Shown: positions 1-64,000 of the stretch, piece by piece
How the letters are laid out: each line of letters begins with the position of its first letter
How positions within the stretch are numbered: position 1 is the stretch's first letter
NCBI GenBank assembly: GCA_000708835.1
Contig: DF237283.1
Coordinates: 1 to 64,000 of the forward strand
Direction: 5' to 3'
Length of the DNA stretch: 64,000 nt
From: Klebsormidium nitens
Lineage: Eukaryota; Plantae; Klebsormidiophyceae
The notes under the pieces: model-generated
The model's database searches: none
Seen by the model: only the letters and a program-made list of their open reading frames with translations
Told to the model about the DNA's origin: nothing
Position numbers and translations under genes: made by a program

Positions 1-117
1 GGTGATCCGGTGGCATTTCTAGTTCAATACAGAAGACCAACAACCGAGCTCTAACCGGACAAAAATTTGCTTTACGCTTTACAGTTACGTCTTACCACTA
101 GTAAAGCATAAAGCAGA

Positions 118-230
118 CCGTCATGACACCGTAAGGAAATGACCGTAATTTTAATGCGTTACACGGGGTCAACCGTAACTACGGCGTAATTACGACAGTA
201 ATTACGGCGACCGTAATCAGACCGTAATGT
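118..230. repeat. Cluster of CCGTAA/TTACGG hexamers
   Basis: CCGTAA at 129, 143, 173, 211 and 222, TTACGG at 202, plus several one-mismatch variants. Confidence 0.75.
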
Positions 231-2003
231 AAACCCAAAAGCCCTAAGTAGGATACAAGCTCCTGAGACCCTTAGACTTTGTCCCAATTACATTGAAAAC
301 TCCAGCTGACTGACATTCTACAGTGCTTGATATCAGTGGAGCTTATATCAGCTGATTACACTGTCCATCATAAATCTTGACACTTTTGTCTTCATGGATA
401 CATGACGTACTGCAGCGGCCTGTGTTTCTAACCAAACGTGTTCCCTGTGACATTCACACAGTTTTTGCATCAACATAATGCTGGGCATATTTTACGTTCA
501 TTTTGATATCATCTGAAGCTCCCGGTACAGCATAGATGGCGCCTGGCCGGCGTTAGAAAAGTCAAGCCGGTTATATGCGGTTAGTCACAAGGCTCGAGTT
601 ACCCTGATTTCGCAACTAGCACGCATATAACAGTTCTGCCTTAACCTTCGGGTTATGTCAGTCAGGATATCCTATGCAACTCAGTCAACATGGAATCGAG
701 ACCTATCCGTACGTCTCCAAGTTCTCCGGGCCCGGAGTCCCGGTGCGTTGGAAAGCCGCCACGTGTTAAAATGCTTTCGAATCGGACTTGGATTCCCGAC
801 TCCCGAGGACGGCTGGATGTGGTGGTCGCACAACTTCGACATTCAGATACCTACCCGGTATTCTGATATTTCTCAAATATCACAACTCTGACTAACATGC
901 CTGGGCATCGCAGAGTTGCCTCGTGCATGTTGAACGGTGCTCATTGAGCACCTTCGAACCTATTCAACTGCATTTGACCGGCTATGATTTGTTCACGCGC
1001 CAGGCGCTACCCATGCTGGAGCGGACTGAGTTTCATCGTCTAAATGCAATCAATCAGAATGATGATGCAATTCCTTGAAAATATATCACGTCATTTGTAC
1101 ATCAGATCAATGACGCGAGATGAAAATGAGCAAAACAGATGCAACAAGCCATTCTGCCTGTTTCTCTTACTGCAACTTCGTACTGACTCAAATGTCTAGT
1201 AATGGGCAGTTCCACAACCCGGAATCATTCTCTAATGCTGCTTACATGCAGGGCCAGCTCATATATCCCCTCACAATGTCATGCAGCATTTCATACAGTG
1301 TCGTGGCTGCGGGGTGGCTGCTCTACAATGCTAGACCCGAAAAATAATGGTTACGAGCAAGAATGAACAATCTGAGGACACCACGCTCATGAGCTGGAGA
1401 CATGGGACTCCTATACCTAGCGATGGTCGCCGGAGCGCGGGTGCCAAACCGCACGGCGGCCCCTGGGAGGCGGCGACGACCGTTACTTACGAGGAATTGA
1501 CAAACTTTTAACCCGCACGCGGCCTGACCCTTTGTGCGTTTGCGAGGGATCGAAGCCAGGCCCCTCGCAATCATTGACGTCATCATTTCATCACCAAGTG
1601 AAGGAGAAATCCCCACGCCTCAGCCGCTAGACCAAGCGTAGGATGACTAACAATATGGTTACGAGCATATTAAGCATTGGATGCCAGTGGGTGGGCGTGC
1701 ATTGTGATTATTGCCTGATTCAAGGGCATGCCTGTGACTGGCCCCATGTGACTTCTTTCCGTTGTATCATGTGCCCACCAAATTCAGCACAATCCCAGCC
1801 GACCCAATCTTGCACTGTGCTAGTTAGGACTACAAACATATCAAGGTCGACGAAGCTTTTAAACGTGGTCATGGACATCACACACATGACAGTTGGAAGC
1901 CTGTTCGAAACCCTGTGTGGCCTGAGGTCCTGCCAAGTATTAAGGGGTAGAGACGGGCCGTAGGTTCATTGGTGGTAGACACATTTATAGCTGGCCCAAA
2001 CGA

Positions 2004-5000
2004 TCAAAGGTGCGTTGTTACTTGTTGCAACTGACGCGATTTAAAGTACGAGTGTCGTCCTGGAGCCGCAGACTCATATCGCCTGTTCTTGCGCGCACTC
2101 GTCGATTCGGATTCGTCCTCATCGTCGTTCTCCCTGTAATGACACTTTGGCTTTTAGCTGAGAAGCACGCTTTCTTTGTGCACTCTCTAGTGGATTGAAA
2201 TTACTTTCTGGATGAGAACTAAGCCAAAGCCTGCAGAACCAAGTTCCGCTTGCAGACGAGCGGACTGTCAAGCAAATCCCCCATACATATGCACGCAATC
2301 GTCTCTCAAAATATTCGAGCAGTAGACATCAAACGCCATCGGTCAGCGATGTCAAAGTTTGTTCTACTGCGGATACGTACACTTGACTAACAGACCGTCG
2401 CTCTTAGGTTCGCAGGAACTAGTGACGTCAGCAGATGTCAGGCAATAAGGACGCGTATCCGGTTGCTGACCCTCTCTGATTGCGACCGGCTATCCTTAGC
2501 AAGCTCACGTCAAACATGACAACTGGCTGGATTTCTAAAAGACTTGCACAAACGCTCCTTTGGAGGGGGAGGAAAAGAGAGCTCAACACAAGCTTAACAA
2601 GGATTAACTACAATCTCGGCCGGCTGAGCCATCAAACACCTTTTTGCCCGTTGACCACCGCAACAGCGACTAAAGCCGGCACAATTCTCCTGATTCCTGA
2701 CTGCCCTGACCCAATGCTTTGTCACTACTGCAACCCCGTACTGGGAGCGAAGAGCCTAAAGGCCTTACAGTTGGATGTCAGGTGCCTTTCTCCAGAACGT
2801 CAGGTGCTCATCTCAAGAACGCACCTGGCAAACCGCCCGGTCCAGAGTAACAAAGACGACGAGGAACGGAAACACGGGAACATTTAAGAAAGTGAGCGAT
2901 TACCGAAGGTCGCGCGACGGTTCAACGTTCAGGTTGGCCAAAGGAAAGAGCTGTCAGAGAAGGTTGTCACCAGAATAAAGAGCACATAGAAAGCAGAGGG
3001 AAAACAAACAGAAGAAAAACCGGAATGGAGTACTCACCATTGAACGTCCACACAAAGCTTGGCCACCAACGGTTTGCACGTGCCCCAGCTGAAGCGCACC
3101 AACGACGGGAAGCCAAACACGGGGTCCACGTTCGCCGCCAACCACGTCTTTGTCTCGGGGTCTGTAACCAGAAAATAAACCGGCTCGTTAGTGCTTCTTT
3201 GCGATTCGTAACCCAAGAAGATAACCCGGCTCGTTAGTGCTTCGTTCAGAGCATCGTGTTGGACTAATATGATCGAGCGTCTGCGGAAGACAAAGCTTTG
3301 CGGTTTCTCATACCAACAACGTAGTTCAAGAACCTCCAAAGGCGTCTTTGTCTCGGGGTCTGCAAACGAGGGAGGTAACGGCCCTTATCTCAACCTTGGA
3401 AAGCATGAAGCTTACTCAAGATGCACAAACCTTTGGTAAGTCGTTGAACACAGTTTGTCGATTGTCCACGACGTAATGGATATTGACGGACAGACGGCGA
3501 AGATAAGATATCGAAGACGGATCTTGAATACAAGGACTTCTCACCTGCCGGGTAGCCAGACCCAAACTGGCGCCCGTACTCGACACCTCTCTCTTCGAAC
3601 ACCCAGGCCCTCAACGCGCGATCTCTTGTTACCTAGAAGGAAGAGAGTATATTTTGCTTGAGCAGGAACTGCAAATACCCGTCGAGAGTCTGCTTCTCTG
3701 CGAGTATGGGCGAGGAACGCTCTTGGGAGAGGCCACCCCGAAGGAACAACGAGACTGCACACGTTATCCTTTTGGTGTTCAACCCGCTTGGCCGTTTGTT
3801 GAACAGCGGAGAAAAGAGGGATGGAGAGTGCGCTTACTGAGCCTAGCTAAGTAGCGGAGGCAGTTTATCCCCAGCTTCTATGCACACGTGCTCGATCTGA
3901 GTTTCTCCCGTTGGCTGGGTAGCAAGATCAAGACCGCTTTGCAATTGCATCTATGCGCTGTTCTTACGCGCAGGTCGAATAGAAAGTTGGACATTGAATG
4001 AACCTTTAAACCATCAGAACATGCCTCCGGACTGCTTCGACCGATCAAGAAAGTTTCGTACCTTTGCGACAATGCTGGCTGCACTGACAATTGGAAACAG
4101 GCTGTCGGCCTTCTTGCGCACGGTCATTCTGACCCCGGGAAATTTCTCGCTCAGTCGTTGCTCGTACTTCTCAGGATCGCCAACAGTATCGACGTAGACC
4201 TGGAGGAACGAAATAGGAGAGTCAATTTCACCTATGTACGTGGCTGATCGTTCAGAGAGTACAGACTTCGTCTCGCAACACCACTAGTAGGACTGGAAGC
4301 CCCAACTTTGATGAATAAAAGCGGCCCTACAATGGATTTTGAGTCGAGGGGCAAGATGAAGCAGAGAAAGCGGTTGCCAGCTGAACCGTTAGCCAAAAGT
4401 TGCTCCATCAGACCTGTATTGAGGAGACTGCCATGATCTGACGGGTCTTGTTCGCTGAGTATCGCGAAGAACCAGTCGTGTCTCAAGTCAACACGTACCT
4501 CAACCAGATTGACGCCTTTGTCGAGTGCCCCCCGGATTAATCCCATTGCTGAGTCGTGCGAGATGGCATTCAGACTTTTCTTCTCACTGCAAGAAAGGTT
4601 TTGAAAGGTTGAAAAGTGTCACGTTGAAGTATAACATCAAAGAAACCTGGTTGCTAACGAGGGATGTACCTGACCTGCCCGAAGCTCAGCCGTAAACCTT
4701 CAGAAAGAACCACAGCATTGGGGCAGCATGTGAGCTGCCTACTCCTAGCCCTTCTGTGTGCCTTTGAAAAGGTGGTGAGATCTCACCTTCGCAACATCTG
4801 AGATGACAGATCCTTTGCATGAATTACATCGGCTGCCCAGCCAATGGAGGTATCCTCCTTTAGCGCCTCAAAAAGAGTTTCTCGCTTTTCTTCTGTCAAT
4901 GTTTTGGAATCTGGTAGAAAGATGAGGAACGCCACATCAGATTGATAAGCTTAATCAATATCTGGGGGGATATGCAATTTCCAAGATCCACATTTAAAGC

Positions 5001-5848
5001 CAAGCAAGGCCCAGCATTGTTAGAAACTTTGCAAGTATGGTTCCTCCAAAACCATCGTGACATTCAGCATGCTTAGTACAACAAAACCAGGATCAAAACC
5101 AGGATTGAAAGCCAGGATTTAAAACAGAATTAAGTGCTGAAGGCCAAGTCTCAGTAACGGAATTTTTCTGCAAAAGTTTATGCAAGTCAGCCAGCAATCT
5201 GGGGTACTGACCTGCGAACTCCATGCCAGCTATCCTCGCTTTCTGTGACAAGGCACAAAACGCACACCCGTAAACCATCGGTCCTGCAGAAAGGCATTTT
5301 GTTTTGTCAGCTCATTGAAAAGTAAGGTGTTCCCTAGAACGAATATGTCTGCACCTCTGCCCTCCTGGGATAAGTACAAGGATGACATTCTGCTTTCACA
5401 CTTTGACTTGTGAGAATTTGAACGGAAGCAACTCTGGTGAATTCCTCTGTGGCTCCTCATGAGCCCCAATCTGGCTTGGAAATTATCACTCTTTCTAATG
5501 ATGTTTTCAAAGGAACGCACCCAAGATACATCAAGCCCAAGGGAGACACACTTTTGCAACCCAAAGCTGTGCAAAAGTGTGATTTAAACATATGAGACGG
5601 CTTCCAAATTATTGCACAGAGCTACTTGACACAACTTAAGCAGCTTGCTTGACACAACACATGAATATCTGTCTGCTCAGGCGAATCTGGTCATCTCCAA
5701 CCTCATGACAGACTTGGCCTCGAGGTTGCCACAATTGATGAATTGAGCACAGAGCCCCACCTAGTACTGGCCCTCTTCCTGCCTCATCGATGCCAAGAAT
5801 ACATGGCTCATTGAACCACGCAGGTTCTTCTCCTGTCCGTCCTTCCAT
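2004..5848 (-). CDS. RNASEH2A: Ribonuclease H2 catalytic subunit A (8 exons)
   Basis: Spliced translation gives the hallmark motifs [13 protein letters not shown]|PMVYG, FA|[42 protein letters not shown]|VTRD, FGSGYPA|[19 protein letters not shown], and a C-terminal [10 protein letters not shown]. Exons: 5761-5848, 5212-5283, 4787-4910, 4499-4586, 4062-4199, 3545-3632, 3038-3161, 2004-2133. All introns are GT-AG and in phase. Confidence 0.96.
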
Positions 5849-7037
5849 TATAACCCCGGAGTAGACTTGTACAATGTAAACCTTGCTCGATGTGCAAGTG
5901 GCGGTACAAGAAGCCGCCCTGAATGACTTGTGCACGACGCGTCGGCTGCTAAAAGAGTAAAGTGCACCGGCCAACTTTGGATTGGTCGTACCACCGTCAG
6001 GTCTGAGCAGGTCTGAGCTGTCGCTCTTTTTAGCTTTAAGATTGATTGTCCAGGTATCTGCTCCGACTCTAAAGTAAAGTTGGCGGGACACTTGACATTA
6101 GCGTCCGTCAGTATGTGTGCAGCCAGAGGGTGTTCACATTAACTTGCCGTTGCCCACTTCTGGTCAAACGGCTGCAATGGTTTCCGTTGAATCTCAATCT
6201 GGCGAAGGGATCTGCCTGCCCAGTTGCTAGTCAAAGTCTGAGAGCGTAAAAGGTCTCAACGTCAACAAGAATGACAGCAGATGCCTCAAAATTTTCAGAG
6301 GTACGAGGGACAGAACGAACACATGAAATTGGGTCCCCCAAAGACGAAAAAGGACGGTGCAACTTGCAGGTCTCTACATTCTAGGTTTCAGTGCAGCTTT
6401 TGATAGCCACCGCATGTGCTCCAAACTGGAATTGGACGATCACTTTTCTTTGCTGCTGCATCCAAAAACTTTGAAAGCAAACCTCAACTGGCAGTGGCAG
6501 TGGCAACTTCAGAGTTTGAACCAAATGGCGGGCTTTGCTAGAACAGGGTTTGGTCCCTACCCTCAAAGGGTTAGGTATTTGGGTTTGTTTTGATAAGAAT
6601 TTGACATAATGTTAGCAATTTTTTTAACCAGGATCTAGTTACCTTTTAACCGGGGCCGGCTAGGCCACAGGGTCATTCCGCTTCAGACTCGCATTTGGTA
6701 CCGCACTCATTAACTGATTTGTTTAACCCGTCTTGCAAATGCGTAATCTGCGGCACCCAAGGGCTCCTGTAAACCGCCGGCGCTAGCTCACAATGAACAA
6801 GCACAAATAAGATCGATCAACACGGCGACGAGTGAGCAGGAACATGACTTTCGTGGTCGCTCGCACTTCCGAGTTCGGGGCGACCGCGTAGCCCCGCTTC
6901 CGAACGCCTGAAACTTGTAAGTTGAACTGCCTCCTTCCAAGCCCTCGTTTTCATCTGAACACCACCTTCCGATCATATCAAGACAGCGCTAGCTAGCTTT
7001 ATCATTTATGGTGTCGACTGTTGTGATGTGGCCATGA

Positions 7038-10000
7038 ATGGCCACCGCCGTCCGTCAGCAGCGTAAGGACGTCCTTAGCACTCCAGCGGCTCAGCGGGCA
7101 GCGTTTCTGTGGAGAGCCGCGAATGCGCTGCTGCCAACTGCGCTGCCTGTGGCAAACAATCTGAGGCAAGCCAAAATGTTGACTGCATTGCAACGTTACG
7201 AGCCCTTTTTCACAACTTTCGTTTGTCTTGCATTTCCTGGCATTGCGTGTTTCTTGAGCTTTTGGAGGGCTACACTACGGTATCTCTACAAGCAAGCTTC
7301 GTGCATGGCATCTGCGTCTTTGCTGTGCATGATGGTGCGCCTCCACAATAATCGTGCTATCTAATGTAAAGGGTCTCATATTGAGTGAAGCTTTTGCCGA
7401 AGTAAGTTGAGCTTGTGCCCTTGTCCAACAATTGAAAGTCTCTCATTTATGAAGAGCAACCCCATGGATCTGGCTTCTTTCTGAAGCACATGGCTCTTAA
7501 CTCTTGAGATGAAAAGCCTTTGCCCACTGGGTTCTACAGCGCCTAGATTTTATACATCTTTCCTCATCTTCTCTTGAACGCTTATGAGCTTTTGCCACAC
7601 CAGACGGTTGCTTGCAGGAAGACTTTTGACAATGCAGGTTTTCTCCATGAAGTCAAGGCACAAATTGAGCGATGCAGTATTGTTATCAGCGAGAGAACCA
7701 TCCTGTGAAACAAGAACTTGGTTGGAAAGAGTTTTCCGATGTCATCTATCATTACCACCATTTGAATTTTTGTGAGGACACCTGCTGAGACATAACTCAT
7801 TTTCTAAGGTTTTGTTTCCATACCCAACTGCCAGTTCAACAAGGTTTGTTTCTTAGAAAACCCATCAAGATGCCAAGGCATATGTCTTGACTTTAATATA
7901 TTTGGTGTGCTATGCACAGATTATATTGTATGCTGAAAGGAGAATTGAAATCTTCTTCTGAACTTTTCATGAAAAGCTGAGACGTTAATGTACAGATTTA
8001 CAGAGCTCTGCAATGAAGGCAAGAGCCTCCTGTATGCACGAGTGAATCACGCCTTACCGCATTTGGAATCTGAACTTTCTCAATGCCGGTTTTGTACAGC
8101 ATTGGGGAAGCTGTTGCGACATTGCACATTTAATATCTCTTTCCGAAGCATGCTCAGTCCAACTGCCCTTTGCACTGTGTCTAATGGCCAATCAACCTGT
8201 CTTCTGCAGCGTTCAGCTCCGTCAACTTTGTGAAGCTCAGTCGGCCCCGCTCCCCAAGGGCGCCGACCAGCTCTCCTGTGCCCGTTGCGAAACTGCCCTG
8301 CTCCCGGGGGTAAACTGCAGAGTCCTCAGTGGCCGTCAAAAAAAGCATCCCGGCAGCCGGGCTGTCCTGTACCAGTGCTCGGTCTGCACGCACTCCGGCG
8401 CTTTCCCGGGCGCGAGCAGAGCCGCGGAAAGGAGCGCAAAAGCGGAGGAGGCGGCCCGAGAGCAGATCGAGCGCTTGGCGTCCGAAAGCGGTCCGAAAGC
8501 GGGCGTGGTTCCGGAGGGCGGGGCAAAGAGGAAACGGGCCAGGGGGAAAGTGCAAAGTCTGAGGGCGTTGGCTCAGAAAGCAGCGAAGCGGCCAGAGGAG
8601 CGGGCGGGGTTGGTTTTGGCGTCTGGGTCCGAGCCTAAACCTTCGGTTAAGCTTGTATCGGTGACTGCGGCTGAGGCTGAAGCTTCGGGTAATCTGGTGT
8701 TAGCACAGAGCTTGAACCCTCTGCAGGAATCACTCTTGGGCGAAGTCTCCACTGTGGTGACATCAGCGGTGACATCAGGGACGGTGGACGCTATCATGAC
8801 AGCTGGAGCGGGGCTTAGCAAGAACGACGACCGCAGCTCAGAGGGGGGGAAGATGCTGAGTGGAACGGAACCCCTCCCGGCGCTTGAGTCTGCCGAAGCA
8901 CCCCTCTTGAAAGTAGCCCCCGAAGGTGAACCCAAGACGGCCGATGTTTCATTTGAAGATCGACAACCTGCGCTGTATTCCTCTCTGGGTGAAGCGGCCG
9001 CAGCGCAGAATTGCACCGAGACGCCCCCGCTCGAAGTCCCCCTGCCCGAGAAACCCACCCCCCTAGTTCCTGCAGAAACCGCAAAGCCTGACACAAAGCC
9101 TGGGGTGTTTTTTCCTGCCGAAAAGGCCACACCGCAGCGGACAAAGCGTCCTGCCTCTCGGAGTGGGGGGCGGTCGGTTCTGGGGGCCTCCATGGCTGCG
9201 AAAGCTGGTCAGGGGGGGAAGGCAGCCCCCAGTTCTGCGAACCAGGGGGGCGATGACGAAGAGTCGCCGTACTCGAAAGTGGCCTCGCAAAGGGAGGTTG
9301 CAGAGGAGACTGCGCAACAGGGGGGAGGGATTGGCGAGCAACTTCAGAGTGGGGAAGAGGCAACTGCAGAACAAAATGCAGCTGGATTGCAAGAGACATC
9401 TGCCGGTATCCAGAGCAACAGGGGGGCCGAAAAGGGGGTGAATGAAGGGGCTTCGCAGGCAGCGGCAAAGGAGGAGAGAGGTGGCAGGGAAGATGTCCCA
9501 ACTAGCGAGGCTCTGCTCAAGCCCCCTGTCGCCCACCCTTCTGAAACCCCTGCTGATGAGCCCACAACCCAAAACGTTCCCCCTCCCAGCGAACCAGAGA
9601 GCAGCATCGACACTTCACTGCGCCGGTCCGCGCGCAAGCGGGGGGCGCCGAACGGCTCCGGAGCAGCCCCCCAGAAGGACGACACGGCGACCTCGTCCAA
9701 GGGGGCGGAGACGCCCAGTAGACGGTCACTTCGAAACGGGGGGGCTGCTTTGGCAGAGGCGACGACCCCCCTGAGGAGGTCCACACGGAGAGCGGGGTCT
9801 GTGGAGCCGGATGCGAAGAAAGCTGTGGCAACGCCGGGCAGGCGGTCAGGTCGGACTGGGGGGGTCGGCGAGGCTGGTGCGGAGCCCCCTGTTCCAAAAC
9901 CAACTCGGCGGGTGGGCAGCAGAGGTGTCTCTACTGAGCCCGAGGATGCCCCCCAGACGAGTGCAGCAGGGCGGGAAGAACTAGCGGCGGCTGAAAGAGG

Positions 10001-13000
10001 GACTGATGACAAGGAACAGGAAGGGGACGGAAAAGTGGAATCTGCCCTTGGAACGATAGCGGAGCTTCTGGAAGCGCCTTTGTCGACCTTTGACGCTTCC
10101 GAGGGGGTGGCGAGCGCCCTGGAAGTTTCCACCCAGGAGACGTTTGTGACTGCGACGCAGGAGAGCGTCCCCGGGGGAGAGTCTCAGTCGCAGACAAACA
10201 CCCCGTTGGAGGAAACGGAGACACAGCCTGTGCTGACGCAGGAAACAGATCCTGAAATGGAGGAGCTGACCCCCCCAGAACGAGAAGTGGGTCCGAGCGA
10301 GCAGGAAACAAGTCATACGGAGCCGGAAAGTGTGCCGATTTTGGCAGAGGAAGACATTCGGGGGGGGCCATTGGAAGGTGGGGTGTTTCCGAATACGGCG
10401 CTTGCTGAAGAAAGGACCGGAAGGGGAGCGGCGGAAGGAGGACTCGAGAAGGAGGAAGGAACGAAGGAAGACGAAGAGATGGCGGATGCAGATGTGCACG
10501 AACGAGAAGGAAAGGACGAAGGGGGAGAAAAGAGGGAAATGGAAGCCGTCGATTTGGGGGGGGCTTTGAGGACTGCGGAACAGGTCGCAGAGGAGATAAC
10601 GGTGGGGGAGATCGAAATGGGGGGCGGCGAACAAACGGCAGCAGAGAAGAGGGACAGCCTGCTGGAGCATGACGTGGAAGTGCCAGCTACGAAGCGCCGG
10701 AGGGGATCCCCCGAGGCGGACGATTCAACCGCCCCCACAGAAGCGGGCGTTTCTGTGGCCGAGCAAGAGCCGGGTCTCACCCAAACGATTGAGAATATGT
10801 TCACCGCTGTGGGGGGTTCTCCGGGCATCGAAACGGGGGGATTCTTTGCCACTGATTTTGGACCCCCTGCCGCAGCTGACGAGGTTCCAGTGGGGCAGAA
10901 CGGGCGTGAGACAGCGGACGGGGCGGGGGCCATCTCTAGGCTGGCCTCCGCAGAGTCGGCTGACGTCATGATGGCCTCTGCTGACGTCGAAACGCCCTCT
11001 GCTGACGTCGGAACGGCCGCTGCTGCCGTCAGACCGGCCTCCGCCCGTCTCCCGCCGCAGGCGATCGTCATCGAGGACGCCCTCGCGCTCGCTGACGGGC
11101 TGCTGACGTCACCGACGCTCGGCCTCGGGATCGAGGGCCACTTTCCGCCGACGCCGACGCCGGAGGGGCCGTGGAAAACTGCCGCAGCTGCAGGTGAACC
11201 TTTTGGCCAATCGCATCCGTCAGATTTGCAGACCAACTGTCAGCTTGGAACGCTTTATCGTGGTGGCCTTAGTAAGCGTGCTAACTGCAGTTACTGGTGA
11301 CAAGACTGACAACTTTTAAACCTTGTAAGCTTAGTTTCAAATTGGAACCTTAACCAGGTTTGGTCAAGGGAATGTGGCACAAATTTTGATATCGGCAGCC
11401 GACAGTACCGTATGAAAATGTCGTCTACGTCTTTGTCCATGTCAGTCAACGCAATACAGATCTGCTTATACAGTAGTGCTTTCTAAGACGAAGCTACTGG
11501 TATGTGTTTGCGCCTCATGCTGCAGTGTTCGTTGACACGAGAAAGTGCAACTGGGAGCAAAGAGAACTTAAGTTTGAAGAGAAGCAATGGGCATCTCTGC
11601 AGGTTGACGGAAAGGCGGTACAAGGTTCGCATGGAATCGACTAGGAGCAATCCTAGGCCTGACGATATAAGGATAGTCCAGGCTTTTCCGCAACAGTATT
11701 TGGACACATTCTAGAATCCGTTCTGGACAGAATGGACAATAATCCGGTCTTGCCTCCGCCTGAAAACAAGACACCTTCGATTCTTCCACAGGTGATGTCA
11801 TCGACACCCACGAACGCGTCGACGCTGACGTCAGCTTCGAGCCGGGCACTCAGCCTCTCGAGCAGGAGCACGAGGGCGGCGACACGGACCTGGAAGACGC
11901 TGACGTCATCCCGGATCGGGAGCGCGGCGCCCCATCACACACGCGCCGNNNNNNNNNNNNNNNNNNNNNNNNNNNNNNNNNNNNNNNNNNNNNNNNNNNN
12001 NNNNNNNNNNNNNNNNNNNNNNNNNNNNNNNNNNNNNNNNNNNNNNNNNNNNNNNNNNNNNNNNNNNNNNNNNNNNNNNNNNNNNNNNNNNNNNNNNNNN
12101 NNNNNNNNNNNNNNNNNNNNNNNNNNNNNNNNNNNNNNNNNNNNNNNNNNNNNNNNNNNNNNNNNNNNNNNNNNNNNNNNNNNNNNNNNNNNNNNNNNNN
12201 NNNNNNNNNNNNNNNNNNNNNNNNNNNNNNNNNNNNNNNNNNNNNNNNNNNNNNNNNNNNNNNNNNNNNNNNNNNNNNNNNNNNNNNNNNNNGGGCTGCC
12301 TGCCGAAGCAGAGGGGCAGTTCGAGCAGCGCTCTGGCGGGGGGGACCGCCAGCTGGCGAGCGGAGCGGATGCGACCGCCCCAGAAAGGTGCGTTGAGAGT
12401 TTGATGTCGGTAGCAACAGCCGCCTTTGCGTGAAAACCTTGCTTAGCAAGGGGGTTTGGGTGTCTCCAACGGCCTGCGGCGGTCGTTTCTATTGGTTCAG
12501 TCTCGCGGCATACGAGGTCATTCTCAGGTCCCTGTCTCTTGCACTCGATGATAGGCCAAAGGACATTGTCAATGCGATGCATACTGGATCTGCTGTCAAG
12601 ATTCAGGTCGCCTCTTCTACGAGAGCTACGAGCCGACCCAAGCTCATTGGGCTTAGCAAACGTCGGGAGTGGGCCAAACCCACTCTGCCTACTCTTATCT
12701 ATCGTTCACCAGCTCTTTCCCCCTTATGCAGTGCTCTGTGGACGGATAATCCAGACGCTCGCGAGGATCTTAATGGGCTGTCGCTGCAATCGCGGGCCGC
12801 AATAGAGAACGCAGCTCGTGTTCAAGCGGCTCAAAGGTACGTGGCAAGTCGGGAAGAAGACTTGCAGAACCTGACAGTGGATGTAGCCCGAGTAGAGGCG
12901 AGAAACAGGAGGTTAGAGGCGGAAAAGGAGAATCTAACGGCGGAAACGGCGGAGCTGAGGGCGGCCAGAGCGGAAACGGAAGCGGAAAGAGAGGCGGAAA

Positions 13001-14550
13001 AGGAACGGTCTGAGGCGGAGAGACTGGAGCTTGCAGAAAGGAACGCAGAACTAGAGGCGGGGAATAGGGAAGTGGAGGCGGGAAAGAGGCAACTAGAGCG
13101 GGAGAAGAACGAGGCGGAGGAAGAGTCTGCCGGCCTCCGGGCGGAACTGGAGGAGCTGAGAGCGGAAGCGGAAGCGGCAAAGCAGGCGCTGCAACGGGAG
13201 GTCGACCAACAGAGAGAGTGAGTGATTACGAATGACGGTGTTCGGTTGGTCTGCTTGCTAGATTCGCAGATCTTGCTGAAGTTCGAGAATTCGTAGCGTA
13301 GCTGTGCTGTTGGTCTTGAACGTGTGGCGTAATCCAAGAGTCTCCCAAGACGTGCGGCCAAGGTCGACATTTTGTAACTTGTCGACGTTTGAGTGAAACT
13401 TTTATAGCTAACTAGTTCTAAGGGCAGTTCCAAGGTGCTCACATGTCGAGCTTTTCCTTCCCTTCTTTTCGAGCAGGCCACGTCTGTCGACCGTTTGAAA
13501 GAACGACGTCTTGCCATTGATCGTCCTCTCGTGTTGAATCGCTCGATAGTACACCGTGTAGATCAAGGTTCGATCCACGGCCCTTGTAAATACGAGCTGG
13601 CAACTCTTGTGCGTGCGTGATACGAGATAATCAAGATACCTGATCAGATCGCAACTCACGCAAAGGCCGTCTTTTAACAGATAAGAAGCGTTTGGATCAT
13701 CCCGTGTCCAGGAATATCATACATTGAACGTAGTGACTCTGACAACTGCAGGCTAAAGGTGAAGGCGTACGAATCGGCGTGGAAGGCGGCAGTCGCAAAA
13801 TTCGAGCAAGAGGCCCTGGAGAGGTACGAGTCCCTGCGGGACAGGCTGGAAGGCAGGATTGCGGAGGCCCACACGTCGGCTAACAAGGCCCACGCCACAA
13901 TCGCGACGCTGCAGCGCACAATCTCCACTCAGCAGCGCATGATCACGACTTTGCGGGAGACGATCCAGACGGATTCCGCTGGAGGAAACGGAAGGAAGAG
14001 GGGGGCGGAAGCAGAAGAGGAGGGTGCGAAGAAGAAGAAAGCAAGAGGGGGGGAGGAAGAGGGCGCGGTAACGGTTGGCGACGACGTGGCAACGGAAGTG
14101 ACGACGGTTTTCGATGGCATTCCGGAGCCTGCGGTGTTCCGAAGGGGCGAGAGAGCCGCGAATCTGCGGCAGGGGGTTCCGAAGGCTGCGAAAGTCGCCC
14201 CCGGCGCCGTGGATGTACGAGCGGGGGTGCCGGCGCCGAAGAAGCGGGGGAGAAAGGGAACGGCGTCGGAGCGGAAGATCGACATCGACCTGATGACGTC
14301 GGATGAGGACGAGCCGGCTCTAGACTCTGAAGATGGAGCAAGGGGAAGCGGCAGAAGCGGAAAGGCTGAGAGTAAGAAGGACAATGGTGCAGTAAATGGG
14401 CAGTTAAGTGTCGAGAATGTTCCGTATAGGATGCCGCGATATCCGGTTAGTGGGGGTCTCCGTTCGAATCCCAACATAGGGTTCTTCAAGTACGGGCGGG
14501 TCTGGCGGACCTACTGGAAAAGGGGCCCGCCCCGGTCAATGGCTTATTAA
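7038..14550 (+). CDS. Rpr2/Rpp21/SNM1-type zinc-ribbon protein (RNase P/MRP subunit-like) with ~1500-aa acidic disordered and coiled-coil extension
   Basis: Exon 7038-7165 (QRAAFLWRAANALL) joins through a GC-AG intron to 8210-11193, which reads SCARCETALLPGVNCRV...VLYQCSVC. This matches the Rpr2 pattern: helix, CxxC, LIPGxxC, CxxC. Further in-phase exons: 11792-(N gap)-~12388, 12732-13217 (coiled coil), 13752-14550. The family call is by motif recognition only, and continuity across the gap is inferred. Confidence 0.7.
11949..12292. other. Assembly gap (344 N)
   Basis: Run of N. The coding frame differs on the two sides, so the gap length is an estimate or it hides an intron. Confidence 0.99.
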
Positions 14551-15175
14551 GGATAAATGGGAACATTGCGCGTACTTGTCTGCTTGTCAATAGAGTCACT
14601 TTGACTGGATGAAGGTCTGGCAGGGTCGACGAAGTCGATTTTCAAACCGAGCTAGCAACCGTACCCAACAACACCTTTTCAGTCTGTGAAAAGAAATACA
14701 TATACTCTATTGCCATACTCATTTTTGGCATTGACCTTCTTATGAACTGCGTGGGTGGTTCGCACTTGACAAGAAATACACACAGTTTTCGCATAATCGA
14801 GTCGCGTTTTTAAATGTCAGCCTGGCAGCGGCCCCCATTTGCACCACGGCCGGGCTGCTCATGTTTGCAAACTTGACAGTGACACTAGCTAAAAGCATTG
14901 AATCATTGATTCGAACTGATTATTGAGACACACTAGCTAAAAGCAATTACTGCCTGTTTATAGCAAGCTCATGGTGCTTGCTTATATGTCGTCACGGCGT
15001 GCATGAGGCTCGTCAATCCTTAACTTCCGTTGCATGGCAGATCTCCATTTCATCATGGAACTTAGTCGTGAGCTCGTAAAATTTCCGACGTTGCCTAGGC
15101 AGAATGATCCGATGATGTGAATATTATATATAGCGGTGTTCGTGGCGCCATGCAAGTGACCGGCCGCCCAGCGCC

Positions 15176-15283
15176 ATCCAAGGGGTGCCTAGAGACCATT
15201 TTATTAAACTAGCTCACGCGGCGCGGCGCCGTCCAATGGGTGCCAGCAGAGCTAGACCATTCTATTAATCTAGCTCACGCGGC
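15176..15283. repeat. ~61-bp-period degenerate tandem duplication in the convergent intergenic region
   Basis: GACCATT(T/C)TATTAA(A/T)CTAGCTCACGCGGC at 15194-15222 and 15255-15283. Also CACTAGCTAAAAGCA at 14883-14897 and 14931-14945. Confidence 0.8.
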
Positions 15284-15789
15284 CGGCATACATCATGTGG
15301 CGCGCACAACAATGCACCTAGGCATGCATGCATATGCACAACTGTCATCAAATCTCGACCGGACCGTCTCGCTGGCATAATGCAGATTCCGGGCGCACCA
15401 GAGCCATATGCATTCTGCCAGGACTAGATCGGATGCACCAAGCCCGCTGCGCACCTGACTGCCACCCCTAAGTATGCACAATGATGCGTCAGTTCTAAGT
15501 TGTGTCTCGAATTATTTGATCATATCCGTGAGTCGCGCTGCCAAATAATTAGTAAAAGGGCAGGACTCTCTTACTCTAGTACACGGAGCAACATCTGCGG
15601 GTCGGTGGTTCGGCCTTTGACAAAAGGGATATGAGCACAGTTGTTCAGAGTTTATACCACGTAGTCGGTGACAACGATCAAGCTTCTGTAGTTGCTGACA
15701 GCTTTATGCCTAGCAACTCCAGTTAAGAATCGACGGTGCTTGCTTGTCTACCTAAGAAAGAATTGTGGCTATGGCATCAATGTGACGCT

Positions 15790-18700
15790 TCACCTTGCAG
15801 CGCCCGGCTTGCTTCCAAAATCGTAGTTGTCGTAAACCTTAAAGAATAATTCTCGGCACGGCACGGTGGCCCCCAGCTTTATGCACGCCAAAAACGCCCC
15901 GGACAACTTCCTATGCAAAGAGTACGCTTCGTCGGGGGGAGGCGTCAACCGGTGGCGAAGCATCACCGCCCCGAGGGCCGTAACCCGCTTGGTTAGGTCC
16001 GTGGTTTTGAAGTCAAACCCGCCCGGTTTGGCAAACGGGATCCCGACCACAAACGCCGCTTGGGAGTGCGCGTCCAACATGACCCGGGACTCGTCCCCGG
16101 TCAGGAAGCCCAGGCGCTTGGAGTACTCGATGACGCCATCCCGGTCTTTGTCGGCGCATGCTCGGACCTGCGAAAACAGACCGGGGATTATCAAAGAGCA
16201 GTGCTTTGACGAACTTCGGAGGGCGGACTGGGGTGAAGTGGACACGTGGAAAATAGTGAGGCTGTAGTTCTGGACAAAATCTGCGGGATGTTTTTGTCAA
16301 GTGCAGACCCAAACGGACCCAAACGGTCACCGGTCTAGCCATTTCTTCCCAGTGAATTTTCTTACAGAGAGCGGACCCAACGGTAGGCTAGCATTCTACG
16401 CGTTTCTTAGGGCGAAGAAACATAGGAACCTGTATTTGACGTCGCCATCGAGCAGCTCTGGCTCGCAGAAGCAGACTTTCCGGCGCCCATGTCGCATTAT
16501 CTCTAAAGAGCGACCGACGACGACTTCACGGATTCCAAAAAGCTCAATCTCGGCGTCACTTTGAAGTTGCTTCAAACCACACTTGATGCAATCAAAGTTC
16601 CAGAAGGAAACCTCACCACTTTCAAAATTGCTATCGACTACACTTTGATGGAATCCCAACGCCGCTGTTCCACTTCTTGGTACAAGCGTAAAGGGGTGTA
16701 AAGGTAACCAATATCTGTCAATTTACAAAGCCAGAAATTCTCACCATCTCTAGGTAGTTGTCAACGAATACCCTGGGAAAGTCGCGCGCAGCCCCAAAGT
16801 CGATCAGATAGATGCGGTCCGTTTCCTCGTCGTACAAAAAGTTGCCCCAATTTGGGTCCGTCTGCAGCGGACGTGACGTTAGCATAGTCAGAACATGACG
16901 TGGCGGCGATCTGCATTCTCAAAGTCGCTTCAACGTCGATCAGGAAAGGTCTATGTCAACAGCTTGTATTGAAACTGAAATTCCAACTTTCTGCTGACGT
17001 CAGCGCCAGACAGTGTCCTTGCTAAACAAGCTTCCATCTGAAACAAGTTGACGAATAATGGAGCATTTGCTTAAAAGTGTGACGCGAGGCTTGCTTGAGC
17101 AGCATAGGATGGCCGCCGTGGTGAGTACTAACTTCAGACAAGCACACCGTTTCTCAACCTCAAAACCTTCTTCGTGCGCTAAATTGGACGGCGGGCATTA
17201 TTCCAGATTGTGGCACCGCCAAACTGACGCCCTGTAGCAGGATGTTGACCAGAGCAAGTCAAACCCTGACAGAGGGGAACAGCAATAATAGCAAACAATC
17301 TTTCCGACGTCTATAATTTAGAAGCGGCGAAACTCTCCAATCAAAAGCAAAATCCTAGTAGACTTTGAACTGACTCTGCTCCGATGTGAACAAACTGACA
17401 GCAAGTGACGGCAACTAGCGCGGCGAGACTTGCCTGCATGAAGCGGAACTCGAAGAGCTCCTGGAGCGTCAACCGCAGCAGCCGTTCCGCCACGCGGTTA
17501 CGCGTAGCCTCGTCCATGCGTGCCACGTTGTCAATGGAGTTGCCTGCGGAAAGTCAAATTGTTTTAAATGCTGCATTTTGGTCCTCTCGTCACTTCCCTT
17601 CTACTCGCCTCCGCATACTACTTTCCCGTGTTGTTGTCTTAGTAAGAGTCCTCTTTCAAGAATCTCTTCATTCAAGCCAATTGCTCCGGCAGTCCCTGAT
17701 CTTGTGGTGCAACTTTGTTGACCCATTGTCATTGCACAACGAACTTCGTGGAAAACGTCTCAGAATACAGGAAGCACGGGTTACGGAGACCTGATAGGTG
17801 AATTAGAGGATCCTTGGTCCACTCTTTTATCACTTCCACTTCATCGTACGTTCACGTAACCCGTACCGACTCTTCCCTAACCAACTTTGCTTGACTCTTC
17901 GCCCGCATCTTGGAAGAAAAGGATCAAGGCCATTGTGCGTTCCTTAACCATGCGGTTGGGTTTCTACAGCCGCGGGGTTCACCTGGCACAAGCTCCGTGG
18001 TTAGCACCTTGTTAGTGGACAAGTAATCCACCACTTGCGGAACGTAAAAGTCGGGGTCGTCTCCCAGCATCTCGCGGTACCGCTTCTGACTCCGCGCCTC
18101 AAGCGCATAGTCGCACTCGGCGCCGAGCTCGACCTTGGCAATCTGCGGGTTTTGAATTCAACGTGAGGATCACATTCGATCGAATCCAGATCACGCCCAA
18201 GTAGAGTTGGGTATGAAACTTGACTGTGCGCCTCCGAATCGTAGACGCTTTACTCCAAGCGTGTTTTTACCCAAAAGCCGGGTCGGCTTAGGAAGACTGG
18301 ATTTGGGCAAAGCCTCCCCATCCTGTACCAATAGGCTTCGGATCTCCACCCCTAGATAACCCTGATTAACTTGCTTTCATGAATTGGTTTCAAAACAGCT
18401 GGCCACCTGCTGTACCTCTTATTTACACAAACCTCAAGAGATTCGGATCAAGGAAAGGTTGTAACAAATGGAACCGACGCTTCCTACCCTGATAGCGTGC
18501 TTCAGACACAGCCCCTCATGACGATTCCAGCCAAGTCGAGAATGCGCGGCATGTTAGATAACGCAGACTCTGACAGCCTATGAGCTCAAAGATCTAGCGA
18601 CCTCTGCAACCTTGGTCATACACGAAGCAGTGACGTCAGCGCCTCTCTCACCTTGATGGCGTGGTCCAGATATAGGCCCTTGGGAACAACGTCCGTCCAG

Positions 18701-21700
18701 TCGAGGATGCGCCGCATGTTGTCGATGTCGCTGTCAATGCTCTCGGAGACACCGGGGTACTGCACCTTCATGGCCACCTCACGGAAGGGACCATACGCGC
18801 CCCCCGCGTATTCCTCTTTCAAAGTCGCGTGGTGCACCTGCCGACAGACCAAGAGTCGCTCAAGATCAGCTTAAACGACGACTCCGAACCAAGGGTCTGC
18901 AGATATAGGAAAATAAAGGACAGTGGTTACCTTAAGAGTCTTGTGGCACTGCTGTACCCGCTGATAAGCCTGCAGAGGTTTGGGACTTGGGTGAGATTTG
19001 TACCTCGTCAAATACCAACGGAACAAGTCGTACGCCCCCTCGTAACTCTCTTATAAGATGGCGGGGTGAACCTGTCGGAGGACCATAACTCTTTTGAATC
19101 CATTCGGCCTCCAAGACAAAGTGACAGGTCCACGATGGTCGCAGTACTTGTATCAGAACTTTCGTAAGCGTCCCCCTGTGCTGGAAGCATGATCTCCTCT
19201 GGGGGTCGTGCAGTGACCTCAAAATGATTGACGGCAACGCCCTCGGCTTTAGGAGATTGATTGTCCCTCTTTTTGTTCAGGCGATGGGTCCTTGGAAGCG
19301 CTCTTCCACGCGCGCAGCATACTTCCCTGTGGAAAATACTGCTCAGTGACTCTGACGGCTGTGATTTACTCTTTTCCTTCCGCAACATGACTGAGCAACT
19401 TGCTTGAAATACTCACTTTTTCTTCGTTGTCCTGTGGTGATGGTTAAGCTTTAAGGACGCAGAGATGGACAGCAAACGCGCCCGCGCCTACCCAGCGCTC
19501 GAGGCCACCATATTTGCCCTCAATTGCGGTAAGAAACTAGGAAGAACAGGGGCTTCGCCCAAAGCTTCGCCTACTTTGAAAATTCGACTGAGTCTCAGCC
19601 TCTCAATTACGAAGAGCGACAATCTAAGACGCACGCATGAAGCTCAATGTAAGAATAAGGCTGAACTGCAACGATAAAGACCACTTTCGTTGCGCTTGTG
19701 GCGAAAAGCGTCCACGGAACTAAGAGGTTGAGTGAGAAGAGGGAAAACGCAGTAGAAGGACCATGGAAAAACAGTAAGGTTAGTAAGTAAGAAGGAAACA
19801 GAGTAAGATTAAAGGTTAAGAGAATGACAGAAACTTGTCGCACCTGCCCGATGCTCGCCGCGGCCATGGGCAGGTCGTCGAACTCCGCGAGGCGGCCCTT
19901 CCAGCCGGGCCCCATCTCGCCCGCCAGCACCCGCTCTAGTTGCTTGCGTGGCATGACGTCAGCGCCCTGCCGCACACGCTCGAGCGCCTTGGCAATCTGC
20001 GGGGGGATGACGCTCTCGTCCTGGATGCTCAGCATCTGGCCCAGCTTAAGAGCCGCTCCGCGCATCCTGCATGAAACAATCAGCTTCTTTTTCTTCCTTG
20101 TCGTTTGATGCTTTGCGGTTTCTCGCCGTGTCCAAATTCTTGAGATAGCGTTTCCGGCCTGATGCTCAGCATCTGGCCCAGCTTCAGAGCCGCTCTACGC
20201 ATCCTGCACGAAGGATCATCTTCGTTTTTACTTTGATTCCTGATTGGTGTGTGCTTTCTTTTTGTGTTTGGTTTTCGTGGAAAAAACGCCCCGTCCTAGT
20301 TGCTCAGCATCTGGCCCAGCTTCGAAGCGGCGCCCCGCACCCTGCGCAGGAGATCTATTTTCACCTTCATCTGGTTCGACTCTCTAACTGATTTCGGTCT
20401 TTTTTGTGGAATCATTGAGAAATGCTTCCGTTCTAGATGCTCGCCCCGATGCTCGCAAGTGGAAAACACGTATAAGCTGACTGAAACCGATCAACGAAAT
20501 GTTTTGTGCAGGATGCGTGGAGCGGCTCTCAAAGTGGGCCAGTTGCGAGCATCTGGAGAAAGCGGAACCACCAAAATATCGAGATACCCTCTAGCTGGGT
20601 TCGCTGCTCGTTGCCCTTCTACTGAGCAAGATCACTGCCGAGCAGCGGTTTGTACGATGAGATTCGCCGCCTCTATTGATGAGTCTCCTCACGACAAACG
20701 CACCGAGCGATATCCGAGCGGGTCGAAGACCCTACCACCTAGACAATTCAAGACTACCGTGAGACGAGAGAAGATCAGCAACATCAAGACGGCTAATCTG
20801 TATTCCAACATAAATCATCACAAAAGCTAAATAATGATGAGTAATACCAACAACAAATCACATTAATCAGAAAATGAACTCAGCGTCCAACAAGCACGGT
20901 CAGTTCAGCAGAGGCAACAATGAACCCCGATGTCACGGCACTTAACGTGTCAAGTTTTCCGAGAGTACTGGGCACACTCCTCATACCTTGCCAAGCCCGC
21001 CGCAAGCCTCTCCGCGTTTCCCTCGCTCATGAACGCGTTCCCTCCAGGAGCAGCGCCGCCAAACATGAGCCGCCCCGCCGACTCGCCTAGAGTGCCGAAT
21101 GCCATTCCCGCTGCCATCTGGCCGAACCTGCATACGACACGTGGCAGTGTTAGAGAAGCTGGGAAGCGAGTTCGATGAGAAGGAAGTGGCTGCGGAACAA
21201 ACAGGAGAACCTTGACCAGCGACGATATCTACTGAAAGGGAGCCTTACTTTCTGCAAAGTGTGGGGAGCGAAGAAGGACACACCTACCTTGAGGATAAGC
21301 CAGCCGTTTGAAAGCTGCAGACTGATAGTGTGAACACTCCTCAAGCCCAGACAGAATCAGTGCACGATCGGACGGAGTCCGAACGATGGAGGAAACGTGA
21401 ACATCCATCCCGCACGACGTTTCGGGCACATTTGAGAGCATCGTCTTCTGATTCTCATGGGAAGCCGCAGAGGTCGATACATGGAAGACAAGTGAAAGGT
21501 AGAACGAGAATCTTCTATCTCGGTTCCGCACAACCACCTCACAGTACCCTAGCGTCACCAGTATGATGTAGCTTACAAAATCACAGCAACTCTATGTAAT
21601 CAAGAGGCTTTTTCCGCAAAACGAGGCACTCACCCAAACACCCGTGCCATGGGCCCCGCCGGAACCTTCCTTTCCCGCGCCTGCTTCGTTCTCCGCTCCA

Positions 21701-23432
21701 CCTCTTTCCTCTTGGACTCTTCCGCACGCTGCCGCGCCCGTACTTCTTTCGATTGCGCCACCACCGGCTCGTCGATCTCGGCCGCATTCCCATCCTTAAG
21801 TTTCTCACCCACTCTCGTTGTCTCTTCGCTCGTTGGACGTCCCACTGGGCTTCTCTCAGTGTCCAAACCGCTCCTTCCAACATCTGTACTGGTCGTCCTA
21901 GCTTTCGTAGCAGAATGTGCGTCTTCTGAAGGGCTTCTCCCTGCATCGGAGCTGCTCGTCTTGGCATCTTCACTGCTCGTCGCCCTTCCCCGGGCGTCTG
22001 TCTCGTCCAATCGCTTGGCATCAATCCCAAGAGCCGCCCCCGCTGCGTGCATATCCCTTCCACCGCTAGTCTGCTCCATTCTCCGACTGTCCGAGGCGTC
22101 CCCCTTCTGTTTCTCAAGCTTCGACTCGTGTCCTGGGGCAACAAAGGTCACCGTCCCCGTGTTTGTTTCGGAAGGCATGCGGTGCGAGTGTTCGGACACT
22201 GGCATCGCCTTGAGCTTTGCCAACCGCTCCTCGGGGCTGTGTGTGCCTGCCGCCAATGGCTGCACTCCTGCTGACGCGCTCTGGTTTGAACCGGGACCAG
22301 AGTGTAAAGTGGGCCCTGCGTGGGAGTTGCTTCGGTTCTCGATCCAGGACCAGACGTCAGCTCCAAACCCAGGCTGGCTTCGCGCAAAAGTAATCGAACT
22401 TGCTTTCCTTGTGATGCTTGGCTCTGTATCTGCCTCAAACAAAGCCTTGAGAATGGAACTACCGGCGCGTTCCAGCTCCCCTCGCAAATCAAGCTGCTGA
22501 TCAACCTGCTTGGAAATTTGCACCGCCTGCTCTAACCCCTGCCTTAACTCAGGGGATAACCTTCCCCCCTTTCGCGCCTGCTTCAGCACGTCTGTCACTT
22601 CTCGGGTCGCAGCCTGCAAATCGAACCCTTGACCGTTCAAAACCCTCCGGAGCTGACTGTCGGGATGCGACCCCGCATGGAAAGCGATCCGTGACGCTAG
22701 CGACACGCCGTCGATAGCCGCGCTCAGCTGCGCCCGCTGCTCCTTTGGAATTGCCGTCTCTAGTTGCCGGAACGCGTCCCCGACCCGCATCTCAAGTCCA
22801 AGCTCACTGCGGGGGTCCAAAGCCTCCCCAAGCGCCTTCCCAAGTTGTTGCCCCGCCTCGGTAAGCCTCTCCCCAGCTGCCTCTTGTGTGGCCGTAAACT
22901 GAAGGCTGCTTCCGGTTCCAGTAACCCACCCCCCCAACTCTGCAAGAGGGCGCTGGCCCCTGAGAGAATCAAGAGTGGACTTGACACTCTGCTCCGCTTG
23001 CTGGCTGGCGCCATGCAGAGAGCCAGCGACGGTTTCAAGCGTGGACTTGGCACTCTGCTCCGCTTGGTGCATGTATGGATCTAAGCCAGCTTGCGCCGCA
23101 GCCGAGCGCGCACTCTCAACCCCCGCCCCAACCGCAGAAGCCACCGTCTTATCCAGACTTGACACCACCCCTCCATGTGGACTCCTAGAACTTGTCCCGT
23201 CTCCTGCGTGACGGTGCACAGTGACATCTCCAGGAAAAGCATGAGTCTTTCCCGGCAGGGATACGATCACCTCGGCGCCCCCTTTTGTGGCTGCTATAAG
23301 TGCACCCCCAAAGTCGCCTGCCAAGGCTTTCTTGGCTGCCTGTGTGCCTGCTAGCTCTCCGATCCCCTGTGCGGCGACCAATCCTAGTCCCCGAGCCAAC
23401 CGCCCCACATCCTGCAGTCTACTACTAGCCAT
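15790..23432 (-). CDS. COQ8: COQ8/ABC1 (ADCK3/4-like) atypical UbiB-family kinase, probably mitochondrial, with long N-terminal region
   Basis: Motifs RERKVP...RVFG|[12 protein letters not shown]|[16 protein letters not shown] (KxGQ), AAASIGQ|[31 protein letters not shown]|[14 protein letters not shown], and [24 protein letters not shown]. Approximate exons: 21636-23432, 20990-21128, 19844-20066, 18652-18838, 17982-18144, 17434-17547, 16750-16861, 15790-16167. Confidence 0.95.
20024..20345 (-). repeat. Three tandem ~137-bp copies of a COQ8 3' splice site plus exon start
   Basis: Cores at 20024-20071 (functional), 20161-20208 (45/48 identical) and 20301-20345 (38/45 identical). Acceptor spacing is 137 and 138 nt. 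Confidence 0.92.
20507..20553 (+). repeat. Inverted fourth copy of the same COQ8 acceptor/exon start
   Basis: The plus strand reads TTTTGTGCAG|G ATG CGT GGA GCG GCT CTC AAA GTG GGC CAG TTG ([12 protein letters not shown]), antisense to the gene. Confidence 0.9.
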
Positions 23433-26188
23433 CACAACTACTCTCAATGATCCAGCCTCTTATGCAAGGTGATGCCCGTCAATCAACTGCACACATTAGA
23501 TCAGAAGCATTTAGAAGAGTTTGTTAACTCAATATATACAAATTGAGTCCTCCGATTCTTTTAGCTTTTCCTGATGGCTTTGCCAAATACCGGGTTCTAG
23601 TGCATGTGTTCCATGGTGTGCCTAAACCCAGCTCGTGTGCAAGGGAGACAGAGATAAATTCATGACATCAATCGATCGATGAAACAAGAGTAGTCGAACA
23701 TGGAAGGGTTGCAGAACTAGCTGGTGAAAACAGGTGTTGGCAAAACTTTACTTGACTGACCACCAAGCGATGTAATCCAAACCTGGATTACAGATCTTGG
23801 AAGTTTCAAACTCAGTTCAGCAATTGCAGTTTCATGCTGCGCAGTCCAAGACCGAGCAGATGACCAGCCAACGCAGAGTCGGATTGGGGGTCAAAGCAAG
23901 GCTTTAAGAAAGGGCACAACTTTGCAAAGAATGACCTGACGATCTTTTACATTCGTTCTTTTGCACCACCCCCAAGAAACCGAGAAAGGATACGAAGTGC
24001 TCTCAGGTTGAAAGCAGGAAGAAGTGATCAATGGTTGCAACCAAAGCATCGACATGCATGCAATGCTGTATTTTCAGGAGAAGAATGGTTGAAATGTAAC
24101 ATGTACCACCAGCTCCGATGTTTAAATGATCTTACCTGGATAGAGGAGAAGGGAAAATCTGGTGCCAGTTGAATCTAACCGCAGCATTCGAGCGCCATTG
24201 TTGTAGCTCAAACAATCACTTGATCAGAAGCTTGCAGACCAAAGATCTTTGCTCGTAGGAAACTGTCCTATGGTACCGACTGGCGCCCATTCTCAATAGA
24301 TGCCAGTGGCTGCAGAAACGGAGCCGGCTTATGAGAATGACGTGGATCAATGAAAAGGGCGGGCCACCATTTTCGATCTTTCAGGTTTGCATGCCAGTGG
24401 TTGCGCGGCCGCGGCGGCGCGGTGATTTTTCCCCGACAAAGGAGGGTTGCCAGGGTTTGGCCAAATTGCTGTCGAGGGACCACATGGGCAGCTATCGCAC
24501 GGCGCCCGTCGTTTGTTTTGAATCTGGTCTCCCATCGACGGCCAAGAAGTGGTCAGACACGCACCAAACATCGCAAACTCGGGAAGATACAAGGAACGCC
24601 TTTTCTCACTGCCTCTGAATCTGTACCCTGTCCACAACGTCATTGGAAGTGCGGGTTTGTGGACGCTTGCGACGAAAAGATGTGAAAACCTTCGAGACAG
24701 TTTCACAAGATCGGACCAGTCACCATTTCCTTGGAAACTCGATAGGGAACTTGGAAGACGGTAAAGCCTGCATGAGAATGGTCACGAGAAATGGTGGAGG
24801 GAAAGCGCGCCACCCTCATCATCACGTCATGGGGGAACGGCAGCCCAACGGCAGCTACAGATGTAAGACTTCTGGTTGCAGACACCGTGCGGCCTTCCTT
24901 TTGCAAGTTTGTTTGCAGGGTTGAAGAATACTGTTAGCCTTTTCTCCCTGGATCTGGAAGAAAAAGTTATGATGAAGTGAGGGTTTGGTCAGAGGCACTG
25001 CGTAAAGTGGGGAAGCATGCGCCAAGGAGCAGTCAAGATGTGAGCTAGGACGAGTTTTTGAGGTATGTTTCTCCTTAGGTCTTGGGGAAGGTGAAATGGA
25101 GGAGGTCTAAGCAGATCTTGCTTTTGTGGTTCATTGAATGTTCAGCTCAGTTTGGGGGGGGCGCACGTCATGCTTTCGATTTTTTCTGATAGGGCACTCA
25201 GGTACTGAATTCATGCTCCATGGTCATCCTCGCGCTAGAGCTACTTGAGAGGATATTTCTAAAGACAAAGGTGGCTCTGGTCTTACTACCTGAATTAGGT
25301 AGACTTGCTTGGCAGCTTTGTATTCTGTCAGCTTCTTTTTGCATCGATCTGCCATTTGGCCATCAAGGGCTTGCTTTTCTTTTCAAGTTCTTTCTGTTGT
25401 TTGTTGGATTTGCAATCGACAGTATGTTTGACTCGAAAGAATTGACTTGGAACAAGTTTAGCTGGATTACCAGGAAACCCTAAAGCAGGAAGCTCCTTCA
25501 GCTTTGTGTTAGCGTCCGTGTGTGCATGTCCTCATCTTTATTTGTTGGTTTGTTCAAGACCAGTTGGAATTCCTCACTACAAAAGTTATTGGTTCATCAA
25601 TTGAGTCCCTCGCATGGTACCTTAGCACCTGTCATCCTAAACTAGCTGTTGATTTGGACAGGTTGTTTGAGTGGTTGATGAAATTGCAGATCCATATGAG
25701 GGGCCGCTATGGTTGATCATTCAAAGGATAGATCCAGTCTGCTAAATGCACATTAATCAGTTGTTGATGATCATTCTCCTTTGAAGTTTTCTTCTGTATG
25801 CAAGTGTTCGTATAGATTTTCCTGTGGAGTTCTTGTAGTCGTTGTGCGAAAACAGTCACTCTGAAGAGCTGAAAGACAACAGTGATGACACCACCTTTAT
25901 GTAAATGTCGGGTATACAACCAGGCTTAGTTTTCTGCAGCTAAGCCTGGTTTCAACCCCATGATGCCCCTTAACGAGTCAATGGATAACGCCACCGTATC
26001 TTGTTTTGTGAGTCTCACATTGAAAGTGATGCTTGAAGGTAGTATAAGAAGTCAATCGCATGAAATCTGAATTTGATTGGCAATCTTGGTCAGTATCTGG
26101 GGAGGTTTTATTGGACAGGACCTTCCTATTGTGCCCTAAGAAGCCCCTTTCCCATGCAGATCAACCAGTGATGCACTGACGCAAGGCA

Positions 26189-29100
26189 ATGACAGTAGCA
26201 GCATCTGATGGGGGCCCTTCCGACCAAACCGGAAGCACCACTATGCAGTCCGCAGAGAACGAGCTTTGGTACAGTATTCAGCAGACCGCAGAGGCATTGC
26301 CTGGGGGGCAAATATCCGGGGGTGCCGCTGGAGATTCTGTAGCTGGTTTCTTGGAGCAAACAGCGCATGCTTCTGTGGTGGGGGAACTGGAAAATGCGAA
26401 GAGGGGTTCTCAAGAGGGGGCTGTTGTGGGGCCAGGCCCAGGTAAAGCTGCAGGCGCCTTTTTGCCGGAGGCTTCGCAGTTAGAAGCCCCCAAGCAGGCA
26501 CCTCCAGCTGATGTCAGCAGCCCAGGCGTGAGGCAGAGTGATCGACTACAGGCCCGGCCAGGGTCTCATGTGAGAACCGGTTCCAGTGCGGCGACCAGCC
26601 CCAGAGCTCGCAATTCCTTCACGCATGCCCGTAACCCCCTCGGCTTAGACGCACGTGAGGCTGCAGTGGCCGCGCCAAAGCTGAACGGCCTGGCCGCTGG
26701 CCACGCACGGCCGGAGGTTGCGCTGCACCTGCGAAACCTGAGCGTCACGGATGAGGTTCAAGAGGAGCCTTTGCCTTCTGCAGGGGCCATCTCGCCTGCC
26801 GCGCTGCCCGACGCCGGAGCGGTGTTTGACAGAGACCCCTCGGTGCGCCCCACAACTAGGACGGGGGGTTCTTACAAGACTCCGGAGTCGCCTGTGGGGC
26901 TGGTGAGCCCTCGGGCGGGGGTGACGAGCACGGCGGTTCTGGCTCTCCCGGCTCCAGACCGACCCGTCGTCACCGCAGTCAAGCGACGGGCCAAAGCGCC
27001 TCCAGGAGTTAGAGCAGTGGGGAGGGGCGGTCCCAGTCAGAACGTCGCTGTCGGTTTGTCACAACAGGAGGCAAATCGGCAGAGCGACATTGAAGAGGAA
27101 CAGTCGGGGTCGGGGCTTTTGGAAGGAGGATTGTCAGCGGGGGTGTCAGGGCGCTCTGGGACGACCTCGGGGGGGAAGGTCCCACGGGAGTGTTCTGTGT
27201 GCCACTTGAACAAGAGCCCTCGTTGGCGTACAGGACCAGAGGGGCCGAAGACGCTGTGCAACCGCTGCGGTGTGTACTGGTCGCAGAACCGGCACAAGTG
27301 GGACGAGCTGGTCGATCGGTTCAAGGCCAGTTCAGACGGGGAGGTCAACCAGCTGCAGGCAGAGTTCAAGGCAGTCCGGCACGCAAAGAGTGCGGACCTA
27401 GAGCAAAAGAGGGCGAAGGTGGTTCGGCCGCCGCCAAGGGCTCCAAAGGCGCTTCCGCAGGGGACAGGCACCGCTCGGGAGGGACACCGGCCCAGGAAGG
27501 CGAGTAACCTGGGGAGGTCGGAGGGGCACAGCCGGTCTGATACGGAGACAATACTGCGGAAGCTGCAGGAGCTCCCCGGTCACTTTGCGAAGAGTCTGAG
27601 GAAGGAGCTGCTCGGCTTTGGGTTGGTGAGAAGTGCGAGCCCGAAGCCTGACGCAGAGGGGGGGCAGGGGGGCGTACCGCAGCAGCAGGCCGAGGCAGTG
27701 GAAGAGGAGGTGGTCATTAGCAGCGGGAGCGACGATGAGGGAGCGCATGAGCAAGTCAGAGGCAGTGATGTGGCGGGGCCGTCGGGACGAGCGTCTGACT
27801 CATTGATGCAGGTAAGCCTCAATCGTTGATTTTTCAGTGATTAGGGTCTTCCGTTGGTCAGGGAAGTGTTTGTGTGAAGGTAGGACAAAACAGCGCAGCT
27901 GTCCAGTCAAAGAGCCGGGAACCTTTGCCGGGGGGGTGGCAATGTTGGCATGACTTTTATAAGTTTGACACGCTGACTGGTACATTGACCTGAGAAGGGT
28001 TGAGTCGTAATCAGGTCCCATGAAATGATTGTTTGATGTGTTACTGTAGACTGTCTCGGAGCTACAGAACCCCTGGCTCAAAGCTACGGATTCTGAGGAG
28101 AGTCTCAGCATCAGGAATATTCACGTCAAGATGAGGCTCTTAAGGCAACGGGGACTTCGTGGTACTGTGGAGGACTAGTGCTTGCAAAGATGAACAATCT
28201 GGCTTGTTGCTGTACCCTGCACAGTATATCGGGGCACTGCATATTGAAAGGGCCTTTCGAATGTCATAAGTCTGTCATGAGTCCTTCTCTTCTGACGTTA
28301 TTGCCGTGTCGATCGGTCTTGCATAAAGTTCTTCATTTGTTCAGATTGAAACCAAAGATCGCAAATCCTGCTCTTTCTGGCAAGAGAAGAGTAGTTATTA
28401 CGTTTCAGACGGTGGATCTCTGAGGCTGAATTTTTGTGTTCCATCTGCAGGGGAATGGCTCGTCCAACAACCTCGGAAGCGCAGCGCTAGCGGCTGGAGG
28501 ATCCGGCTCCTTGCCAGCAACTACGGGCTCGTCCTTTCCTTCAGAAGGCCACCCGGGTGAGAACAAGGCAAAGAGGAAGCGGAGCGAGACAAAGATTGTC
28601 AGAGACTCCTTGACTCAAACAGGCGGAAAGAAAGCCAGGCTGATGACGGGTGAAGCGGCGATGGATGATGGGGCGGAGTTGAGAGTGGGGAGGAAGGAGG
28701 AAGATGTTATCAAGGAAGCGGAGGAACTTCTGCGGATGGGAGGACTGGGTGGGGGCGCGCCGAGAGGGACTGTTGCGGGGCACTTTGTGGGCAAGAAGAG
28801 CGGGGGCCAGCGGACGGTGAAAGTTACGGAGCGGAAGGCGCTTTTGCATCAGGCGCGGGCGGAGGGGCCCCCGCCCAGCTCGGTAGGGATCGTGATCAAT
28901 AGCTCGGGGCTCGCGAAGATCAGGATCGGGGGGGTGACTCGGATTGTTCCCAAGGGGGAGCCGGTTTCTGGTTTGGATGCCTATGGGATTCCAATCCCGA
29001 AGAGAAAGGGCCCAGGGCGGCCCCCAAGTGCAGCGAAACTTGCAGAACGCTTGGCCGCCGCAGGGGGTTCGGTTGTGGATCTGAGCGGGAAGAAGCACCT

Positions 29101-32100
29101 GAAAGTCGACCTCCCAGGGGGTGGGTCTGCACAGCAAGCGGAGGGTGGTTTACCAGAGGGAATGACGCCAACAATCCGTAGTGCTCGCATCAAGGCGAGG
29201 GGCCCTGCACCGGATTTCACGGACGACTTCGACGATGAAGGCGAGCTTCCTCTGGTCAAGAAGAGGGGCAGGGGGCGCCCCCCTTCAGGGAAGATGTCGT
29301 CTCTTGGGCAGTTGCCGGACGTCCGAGAAGGGGGCCGCAGGTACAAGGGGGCGAAGCGGGGGCGCAAGCCAAAGAATTGGACGGGAGAGCCCGGCGAGAA
29401 GCCTCTCCCACGGAAGCGGGGCCGCCCGGCAAACTCTCAGCTGGAGTTTTCGTCAAAGCTGGACGAGTTCCAAAAGGTGTTCAAGCCGAGCGTGCGGAGG
29501 ACCAAACGGCCCAGGCACGGGTTGAAGGAGCCCCGCAACAGCGTCGATTTTGGGTCCCCCTCGGGCGAGTTTCCTCTGGTCCCGGATTCGCTGCTGATGC
29601 CGCCCTTTCCCCCAGTTCCGGAGCTTATGCTCCCCTCAAGGCTGCAGAAGGCAAGGAGCCACTCTCCGGCACTGGGCGCTTCTCTCGGCTCGCTCAAGCC
29701 TCGGCTGCCGCTGCAAGTGGATGACATCATCGTGGAGTCGTTTGGCAGCGTCGATCCCCAGCACATCACCGTCGAAACCGGGCGGATCTGCGCGATAGGC
29801 TACCGGTCCACCTGGAAGGACCCCACCCTGGGTCTGGTGCACGTGAGCGAAGTCATCGCAGGAGAGGACGGGAAGCCGGTTTACACAGTGACCTGCCGCC
29901 TGAAGGAGAGAACAGACGAGGAGGAGCGGAGCATTGGGGGCGGACCGAGAAGCCCGTTCGGACGGTCCCAATCTATTCAGGTGCAGCGCAGCCCCCGGTC
30001 GCCGATCCAGCGCAGTTTCTCGCTGCAGGACGGCAGGTTCCGGCTGTCGGCGCCGTCGCCCTTGGGACAGAACCAGCAGAGCGCGTTTGCAAAGACCGGG
30101 GGTCTCGAGCAAAGGGCGCCGGGGTTGGCGGCGGAGGTGAAGGAGGCAGCGGTAGCGGGGGGAGAGGAGTCGGCTGCTATTGTGGAGGAGAAGAAGGCGC
30201 TGCTTCCTGCTGCGCAAGATTGGAACGCTGAACCAGTGCCAGTGCTCTCCACCGTTCCTGAGCAGGCCCCAATTCCTGAAGAGACCGAAATGGCTATCAC
30301 TCCGAAGGAGAAAGACACAACGCCGCTGTTGGAGGGCGCCAAGCCGCTGGTCAAAGAGCCCACGATCAGCCCGCTCCTAGTTGGTAAACCAGGGCCGCCG
30401 ATTGAGGGGTTGAAGGGCTTCGACGGCGGGGCGGCGGACCTGCACGACTTGGACACGGCCATGATTTGGGACGAGGATTTCCATGTGGCTTTTGGAGACA
30501 CGGAGAGGCCGGCGATCGGCGGGTTTGGCCCGTCGCTCGGCGACGGCCGGAAGTCGGAGGGGCAGGAGCTCGGTTGGGGCTTCGGGCTGGGGAGCGAGCA
30601 GGACAAGGCGCAGGGATCCCTCTGGGGTGGGAACGGGCACGTGAGCGAGCAAGAGGCGGAGGAAGGCATGCTGGCCGTTTTCAGAGGCACGGGAGAAGGC
30701 CCCCGGTTGGACTTTCCCCCTGGACCAGGAGAAGGTGCGCGGTTGGATTCTCCTCCTGACGAAGCGCCGAAACCCGAACCCGCAGTACCTCTTGAACCCT
30801 CCCCTGTACAATCTCCGGAGGCGGCAGATGGACCAACGGCCCGCATGGAGCCGGACTTGCTGAGTGGGCTTCCCGCAACTAAAAAGGAGAGCCCGCCAAA
30901 GCCGGCATTCGCGCCAGCTGTCCTGCCACAGTACATGCAAGGGGTGACGATCCGGCCAATTGCATCTTCGGGCCAGCCCTCCAACCTCCTTCGAATCAAC
31001 ACCGAGTTACCCCCCCTGCTCGCGCCCCTGCACATCAACACCCAGATTCCTCTGGACCATCCCGAAAGCCCAAAACCTGCCGGTCTCGCCCCGCTCCGAA
31101 CAGCGGCTGAAGCATTGGCAAACCCCAGGCGCCCTGGGCGGCCCAAGCGGTTGGACACCAAACCGCTTCCGGCGGTGTCAATCCCAGACCGACAATTGAG
31201 GAGTGAGAAGCAGTCTCAGGGGGTGGAGACGCCGCGCACCGCCCATCGGCGCTTGACAGGGTCCGACCTGCTGGTGAAGAGGAGCTCCCCTGAGGAGGCA
31301 TGGCGGGCATATGCTGCGGCCTGGCGGGAAACTTTCGAGGCGCGGGCGCCACAGCATCTGGAGGAGATTGACTGGGACGAGTTCGAAAGGGACCACTTTG
31401 GCCTGGAGAAGCCAGAAGTCGTACAGTGAGTTTCCTCCTTCTCGATTTTTTTGGCCTGGAGCAGCCAGAGGGTCGTAGAGTGAGGTTTCTTCTTTGCTAG
31501 TCCTGTGACAAGAAAAAGTTGAGCTGAGTTGTGGCCGCTGAGGATCTAGGGACTGTCATGTAGCCTTTCACATGTTGTACCTCACCTCGACTATTTCAGA
31601 TCGAAGAGAAGCGTCTTCTTATGTGGATTACCTGTATCGATCTTTCATTCTTTCTTGCCTTCTGTCAATGATCTTCTGCGAGTCACCTGCTAGCTGAATA
31701 GTCGTGAAGCGGCTTCTCAACTTTTAAAGCAAAGCAATCGTTTGTCCTATCCGAGGTCTTTCAAAACAAGTTTGTCCGATTCCAGAAACTTAATCCATTG
31801 CACGTCACTTGCTCAGCCCGAGATGACACAGTAGTTGCATATCTTCCTGCAGGTGGATCGCGGACCTTTTCCAGGCGTCGCCCCGGCTCACCCAAGCCCG
31901 CCGATCCTTCCAGAACCTGCAGCTCATGCAGCACGGGGGCCCCGGGCCTTCTCTACTGCAGCCCGCGTCAAAGCCGGACTTGGACCGGCCGGCAACCAGA
32001 GCGGAGGAGAAAGAAGCCAACGATGAGGCCGTCCGGGCGAAGCGCCAGGTGGCGGAGGGGATGAGGCGACAGCTGGTGCTGTTCAGTGACAGCGGACACG

Positions 32101-35100
32101 CGCAGCGGGAGGAGGAGGATGGGCAGAAGTTGGTTTTGGAGGGCGTGTCGATTGCTGAGGTCCAAGAAGCCTTGCAGGTGGGTATTTGAAGTGAAAATTA
32201 ACCCGTGTGAATTCGATAGAGGCTAGCCTGCACTTGCATCTCAGAGCTCTGCCGCTTACATCTCAGAGCTCTGCCGCTTGAATTTGAGTACTGGAACATG
32301 AGCCTTGATCTACTTAAGCATGGAAAAGTTAAGGTGTGGCAGGACTGACTTCACCAAGAGTTTGGAAAGCTTGAGAGGAGGTTTATGCAGACCTCCGTGG
32401 TCCAACTTAGATACAACGATAAGCTGAGAGTACATTTAGCTGTGTCTCGTGTGGTCAGTACCCTGTCAAGAAAGTCGGACTGGGAAAGTCTTCGATTTGT
32501 GTTGGAATGCTTCGTCACTCTTGGTTGAGGAGTTGGGTTGATTTTCATTAGTGTGAGAAGGGCCTTTCGATCCAGATGTAGAGCACTCTAAGAGCGCACA
32601 CAGCTGTCTGCCGTCAATCGATGATGAAGAGGTGATCTGGCATTTGTATGATTCAACCTGTACTGACTGTCCTTATATCTTGCACAGGTGTATGAGCAAC
32701 TGAGCTCCGTGCCCAGCATCCACCTCCCGCCGCTGGACGTCTTCCTCTCCGGACTGATCCACCCCAGCGTATCCGCCAAATCCCTGATCAACCTCGAGGG
32801 CATCACCCGGGGCAAGCCTAAGTCCAAGGTCCCCACTGCAAGCCCTCTGACCGCTGGTGCGGCGCAGGCGACGGCTGGCAAGGAAGGGTCGACAGCTGGC
32901 AAGGATGGCATGCCAGCTGTCAAGGAGAGCAGGAAGCCAGACGCCGCGGAAGCTGTGGCGGCGCTGCACTTGCAGCTCGTCAGGCACGCAGTTGCGAAGC
33001 TGGGCAGCGAAGCGCAAGGGATCCCCAAGCTCTTCTCGCCCCGGCAGGAGACCAGCCCGGGCCCCGTGAGCACTCCCCCCGGCGACTCTTTCCCAGCGCC
33101 AGAAGGGGAAGCCAGCGAGGCGGCCGGCTTAGCTGGGCCTCCTCCGCAAACGCCCCGCCCGGCAGAGGAGGCCTCCCCAGGAGGAGGTCTATCAGACTCG
33201 GGCGAGAAGGTGCCAGCACGTGTCAGCACGCGGGCGCCCAAGTGGAAAGCTGGGCTGACCAACGGGGAGGCGCCGTGGGCGCTGCTGATGTCACGGAACA
33301 TGGCCAAGCTGAACGGGATGGACAAGGGGGCTGAGGCGCACCACGAGGGATCCCCGTTCCGCCACGGACTGGAGCTGCTCGACGGGCTGACGTGGCCAGC
33401 GTTTGCGAGGCGGGTTCTGGAGGAAGAGGTCAAAATCCCGGAACCAACTGTCGAGGAAGAGGCCCCGCCGACTGCGGAACCGGCACCGGTTCCGATGGTC
33501 GGAAGTACAGAGGCGACCATGGACCCGGAAACGGGGCCTTTAGCAGAGGAGGAGGAGCCGGTGCCGCTTCCAATCATTCTCACCCCCGTCGAGATCGTTC
33601 GCCGGGCTGAGAAGGAAGCCGAGGTTCTGGCTGAGGCGGAGCGCCAGCTGGCAAGGGCAGTTGCAATGCTCAAGGGCCACGAGGGGCCCGTCACTGAGAC
33701 CGGGGGTCCTTCTCTTGGCACCGACCGGTTCGGTTCAGTACCGCCAGAGTCTGCAGAGCCCAGGCCAGTGTCAGCTCACGAAGCCCTTGAAGACGAGGAG
33801 CCCATGGAGCCGCTCGAGAAGTTTGAGTTCTGGTGGTCGCCGCTTGAGGGGCTGGGCCCGATGAATTCGAACCAGGGTTCCAAGATCCGGGGAAGGATTC
33901 AGACGGCGCTGGCAATGGGGCCTCCGGAATGGGCAAGGGCGGACCTGGAGAAGGTGATCAGCAGGGACGTCTACAGGAGCAGCGCTGGGGGCCCTATGAA
34001 GGTAGGTGTTTCTTCTGGCAGAAGTCTCATCAAGTTGATAAGATGTTCAACGAGTGCATGTAGTATTGCTGAGCTTTTGGCAACGGAAAGCCGTTTCCTT
34101 GAAGCACTTGGTAACCTTGGGATGCTTAAAGCCCATGGATTATCAAGTGAGAGTATGTTTTGCCTTAGACTTACCGTATTGGGAGAACAAACGAATCCCA
34201 ACGACCCTCGAGTTTGCTCGATGTCTCACCCGAAGATGGTGCTTTCAGAAGCTCTTTGAGTTAAAACACACCCTGGACATTCGATCCATCAGTAGTTGAT
34301 GTGTCCAACTCCGAAGACGGTAAACGATGTCGTTTTCTTTTTAACGATAATTTGAAATAGTGTTCAAATTAAACCCTTTTCAATACCGTTCCGCAGAGAA
34401 TGGCGCTAACCGTCCTTGAGCGCGCGCACCAGTACCACGTCGACTCCGAGAAGCCGTCCCTCGCCCAGTTTCACACGACTAGGATGTGCCGGGAGGTCGT
34501 GCGACTTGTCGCGGAGCAAGATGACGTCAAGATCTTCAGCAACCTGCCTGACGAGGTTGAGAACCGATTCTCACTCGAGGGCTTCCGCATCAAGAGCGAA
34601 CCCTACAGAGTCCGAACCAAAGGGTTCAGGTACGCACCTGTGCTCCCAGGCTCCTGTCTCCCCAATCATGCAAAAATGTCAGCTTGATTGTTGCCATCAT
34701 GCAAGCCGAAGCCTCTTAAAACTACTTTTGTTTACCTCTTTCGTCGTGCTTAAAGTTGACATGGTTGGCCTTCATCCCGTTACTTCTATGGTGAGCATAT
34801 GCTATGCTCTCAACCCAGCTCTTTCAGTTGATGCCGTTTTGCTTTGAAGTTATTGAAGCGATCTGACCAGAAGCTGCACCTGCGTTTGCCCACGCATTTT
34901 GAGAGATTGAGAGCCAATTTTTCTACAAATCTGCAGGGTTTCCGCCGGAGAGAAGCGAGGCTTGAAGCGGACTCACGAGGAGACGGCGTCCGAAGAAGTG
35001 CCTTGCGGCTACATTCGGACGGTGGACCTGCGGACGATTGACATGCGGCTGACGGCGCGGGCGTACGGAAGTTCGCTTGAGCTGTTTCTTGCAGATGTCC

Positions 35101-38100
35101 GCATGGTGAGATTCTTTCTCGCTCACTATCTAGATGTGGGAGGGACTAAAAACCTCTAACGTTTTGTCTCTTTTTCTCGAGAGCTCTTACAGGCCGGAGA
35201 CATTTAGTAAAGTCCGTGAACCGAGGAAGCGCTTTTCCTGAAGCGCTTGAACCAGTCTGCTGTGGGGCTGTCAAGTCATGGCTGCTATGCACCGACCTCA
35301 ACCTGATTAAGTTTCTGCGTCTTCATCGTAGGCTTCACAGTTTCTTGTAGCGTTGCGTCAATCTGACAAGTGTTGTTGAACATACATCATGCTCACCTGC
35401 TTTCCTGGATTCACAGGTCTGGGAGAATGCACGTCAGCAGTACCCTCCAGAGAGCAAGGAGGTCAGGACAGCAGAGGAGTTGTCAGAGCTATTCGATCGC
35501 CTCTACCAGGAGAAGGTGAGTGCTAGACGAAGGCTCTTCTTGATCTTGCAACTTGGTATCTGTCTGAGCTTGCTGGTTTCTTATACGCAGGGCGTCTCAG
35601 AAATTTTCACGTTGCTAAGCAGTTGGCATGCCAATGCAAGCGTTTGTCGATCAATCAGTCGTACTGGTATTTTAGTGCTCGATTGCGATGCACGCTGTCT
35701 TGCTCATTCTTGCAGTGTCTGTTGGTAGATGTCTCTGAAGCCGTTAAATAGAAGAACGACCTTTTGCTGCATCTCTCTTCTTTTGTAGTTCACAGGCGCA
35801 AGGATTGAGAACCCTCTTTTCTTCAATGACCTTCTCTTTGGTCTCTGGTGCTGCCAGGTTCCGAGAAGGAAGGCAAGGTTTAGGAGCTTTTCTTGGGGCT
35901 TTCTTGTACCAACCTCGTGAGTTGCCAGATTCCATGAAGCTGAAGTATCAGGAGCTTCTCTTGGTGGTTTCGCTAACACTATCGTAACTGCTTGTGCTGC
36001 TAGGTTTTGAACCTGGGCCCTGACGGCCTCCCTCTGCCCAAGCCCTCAAGCCGTCCACCGAAGGATCTGACCATCCGCATCAGTGACCCTGTCTGGGGTA
36101 GGCTGCCTAAGGCCCCCTGGGAGTGGGAGGGGTGCAAGGTGTGCGGCATTGATGAGAACGATGCACAGGTGCGTTGCTCGTCCTTACGAAGCTTGATTAA
36201 AAGAAAGGAAGATCGTTGGAGGATACTCAATCTCGTGCAGGTTGTAACAGAGGCATGCCTCTTTCAGTGCCTTATACTGGAAGGATTATAGTTCTGGCAC
36301 CGTAACAAAAGCGATGAATGTGTGAGTAGCATTTCCGTTCATTTCCGTTCATTTGTGCGGAAGCCTGTGCTTCCTTGAGTTTTGCTGTGTTGCTTCTTCC
36401 ACTTCTGTGGCATCGAAGTTTCAAAGAAGTTGGAACCAAGGACAGACCTTTGTCTGACATCCCGCCCATTCCCTCTCCTCTCAGGTCTTGTTGTGCGACC
36501 AGTGCTCCGCAGAGTACCACACCTACTGCCTCGACCCCCCCCTCGCGCGCATCCCCGACGGAGACTGGCTCTGCCACAATTGCCGCGAACTGGGCCCCAT
36601 TCCGCTGGCGAGCCCCACTGCGGGCCGGCCCGGACGCAAGAAGGGCTCCGGCCGAAACCGCGCCGATGGGCGTCGCGTCAAGGTCCGGATCGGAGGGATC
36701 CCCCGGCGTCGATCGCCGGGAGAGGGTGGGGGACCCAAGAAGAGGGGCAGACCGCTGTCTGCGAAGGGCGCCGAGCGACGGGCCGCAGAGGAACGAACGG
36801 CGGAACGGAAGGCGGCGGCGCGGTTTGCGCGCGAGACGGTGCCGGGGGCTGCGTTCCGGATGGAGCGGTTCTCGGGGGTGTTGGCGCTCGAGGCCCCGGA
36901 GTCGCCCGCGATTCGGGAGGCGCGGTTAGCAGAGGAGGCGAGAGCCGAGGCGGAAGCTCTGGCGGAAGCGGGAGTCGGGCCAGGGGCAAAGCCCTCAGTG
37001 AAAGTTCAAGCCGTGCAGGTCGGGAACCCGTCGGAGGACGTCAAACCTTCCGTCAAGCCCCTGGAAAGTAGCAACGCCTCCGAAGTTGCGGTCGTCGCTG
37101 TTCCCGGGGGATGGGAAAGTGCCCCAGGGACTGCCCCCCTGGAAGGAACGAAGCTTGTGGGGGATGTAGAAGATGTAAAGCCCACGGGAGCGGGGTCGAC
37201 GGCTGAGGCGGCGCCAGGTGGCGAGGCGAGAGCGCTTCGGAGCCAAGGGGTGGTGACCCCTGAGAAGAAGCAGGAGAAGAAGAAGCGGAAGGGTCAGAAC
37301 CAGTGGACCAAGCGCAAGGAGCTGGCTGAGCTGGCGGCGAAACTAGAGGCGGAGGGAAAACCCGTGCCGCAGCTGCCGCCCCGCAAGCACCAGAACCAGT
37401 ACACCAAGAGGAAGGAGCTCGCGTTGGCGGCCGCGAAGGAAGGGGACAAGTCGCCGTCGAAAGTGCCCTCATCTCCTGAACGAAAGCCGAAGGCCGGCGT
37501 GAGCGTGGCGTCGAGGCTGAAGATCGCGAGGGGGGTGACGTCAGCGGCGCGGGAGCGAGGCTCTCCTGGCGGAAAGGAAGTGAAGGTCTTGCGGCGGGTG
37601 AAAGGTGGGGGGAGCTCGCCTGATGGGGAGAAGTCGCCGAAGAAGAAGCGCGCTGGGGAGGAGCTGAAAAAGGGGCCGCAGAACCAGCACACGAAACGGA
37701 AGGAGGGGGCGGAGCCCGGAGCGGAAGTGAAGCGGAAAGGGGAGAATCAGTACACGAAGGCGAAGCGGCTTGCGGAAGAGGCGCAGAAAGAGAAGGAGCG
37801 CGAGAAGCGGAAGGGGGAGAATCAGTATACGAAGGCGAAAAGATTAGCAGAGGAAGCGGAGACGAAGAAAGTGGCGGAGGCGGCAGAGCCGAAGCGGAAG
37901 GGCGAGAACCAATACACCAAAGCGAAGAGGTTAGCGGAGGAGGCTGCGCGGGCGAAAGAGGAGCGGCGAGCGGCGAAGGAGAGGCGGCGGGCGGAGAAGG
38001 AGAAGCGACTGGCGGAGGAGGAGAAAGAGGGGAAGAAGCGGGGCGAGAATCAGTACACGAAAGCGAAGAAGCTTGCCGATTGGGGGGCGAAGAAGCCTGG

Positions 38101-41100
38101 ACCGAAGAAGCTCGCTGAGGGGGGGGCGAAGAAGCTGGTGGTTGCGGGGGGGGAGGTGAAGCGGCGGGGGGAAAACCAGTATACAAAGGCCAAGCGCCTG
38201 GCGGAGGAGGCTGCGAAAGAGGCCCGGCGGGAAAAGCGGCGGGAAAAGCGGAAGGGGGAGAACCAGTACACCAAGGCGAAGAAGCTGGCGTTGCTGGCTT
38301 TGGAAGGGACGCAGTCGGACGCTCCGAAAACGGAACCGCCGGCCGGAACGAGTGCGAAACAGCCTGTGGCGGACAAAGAAGCGGACGTCAAACCGCAGGT
38401 GGTGGAGGTTGGAGGAGTTGCGCCCGCTGTGGAAGCCGCGAAACCCTCAGGGTCAGAGGCGAGGTTAGAGGCGAAACCGGAAAAGCCCCCCCGGAAGAGA
38501 GAGAACCAGTACACGAAGAGAAAGCGGTTGGCGGAGCAGGGGATCGAAGCGAAGCCCGTGCGAGCGGAGCCGCGCAGCGGCCTGCGGAGCAAAGACGGCG
38601 AGATGCCGACACTACGGAGCGGAGCGACGCCGAAGCAGGAAAAGGGGCCGAATGGGGAGCCTGTTGTGTACACGCGCCGGAAGTCTGCCAGGGGGGAAGC
38701 GAAGGCTGAGAAAGAAGGGGGGGGAAAGGAGGGGGAGTCGAGCTTGCAGCTCGTGAAAGCGGAACCCGTTGATGGAGAGCCATCGGTGCCGGTCCAGTTG
38801 AGTGGTGACGCACAAGGAGAGCCGTCGAAGGGGGAGAGTGAGGGGGTTGGCGTGGAAGTAGCAGGAGTGTCTTCCGTGACTGCTCAGGCCGAGATCGTTA
38901 GCGAGCCTCCCGCCGCGAAACAAACCGCCGAGGGGGGTGCGCCGGAAGCTGCTGGGAAGCCCCCTGCCGACAAAGAAAATGGCGCACTGCGACCCATGGA
39001 CGTGGATCTAGGCGCAAGCACCGCCGGACACGTCGGAGCTGCTGACATCACGGCTCCCCCAATTGGTACGCCCGCTGACGTCACAGCCGCCGCCCCCGAA
39101 AGCGTCCTCACTCGCGCACGAGCGGAGGCGGGCCCTGCCGACGTCAGCAGGGGGGTCCCCGTGTTAGAAGGGCGGCCGGCGAAACGGCAACGTCTGGCAG
39201 CCGCAGAAGGTCCTAGCCGGCCAGGGGGGCCAATCCTGAGGGCGAGTCAGGGGGGTGAAAGGAGAGAAAGGCGTCCGTCACAGAGCAGGGGGTTGACTGT
39301 GAGGGTGACGGAACCCCCCAAGAAGAAAGAGAGGACCCCGGAGCAGCAATTGGCGGACCGGATGGGGGAGTGCGCTTACTGGGACCTGACGTTGTCTGAG
39401 GTAAGCGCCAGCTCTAGTTGTTGACTGACAATAAATGAACCGAGATTGAGACAATCACCGAGATTGTCATCTGACCGACGTTCTATCAGAGATTGAAACA
39501 TATGACCCAGCTTAGACAGCTTGTTTTGCTTGTGACAACCTTAGGGGTGTTCTACCCCTTTGTGCCTGTTGTAAAGCCTTTTCCCTAAGGTACTTTTCCA
39601 TCGCTTCTTAATTACTGCCTTCTATTCTCCTCGACTTCATTCTTCCTTCTCTGACTACTTCTTTGGTTTTCTCGACCCCGTTCCTGATCGATGTCCTCCC
39701 CTCTGCAGCGCCTACGTCTTTTCAAGGCGCTCGCCAAGCGCGCCGCTGACGTCACCCTCTCGGACGCGGGTCAGAAGCCCGCCCCCCTGGGTTCGGACGC
39801 TGATGGCGCCCACTACTGGCTGCTGACGTGTCCTTCCGGGCCTTTGCTCCTCACTGGCAAACCCGCGCCACCCCCCCCCCCAACCCCCAAGCCTGCGTCC
39901 AATCCATCCGCACCCGCCACAAGTGGAGAAAGCAAAGACGAAACCGCCCTTCTCCTGCCGGATCTCAATGCTCAGCCGAGTCCACCAGCAGTTGAGGAGC
40001 ATCTGAAGAACACCGCTGAGAAGGGGCCCATCGAGGGGCAGCCTGTGTTAGCGCAGGGTTTAGAGACGGGCCCCAAGGCCGAGGGTTTGACACCGGCTGC
40101 ACCGTCGGCTGGGGCGGCAGCTGCAGAGGAGGTGGCAGTGTCAATGGAAGAGGACGGGGAGGCTGCTAACGCCGAGAGGCCTGTTCCGATGGACACCGAT
40201 GTCGGGGTTAAGGGGGAAGAAAGTGGGACCGCCCTAGAGACGGGATTGGAGGAACCGCAAGAAGAGAAGAAGGACGGGAGTGCGGCTGGGGGCAAGGAAG
40301 AGGAACTAGAGAAGGTGGTTACAGCGGATGGTGCTGGCGTGGTTGACGCAGTCAAAGCCGCCGAGAAGGACGGGAATGCTGAGAAAGTGGAGGAGGAGGA
40401 GATGTTGCGCAAGGGGACGTGGTCGGTCGTGACCTCTTTGGAGGAGCTGAACGACGTCAGATCTCGGGTGACGTCAGCAGACGGGGTGACGTCAGCAGAG
40501 GCCAACTTACGGGAGAAGTTCGCGGCCTGTGAGGGGAGCTTGCGTCAGGGGTTGGAGCGGGTGTTTGGACCAGAGGGGAAGCGTCCGAGAGAAGAGAAGC
40601 GGCCAAGAGAGGAGGACGAGGGCCCGTTCACATCTGGGAAGAAGCCCAGGTTGGCAGAGGAGGAACACGCCCCAGGGCAGACCCTCAGAGCAACAGACCT
40701 TCTGCTAGAACGGGAAAGAACAGCGGGGGAGACTAGAGCGGTCCCTCGGTGCGTGTGCGGGGAGCCCCTGGTGGTGCCACGTGTCCATTGCCCCTTCTGC
40801 CATTGCAGCGCCGAAAAAGGCACCCGCGCCTTTTCACACTGGTGTGACCGGCCGCACGGGTGCCTCCTCCTAGAAGAGCTGAGGCGCGTCGAGGCGTCCC
40901 CCGCAACCGGCCCCTTCGGGCTGCCAGCTGGCGCCGACCCATTGGTCGAGAGCCAGGCGGACCTCGAAGTTCTGGAGGGCCTCGAAATCGACCTCCAGGC
41001 AGTTTTCGCCGAGGGCCTGGATTACCCCGGCCTAGGGGGGGTCGCCAGCGCCCCCTTCACCAGCCTCGCGCGCTCCCCCCCGAAACGGGTGGCGCTCAAC

Positions 41101-42274
41101 CGGTTGCACCGGAGCCCCAATCCCGCGCCCTCGGAGCTCGGCCCCCCTGCCGTGCCCTTCGGTGACGCGTTCTTCAAACCCCCCCAAACTTCCCCTAAGC
41201 CGGAGGCCCCCCCCCTCCCGCACGCGCAATCCTTCCCCCAGTTCGTGCCGGGGGGGTCCGCCGCCAAACCCCCGAACCCCACCGCCCCCTTGGAGACGAG
41301 CGCATCGCTCCCCGCCGACACAAACGCGCTCGTTCCCTACAACCCGCCCCCCGCCGCCGCTGACGTCAGTGGCGGCGCCCCGAGGGATCCCTCTCCCGAA
41401 ACCCCCCGAAAGGTGGAGGATCTGCCCGCGGAAACCCTAATCTCGAAACCCCCCGGTCCCGGGAAGTGGCTCGTGGAGGGCCAGCAGCCCGCACTCGCAC
41501 GGCTCAAGATGGATCTGTTGGATATGGAAGCGGCGCTGGCGCCGCAATGCTTGGGAGGGGTGAGGGCCACCCCAGAGCGGTGCAACGCTTGGCGGGTTAT
41601 GGTCAAGAGGGCCCAGTCGGCCAAGGTAAGCGGCAGTCGCACGAGGCTTTTCATTTTGATCCCGTACTCTTGGCTAGATGGAAGCGTGGTGCCGTATCAA
41701 CGTGGAAGCGGCACGCTAAAAATCTCAGGCGCTTTTCGAGCAACCTCAAAACCTTTGGATGGTCCACTTTGAAGACGATCCGCGCATTGGTGTTGGCGCT
41801 TTGGTCAGATGGAGTTGCGATGCCACGTCCGGATCGCTTCTCGGCGTCGCTGGATGAGGGTGCAATATCCTGGAAATTCGAGCTCAAAGCTCACAAAAGA
41901 TTCTGCCAGGACGCCGATGAGAACGCCTGAACGCCCGGCTGGCCTTGCCACTTAGCCTGCATTCTAGCTTTTGTCATGACTGCATAGCATCAGGTTTCGT
42001 CGCCTCGCTCATGTACTTTACTTATTACTAACTTTGCATCTGCCGTGCTGTGCAGGAACTCGCAAACGCCGCAATCCTACTAGAGCTGATGATTCGGCCC
42101 GCTTTGATTTCCAAAGAGTGGGCCGTCATGGGGCCCCTCTCACGGGCCGTTGCCGACGGGCGCGAGGGAACAGTCGCCCAAGTGGCGCTTATGGTCCATT
42201 CTTTGGACGGTGTGATAGATTACGAGGGGCTGCAGAGTGCGAAAGAGAGCAGTAAGAGAAGAAGAGTAAGATAG
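26189..42274 (+). CDS. MBD9-like chromatin protein (~4000 aa): GATA finger, AT-hooks, split FYRN/FYRC, DDT-like, bromodomain-like, PHD, NQYTK repeats, WHIM motifs, MBD9-type C-terminus
   Basis: FYR halves IIVESFGSV...IGYRSTWKD...KPVYTVT and SSPEEAWR...FGL. PHD PKAPWEWEGCKVCGIDENDAQ|VLLCDQCSAEYHTYCLDPPLARIPDGDWLCHNC. WHIM-like YWDLTLSE|RLRLFKAL and PLGSDADGAHYW. C-terminus LARLKMDLLDMEAAL...AWRVMVK|ELANAAILLELMI. These follow Arabidopsis MBD9 in order. About 11 in-phase exons. Inclusion of the GATA exon depends on a phase-0 splice from 27811 to 28451. Confidence 0.85.
27191..27268 (+). other. GATA zinc finger (C-X2-C-X18-C-X2-C)
   Basis: [26 protein letters not shown] followed by GVYW. The spacer is 18 residues by count. 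Confidence 0.95.
32237..32279. repeat. Perfect 21-bp tandem duplication (period 22) in an intron
   Basis: CATCTCAGAGCTCTGCCGCTT at 32237-32257 and 32259-32279. Confidence 0.95.
36133..36583 (+). other. PHD finger (split by intron ~36170-36484)
   Basis: C4-H-C3 pattern: CKVC...LLCDQC...YHTYC...DWLCHNC. Confidence 0.95.
37283..38535 (+). repeat. Ten dispersed copies of a basic peptide repeat, consensus KRKGENQYTK(A/R)K(R/K)LAEE
   Basis: Counted in ORF 36488-39424: NQWTK, NQYTK, NQHTK, then 7 more NQYTK. The DNA core GAGAA(T/C)CAGTA(C/T)AC recurs. Confidence 0.95.
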
Positions 42275-44927
42275 GACGTTTTGTTGAAGCGGGCGACATT
42301 CTTTGAATAGTTCGACGAGTTAGAGAGAGCAGCGTCGTGTAACAATGCATCGATTGGGCGTGGTTATGAGGTTGTGTTCAGTATCATTCACTTGGAGGAT
42401 TTGGCTGGCAAGAGTGTGACACCAAGTATGTATTCAAAACTGCTCGGATTGGGGGTGTGAGCAAGTTGGAAGTATCTGCAAAGTAAAGAATGCGTTCGGC
42501 TTCAAAAAGATTTACGCTTGATGTGATAGAGAATGCGCGGCTCGCTGTCCAGTACAGTGGCTGTGTGGACTAGCCTGGGCCCAACGCATCATCTGGCACT
42601 GCATGCTCGTATTTCCTTCAAGAACTAGCTTGGTAGTTTGCAATTGATATTTTCAAACTCAAGACTGTTATATTAGTGACTCGCATGGTTCATATCGTGC
42701 GCGCACGTACATGCTTCATGATCATTATGGCCAGCTTGTTACCAATCAACATGTTCTTTCGTCATCGAATTGGCGCCGCGCCACACTGCAAAACTGATCA
42801 TTTATCATGCTGGTAATTCAGTGATTATATTGCTGCGAAGCTAGATTGAATCTGACACGAGCTCGACTGACGGAGCCCTGCCGCCCGGGCGGCCACAAAT
42901 GTCGACTGCTCACGATACCTCGAATGATCGCCCATGCACTGCACACATAGGCCATGCCAGGCGCGGACGGTGCCGGCTTGGCGTTATACATATATGCACC
43001 GCCCAGAGTGAGTGCATGGGCGGCTATGCAGCTTGGTGCGTTCTGCATGCACGCAATTAGAGCATTAGTGACGGCAAGTAGTGACTTACTCAAGCAACCG
43101 TTGAACAACTAAAATGTTGGGCCGATACACTGTATGCATATGCCATGTAGCAGAAGCTATACTAGACTTTTACCATTCTAACCAAGTGTACCAAGAAATC
43201 ATTAGAGTTTCGGCGTTAAGTGCAGCTTTCAATCTTAATTCGAAGCAATACCAAAATCTGGATTGCTCGTGTTTGAGGTAGGCGAATTGACAGGCTAGCA
43301 TACTGACCACATGAGGGCTGGGGGGGACGGCGAATTTGAAAGCTTACGATGCTGATTTGGGAGGGCGTGTTTGGCGGAGGGCGCTTTCGTTTCTTGATTC
43401 TTTGAAGAGAAGATCTCGCTTCTCAAAGTGGTTTTATAGCTTGCTTCGCTCACTCAAGGTTGTCTTGTCGCTCTCAATGAGCTCAGTCTGGACGTAGACG
43501 TCAATAAGGATTTGCTCGAGAGGGACGTGTTGTGAATCTCGATGACTCGCTTTCGCTCGCAACAGCTGATTTGGAAAATGTCGGGCCTTTGAGATCCACT
43601 GTGCCTACTTTGGAAGCACAGGCTTACGTACGTTTCATAGTCACATACTGATTAATACCGCCCATACTATCTGAGCTTGCTTACTACCATTTAGGAGGCA
43701 GCTCGCGTCCGACTACCGGTGCGAATGCCCATTTAAACATCAGTTTGGGCCATACAGTGCTGAATGAGTCTACTCTGCAGGGTGACACCAGACTGCAAAA
43801 CGAGCGAGTTCACCGACGGTCTAAACCCGAGACTCGAATCGAATGGCCGGAGTCTGATCGAAGAATCTTCTTCTTCTTGTTTCAATGTTCAGACTGTCTG
43901 CAGCGCTCATCGCCGGGTGGCCATGATGATTTGCGATACCACCAATCAGCTAACACGATCATCATATTGAAATAGTTCGCTATTGTGAGTATCCGACCCG
44001 TCTTTTGCATTTAACATTCGAATTTGTCCGATTCTTCCCAACCCAAAACAGACTCTTCTATGGTTAAGCGCGGACGTGGTCTCAAACAGCATGGATATCC
44101 TAAAACTTAACGAAGCATCTTTGTTCACATTGAAATGGGCAAGGAGAATTGACAACCAGACGAAGATACGCAGCACCCGCCATTTGAAGGTAATCAACCT
44201 TGGATACCTTCTGTATCAACACCCACGAACAGAAGTCTCTTGTTCGGAATCACCACTAAGAAACCTAAAGTCGGAGATGATATGTTACTTAGAAGGTCCA
44301 ATCCAAGGAGCCGCTGCTTTCTGCCCTGCATCCGAAGTCAACCTAAACCGTTATCGTGAACCCACCGATCTAGAGGGGTAACCGACTTCGTTAACGATCT
44401 CTGCTTTTAGTTCCCGTCTCAAGGTTTAAAAAGCTCCCCGCCGTCCATGCGCCGACACGTAGGCGGCTTCATCGAATGGAACGTGTCTTCAAGCGAGCCA
44501 GTCGAAAGGCAGTAGGATCAGCTGTGATCTCCGAGAAAGTCAACGACTTCAAGAAACCAAATCGGCTCAGCGTCTTTCTTGGTCGAGCCGCTGTTAGGGT
44601 CCCGCAGTTCTTCTCAAAACGAGTGCTGCCAAGAACATTGGATGGAATGATTTGCCTGCGAGCCATCTATTTGTGAATCAAACTTTGCACAGCTGTGATG
44701 ACTGAGAAGGTTTGACCGTCACAAAGTCAACGCTCCTGGGTTGGAACCGTCCTCAGCCTCTGAAACCCTTTCAGTACTGCCACAATAATTTGCCATCTCA
44801 CCCCTTTTATCTGCTATCTGCCTGTTCTACTCTCTCGTCATCTTTGTTCTCCTCCAAAAGCAATGAGGAGACTCTGCAAGATCTCCTCACAAAGTCTCCT
44901 CCGAAAAGCGCCAGTGCGCCGCCAAGA

Positions 44928-47900
44928 ATGGCGTCCGCTTTTGTTGCTTCGACCACGTGCGCCGATGCGAGACTTTCCACAGTCGCTGGGGGGCTGACTT
45001 ACCGCGATGGGAAGCTGAGGAGTGGACCCATCCAAGCGCACCAGCTTCGATCCATTCCCCTCACTAACCCCTCCTTCCAATCTACACAGATCCTACGCCA
45101 CGTGGCCGTTTCCAGGCAGCTCTCCAAGAGGTTAGGTTTCTTTGGACCGGATCCTGAAGTTGGGGGGGCATTCACATTGGGGGGAAATCCTCACAAATGG
45201 GTGCGCGGGGCGGCAGTTTCAGGAGAACCCACCAGCCGTCGATCGTACGAATCAACGGCTCTCGATGGGGCGCGCGGCCTCGCCGCTAAGAAGCGTAACT
45301 CAATCAAAGGCAAGGTAGGCAAAGTTGCTCTATCTCAGATGGAAAGGTCCGAGATTGCTTCGAAGGTTGTTAACCAGCCGCTGGGAGCGCCGTTTCAGCC
45401 CTCTCAGGGGGCTGTTCACACCGCCGACAGAAGGAGGGATCTCCGAGGTGTGAACGTGCCCGACTGGGCTGATCCAGGGGAGCCCACCTCCACTCTTGGC
45501 ATCCCCTCGCGGACGACGTTCGCGTCAGCAAAGCTGCCCACGTCAGCATGGGCGCTGGGCGAGATGATGACGTCAGCGGGAGCGCGCGACCTGGTGTCCA
45601 CCCCGCGGGGCGCCGCGCAAGCGCTGTACGCGGCGGCTCGGACGGCGTTCTTCTTCGGACAGGTGGGGTGGGGCGTCCGATAAGCGCACCTGTAAGCTCG
45701 CTGAAGGGCATTCGCCGCTGTGGCGGAAAAATACCTCCGCAGTATCATCGTGCTCCCCTTCTTGTTGCCTCCCTTTATTTGACACGACATGTTCAAGAAC
45801 GGGAAGGCACTTTTATTCGTGAAACTATTGGCCGAAACCCTTACCGGGTTGACCGCTTTGACCGAGATCGAAACCTGAGCGACTAAACCCTTACTAACCC
45901 CAGCAACTTCCCTGCCTCGAAATCGAGAATCCTTAGCCCCATGGCAAACCCTTCATCGCAAAGCTTCCAAGTGGAGAAGGACGTTCTAGTTGCCTCAAAC
46001 ATCAATTCAAGGCCCGCGATCACAATCGTTTGATTTGTGTCGGCGGCGCGGAGAGTTACCATATCGATTAAGGAATGCAAATCTCAACACGATCTTATTC
46101 GAGAACGTGGAGAGACCGTATTCCGGATACGAGATGGATCCATCTTTGTATGATAGTCGTGAGAGTGCGTAACGTTTTCTTAGAATTTCTCGTATCCAAA
46201 AGACTCGCCGCTTCTGTCCAAACCTGAAATGAACATTGTCTCATTCTTACTTGCAGACGGCTCTGGTCGGTCAGGTCCTCGGGGGGGGTTTCTTGGGGCT
46301 TCCCCACGGGGAAGATCTGCCCCCCGGGACGGCCGATGAAGTATATCGAGTTGTGACGGGCGGCATCGTGGAGTTGATCAAGATGGATGGGGAAAACGTC
46401 CGGTGAGAGCCGACGGGACCCCTGCCGGGCTCTCTGTGATTGTCGAGCTTCTCAGCCAGTCCTAGCACAGACCGGGAGTAAGCACCGGGCAGTTTCTTTT
46501 GATCGCGCTTCTCTCATGGTCCTACCTAAAAGCGGGATAAGTCTCCTCCTTTTGGAATATTCTGCCAGCTGTACCACAGACCGACGGTAATCACCGGGCA
46601 GTCTCTCCGTGTGTTCTCCCGCAGACGGGGCATCTACCGGGCACCGTACGACATGGATCCGAGACACCGCCAGTGGAGCCCCGCCTTTTGGATAGACCGC
46701 CACGAGAAGCTGCTGCAAGATCGCCGGACTTCGAGGGATATGCGTCGTCGAAACCGTAGGCTTTGAGAAACCTTTAGAGAAACGGTTTCGGTAGGTATAA
46801 TCGACTAGCGGCGTAGCTCTCAAAAAAGAATCATTTCGTTGCGTCCTGTGAGGTGGAGGACTGAGGGTTGCTGCCCCCGGGCTTGGAGGGTTGAGCGGAA
46901 AGAAACTGGAAACTAGCCTTCCGGAAAAAGATCTGGAAGACTTCGTTCTGCGCTTACCTGCCGCGTTTAAAAAGAGACGGTCTATCAGAGTCTGGCGACT
47001 AAGGAAGGGTATGATTTGAGGCGCAGCTTATAGAGCCTTTCAATATCCACCAATCTATCCTGTCTATTGGCAAGGCTTTGATTTGGTGTGATTCGTATGT
47101 GCGGCTAACATGAGTACGATTCGGGTTCACCATTTTAAACACAGTCTGACCTTCTCTTCAGTTGGAGACGCTTTCTTAGCTTCTGCTTTGCGCCTCGTGC
47201 GCTGTTGTTTCCCGATCAAGCCCAATTTGGGAGCAGTTCAGAAACAAGTCTGCCCTCAACATGACAACAGCGGCCAAAAGAAAGCTGCCAGAATCCCAAG
47301 GCTGAATGCAACGGTCCTGAGACGAGGAATATGTACAGCCCAGAAACAGTCTCAGACTGGCCCTTGTTTTACTTTTTCACAGAAACGAAAGTTCCAGGCA
47401 CCAGCGACCGGGTGCCGTAACCGGAGTATTATCTGCAGCACTTCCATTGGCAGCCCGGGGGCTGGTTAGCCGACCACTCGGCACACGTGTACGAACACAG
47501 TACCGAGGCGCTCTTCTGTGGAGCCCAGGTACGTACCGCTTCATTGGTGAAGAATATGACCACGCTTTGTTCGAATACCAGTGCGTCGAATACCTGGACA
47601 CGTGAATTGTTGGTTTTCATGAATATGTTTTCGCTCAGTTCCCCTTTTGTGTTTTGGTCGTGTTGGAAACATGCATCGAATCCGAGGAAGCGTTAGAAGG
47701 ATTTGAATGCGAGCGTAATCAAATTCCATTCACAGAAGTGGACAGGGCAACTTGCAGGATGGTCAGTGTCGATTGGACTTTCGCAACCTGTTATTCAGTG
47801 GTGAGCTTGATGGCTCGTGTGGCTCTTTCTGAAGACTTTTAAGAAAAGGGCAGTCGCGAGATAGTTGTACTGCCTGATAGAGTCGGGTTTTGAGTTACAT

Positions 47901-50674
47901 TCGTGCTCTTAAAAGTGCCCACCAACAAGGCTTAAAATCATTTGTACCCGACAGGGTGCCGACGGGAGCACAGGAGAAGCTGAGCCTTAAACAATCTTAT
48001 ATGGGCATATGAAAAGCCCGTTCGTCACCGAGCCATGCAGTTTCGAGCGCGATTCCTTGTAGCGTCTTTCGTGCATTTGCCGTTTGAGGCGACGTCTTAC
48101 AGTACGCGTCTTTGAATCCTGGTAATTTTGTGGGAAACTCGATTTAAGGGGTGTTTTTGGCTAGGCCCGCCAAAATTTCTTGCCATCTCGTCAGCACAAC
48201 TCTCGGTTTTTGCGCTCGGAAATGTTGCTCAAAGGCATTTGCTTATCAAAATGCACCATTTTTCTTGTCGCTAGAACGGAACACAACATAAAAGAGACAT
48301 GGATGTTACGAGGAAGGTTCGAGTTCCTCAAAACCGCATTCATCTTTTGAACGTAACGAAAGAGCGCGAAAGTAGAAATGTAGAGCGCGCAAACGGAAAA
48401 CCCAGAAGTTGTCCGCCCTTCATTTCCAGGACGCAATGCAGCGGCAGACCCTGGTTCCCATTCACTACTACATGCGCGGGAGGGATCCCTCTCGGACGTC
48501 CGTTTTGGACCTGGCCTGCGGCACCGGACGCTTTCTCACCTTCCTCAAGGACAACTACCCGTCCGCACGGACGTACGGGGTGAGTGTTCGTGGCTTCGAC
48601 GACGACTCCGAATGGATTGCCTTGAATCCGGGTATATCGTCGAAGATAAAAATCATATCTTGCAAACATTTGATCCTGGAGAAGCATCTTTGGAAATGAT
48701 TGCCCGTCCGAAAGTAAGGCACGGGTGAGTACCTGTTTGTCGGCAACGAAAGCTCGCCCGCTCGAAACCGTCTGTGCATAGAGAATCTTATCGAACTTCG
48801 GCTTTCGTCAAAGGGAGTTCTCGGGACGGGTTGGAAGGTGGATCAGTCCCTGAGTCTGAATTGATCAACTGGTTGTGTCGCACCATTCTACTTTGCAAGG
48901 CATCAGAGTCCAGTCACGAGTGTTACTAGCAGAATTGGCCCCATCTCTTGCAGCCTTTCTCCAACGTTATATTTTGGAACAAGTTATCCAATTAAAGGCC
49001 TGCTATCACAGGTGGATCTCAGCCCAAATTACCTGAAAGCTGCGGAGGAGAACATGGATTACTTCGAGAGTGAGCTTCCTCGGTCCATTTAAGGTCTTCA
49101 TCATTTTAGTTGTCAAAGGAAGTTTCAGAGTAAGCTGGGTCTCTTGCAACGCAGCGCTTTCACGACCTTTTTGTGAATTGCAGCCAGATCAAAGTTACAT
49201 AACAGATGCGGTCTCATCCTCGCAAGTGAACTTATAATTTTGTTGGTCCAAGTAGTAAATTTGAGGCGTCATCATCCTTTGAAAGATCGCAGATGGTGAC
49301 GTCTTCGTCGTTCCTTCCATCAGCACGAAACTTGAAACCATCAAGAGGTAACTGAGTGCTGGAGAAAATTCGACGTGCTGTCGTTCTTGCAGGATTTGAC
49401 ATGCAAGTCAACGGCTTCCGAAAGCTGTCGCGGCCTCGCTATATCCAGGCTAGCGCAGAAAGCCTTCCATTTGGGGACAGATCCCTGGACGTAGTAAGTT
49501 GCATCCGATTGAACGGGCATGTTCTTATCCCTCCTCAGTCCAGCACACTTACCATTATGTTTGCAGCCAGATTGGTTCCCCATTCAATTGTTTGTCCTAG
49601 GAACTAAAAATTTACATTCCTCGAACACTACAGAAGCAAGTGTCCCGAGGCGGCCGAATTTTACGCAGTCTTCGATATAATCAAAGTGAAAGGATCAGTA
49701 TTACGAAGGTTGCAAATGGTTCAAGTCACCGAGCCATACGAGCTGCCCATCGTTTAAAGATGTGCAATCAGGACATAAGCGAAGGACGATCACATGGTCA
49801 ATCTCGGACTAGTATGGGTATCTTTGGGGAAGTTACTAGGGCGGGTACACATGCGGAACAGTTAGACTCGAGTTGGGAGAGTAGTGTAGGTCTACAATCT
49901 ACAAACTTATGAGTCATTCCAAAACTGGAAATCGTTTTTGTCAAGGTTACGTGCGTCTATCTCTTTCACGAGCTTCCCCCGGAGGCGCGCCGCGCGGCCA
50001 TCGCGGAGGTTTCGAGGGTTCTTGAACCGGGCGGCATCTTCGTCTGGACAGACTCACTCCAGGTGAGCGGTTAATACAGGAAGTTTTGGCTGCTAACCAG
50101 GCTCTCTACCAGAGGGTTATTGGATAAGTAATCGGGGTTTATCCTTGATCAGCGGCTGGTCAACGCCCAAGTCTGGCTACTGGACATGTAACCAGTTTCT
50201 AAACAGCCCAGAACCGTCCTTGGTTGAGGGCCAGTTAAACTTCTGGGTAAGGCGATACACACGAAGCGCTTGCTAAGTGAGGTAAATATGGTGTCAGATC
50301 TCGCTTCTCTTTTACAAATCAGGTTCACACAGGGTCATTTCGATCTGGAACGGCCCTGGGAAAACACCGTAACGTTTTCTTGCAATTGTTGCGACTCACA
50401 GTATAATCATATTGCGAGCTGTGGAATTGGGTCTCGTTCGTGAACGCTCCAAAAACTGCATCGAAAGCTGACGTAAGCACGTATCTTGGTGCGCCCAACC
50501 GGACGTCTTCTTGTGCAGGAGGGAGACCGTCCAGAGAGCGCGCCGGTGGCGGCGCTGTTCCGCGCGCTGTTTCACGAGCCGTACTTCGCGAGCTTTCTGC
50601 GCGCGGACTTTGAGGGGATGTGCGCGGCCGCGGGGCTCGCGCACGAGGCCACCATCCTGGCCCATCTCTCCAAG
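44928..50674 (+). CDS. Class I SAM-dependent methyltransferase (cyanobacterial/algal type with YPxYY..FHxQ..GW motif), probably plastid-targeted; contains an in-frame TAA; 3' end uncertain
   Basis: Exons: 44928-45662 (Ser/Ala/Arg-rich N-terminus), 46257-46402, 46626-~46755 (GIYRAPYD), 47389-47508 (PEYYLQHFHWQPGGWL), 48430-48580 (VLDLACGTG, motif I), 49011-49070 (VDLSPNYL), ~49393-49492 (AESLPF), ~49946-50061 (VTCVYLFHELP...RVLEPGG), 50518-~50674 (FHEPYF). Confidence 0.85.
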
Positions 50675-51976
50675 GCAAGCGTTTTGATGTTTCAGGGTTC
50701 TATCACCATTATTTACAAGCTTTTAAGCTGTTTCCATATCAGGCGGGCTGCAGATCTGAGAAATGGCTGGGGGACAAGTCTCTTTGCTATCACCAGCGTC
50801 CATCTTGTGAACGTCAACGAATTGGACGGTTCAGATCTGATTTGTCAGATATCATACCAGAGGTCCTGATCACGTGGTAGGTCCTAGATGCTCACAGCTG
50901 AAGCCGAAATTGCACTCTCAGACCGGCTTCATTAGCTGAAGATCGGACGGCTGTGACAGCGTTTTGGCCATCGGAGCGGGTCTGCGGTCCGCCTGATATT
51001 GTTTCATGCTCACCGCCAGCAAGTTCGGAAAGGTGGCTTTTCGTCTCAAAACCTGCCCTCCAGGTGATCTGGATGAAATGAGTCCACTCGGTTCAACGGT
51101 TTGGAAAAAAGTACTTGATATCTAATGTATCTTCTCGGAAGCTCTAGCGTGAGGATGTGACTAGATGGTGTAAGAACTTGTCGCGGGGTCTTCGAGGACG
51201 AAAGAATGGATCCGAAACATTCCTCCCTGACAACGTATCAGTATCCTTTTTGATGTAGGTACTGTGCTTCCGAAAACAGTAACATTTCATAGCGTCATAA
51301 AGACATGGATCGCGCGGAAAATCGACTAACGTCGAGGGCTTGAAAACTACCTCCCTGTGAACAGATGGCGTAGCATGCTGAGGAACTTTGACGTGTCAAA
51401 ATGAGTGACTAGTCTCCAAAGATCCCCCGACAAATGAAGTTTAGATGTACATAAGATGAGTCCAAGCTTCGTATGTCTCGTTCTCCTCAAGTTGAAGCAG
51501 TTGCACCAATCGCACACAGATTTGAGTACGTGCCACTATTATATGAACACGCCAGTCAACGAATAGCATGCTGAAAGGATCCCTGAGGACGTGCGACTGT
51601 AGCCACCACGATAACCTATAGCTTCGCAACTTGATGATTGGCGCTACGGTACATGCAAAGCCCTATCGAGAGCACTAGTCATTGGAAAGCGATGCTTCGA
51701 CTTGTGGATTTTTCGAGTCGTGTGCGATTGTCTTCAGACGAAGCGCCGGAAGCTGCTGTTGGCCCATCCTCCACCGAAACGGATGCGCAACTCAGCGACA
51801 TACTCCAATCATTTGTTCGGCACTGCATTCATAAAACCCATGCGCAATGGGCATTTCTACGTTTGCACCTGCAGATGTGAAGGTTTAGCAAGACCCACGT
51901 TCACAGGTGAAAGATGCCGTTTCAGTTATGCTATGTGAAGTACAACCACAAAATCTGAAAAAGCCTGCTAAAGTGC

Positions 51977-54195
51977 TCAATCGGACTCTTTCTTCTCGGC
52001 CACTTTCTGGACGAGCCACCCCATGCAGGGCGCGACTCCCCCGTCCTCAGTCACCCTCACCCCGGGTAATCCGGCGATAAGCTGACAGTCGCTTATGGCC
52101 CCATGGTTATCGAGCTTGAAAGGGCACTTCACATAACCCTCGGGAATGTCGCTCGCATCGGTTCTCCCCCGTGCAAAGTCTGCCTTTTGCAAACCGCCAG
52201 TGTATGGGAAGAAAAAGCGCACCCATCCCTTCAAAGAGTACTGCCCCCCCGACCCGTAGGATTCTCTTGTAAGGACCTGGCTCCACCATACGCTATCCGG
52301 TCTGCCCTCATACGTGCTCAGAAGCTGCTGCACAACGGTCTCCAAATGGTCCAGCCACCAGTCGAGGCCGATATCCAATTGGCGGAGGCCACGTGTCTTC
52401 TCCAGGAGGCGCTGCCAGTCTTCTTGGGTGCCGTGCAGGGTCACCTGGTTCGGACGAGAAAGGTTTGGATAATCAGCGTACACCAGCGAGAAATGACGTC
52501 ACCTCGGGGGTTTTGAATTCACGAAGAGAAGGCTTGCGAGCCTGCAACGAAACTGCCCTTGCAGTCTCAGCATTCATGCCGCCAGACTCTCTTACCAACT
52601 AGAAAGTCTTGTTTCCAACAATACGAGAGCCAAAGCCGGAAACTCAGAACTCTCATAATCAAATGTTGCTTCTGAGTTCTAAGGAACCTAGCCCGACGCT
52701 TTCGTCGGTTGAAAGGAGACGTCAGCTTCCCCACAATTGAGCCTTTCGACAGAGTCATTTCGAAAATACCAACGAAACGAAGGTAAGACCTCTGGACCAA
52801 ATACGATCCGCAGCCGATCGGTTGAAGGCTTGCCGCTTATTTGTAACATGATTGAGAAAGCTTGAATAAGTAGTGGAGAAATCCACCTGGTAGAGGAGCA
52901 CTTGAAATGATATAAGCTGATGAATTCCGATAACTTCCTGATGGAAGCCATGAAGCAGTACTTCAGCTACAAGTTTGAGCTCTCCTGCGGAATCCCAAAG
53001 GCAAGTCGTCTCACAGAGGCCAAGCAGTCTTGGAGATGACGTCAGTGGTGGAGAAGTCGTTCGTCAGCAGCTGACCCGCCCCGGCCTTGACCTTCTTGTC
53101 CAGCTTCTGTGTGATAAGGGCGACGCACTTGGGCCAATCCAGCAGACGTGAGTCGCCTGCGCCAAGGAAGAGGGTGCAGGACGTAATTACACATGATTCC
53201 CAAATACTCTTCCTCATTGACTTTTTAATCCAATAAGGATGCCAAACTGTTCACTTGATGCGGTCTTCAGCTGACAAGGAAGCAATGCATATGGTGGTCA
53301 GCATAGCGATCCATTGTCATTGATCAATAATAAATCCCGGCAAAATTTTACATGCAGTTCGACATTTGGCAAGTAGTTCCTTAGATGTTAAGGCCATGTG
53401 GAGTCCTTGTTGAACAAATGTTCCTTCACTTTGAACAAACACATCCGATTTGAGGACGCAACTGTGCTGCAGACATATCAGAAGCAGAGTAAAAGCCATT
53501 AAACATCTTGATATTCAAAACGTAACTTTGTCAAGATCATCTACCGCTCTTGTTCACTTGTTTTCAGTCGCAGATTCATGAGCGTCAAGAAAGGTGATAG
53601 TAAGCGAAGATAATCATATTGAATCTTTGTCTGGCAATATTCGAAAATTTCAGTTCGAGGCTCGCCTGGAAGGAAGGAAACATTCACGTTGACCGCAATT
53701 TCCTCCTGCCCGTCATGATCAACAAACACCCGCCGGTATTTCTCCGCGTTCTCTCCGTGCTGCAGATGTCTGCTGACGCCCTGACAGATCGTCAGCCACA
53801 CGTCATCAGGTCTCAGGTGCAGGTGCAGGTGTCCACTGTACGCCTTCTCAAAGGCTGCCAGCAGACCATTGTTGCAGCCAGGCCTCTTGAGAACGTCCCC
53901 TGGCGAGCAGTCAAAGATGACGTCTTCCTGCTTCGGGCGCAGGAGCGAAATCCAGCAATTCTTCAGAGGCTCAACAAGGCCGGCGCACTGCCTTGTGTAG
54001 TCGCTCTTTGCGCGGCGGAGCTTTCCCTTCCGCGGCATATTTGCGCCACTCCTGCAGGTCAAACTTTGGTCGCTCGGCAGTGACCTCCGTGCAGGGAGTG
54101 AGAGTATCCAGCTCGATGTCGGACGCCAGAACTTGGGTGCTCATTGCTTCCTCTATTTTATCTGGCGCACTGTCTGTAGAAATTGGGTGCTTCAA
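51977..54195 (-). pseudogene. DUF4419-family gene disrupted by an intragenic inversion (or misassembled)
   Basis: DUF4419 motifs NGLLAAFEKAYSGHLHLHLRPDDVWLTICQG...AEKYRRVFVDHDG, DWP...NDFSTT, and VTLHGTQEDW...WW...GSG...LKGW are on the minus strand. The connecting LMEAMKQYFSY...CGIPK lies on the PLUS strand at 52938-53000. Confidence 0.8.
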
Positions 54196-55250
54196 GAGCT
54201 CGCGAATATGGTTCCATGCACCACAGAAACCGTCTTATTCAAAACAAAGTTGACTAAGGAGAGAGCCCGGGGAAAGGGTAGGGTCAATTTTGGATTAGGG
54301 TGGGTACGACTGCGGAGCGCGTCGTTTCTTGCTTTAGATCTTTTGGTTTGTTCGATCTCCCGAGCAAAATCCATTGTCAACTTCAAGCACCTCTTTATCT
54401 GCCGAAGGGTGACGTACACTGACGTTACGGGTACGTACCAGGGCTGCAAACCCGGCCCGCTCTGATTGGCCCGACTCGACCACTGCAGCTGACGTGTCAC
54501 GCAGTTACTGGTTACTGAAGACCATCAATTCCTGTACGCATCTGTTATCATCCTTGATTTTTGCGCCCTGACAGTATTGGACGGTCCAGATCGCCTCTCG
54601 CAGAGAATTGACGGCCAGAGAGCGTAAAGAAATGTGGCGGCAGATCTGATGAAAACTGCAACATGACGACTTTCCTAGCCATAGTATCACTTCCTGCCTT
54701 TACTCCAGTAATGTGCACCGCTTCAGCGTGTTCAGTACGTACGTCCAGAACCGATTTGCATCCTTGTGTATGATGGTTTTTATAACAATAATGTACTTGC
54801 ACATTCTGATTGATCCCAATATAGTATGCTTTTTGAAGGCGACCGCTGGCAACACATGCGAAGCGGTGGCAGTACCAGCAGACAAGTTGCATCCTTACAT
54901 ATCTGAGTAAGGCAAGTGAAACATACGTTTTTGACATGGGTCCTCACTCGCAGTTATACTTATCCTTGTTATAAATACAATGCTGTGGATGTAACTTCAG
55001 CCTATGATATCGATTTTGGGCGCTCATCGGTACCATGATGTGAGGGGTCCGGAAGAAACCTCCCTACGAGGTTTTTGCAAACGGCAGATTTGCACCATGA
55101 AAACCCTGTTCAAAGCAGTGCACTAATTATTGCTCCTACTTAACCACTTCTTAATCAGTCCCGTTCCCGAGGCTGCTTTTTCCGCTACTCCGACCCGTTT
55201 CTGCGAACATTGACAGCAATTTGGAGCGCGCTAGCATCCACTCGCTAATC

Positions 55251-56966
55251 CTAAACTCCCGACGTCCAGTCCCCGGGCGACAGCCGCTCGTCGAAGTCCG
55301 CCAGCATCTGCTTATTCAGCTCCTCGTTGTGCTCTTCCGCCGCCTTATGCTCGAGCGCCTCCTCATACGCGATCGTCTGCCTGCGCAGCAGCAACGTCAG
55401 CACGGACACCGCCAGGCTCATTTGGACGGGCCGTCCGAACAGCGTCCGAACAAAGGATGCGCCGAGGTTTGAGAGTTTAGCGCCGCGGATGGCCTGGCCG
55501 GCGACACGTGTCAGCGGGAGGACGAACGGCGCCGCCTGGAGAAGGGCCCGCCAGGATTGTGTAAACAGTTCCCACTTGGGGATTGGCAGCGGAAGCGGAA
55601 CGCCGAACGGCAGCGGAAGGAGCACCACGCGCGAGAAGTCCAGTGTGAATGCGTACGGGTGCAGGCGCCAGTTGAGCACCGGGCAGAGCGCGCATAGGAA
55701 GTCGGCCGCGAAGCGCGCGTCCCAGCTGACGTCACAAGGGGGAAGGCGCGCGCGCGCCGCGCGCGCCATGGTCTCCAGAAAGCGGAAGACGTCCCACAGG
55801 AGACTGGCTGCGAGGGCGGCGCAGAGGGCGACCTCGAAGCGAGCGGCGAGGGGGCCGTGGAGCCACGTGGCAGCGTTTGCTTGGGAGAGAGAGAGGGAGA
55901 GGAACGGAAGGGGCTGCGGGAGAGCGAGAAAGCACACCGCGTTGAAGAGGAGTACCAGGGTGTCGAGCGCGAACGGGTCTGTAACGCAGTAGTGGAGCGC
56001 CTTGAGCTGCGTTACGAACTGGGTGCGGACCGTGATGGCGTACAGGATGCCCGTGAGGAGGGGCTTGAACACCAGCTGCGCAGCCCCCCTGAAAAGATAC
56101 GCGGGGAACAAGTTTGAGGGAGGGGTGCTGCTGGGGGGGTCAATTGGGCTGGGCAGAAGGAGGGGGGGCTTGAGCTGCGACTTCCCTGTGATGGATTTGT
56201 AGTAGAACGTCTTCTTGCGCTTGGGGTCGAAGAGGTTGTGCCATTCTGGAGGCAGGCGTTTGTCACGCGGCTGGAACTGCCCCGCCTCTGCGGCCCGCTC
56301 TAGTTCGTACCAGACGATCACCCGCGCGGCAGTCAGCCAGGTCAAGCAGGTCAGGATAATGTGGGGAAACCACGTGGCGGCCTCCAAGCTGAAGGAGAAA
56401 CCGATGAAGCAGGCGAACAAGAGCCCGGTCACAGACACAGCCGACCACAGAACAGTCAGTGGAGTGGGGCCCCATTTGGTCGGGGGTTGGTGCCCCGAGC
56501 TGTCAGAGTCCTTTGGGCTTGTTTGGCCCAACCCCTCAAACGCTGAACAAGTCTGCTTGACCCTCTTCGGCGTGTCGGTGGTGCGGATGCTAGGTGACGT
56601 TAGGAAACGAGAAGCTGACGCGGAGCTTGGACTGATTTTGTTCAAAGTGTGAAACCTTGCGTCCTTTGAGCGGCTTTGGAAAAAGAGAGCTGGAATGCTG
56701 CCAGCAGGCGACAATGAAGCGTCACGCGAGCAAGAAGACGTTTTCGTCATAGATCGTGTATGCCTCCCCCTTTGGATGGTCTGCTTGACGATCTGCGGTG
56801 GACAAAGATCCCACTGCTTTGTGAGAGCGTGTTGAGAAGGGGGCAAGCGTTCTGCATATTGTTGTGCGCTAATGCGTGCGCCACTTGACTGCGGCTGCAA
56901 ATCATGGTGCAACACTGCAGCCTGTCCCAACGCAATGCTGCGTCTGCTGATGGATGCGGCCGCCAT
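55251..56966 (-). CDS. Intronless multi-pass membrane protein with a WW-like domain and a transit-peptide-like N-terminus
   Basis: 571-aa ATG-initiated ORF. The N-terminal ~140 aa are Ser/Thr/Arg-rich. Several hydrophobic segments are present. LPPEWHNLFDPKRKKTFYYKSITGKSQLKPP at ~56162-56256 fits the WW pattern, with the second Trp replaced by Leu. Confidence 0.75.
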   Translation of the reverse strand: MAAASISRRSIALGQAAVLHHDLQPQSSGARISAQQYAERLPPSQHALTKQWDLCPPQIVKQTIQRGRHTRSMTKTSSCSRDASLSPAGSIPALFFQSRSKDARFHTLNKISPSSASASRFLTSPSIRTTDTPKRVKQTCSAFEGLGQTSPKDSDSSGHQPPTKWGPTPLTVLWSAVSVTGLLFACFIGFSFSLEAATWFPHIILTCLTWLTAARVIVWYELERAAEAGQFQPRDKRLPPEWHNLFDPKRKKTFYYKSITGKSQLKPPLLLPSPIDPPSSTPPSNLFPAYLFRGAAQLVFKPLLTGILYAITVRTQFVTQLKALHYCVTDPFALDTLVLLFNAVCFLALPQPLPFLSLSLSQANAATWLHGPLAARFEVALCAALAASLLWDVFRFLETMARAARARLPPCDVSWDARFAADFLCALCPVLNWRLHPYAFTLDFSRVVLLPLPFGVPLPLPIPKWELFTQSWRALLQAAPFVLPLTRVAGQAIRGAKLSNLGASFVRTLFGRPVQMSLAVSVLTLLLRRQTIAYEEALEHKAAEEHNEELNKQMLADFDERLSPGDWTSGV

Positions 56967-58113
56967 CCTGATGTGCGCCTACATGCTCCTGTATCCTACC
57001 ACTGCCAGGTTAGAGAAATGATCATGATGCGCGCAACGCAAGCTTCCACTCTAACGGCGCGGCCGGCCTGCGGAATGTGCGGGCGGCGCGGCCGCTGCCG
57101 CTCTCCCGTGTTAAGTTCGATCGCGCAAATTGCCAGGGTTTGACTCCGCCATCGACGGTCATCGTGATTGATATGCTACTCCGTTGGATGGATTGCAATC
57201 TTCGAATCCAGCGGTTCTCGGAGCACAAGGGTTTTGCGTATTGAAGTCGATCCTAGACCATTCGATCCATCTCATCCGGCGGTTCAAGATGCACTGAGGG
57301 GACGCCCGCGCCAAGGAAAATACAAATTTGAGTGAGCGCGAGACTCCGACTGGCGCGGAAACAGGTGTTTCCAGCGTGCGGGCAGCCCACATTCCCTCCA
57401 GTTTCGCTGGAGCCTACCTAGCCTCAATTTTCTGAGTTCGTGAAGGATGTTGGCCAAGGATGAAAAACAAAGTCAGATACGGTTTTGGGATACCGTATTT
57501 GGCAGGTGCCTGATGAAGAGTCAAACGCCCATGCAGACTTCTGAGAAGGGTGCAGTGTTGGATATTTCTTCAGCCTTCAGATTTAGAAGCTGATCTGGAC
57601 ATCATTCAGGGGAATAGAGTGGTGCACTTGCCAGGGTGAGTAGTTAGGCGGCAACTGAGGGCGCTCTAGATAGTTCACAATTCTCTCGGGAAAGGAGTGC
57701 TGGTCTGTTGAATGGTGTGAGGGAGGTGTTAAGCATCCGGCGGCCGCGCCAATTGCACCACCCCCTGGAAGGAAGGATCACTGAGACTGATCAAGAGTGC
57801 CACTTGATCAGGAGTGAAATGCTGTAAGCGGATGCGGGACGCGTTTGAGAGCAATGCAGATGCACTAAGCGTGCACTGAAGCAATCAGCCTTACTCACAA
57901 GCATTCCGCTCTTTCTGCGCTAATTGGTTCCATCACTCACCTTTGTGCACTCACTCCAAGCGTCCAGCAGACTGTATGTTAGCGCCAGTCTGATCGATCA
58001 TTACGACTCCAGTGTCAACAGCCAGCTACCCAATTGCCTCTTCTGAGGTCACAATCAAACACCTTCTGGCTCCGGCATGTGGACACTGCTCCACAAACTT
58101 CTGAGCTTTGCTT

Positions 58114-58121
58114 TTTCCCGC
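58114..58121 (+). promoter_or_regulatory. Canonical E2F site TTTCCCGC upstream of the DEL start codon
   Basis: Exact match. A second WTTSSCSS match (ATTGGCGC, minus strand) is at 57746-57753. Short motifs can occur by chance. Confidence 0.4.
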
Positions 58122-58946
58122 CGCTGCGCATGAGGTCCAGTGACTTTGCGGTCGAACGCTCAATTTGAGTCGATCATCAGAACAGGCCAGCTGTGGAGAC
58201 TTCTGAGAGACTCCTCACAGCGAGCAAGCAAGGTTAGTTCACAATTGCATCGGTGTGGCAGTTTAGAAGTTGCTGGCATCAGGTGTGCACTGATGCTATC
58301 TTCACTGCTTTGGGTTTGTCGTCTGGAGTAGAGAATTGGATCTGGTTCAAGCAGAAGGATATTGTCAGCTATTGTAAGCGCTCTTTGGGTTTGATTAAGA
58401 GACTAACGCTGGCTTCAGGATCATGACAAGGACTTTTCAGCTGCTTTGAAGTATATCAGCAGTCACACTGCTTGGCCATGCAATCAAACATGCCCATGTG
58501 CTTCATTCATGTCTGGACTTTCGAAAGGTTTGATGAGCGGTGCTTATGATCTTTGAAAGGCCAGAGCAAACTCAAGTGCTCTTGGTCTGGAAATGCTGTT
58601 TCGGTGTCTCAATGCATTCTAACGGGAAAGTTTGAAAGGTGGGGTTTACATGGTTACGACCACCTCCATGGAATCGTCCTATGAACAGGCTGTTTGACAC
58701 AGGGCACGGATTGTGTTGAACACTTGCTGAACAGGATGCTCAAGGTTCTTCCACACAGTTTGCCTGTTTAGGTGGATCAATGCTGATGGTCTCAAAGGGT
58801 CAAGGTGATGTACTGTCTGAACAAGCTTTGGGTCACTAGTTCACAGAGCAGCATCGGCTGCCACTGATTGTGCCAGAGCTATCAGATTCCCTGAGGTTTG
58901 CTTCCTTTTTCCTCACAGGTTGCTTATACGCTAATAAAGGAGCCAG

Positions 58947-61900
58947 ATGGGGTCGCACGCTGAAAGGAGCTCGCAAGACGACTTCCCTCTAGCCTTCAAA
59001 TGCGGCCGCCGGCGGACCAGCTTTCCCCCGCCGAGCCAACTGGACCTCCCCACCCTAGTTACTCCAAAGGCAGCCACCGTCGCCGGAGCGCCGGCCCCGA
59101 AGGCTGATGCCACCACAACTGGCAGCCAACCAGGTTGTGACACCTGGCAGAGCGTGGAGGCACCAGAGCCTAGCATAGGCAATTCTCTGCCCGTTGACGA
59201 GGGGTCCAGCCAGGAGCATGTTGAGAGCACGCAGCTAGAAGAGAGGCCGGAGAGGACATCGCTAGCAGCGAAGAGAAAGACCTTTTCAGGGGGTCCTGCC
59301 GCAGATTGTATGTCGGGTCCCCTAGAGGATCAGGGGCACTTGGAACCGTTTCCGCCGAACGGTGTCAAGCGGCTCAGGGTAGGGCACGCCCTTCAGCTGC
59401 TTGACACCAACCTTCCGACGCTCCGCCCGGGGAGTGCTCTTTCCAAGGCAAACCCTTCAGAGCTTCCAGCGGCTAGCGCGTCAGAGGGGCCTGCTGAGGT
59501 CAGTGCCGATGTCAGCGGACGTCGCGGGAAGGGCCGGAAGGGGGGAGTTCCTAAGGTGCCCGTAAAGGAGGAGGATGGGGGCGAGTCGGACTCGATTGCG
59601 GAGGAGGGGGGGCTGGCATACTGTCGGAAGGAGAAGTCTCTTGGGCTGCTATGTGACAAGTAAGTATGCACTCCCTGTGGGGTTAATCGAGAGTCTGGCA
59701 ATAATAAGCCAAGTGGGAACTCCACGTTTGGACAAAAGTGTTGCAAGGTTTGTGTGGGCGAATGCTGTACAGAGGCTAGAGAAGAGTAGCTGTTGCAGCT
59801 TGTTGAGGATTGAGGCGGATGACCAGAAAGGTTGAAGTAGCAATCCTCCTTGCATATGTCAAGGCACAGCTGATTCTGACAAGATTCGATACACTCTTCA
59901 TGCCCAGGAGGCTTACCAAGCTCAGCCAAGCAACCCATCGAGCTGCCAGTCCTCCCAGCACAGGTCGCTCATAGATATAAGTTTCTAGTGTCCAGCCAAT
60001 AAAGGTTCAGGGAAGGCTGCTTCCTAACTGAGTAGCACTCTTAAGCAACCTTTCCTTAAAACACCACTATAAGTGACTGGACTCCACGTCCTTTGCAGCT
60101 TCATGAGCATGTACACAAGTGCCCAGTACGAGTTCGTGATCCTCGACGACGCAGCAAGGAAACTAGGTTAGCAACTGAATTTCGAGCTCAACTCTTTCAC
60201 AATGGTATCCTTCTGCTAGATGTTTAGAGAGCCCTCGATAAAAAGGTGACGGCTTGTGACTGTTAAAGCTGAGAGGATGAAACATGCAGCTTTGAAAGGT
60301 TTCTATAACAGTTCAAAAGAGACCCAGCTTTTTAGGACACCTGGAACTATGACGGCAGAAAGGTTGGTTCAACCGTAAAGTCACAATTCAACCATGAAGT
60401 CACAATTGCTTCTCATCTCTGCAATGAAGTGCCACAAACCAACAACTGGGTGCTGGGTCATTCTGAGAGCCAGATTACATAATTGCTGTAACCTGATAAC
60501 GTCTGCTTTCCTGACTCTGAACTTCTGTTTTGCAGGGGTTGAGAGGCGCCGCATCTATGACATCGTCAATGTTCTCGAAAGCATGCAGGTGTGACTCTGT
60601 TCCCTTATGCTATTGCTAAGCTCGTCTTTCCAGTTGGGGTCCAACTGCTTCTGGGCTTGTGTCGCTCCCTGCTATTTCTTTGTTACAACTGTGAGCTGGG
60701 AAAAAAGCTAGCGCCTCATTGCTCGCTATTCTTCCTAGGGCCGGCAAGTGTACCTCAAAACCTTGAGATGCCTCCCACTATGTTCTGACGGCAATGAAGT
60801 GCAAGGCAATCGCACTACCATCTCCATCCGTCCTTTTTTAACGGAATATCTCCCAATCCGTATGGCAATCCAAAGCCTCATATCTCGTAGGGGGTATTGT
60901 AGGGGTCAGCAACGTGACTTTCGATCCTGAATACTCCTTGATCCACTTCCACTACGATATCTCCTCAGCGGGTGATCGAGAGTGAAGATAGGTTCTGACT
61001 TGAGAGACTCAAACACCAGCTGCTCCTTGTACTCTTGCTTCTAAGCCTTTGGCGTGGTTTCTGACTGCCCTTTCCTGCTGCTGTTTTCCTTCAGGTGGTC
61101 GTTCGGAAGGCGAAGAACCGGTACACGTGGCACGGCCTTGACAATCTGCCGTGCGCACTCGCTCAGATGAAGGTAAGTTGCACCGCACTGCATGTACAGA
61201 TCCTACGGGAAAGGACTCAGAACGGAAGAAGTCAAACTCGGGGAACCTTGCTTGAATCATTCCGGCAAAGCGATCATCGCTTCTCCCAAGCCCACAAGTT
61301 AGAACGGTTCGTGAGTGCTTCGGCCACAGCTAAATTCCAACTCTGTGGCAATAGCAGTGATGAACCCGTAAGGCCAGAGGTTTTGTTACATCGCTTGCTG
61401 ACTAAGCTATCCGCTCCGCTTTTAGGAGGATGCGTTGCGGAAGGAGGGCGGGCTGGCGCAAGCGTCAGCAATAGCGTCAGCGCTCAGTCGCGAGCGCTCG
61501 ATGGTCAGTTGCTCAAGCCTTCTCTCGCTCGTTTTCTTCTCGCTTTTAGTCGCCTGGATTTGGTTATTCGCCCTAGTTTCCCTAGCTTCTTGAGAGTGGT
61601 CTCCATGATGTTTATTCAAAAACAAAATGATTTTGGAAGACTGGCGCAGGCTTCTCACGAGGTGCTCTCATTGTTAGGACGAAGCATCTGTCTCACGACG
61701 AACGAAAGCACCTGTCTTCTTGCCGGCGGAAAGCTGAACGGATCTGCGTCGACTTTCGTAGTCCTGTGTTTCGCTGCCCGTTCGACGCGTCTGAAAATGC
61801 CAGAAGCTTCTGTCTTCGGACCTTCTGAAAAGCCAGGACTACCTTCAATCCTCAGTTCTTTTGACGTGCTTGCCCATAAGTCTCGAAAGCGGCCGTCATG

Positions 61901-64000
61901 CAAGCAAACGCCCACGAAAAGCACCAAGCAACGTGGCCTAAGAATCAACTCTCACAAAGTCTCTCATTCCTGACGTCTTTTCCAACTCACAGGACCTTTG
62001 TGAGGACATCCTCCCCGCCTCTCAGACGGACTCCTTCCACGGCTTTCCGGTCTCTCAACCGGATTCCGTTCCCGGAAGCCTGGCCAGCAGCCGGAACACC
62101 ACCCCGTGCAACAGTGACGACGAAGAGGCCGACGTGAGAGGGCCCCGGGGGGGCAAGGCCAAGAAAAGCGCAGGTGGGAAACTTCCCTCCGGAATGTGCT
62201 TCATCCTTGAATTTGAACGAAAACGTCATCGAAGCAGCCTAGATCTTCCACTACGAAGTTGGAATTTACTCAAGGATCAACGAGAAGGAAGAAAAGATGG
62301 AAGAGTTGGATTGAAAGGAAAACAAGAACGAAAGAATTTAATAAAAGCACCGATGGGAAGAGTTCTTTGAAAAAGAAGAAAAGAACATACAGAAGATCTC
62401 TCTCCCAGAACAGGACCAGTTGTAAGGTCCTACAGGAGACCGTGAAACGTGATCATCCGGTCCCCGCCCTGACAGTGGAAGGACGAAGGCTCTCAACGGA
62501 AGGCTTGCCGCTCAAACCAGAACCTAATCTAGGAGCCCCTGGCATACGCCGATGAATGGATTTCCAAAACATGGAAACGTGATATGTGCTGCCTTGCTCC
62601 GGAATCGTCATTTTTCTATAAGTTCGGCTCCACTCTAACCCCATCTTCAATTCCCCACTTGCAATCCTTGAACGGGGTAGGGTGGGGGGAAGGGCGCTCC
62701 CTCCTTGGTGCGGCTTGTTCATCAAGCTGTTCACAGAGTTCTAGGAAGACTGCCGGCGATATGCCGGATGAGCGTGGGGATAAACAAAAGGCGCGAAAAG
62801 CAGGACCAACGCAAGTCGCCGAAAGATCAGCCAAGCGACCTGACTTCAACAGAGTCTAAAACAACCTCGATCCGCATTGCAGGCGACAGCCGGCGCGAGA
62901 AGTCGCTGGGCGTGCTGACGCAGCGCTTCGTGGGCCTGTTCCTGACGTCACACACGGGCGTGCTGTCGCTGGACCACGCGGCGGAGGTCCTCCTCAGCGA
63001 CTGCGACGCGACCGCCAAAACCAAGAGTGAGCGCGCGCGTGCGGACCTCTTGCGATCAACGTTTTTCTGAGTGCTTTCTTCGTCCTCTTGCGTGCGCTTC
63101 GTTTGGTCGTTTGCGCTTCCTGGTCAGGGGATGAAAGTGGTCTCTCCAAGTAGTGCCTCGTCCAGAACAAGCGCCCGTGCAACGACTTGTCTCGTTTTCC
63201 TTTGCTTGCTTGTTCTTCTCTTGGTGCTCCGAAGCTGTTTCTGCCTGTGATTTGAACGTCTTGAGAAGGGGAACCTCAATAAGCAGCTCTCGGCGCCCCT
63301 GATCGCCAAACGGTTCGTCGGTTCCGGCTGGGCTTTGTGGATTGCTTGCATCCAAAGATGACAAAAATAGAGGACACAAATAGTGTTCCCATTGGTCAAT
63401 GAAGATTTCTCCTCACAGTCTCAGACGCTGAGGTTTCTGCGGCGAACCACGAATACTTTAACTCGATCACAGATTTTCGAGTGAATGCTAAACCATTTTC
63501 AAATCTGGAATACAACCAGGGACACCCCAAGCCGATCATAAACCTGCCCTCGAACTTCACCGTTTCCAAGTTAGGTTCCTTGAACTAAAGCTTTTTCAAA
63601 GTTCTGATTGTACCAACGATTCTCTGTCCTGCAGCCAAGGTTCGTCGCCTGTACGACATCGCCAACATCCTGGCCTCGATGCGCCTCATCGAAAAGATCC
63701 AGGTTAACAAGGTCCGCAAACCCGCCTTCCGGTGGATCTGCGCAAACTCCCGCATCGCGCTCAACTCGCGCGCCGATAACCTCAAGTGGTGCGTCCCCTT
63801 GCTACGCCCCGAAGAGCTCGCCGCGGGGGGGTCGAAACGCCCGGCGGACGACCCCCCTTCGGTGGAACCCGCAGAAAACGAGCTGCCGGCAAAACGGTTA
63901 AGGACGGGTTTGCAGAGGGTTAACGAGGAGGGCGTCGGGGCGCCGGGTGCGTTTGAGTGGGTTAGGTCGCTGACTGGAAGCGGTCGGGGGATTGCCCCGG
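58947..64000 (+). CDS. DEL: Atypical E2F (DEL/E2F7-8 type) with two DNA-binding domains; 3' end beyond the window
   Basis: DBD1: YCRKEKSLGLLCDK|FMSMY...LDDAARKL|GVERRRIYDIVNVLESMQ|VVVRKAKNRYTWHG. DBD2: DSRREKSLGVLTQRFVGLFL...SLDHAAEVLL...|TKVRRLYDIANILASMRLIEKI...RKPAFRW. All splices are in phase and GT-AG. Confidence 0.95.

Follow-up and report, generated by a model that had tools for sequence, protein, structure and literature searches.

The window analyzed here, a 64-kb stretch of nuclear DNA from Klebsormidium nitens, is gene-dense, with about one gene per 3-5 kb. Exact protein look-ups with its long open reading frames (ORFs) returned no record, and because these look-ups supplied no annotation, gene structure is inferred. 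The introns that we call proven have RNA contigs as their basis. Codon-usage segmentation performed well on long ORFs but poorly on genes with short exons, and was left out of the compartment statistics. The palindromic octamer TGACGTCA occurs in the window at 21 exact sites, and every coordinate listed in an earlier note on this DNA matches. The sites are as follows.

1575..1582, no strand assigned: TGACGTCA, non-coding and unclassified, with no convincing open frame
2423..2430, no strand assigned: TGACGTCA, non-coding and unclassified (3' UTR or intergenic)
10961..10968, plus strand: TGACGTCA in ORF 8184-11300 (Rpr2 domain), phase xxT-GAC-GTC-A, read as ADV
11104..11111, plus strand: TGACGTCA in ORF 8184-11300, phase xTG-ACG-TCA, read as LTS
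11826..11833, plus strand: TGACGTCA within the 12-mer GCTGACGTCAGC, probably coding (ADV), provisional
11901..11908, plus strand: TGACGTCA, probably coding (ADV), 41 nt from an assembly gap, provisional
16995..17002, minus strand: TGACGTCA within the 12-mer GCTGACGTCAGC, in an ABC1-kinase intron, about 133 nt upstream of the acceptor
18631..18638, minus strand: TGACGTCA in an ABC1-kinase intron, starting 13 nt inside it, past the donor AAG/GTGAG
19954..19961, minus strand: TGACGTCA in ABC1-kinase exon 19840-20065, giving ADV in phase xxT-GAC-GTC-A
34522..34529, plus strand: TGACGTCA in a conserved exon, giving DDV; a related alga carries the identical octamer at the orthologous position
37536..37543, plus strand: TGACGTCA in PHD-finger ORF 36488-39424, phase xTG-ACG-TCA, read as VTS; unalignable in the relative
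39076..39083, plus strand: TGACGTCA in PHD-finger ORF 36488-39424, read as ADV; conserved in the relative
39747..39754, plus strand: TGACGTCA in ORF 39691-41772, giving ADV; TGTCGTCA in the relative
40469..40494, plus strand: two TGACGTCA (40469 and 40487), spaced by 18 nt within a tandem duplication of 18 nt, each giving VTS; in the relative, TGATGTCG occupies the first position and the second has no similar sequence
41361..41368, plus strand: TGACGTCA in ORF 39691-41772, giving ADV; the relative differs synonymously, with TGACGTTA
45568..45575, plus strand: TGACGTCA in ORF 44712-45683, read as MTS; called coding from the open frame and codon score only
52494..52501, minus strand: TGACGTCA, probably in a DUF4419 intron, about 50 nt upstream of an inferred acceptor
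53037..53044, minus strand: TGACGTCA in a DUF4419 exon, read as TDV
55727..55734, minus strand: TGACGTCA in WW-domain ORF 55251-56966, giving CDV; the relative differs non-synonymously, with CGACCTCA on the coding (minus) strand (TGAGGTCG on the plus strand)
62943..62950, plus strand: TGACGTCA in an exon encoding an E2F/DP winged-helix domain, read as LTS

Overall, 16 of the sites are coding, two lie in RNA-proven introns, one is probably intronic and two are non-coding and unclassified; all 19 classified sites fall in transcribed DNA. The two proven cases belong to the ABC1-kinase gene. For the site at 16995, an RNA contig joins 16861 to 17434 and intronic contigs span the site with no differences; an acceptor 20 nt from the site is unused, the real one being set by RNA 133 nt away. 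For the site at 18631, the joint is 18142/18652, and the adjoining exon has an ABC1 Pfam match. Together, the introns of this one gene hold two sites versus 0.07 expected. Two sites were also reproduced, with zero differing letters, in contigs from independent runs of other studies, which argues that these two are not assembly artefacts. The exon at 53037 has a weak DUF4419 match (profile positions 64-106) in the correct order between neighboring exons, and a coding VTS reading of 52494 is disfavored, since the TGA of the motif is in frame with the downstream DUF4419 exon. An assembly gap at 11949-12292, whose two sides do not overlap each other, overlaps no site. The sites at 11826 and 11901 end 116 and 41 nt ahead of it, and their coding call is provisional because the open acidic frame enters the gap. 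The site at 1575 lies downstream of the last recognizable exon of an RNase H2A-like gene on the minus strand; the match to RNase HII, at 5639-6091, is a weak one.

The earlier note had reported the octamer in introns and in intergenic DNA; the RNA contigs bear out the introns, whereas the candidates for intergenic sites, 1575 and 2423, are only classed as non-coding. Density is alike in exons (10 sites in 22 kb of long ORFs) and proven introns (two in 4 kb). Coding sites use both phases that avoid an in-frame TGA, and the ADV, DDV and V/L/M-TS readings described earlier were all found. Sites in the long ORFs are found at distances of 56 to 2920 nt from the start and show no 5' bias. Ten sites are in GC-rich ORFs encoding low-complexity proteins.

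The excess of TGACGTCA is large under every null model applied. Dinucleotide shuffles of the window contained 0.80 copies on average and four at most, and Markov models of order 0-3 predict 0.9-2.4, giving an enrichment of about 9-24-fold. The first estimate, of about one expected site and a roughly 20-fold excess, agrees well with these figures (21 versus 0.8-2.4). TGACGTCA ranks first among all 8-mers in the window, and likewise first of the 256 palindromic octamers. Its density is about one site per 3 kb and its spacing roughly Poisson (variance/mean of 1.5 in 4-kb bins across the 64-kb window). The earlier note had also held that protein coding does not explain the motif, and had proposed Markov, codon-shuffled and di-codon nulls as a check; the excess persists under all of them, as well as in introns. 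Specifically, the 10 sites in the 22 kb of long ORFs compare with 0.6 expected from synonymous-codon shuffling, 0.2 from codon-order shuffling and 2.0 from a di-codon Markov model (P=5e-5). Codon choice is bent by the motif: the dipeptide DV is written GACGTC in 16 of 36 cases versus 17% expected, and TS is written ACGTCA in 7 of 44 versus 4.4%. TGACGTCA is thus a real DNA-level signal, whatever its purpose. We found no paper describing such a TGACGTCA system, in line with the statement that none was known from a green alga, and the signal is apparently undescribed so far.

The signal is also sharp. One-mismatch variants were said to be common, and they are indeed present at 49 loci, but against about 22 expected (order 1) this is only a twofold excess overall, compared with about 24-fold for the perfect word. 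The commonest and most enriched neighbor is TGATGTCA/TGACATCA, the CpG-transition (deamination) product, at 8 loci versus 1.7-2.4 expected. Beyond the octamer, the GC-flanked 10-mer GCTGACGTCA is enriched at least 45-fold (45-180-fold). The half-site GCTGACG without a following T is enriched about 1.9-fold, and GCTGACGT without a following CA occurs at 12 loci versus 2-4 expected (3-6-fold), mostly as one-off sites or C/G hybrid boxes. This graded excess, extending over half-site, hybrid boxes and GCTGACGTCA, is as expected from a binding preference. The flanks are symmetric, with the preferred GC found upstream of 10 sites and downstream of 7, and display no transcript-strand bias. As stated before, the 12-mer GCTGACGTCAGC is present twice, at 11824 and 16993. 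Ungapped comparison over 120 nt of flanks gave a top identity of 41% (mean 28%); since the sites lack common flanks, they do not form a repeat family, whereas confinement to one such family was listed in the earlier note as a refutation. The pair at 40469/40487 is the only local duplication. A second palindrome, GGGATCCC, is also in excess, in a similar but weaker pattern; we know of no link between it and bZIP proteins.

To compare the signal between lineages, we used about 75 kb of contigs from a related alga, all from one metagenome and one of them collinear with the window. They contain seven TGACGTCA sites (P of 8e-5 to 2e-3), a weaker excess that is nevertheless significant, so that the force behind it predates the split. 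Density differs by lineage (21 in 64 kb versus 7 in 75 kb, P=0.002). Among the alignable sites, two of 6-8 are shared versus a baseline of 13% (P=0.18-0.28, for a small sample and one relative). This sharing suggests that sites turn over, unlike those of cyanobacterial HIP1, and, being not significantly above baseline, leaves selection on individual sites undemonstrated. Two scans of metagenome contigs found no further relatives, and a protein search with the four-site ORF (39691-41772) found this one only.

TGACGTCA is the canonical CRE/C-box, a bZIP site with an ACGT core. The reading that we prefer, though tentatively and with somewhat less than even confidence, has the octamer read along transcription units by a dimeric protein of bZIP type, with weak selection on site density. 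The signal would reside on double-stranded DNA, best as GC-TGACGTCA-GC, and its reader would be a dimeric sequence-specific protein, most likely of the bZIP class (CREB/ATF/TGA type). A weak force would keep perfect sites at a density of about one per 3 kb throughout transcription units, whether exonic or intronic, and would depend less on where each site lies than on how many there are. This force would override synonymous codon choice and sometimes, where the protein is loosely constrained, amino acids. Single sites would decay, with C-to-T transitions in the central CpG as the clearest trace, and new ones would arise elsewhere, leaving relatives with a shared excess and only part of the positions in common. 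The bound protein could serve to mark genes, to influence chromatin or methylation, or to aid transcription.

Several observations bear on this proposal from either side. Transcription-factor sites are normally degenerate and near promoters, and the preference for the perfect word, the coding location of 16 of the 21 sites and the lack of 5' bias thus count against a bZIP reader. So does the similar, weaker excess of GGGATCCC. Turnover and lineage-dependent density would be fitted equally well by a neutral drive. On the other side, the proposal is favored by the excess over all nulls, coding ones included, by the bent codon choice, the intronic sites, the symmetric flanks, the graded enrichment and the excess in the relative. 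TGA-type bZIPs binding a TGACG core have been reported in Klebsormidium (PMC6508501). CG methylation of active gene bodies has been published for K. nitens (PMC5890265), and decay at the CpG, suggested by the transition product being the commonest neighbor, fits this methylation.

A biased-repair drive was once proposed for cyanobacterial HIP1. Its counterpart here, which we consider rather unlikely, would be a context-specific bias of repair or gene conversion, perhaps tied to methylation of the central CG, that turns near-matches into perfect TGACGTCA genome-wide with no function for the sites. Similar densities in exons and proven introns, the use of both coding phases, turnover without conservation above the 13% baseline, and the difference in density between lineages are all compatible with such a drive, as are the contrast between the perfect word (about 24-fold) and its neighbors (about twofold) and the excess of a second, unrelated palindrome, GGGATCCC. 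However, the graded enrichment of hybrid boxes and GC-flanked half-sites is unexpected from word-specific repair, and we know of no eukaryotic enzyme with such octamer specificity. Methylation-directed repair, which the earlier note had suggested, is disfavored in its VSP-like form, acting on deaminated methyl-C: it predicts depletion of TGATGTCA/TGACATCA, whereas this deamination product is the most enriched neighbor. Moreover, for HIP1 itself, published evidence favored selection over biased repair (PMC5861425).

It is improbable that the sites are ordinary promoter or enhancer CRE/C-box elements serving nearby genes in a compact genome. The sequence is that of the canonical bZIP site, and genes are so densely packed that some sites in exons are no more than 1-2 kb away from the start of a neighboring gene. 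Yet 16 of the 21 sites are coding and three intronic, those in long ORFs are spread without 5' bias, and none of the 21 was assignable to a promoter. Such elements would also be expected to be conserved, and only two of 6-8 are shared with the relative.

We regard as quite improbable, too, an RNA-level signal, UGACGUCA in pre-mRNA, acting as a splicing enhancer or as the site of an RNA-binding protein. This idea draws on the transcribed location of 19 of 19 classified sites, one of them 13 nt inside an intron and another about 50 nt before an inferred acceptor. A perfect two-fold symmetry would be needless for it, however, the flanks are symmetric as well and without transcript-strand bias, and most sites are far from exon ends (19954 has over 100 nt of exon on either side, and 133 nt separate 16995 from the acceptor). 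The same two-fold symmetry led us to reject RNA structure. A transposon footprint or target site was rejected as the flanks are not shared, and a recombination hotspot because a hotspot word would be expected to erode rather than accumulate. Finally, it is hardly credible that the excess is artefactual, produced by composition, by the usage of codons or codon pairs, by low-complexity proteins, by a repeat family or by the assembly: ten sites do lie in GC-rich low-complexity ORFs and one pair does stem from an 18-nt tandem duplication, but the Markov, synonymous, codon-order and di-codon nulls are all exceeded, flanks match by no more than 41% (mean 28%), introns also hold sites, and contigs from independent runs reproduce sites.

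A protein reader of the bZIP type, kept supplied with sites by selection rather than by repair bias, stays our preferred interpretation. A more far-reaching version, which we offer as speculative and doubtful, is that a dedicated, possibly methylation-sensitive dimeric protein reads perfect TGACGTCA kept every few kb along transcription units despite the cost in codons and amino acids, making the octamer a eukaryotic highly iterated palindrome and a mark of "gene" or "self" DNA. Such a mark might guide gene-body methylation or chromatin, or shield genes from silencing aimed at transposons, and GGGATCCC might be another word of this sort in the same streptophyte alga.

If the pattern is genome-wide, the genes of an alga near the root of land plants would contain tens of thousands of perfect bZIP palindromes, and codon choice would be constrained by a DNA-level code laid over the protein code. 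If true, no highly iterated palindrome would have been described from a eukaryotic nucleus before. Selection versus repair drive, a question open for 30 years for HIP1, could be put to a tractable test here, as the alga is cultured and has RNA-seq data and a published methylome; public MethylC-seq data of K. nitens are under GEO GSE104474, cited in PMC5890265. The central CpG further ties TGACGTCA to gene-body methylation, the function of which is itself debated.

Among known systems, the closest comparison drawn was with HIP1 (GCGATCGC) of cyanobacteria (PMC5861425, PMC4390886), likewise a palindromic octamer and many-fold over-represented. The analogy, made in the earlier note, holds for over-representation, palindromy and frame independence, but so far not for positional conservation, which at 2 of 6-8 versus 13% is not significant. 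Both words occur inside and between coding regions in any reading frame, have a methylatable core and are without an established function. HIP1 is enriched 15-300-fold, versus about 9-24-fold for TGACGTCA in this window, rising to at least 45-fold when the GC flank is included, and TGACGTCA is less dense, at one per 3 kb. Related genomes share HIP1 sites more often than control words, which served as an argument for selection (Xu et al. 2018; PMC5861425), whereas the few alignable TGACGTCA positions are not significantly above the 13% baseline. HIP1 also has cognate orphan methyltransferases and a periodicity of 10-90 kb, with TGACGTCA compared over 64 kb only. Unlike HIP1, TGACGTCA is a different word residing in a eukaryotic nuclear genome with introns.

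The CRE/plant C-box, bound by CREB/ATF and by plant bZIPs including TGA, is identical in sequence to TGACGTCA; the palindromy fits a dimer, and the excess is graded over half-sites and C/G hybrid boxes. Classical CREs, however, are promoter-sited, are frequently degenerate and occur hundreds to thousands of times in a genome, whereas TGACGTCA is mostly found in coding exons and introns, strongly prefers the perfect word and bends codon choice. Like TGACGTCA, Chi (GCTGGTGG) and DNA uptake sequences are short exact words occurring once per few kb across genes at some cost in codons. These words are read by dedicated bacterial recombination or uptake machines and, unlike TGACGTCA, are asymmetric and orientation-dependent.

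In the window, the palindrome TGACGTCA, a CRE/C-box word and bZIP site, outnumbers every other octamer, and the words next in frequency, GCTGACGT and CTGACGTC among them, are extended forms of it. The earlier note had counted at least 21 perfect copies (hereafter, sites); our pattern search returned exactly 21, with every coordinate in agreement, and also recovered the 12-mer GCTGACGTCAGC at both positions claimed for it, 11824 and 16993. By comparison, 100 dinucleotide-preserving shuffles yielded a mean of 0.80 sites (maximum 4), and Markov models of order 0 to 3 predicted 0.9 to 2.4. Among the 256 palindromic octamers, TGACGTCA is unmatched in the window (P=3e-13 against the order-3 model). 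The spacing of sites across the window is roughly Poisson (variance/mean 1.5), and even the longest site-free stretch (14.6 kb) does not reach significance.

It is the complete palindrome that is in excess. Of the 28 copies of TGACGTC in the window, 21 continue with A, and GACGTC is framed by T and A in 21 of 48; the twelve one-mismatch neighbour classes together exceed expectation only about 2-fold. The highest enrichment among them is that of TGATGTCA/TGACATCA (8 loci versus 1.7-2.4 expected), the C-to-T product at the central CpG. CG methylation of active gene bodies has been published for K. nitens (PMC5890265), which fits this transition product as the commonest decayed form of TGACGTCA. 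A GC dinucleotide is favoured on either flank, occurring on at least one side in 16 of the 21 sites, and GCTGACGTCA was counted 18 times against 0.1-0.4 expected. When not followed by CA, GCTGACGT is found at 12 further loci (2-4 expected), mostly one-off sites (GTCG) and hybrid C/G boxes (GTGG, GTGT). The excess climbs steeply yet stepwise from half-site through hybrid to perfect palindrome, the pattern that the preference of a dimeric binding protein would give.

Protein coding had been said not to explain the excess, and three nulls uphold this claim. The long ORFs (22 kb) contain 10 sites. When synonymous codons were permuted inside every ORF, so that protein and codon usage stayed the same, 0.6 remained (maximum 5), and shuffling codon order left 0.2. 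The excess also outlasted a di-codon Markov null, under which the earlier note had allowed that it might vanish: 2.0 sites were expected (P=5e-5), from pair counts that are already inflated by the motif itself. Indeed, TGACGTCA visibly bends codon choice. In the long ORFs, Asp-Val is spelled GACGTC in 16 of 36 cases (17% expected), and Thr-Ser is spelled ACGTCA in 7 of 44 (4.4% expected), even though TCA is a rare serine codon (11%). Since one of the three coding phases contains TGA whichever strand is read, just two are open to the motif, and both are in use (6 and 10 sites).

Overall, 16 sites are coding (five by inference only), two lie in proven introns, one in an inferred intron, and two are non-coding and unclassified. 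The features that anchor this tally are as follows.

1575 and 2423: unclassified non-coding sites
16995: site in an ABC1-kinase intron (minus-strand gene), about 133 nt before the acceptor, from RNA contigs
18631: site in another ABC1-kinase intron, starting 13 nt inside, after the donor, from RNA contigs
19954: exonic site in the ABC1-kinase gene, from RNA contigs
40450-40500: 18-nt tandem duplication, ggTGACGTCAgcaga, with two adjoining perfect sites
around 52-54 kb: DUF4419 exons, from Pfam
62943: site within an E2F/DP exon, from Pfam

The RNA contigs, from four public runs of four different studies, were placed on 15200-21100 and outline a seven-exon stretch of the ABC1-kinase gene with GT..AG introns. 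The earlier note had placed sites in introns and in intergenic DNA; the former holds, with two sites in 4.0 kb of RNA-proven introns (0.07 expected, P=0.002), and for the latter, none of the 21 could be assigned to intergenic DNA. Site 52494 is most likely intronic: read in the frame of the downstream DUF4419 exon it yields TGA, and the Pfam match starts at a good acceptor about 50 nt beyond. An assembly gap (11949-12292) contains no site; sites 11826 and 11901 stop 116 and 41 nt short of it, and its two sides do not overlap in sequence. From the left, an open acidic frame enters the gap; the coding assignment of both sites is provisional, because the gap length is only estimated and the frame may not continue across it.

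The three ABC1-kinase sites, one exonic and two intronic, have the longer word TGACGTCAGCGCC in common on the plus strand, despite unrelated wider flanks. Low-depth contigs from two RNA-like sequencing runs (X5 and X6) lie inside the ABC1-kinase introns at 16200-17960 and could represent unspliced pre-mRNA, retained introns or DNA carry-over; one X5 contig shows G>A at 16555.

A repeat family as the source of the sites was rejected, since the 120 nt flanking them are no more alike than chance (identity at most 41%, mean 28%). The sole exception is the tandem duplication that yields the 40469/40487 pair, and local duplication is therefore one route by which sites arise. Immediately upstream of this pair there is also a copy with one mismatch, CGACGTCA, so that 45 nt of coding sequence contain three (near-)sites.

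Protein searches found a single related lineage, in a JGI metagenome, and three overlapping fetches (L001, L003 and L006) were merged into 32.7 kb of one contig. This contig is collinear with the window at 23.2-42.3 kb and 55.3-56.3 kb, with matching blocks at 67-84% DNA identity, and holds 4 sites versus 0.36-0.93 expected. L002 and L005, two stretches of the same sample but not necessarily the same organism, fetched via proteins that share only 40-42% identity with the WW-domain protein of the window, hold 1 and 2 sites. The pooled 75 kb thus carry 7 (P=8e-5 under the order-1 model and 2e-3 under the order-3 model), at a density lower than the window's (P=0.002). The excess in related DNA is real but weaker. 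Site by site, the alignable positions compare as follows.

34522 and 39076: conserved at orthologous positions in the relative
39747: relative has TGTCGTCA
40469: relative has TGATGTCG
41361: relative has TGACGTTA, a synonymous difference (GTC versus GTT)
55727: relative has TGAGGTCG

The four non-conserved sites carry one or two differences each; some differences at orthologous sites are purely synonymous and others alter amino acids. Two further window sites could not be aligned, and the relative has two sites that the window lacks. For any 8-mer in well-aligned context the rate of perfect conservation is 13%, and against this baseline conservation in the one relative (2 of 6-8 sites) is not significant (P=0.18-0.28). 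The pattern is one of site turnover under a shared excess.

Very long single ORFs of 700-1000 codons (8184-11300, 28436-31429, 36488-39424 and 39691-41772) have low-complexity, purine-strand-biased products with a small domain (Rpr2, PHD) or no recognisable domain, and their counterparts in the relative are 58-72% identical in amino acids. Two neighbouring orthologous genes are separated by about 13 kb in the window (42300-55270, including an ORF at 44712-45683 and the DUF4419 gene) and by only about 2.5 kb in the relative (contig positions 22769-25291, in L006/L003), indicating that one lineage gained an insertion or that the other underwent a deletion or rearrangement.

A second palindromic octamer, GGGATCCC, is also over-represented, at 8 loci where 0.7-1.2 would be expected (P=7e-7 in the test of all 256 palindromes).

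10703, 16037, 30613, 33018, 33347, 36695, 41384 and 48482: GGGATCCC loci

It lacks a CpG and is often extended to AGGGATCCCT; of the 15 copies of GGATCC, 8 have G and C as their flanking letters. The long ORFs contain six of the eight loci, with all three phases in use, where synonymous shuffling leaves 1.7 (P about 0.002). The relative's contigs show no GGGATCCC excess.

Taken together, these results call for a force acting in favour of perfect, double-stranded TGACGTCA throughout transcription units, and this force, which bends codon choice, must yet be too weak or too position-indifferent to fix individual sites. Our leading, though tentative, explanation is a dimeric bZIP-type reader combined with weak selection on site density, ranked first because the word is the exact CRE/C-box sequence, because its two-fold symmetry reaches into the flanks, and because hybrid and half sites show a graded excess. 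Klebsormidium has TGA-type bZIPs, binders of the TGACG core (PMC6508501). Ranked second, and unlikely, is a neutral repair or conversion drive. It would account for site turnover, for the similar site density in exons and introns, and for the density difference between lineages; however, the best-known such drive, VSP-like repair acting on deaminated methyl-C, predicts depletion of TGATGTCA/TGACATCA, here the most enriched neighbour. Ordinary promoter elements fit poorly and are quite improbable: none of the 21 sites can be assigned to a promoter, and sites show no 5'-end bias within ORFs. An RNA-level signal is also a poor fit and very improbable, as the GC flank lies upstream of the site in 10 cases and downstream in 7 relative to transcription, and this lack of strand bias points to DNA. 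Artefacts are hardly credible, given that RNA contigs recovered sites 19954 and 16995 with zero differing letters, so that these are not products of assembly.

Our literature search found no publication joining TGACGTCA and Klebsormidium, and nothing relevant on an intragenic or genome-wide excess of the word in algae or on iterated palindromes in eukaryotes. For HIP1, the highly iterated palindrome of cyanobacteria to which the earlier note had likened TGACGTCA, the published case for selection was built on sites being conserved from genome to genome, with biased repair considered the less likely cause (PMC5861425).

Follow-up and report, generated by a model that had tools for sequence, protein, structure and literature searches.

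In Klebsormidium nitens, a minus-strand gene of the DUF4419 family breaks off within an exon, and the end of that exon can be read at the same place on the plus strand. This arrangement raises the question of how the exon end came to face the wrong way: by a single mutation, by a flip that still differs among cells or strains, by a programmed switch, or by an error in the assembly. We addressed it in a window of 64,000 nucleotides (positions 1 to 64,000 of contig DF237283.1), using the gene model, the relatives of the gene, the breakpoints, the accompanying lesions and the rate of change in the remaining coding sequence. Newbler was used for the K. nitens assembly, on 454 and Illumina data totalling about 5.4 Gb (PMC4052687). 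The window has one scaffold gap, a run of 344 N at 11949-12292, which lies 40 kb from the flip.

Results

Structure of the minus-strand DUF4419 gene

The minus-strand locus is a three-exon DUF4419 gene (Pfam PF14388). The PF14388 profile was searched piece by piece, with ORFs taken singly and a gathering cut-off of 25 bits, and four pieces cover profile positions 1-303 in order (Table 1). The kept part of exon 2 alone stays under the cut-off, with 16.1 bits. Among the relatives found, P0008 is the closest; this 395-aa protein comes from a Klebsormidium subtile transcriptome (EukProt). Its identity with the window is 91% for exon 2, 84% for exon 3, 77% for the domain part of exon 1, and 73% for the flipped piece. 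Exon 3 is intact and aligns to P0008 by tblastn with no gaps. At intron 1, a glycine codon split as G/GC is required for the reading LPG-DSRLLDW, which is the one present in P0008.

Both introns of the gene have GC donors, namely CAG/GCGAGC (53660-53665, minus strand) and AAG/GCAAGT (53001-53006, plus strand). If GC-AG introns account for about 1% of introns, as in most eukaryotes, it is unusual for both introns of a gene to be of this type. The read-through residues of P0048 (...RRQV...), an ORF from an ENA contig of a relative, fit the same GCAAGT donor. Intron 2 is present in the window's gene and probably in K. subtile-like genomes as well. P0009, P0011, P0005, and P0049, which are unspliced calls from JGI contigs, run directly from CGIP(Q/E) to V..LHG; with this continuous reading, intron 2 is therefore absent in these more distant relatives.

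Table 1. Positions of the DUF4419 gene parts, the breakpoints and the lesions in the window
Feature	Position	Strand	Description
Exon 1	53666..54144	minus	ATG at 54144; N-terminal extension and profile 1-62; Pfam E 1.9e-17, 64.1 bits
Exon 1/intron 1 boundary	53665/53666	minus	CAG/GCGAGC
Frameshift zone (+1) in exon 1	54005..54030	minus	One extra base in GGG/AAA runs
Intron 1	53157..53665	minus	509 nt, GC-AG type, donor GCGAGC
Exon 2, kept part	53022..53156	minus	135 nt, ends ...GDSRLLDWPKCVALITQKLDKKVKAGAGQLLTNDFSTTDVISKTA; profile 64-107, E 0.0079, 16.1 bits
Exon 2, flipped end	52927..53000	plus	74 nt, codes (S)DNFLMEAMKQYFSYKFELSCGIPK; profile 110-132, E 2.8e-6, 27.5 bits
Intron 2, flipped start	53001..53021	plus	First 21 nt, including GC donor GCAAGT at 53001-53006
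Intron 2, remainder	52445..52926	minus	482 nt, original orientation, acceptor AG at 52446-52445
Exon 3	51977..52444	minus	VTLHGTQEDW...KESD and stop; profile 132-303, E 6.4e-28, 98.5 bits
Left breakpoint microhomology	52925..52926		TT
Right breakpoint microhomology	53022..53023		AA
Altered codons	52929..52937	plus	GAT AAC TTC (D-N-F), 2-10 nt from breakpoint; close relatives Q-I/V-V
Cryptic donor made by the flip	53009..53014	minus	GTGAGA; first intron base 53014

The end of exon 2 lies on the opposite strand

As assembled, the minus strand of exon 2 reads ...TTDVISKTA and then W-P-L-stop, with the stop codon at 53011-53013. The plus-strand ORF 52920-53039 encodes MNSDNFLMEAMKQYFSYKFELSCGIPKAS..., and profile positions 110-132 of PF14388 are encoded on this strand only, exactly closing the gap left on the minus strand. 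By tblastn (frame +3), the plus-strand piece matches P0008 over residues 216-240. The re-inverted reading was obtained by translating a virtual flip of 52927-53021. Read in reverse, this segment continues KTA with SDNFLMEAMKQYFSYKFELSCGIPK and then reaches GCAAGT; the flipped piece comprises the terminal 74 nt of exon 2 together with the initial 21 nt of intron 2, GC donor included. Splicing the restored exon 2 to exon 3 in phase 0 yields CGIPK-VTLHG, as in P0008. The distance from KTA to VTLHG is 25 residues in both the restored reading and P0008, and the codon GCT T/CC is restored exactly. At the protein level, the segment corresponds to the ancestral sequence reverse-complemented in place, and on the exon side the flip is length-neutral, with no net gain or loss.

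A sequence-only reading of this DNA had placed the end of the exon on the opposite strand, and the sequence together with the filled Pfam gap confirms it. The same reading had proposed that reversing 52927-53021 restores an open frame followed by GCAAGT, and this is borne out, with the spacing found in P0008. It had further described an in-phase splice to VTLHGTQEDW at 52447; the phase is right, but the position is not, as exon 3 starts at 52444.

We considered the plus-strand piece as an inverted duplicate of the exon end and rejected this, the forward copy being absent. Local alignment of the exon end to intron 2 revealed no decayed copy there either: the best score was 20 versus a shuffle mean of 17.8, and 58 of 300 shuffles scored equally or higher.

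The forward orientation is ancestral

P0008 is uninterrupted through ...DVISKTASQIVLMEAMKQYFTYKIELGCGIPKVTLHG..., and the forward orientation is also found in the genomic unspliced ORFs P0048 (ENA contig), P0049, P0009, and P0011 (JGI), as well as in all 38 aligned members of the DUF4419 family. Because all of these are in the forward orientation, the flipped state in the window is the derived one. P0048 shares a 9231-bp ENA contig of a relative with P0007, and the two show apparent frameshifts at two places, in the CGIPK codons and within exon 3; these reflect either an indel-prone assembly or a decaying orthologue.

K. nitens has six annotated DUF4419 paralogues, which are 48-58% identical to P0008. 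Among the annotated proteins returned, none comes from this locus and none is identical to the window's exons. The locus thus seems to be unannotated in K. nitens, and the knockout accounts for the absence of an annotated protein here. Metagenome contigs were scanned with the exon 3 alignment, using two peptide patterns conserved in every relative; 188 stretches matched the patterns, and none of them encodes a relative.

The family as a whole is found in Klebsormidium (at least six paralogues), in fungi, and on a giant-virus contig of 1.6 Mb (P0038). In the literature searched, DUF4419 is named in two papers only, in both of them in passing. The PF14388 profile has no match among PDB sequences. 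P0008, the intact ortholog, was modelled (pLDDT 77.4, pTM 0.74), and its predicted structure gave no fold match, the best Foldseek E being 0.08 and the best Z in the wide VIA-align comparison 4.6.

Breakpoints of the flipped segment

The TT and AA at the two breakpoints are the sole symmetry directly at the segment edges, and a match of this kind has a chance expectation of 1/16. On account of it, the exact cut is ambiguous, and the inverted stretch measures between 95 and 99 nt. A search between and around the two segment ends found no inverted match of 7 nt or longer, in agreement with the earlier claim that the breakpoints share TT/AA only, and no duplication was found at the breakpoints. 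The palindrome TGACGTCA occurs at 53037-53044, 15 nt from the right breakpoint, in the exon 2 codons for T-D-V-I. A second copy of it is located inside intron 2, at 52494-52501.

The junction 12-mer (52927-52938) was also examined as templated filler. It has no nearby copy or reverse copy, and its 4 matches in the window with at most two mismatches compare with 3.8 expected; this candidate was rejected.

Lesions aside from the inversion

The sequence-only reading had seen no further clear lesions in the flipped part and the other exons. Two further changes contradict it. The first is at the start of the flipped piece, which reads S-D-N-F; the close relatives all have S-Q-I/V-V at these codons, so that three radical replacements stand in a row (Q217D/I218N/V219F). 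All 13 Klebsormidium-type homologues keep the Q and the V at the altered sites, and the kept part of exon 2 deviates at none of its 15 conserved columns. Given the lineage-specific rate in exon 3, about 0.05 per site, a run of three such changes side by side has a chance of about 1e-4. The SDNF cluster could instead be later decay or 11-nt filler.

The second change is a +1 frameshift in exon 1. By tblastn, residues 6-56 of P0008 match frame -2 and residues 55-172 match frame -3, and the three-frame translation agrees. The frame from the ATG at 54144 hits a stop after 57 codons. Translation from the ATG at 54039-54037 could bypass the frameshift, and the product would then be short of about 45 N-terminal residues. 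The frameshift may be a genuine second lesion, or else sequencing miscounted a homopolymer. It is less certain than the flip, because GGG/AAA runs are the context in which 454 errors occur.

These junction codons bear on whether the flip was made by the assembler or consensus, with the true genome in the forward orientation and exon 2 intact. An artefact of this kind would suit a draft scaffold assembly with N runs, put together from 454 and Illumina reads, and it would agree with the good preservation of the remaining coding sequence. We nevertheless regard it as unlikely. The segment ends have no inverted repeat longer than 2 nt that could mislead an overlap or graph assembler, and the nearest gap is far away (40 kb). 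Moreover, one 454 read is long enough to span a 95-nt flip, so reads containing both junctions must underlie the consensus, and a pure assembly flip would leave the three conserved junction codons unaltered.

The lesions also weigh on the proposal of the sequence-only reading that the exon end is a reversible ON/OFF element, that is, a programmed inversion comparable to a eukaryotic nuclear "inverton". A length-neutral flip whose reversal restores frame and splice phase exactly is what such a switch would look like, and the gene belongs to a multi-copy family, as is the case in some phase-variable systems. Yet the restored exon would carry SDNF in place of the invariant SQ(I/V)V, so the ON product is not conserved, and the reading frame upstream is shifted. 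The segment is not bounded by inverted-repeat recombination sites, and the five large ORFs within 10 kb, taken unspliced, contain no recombinase domain but only a WW domain. In addition, 95 bp is shorter than the persistence length of DNA (about 145 bp), which makes looping synapsis implausible (PMC8755829). Site-specific recombination is, judged from these sequence features, ruled out in practice. The switch has nothing positive to support it and several points against it in sites, size, SDNF, and frame, and we consider it very improbable.

The WW domain is in the neighbouring ORF 55251-56966 (minus strand, 571 aa), which has a single such domain (E 3e-5, under the gathering score) and hydrophobic stretches.

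Flipping a segment toggles gene expression in Hin/Gin/Fim-type invertons and in the yeast 2-micron FLP/FRT system, as it would in a switch at this locus. These bacterial and yeast systems depend on specific inverted-repeat sites plus a recombinase and usually involve hundreds of bp or more, features that were not found at the Klebsormidium flip.

Consequence and age of the inactivation

In the assembled arrangement, the mRNA is predicted to read KTA-W-P-L-stop, and the protein would be cut short near residue 215 of 395. The predicted loss amounts to 180 of about 395 residues and takes with it 8 of the 11 columns that are invariant across the family alignment (Y227, F228, C236, G245, D249, W250, W294, and G313). 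Rescue by splicing or trans-splicing was evaluated and rejected. Use of GTGAGA, the sole cryptic donor, and joining to exon 3 gives CTG TGA, hence a stop; skipping of exon 2 shifts the frame; and the plus-strand piece lacks a usable in-frame acceptor. Because of the KTAWPL stop, the loss of invariant residues, and the absence of an in-frame splice rescue, the gene is dead as assembled.

The age was assessed by a relative-rate count that compared the window with two sister sequences, used three outgroups, and covered 126 shared columns of exon 3. The window has 3-7 unique changes, versus 2-5 unique to the intact sisters. As exon 3 displays no rate acceleration, the inactivation is young relative to the species split; the count upholds the earlier view that the event is recent. 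The DUF4419 locus is, as far as its sequence tells, a young pseudogene and one member of a multi-copy family.

A recent event may also be one that has yet to be fixed. The flip could be an unprogrammed polymorphism still segregating among cells or strains, with no mechanism to flip it back. Vegetative Klebsormidium cells are haploid and clonal, and haploid clonal growth lets a mutation born in culture reach the consensus. The exon 3 rates fit such a young state, whereas the frameshift and the altered SQIV codons suggest that this copy fell into disuse a while ago. We hold the polymorphism to be improbable, slightly more so than the assembly artefact.

Discussion

The flipped exon end is probably the result of a real, recent, and one-off inversion in place, 95-99 bp long, produced by a template switch, by MMBIR, or by end-joining of two breaks. 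Inactivation of the template-switch type, which the sequence-only reading had listed among its explanations, is favoured by the derived state, the absence of recombination sites, the junction cluster, and the second lesion. We infer that a replication route (template switch or MMBIR) is slightly preferable to end-joining.

In the replication route, with a fork moving toward higher coordinates, the growing strand would leave its template at 52926 during replication or break repair. The TT of the nascent ...GAATT end would pair with the AA at 53022-53023 on the opposite strand, about 95 nt would be copied leftwards along that strand, and a second 2-nt match would allow the return to the original template. 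The codons at 52929-52937 would lie where synthesis resumed after the jump, and a low-fidelity start of synthesis would explain their changes. Alternatively, two double-strand breaks 95 bp apart may have been rejoined the wrong way round by end-joining.

Both the type of event and its origin have precedents. In the four-point template-switch model, event type 1-3-2-4 is the only case that inverts a fragment alone (PMC5453318), and pure microinversions with a proposed MMBIR origin are documented (PMC8755829). According to the model of Loytynoja and Goldman 2017 (PMC5453318), one switch-and-return inverts the fragment only, and clustered differences are explained as well. The primate events to which they applied it range in size from a few nucleotides to some tens.

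The microinversions in the stringent set catalogued between human and chimpanzee (PMC8755829) are likewise reverse complements in place, without net gain or loss, and the origin proposed for them, template switching or microhomology-mediated BIR, is the one proposed here. Their breakpoints sit at short inverted homology, to which the TT/AA of the Klebsormidium flip may correspond. [quoted passage not shown] A flip of 95 nt with 2-nt homology falls outside that catalogue, which speaks against the one-off inversion favoured here. Most primate microinversions have no internal mutations, whereas the Klebsormidium flip has a cluster of changes at one end (PMC8755829). A further contrast with the primate set is that the Klebsormidium flip ruins a coding exon together with a splice donor.

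As a microinversion, the flip belongs to a known class of mutation, and by itself it is an ordinary young knockout of one paralogue in an uncharacterised family. Its value is that of a clean, datable nuclear microinversion of about 95 nt that has almost no flanking inverted repeat and exceeds the lengths catalogued in primates. The cluster of mutations at the junction bears on template switching versus MMBIR versus end-joining. The locus carries a warning for annotation as well, since such lesions escape gene finders and are shown by aligners as clusters of substitutions.

More tentatively, and with a chance that we put as rather low, the flip may be the smallest visible example of an unusually active process of small inversions in K. 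nitens, in which pieces of about 0.1-2 kb would be flipped in place with junction homology of at most 6 bp and several genes, well preserved in other respects, would recently have been knocked out. If so, this process would be a possible signature of double-strand break repair in a desiccation-tolerant, haploid, clonal alga. If the several small inversions of this genome are all real, the frequency at which they arise and the make-up of their junctions would show the spectrum of repair in a streptophyte that diverged early.
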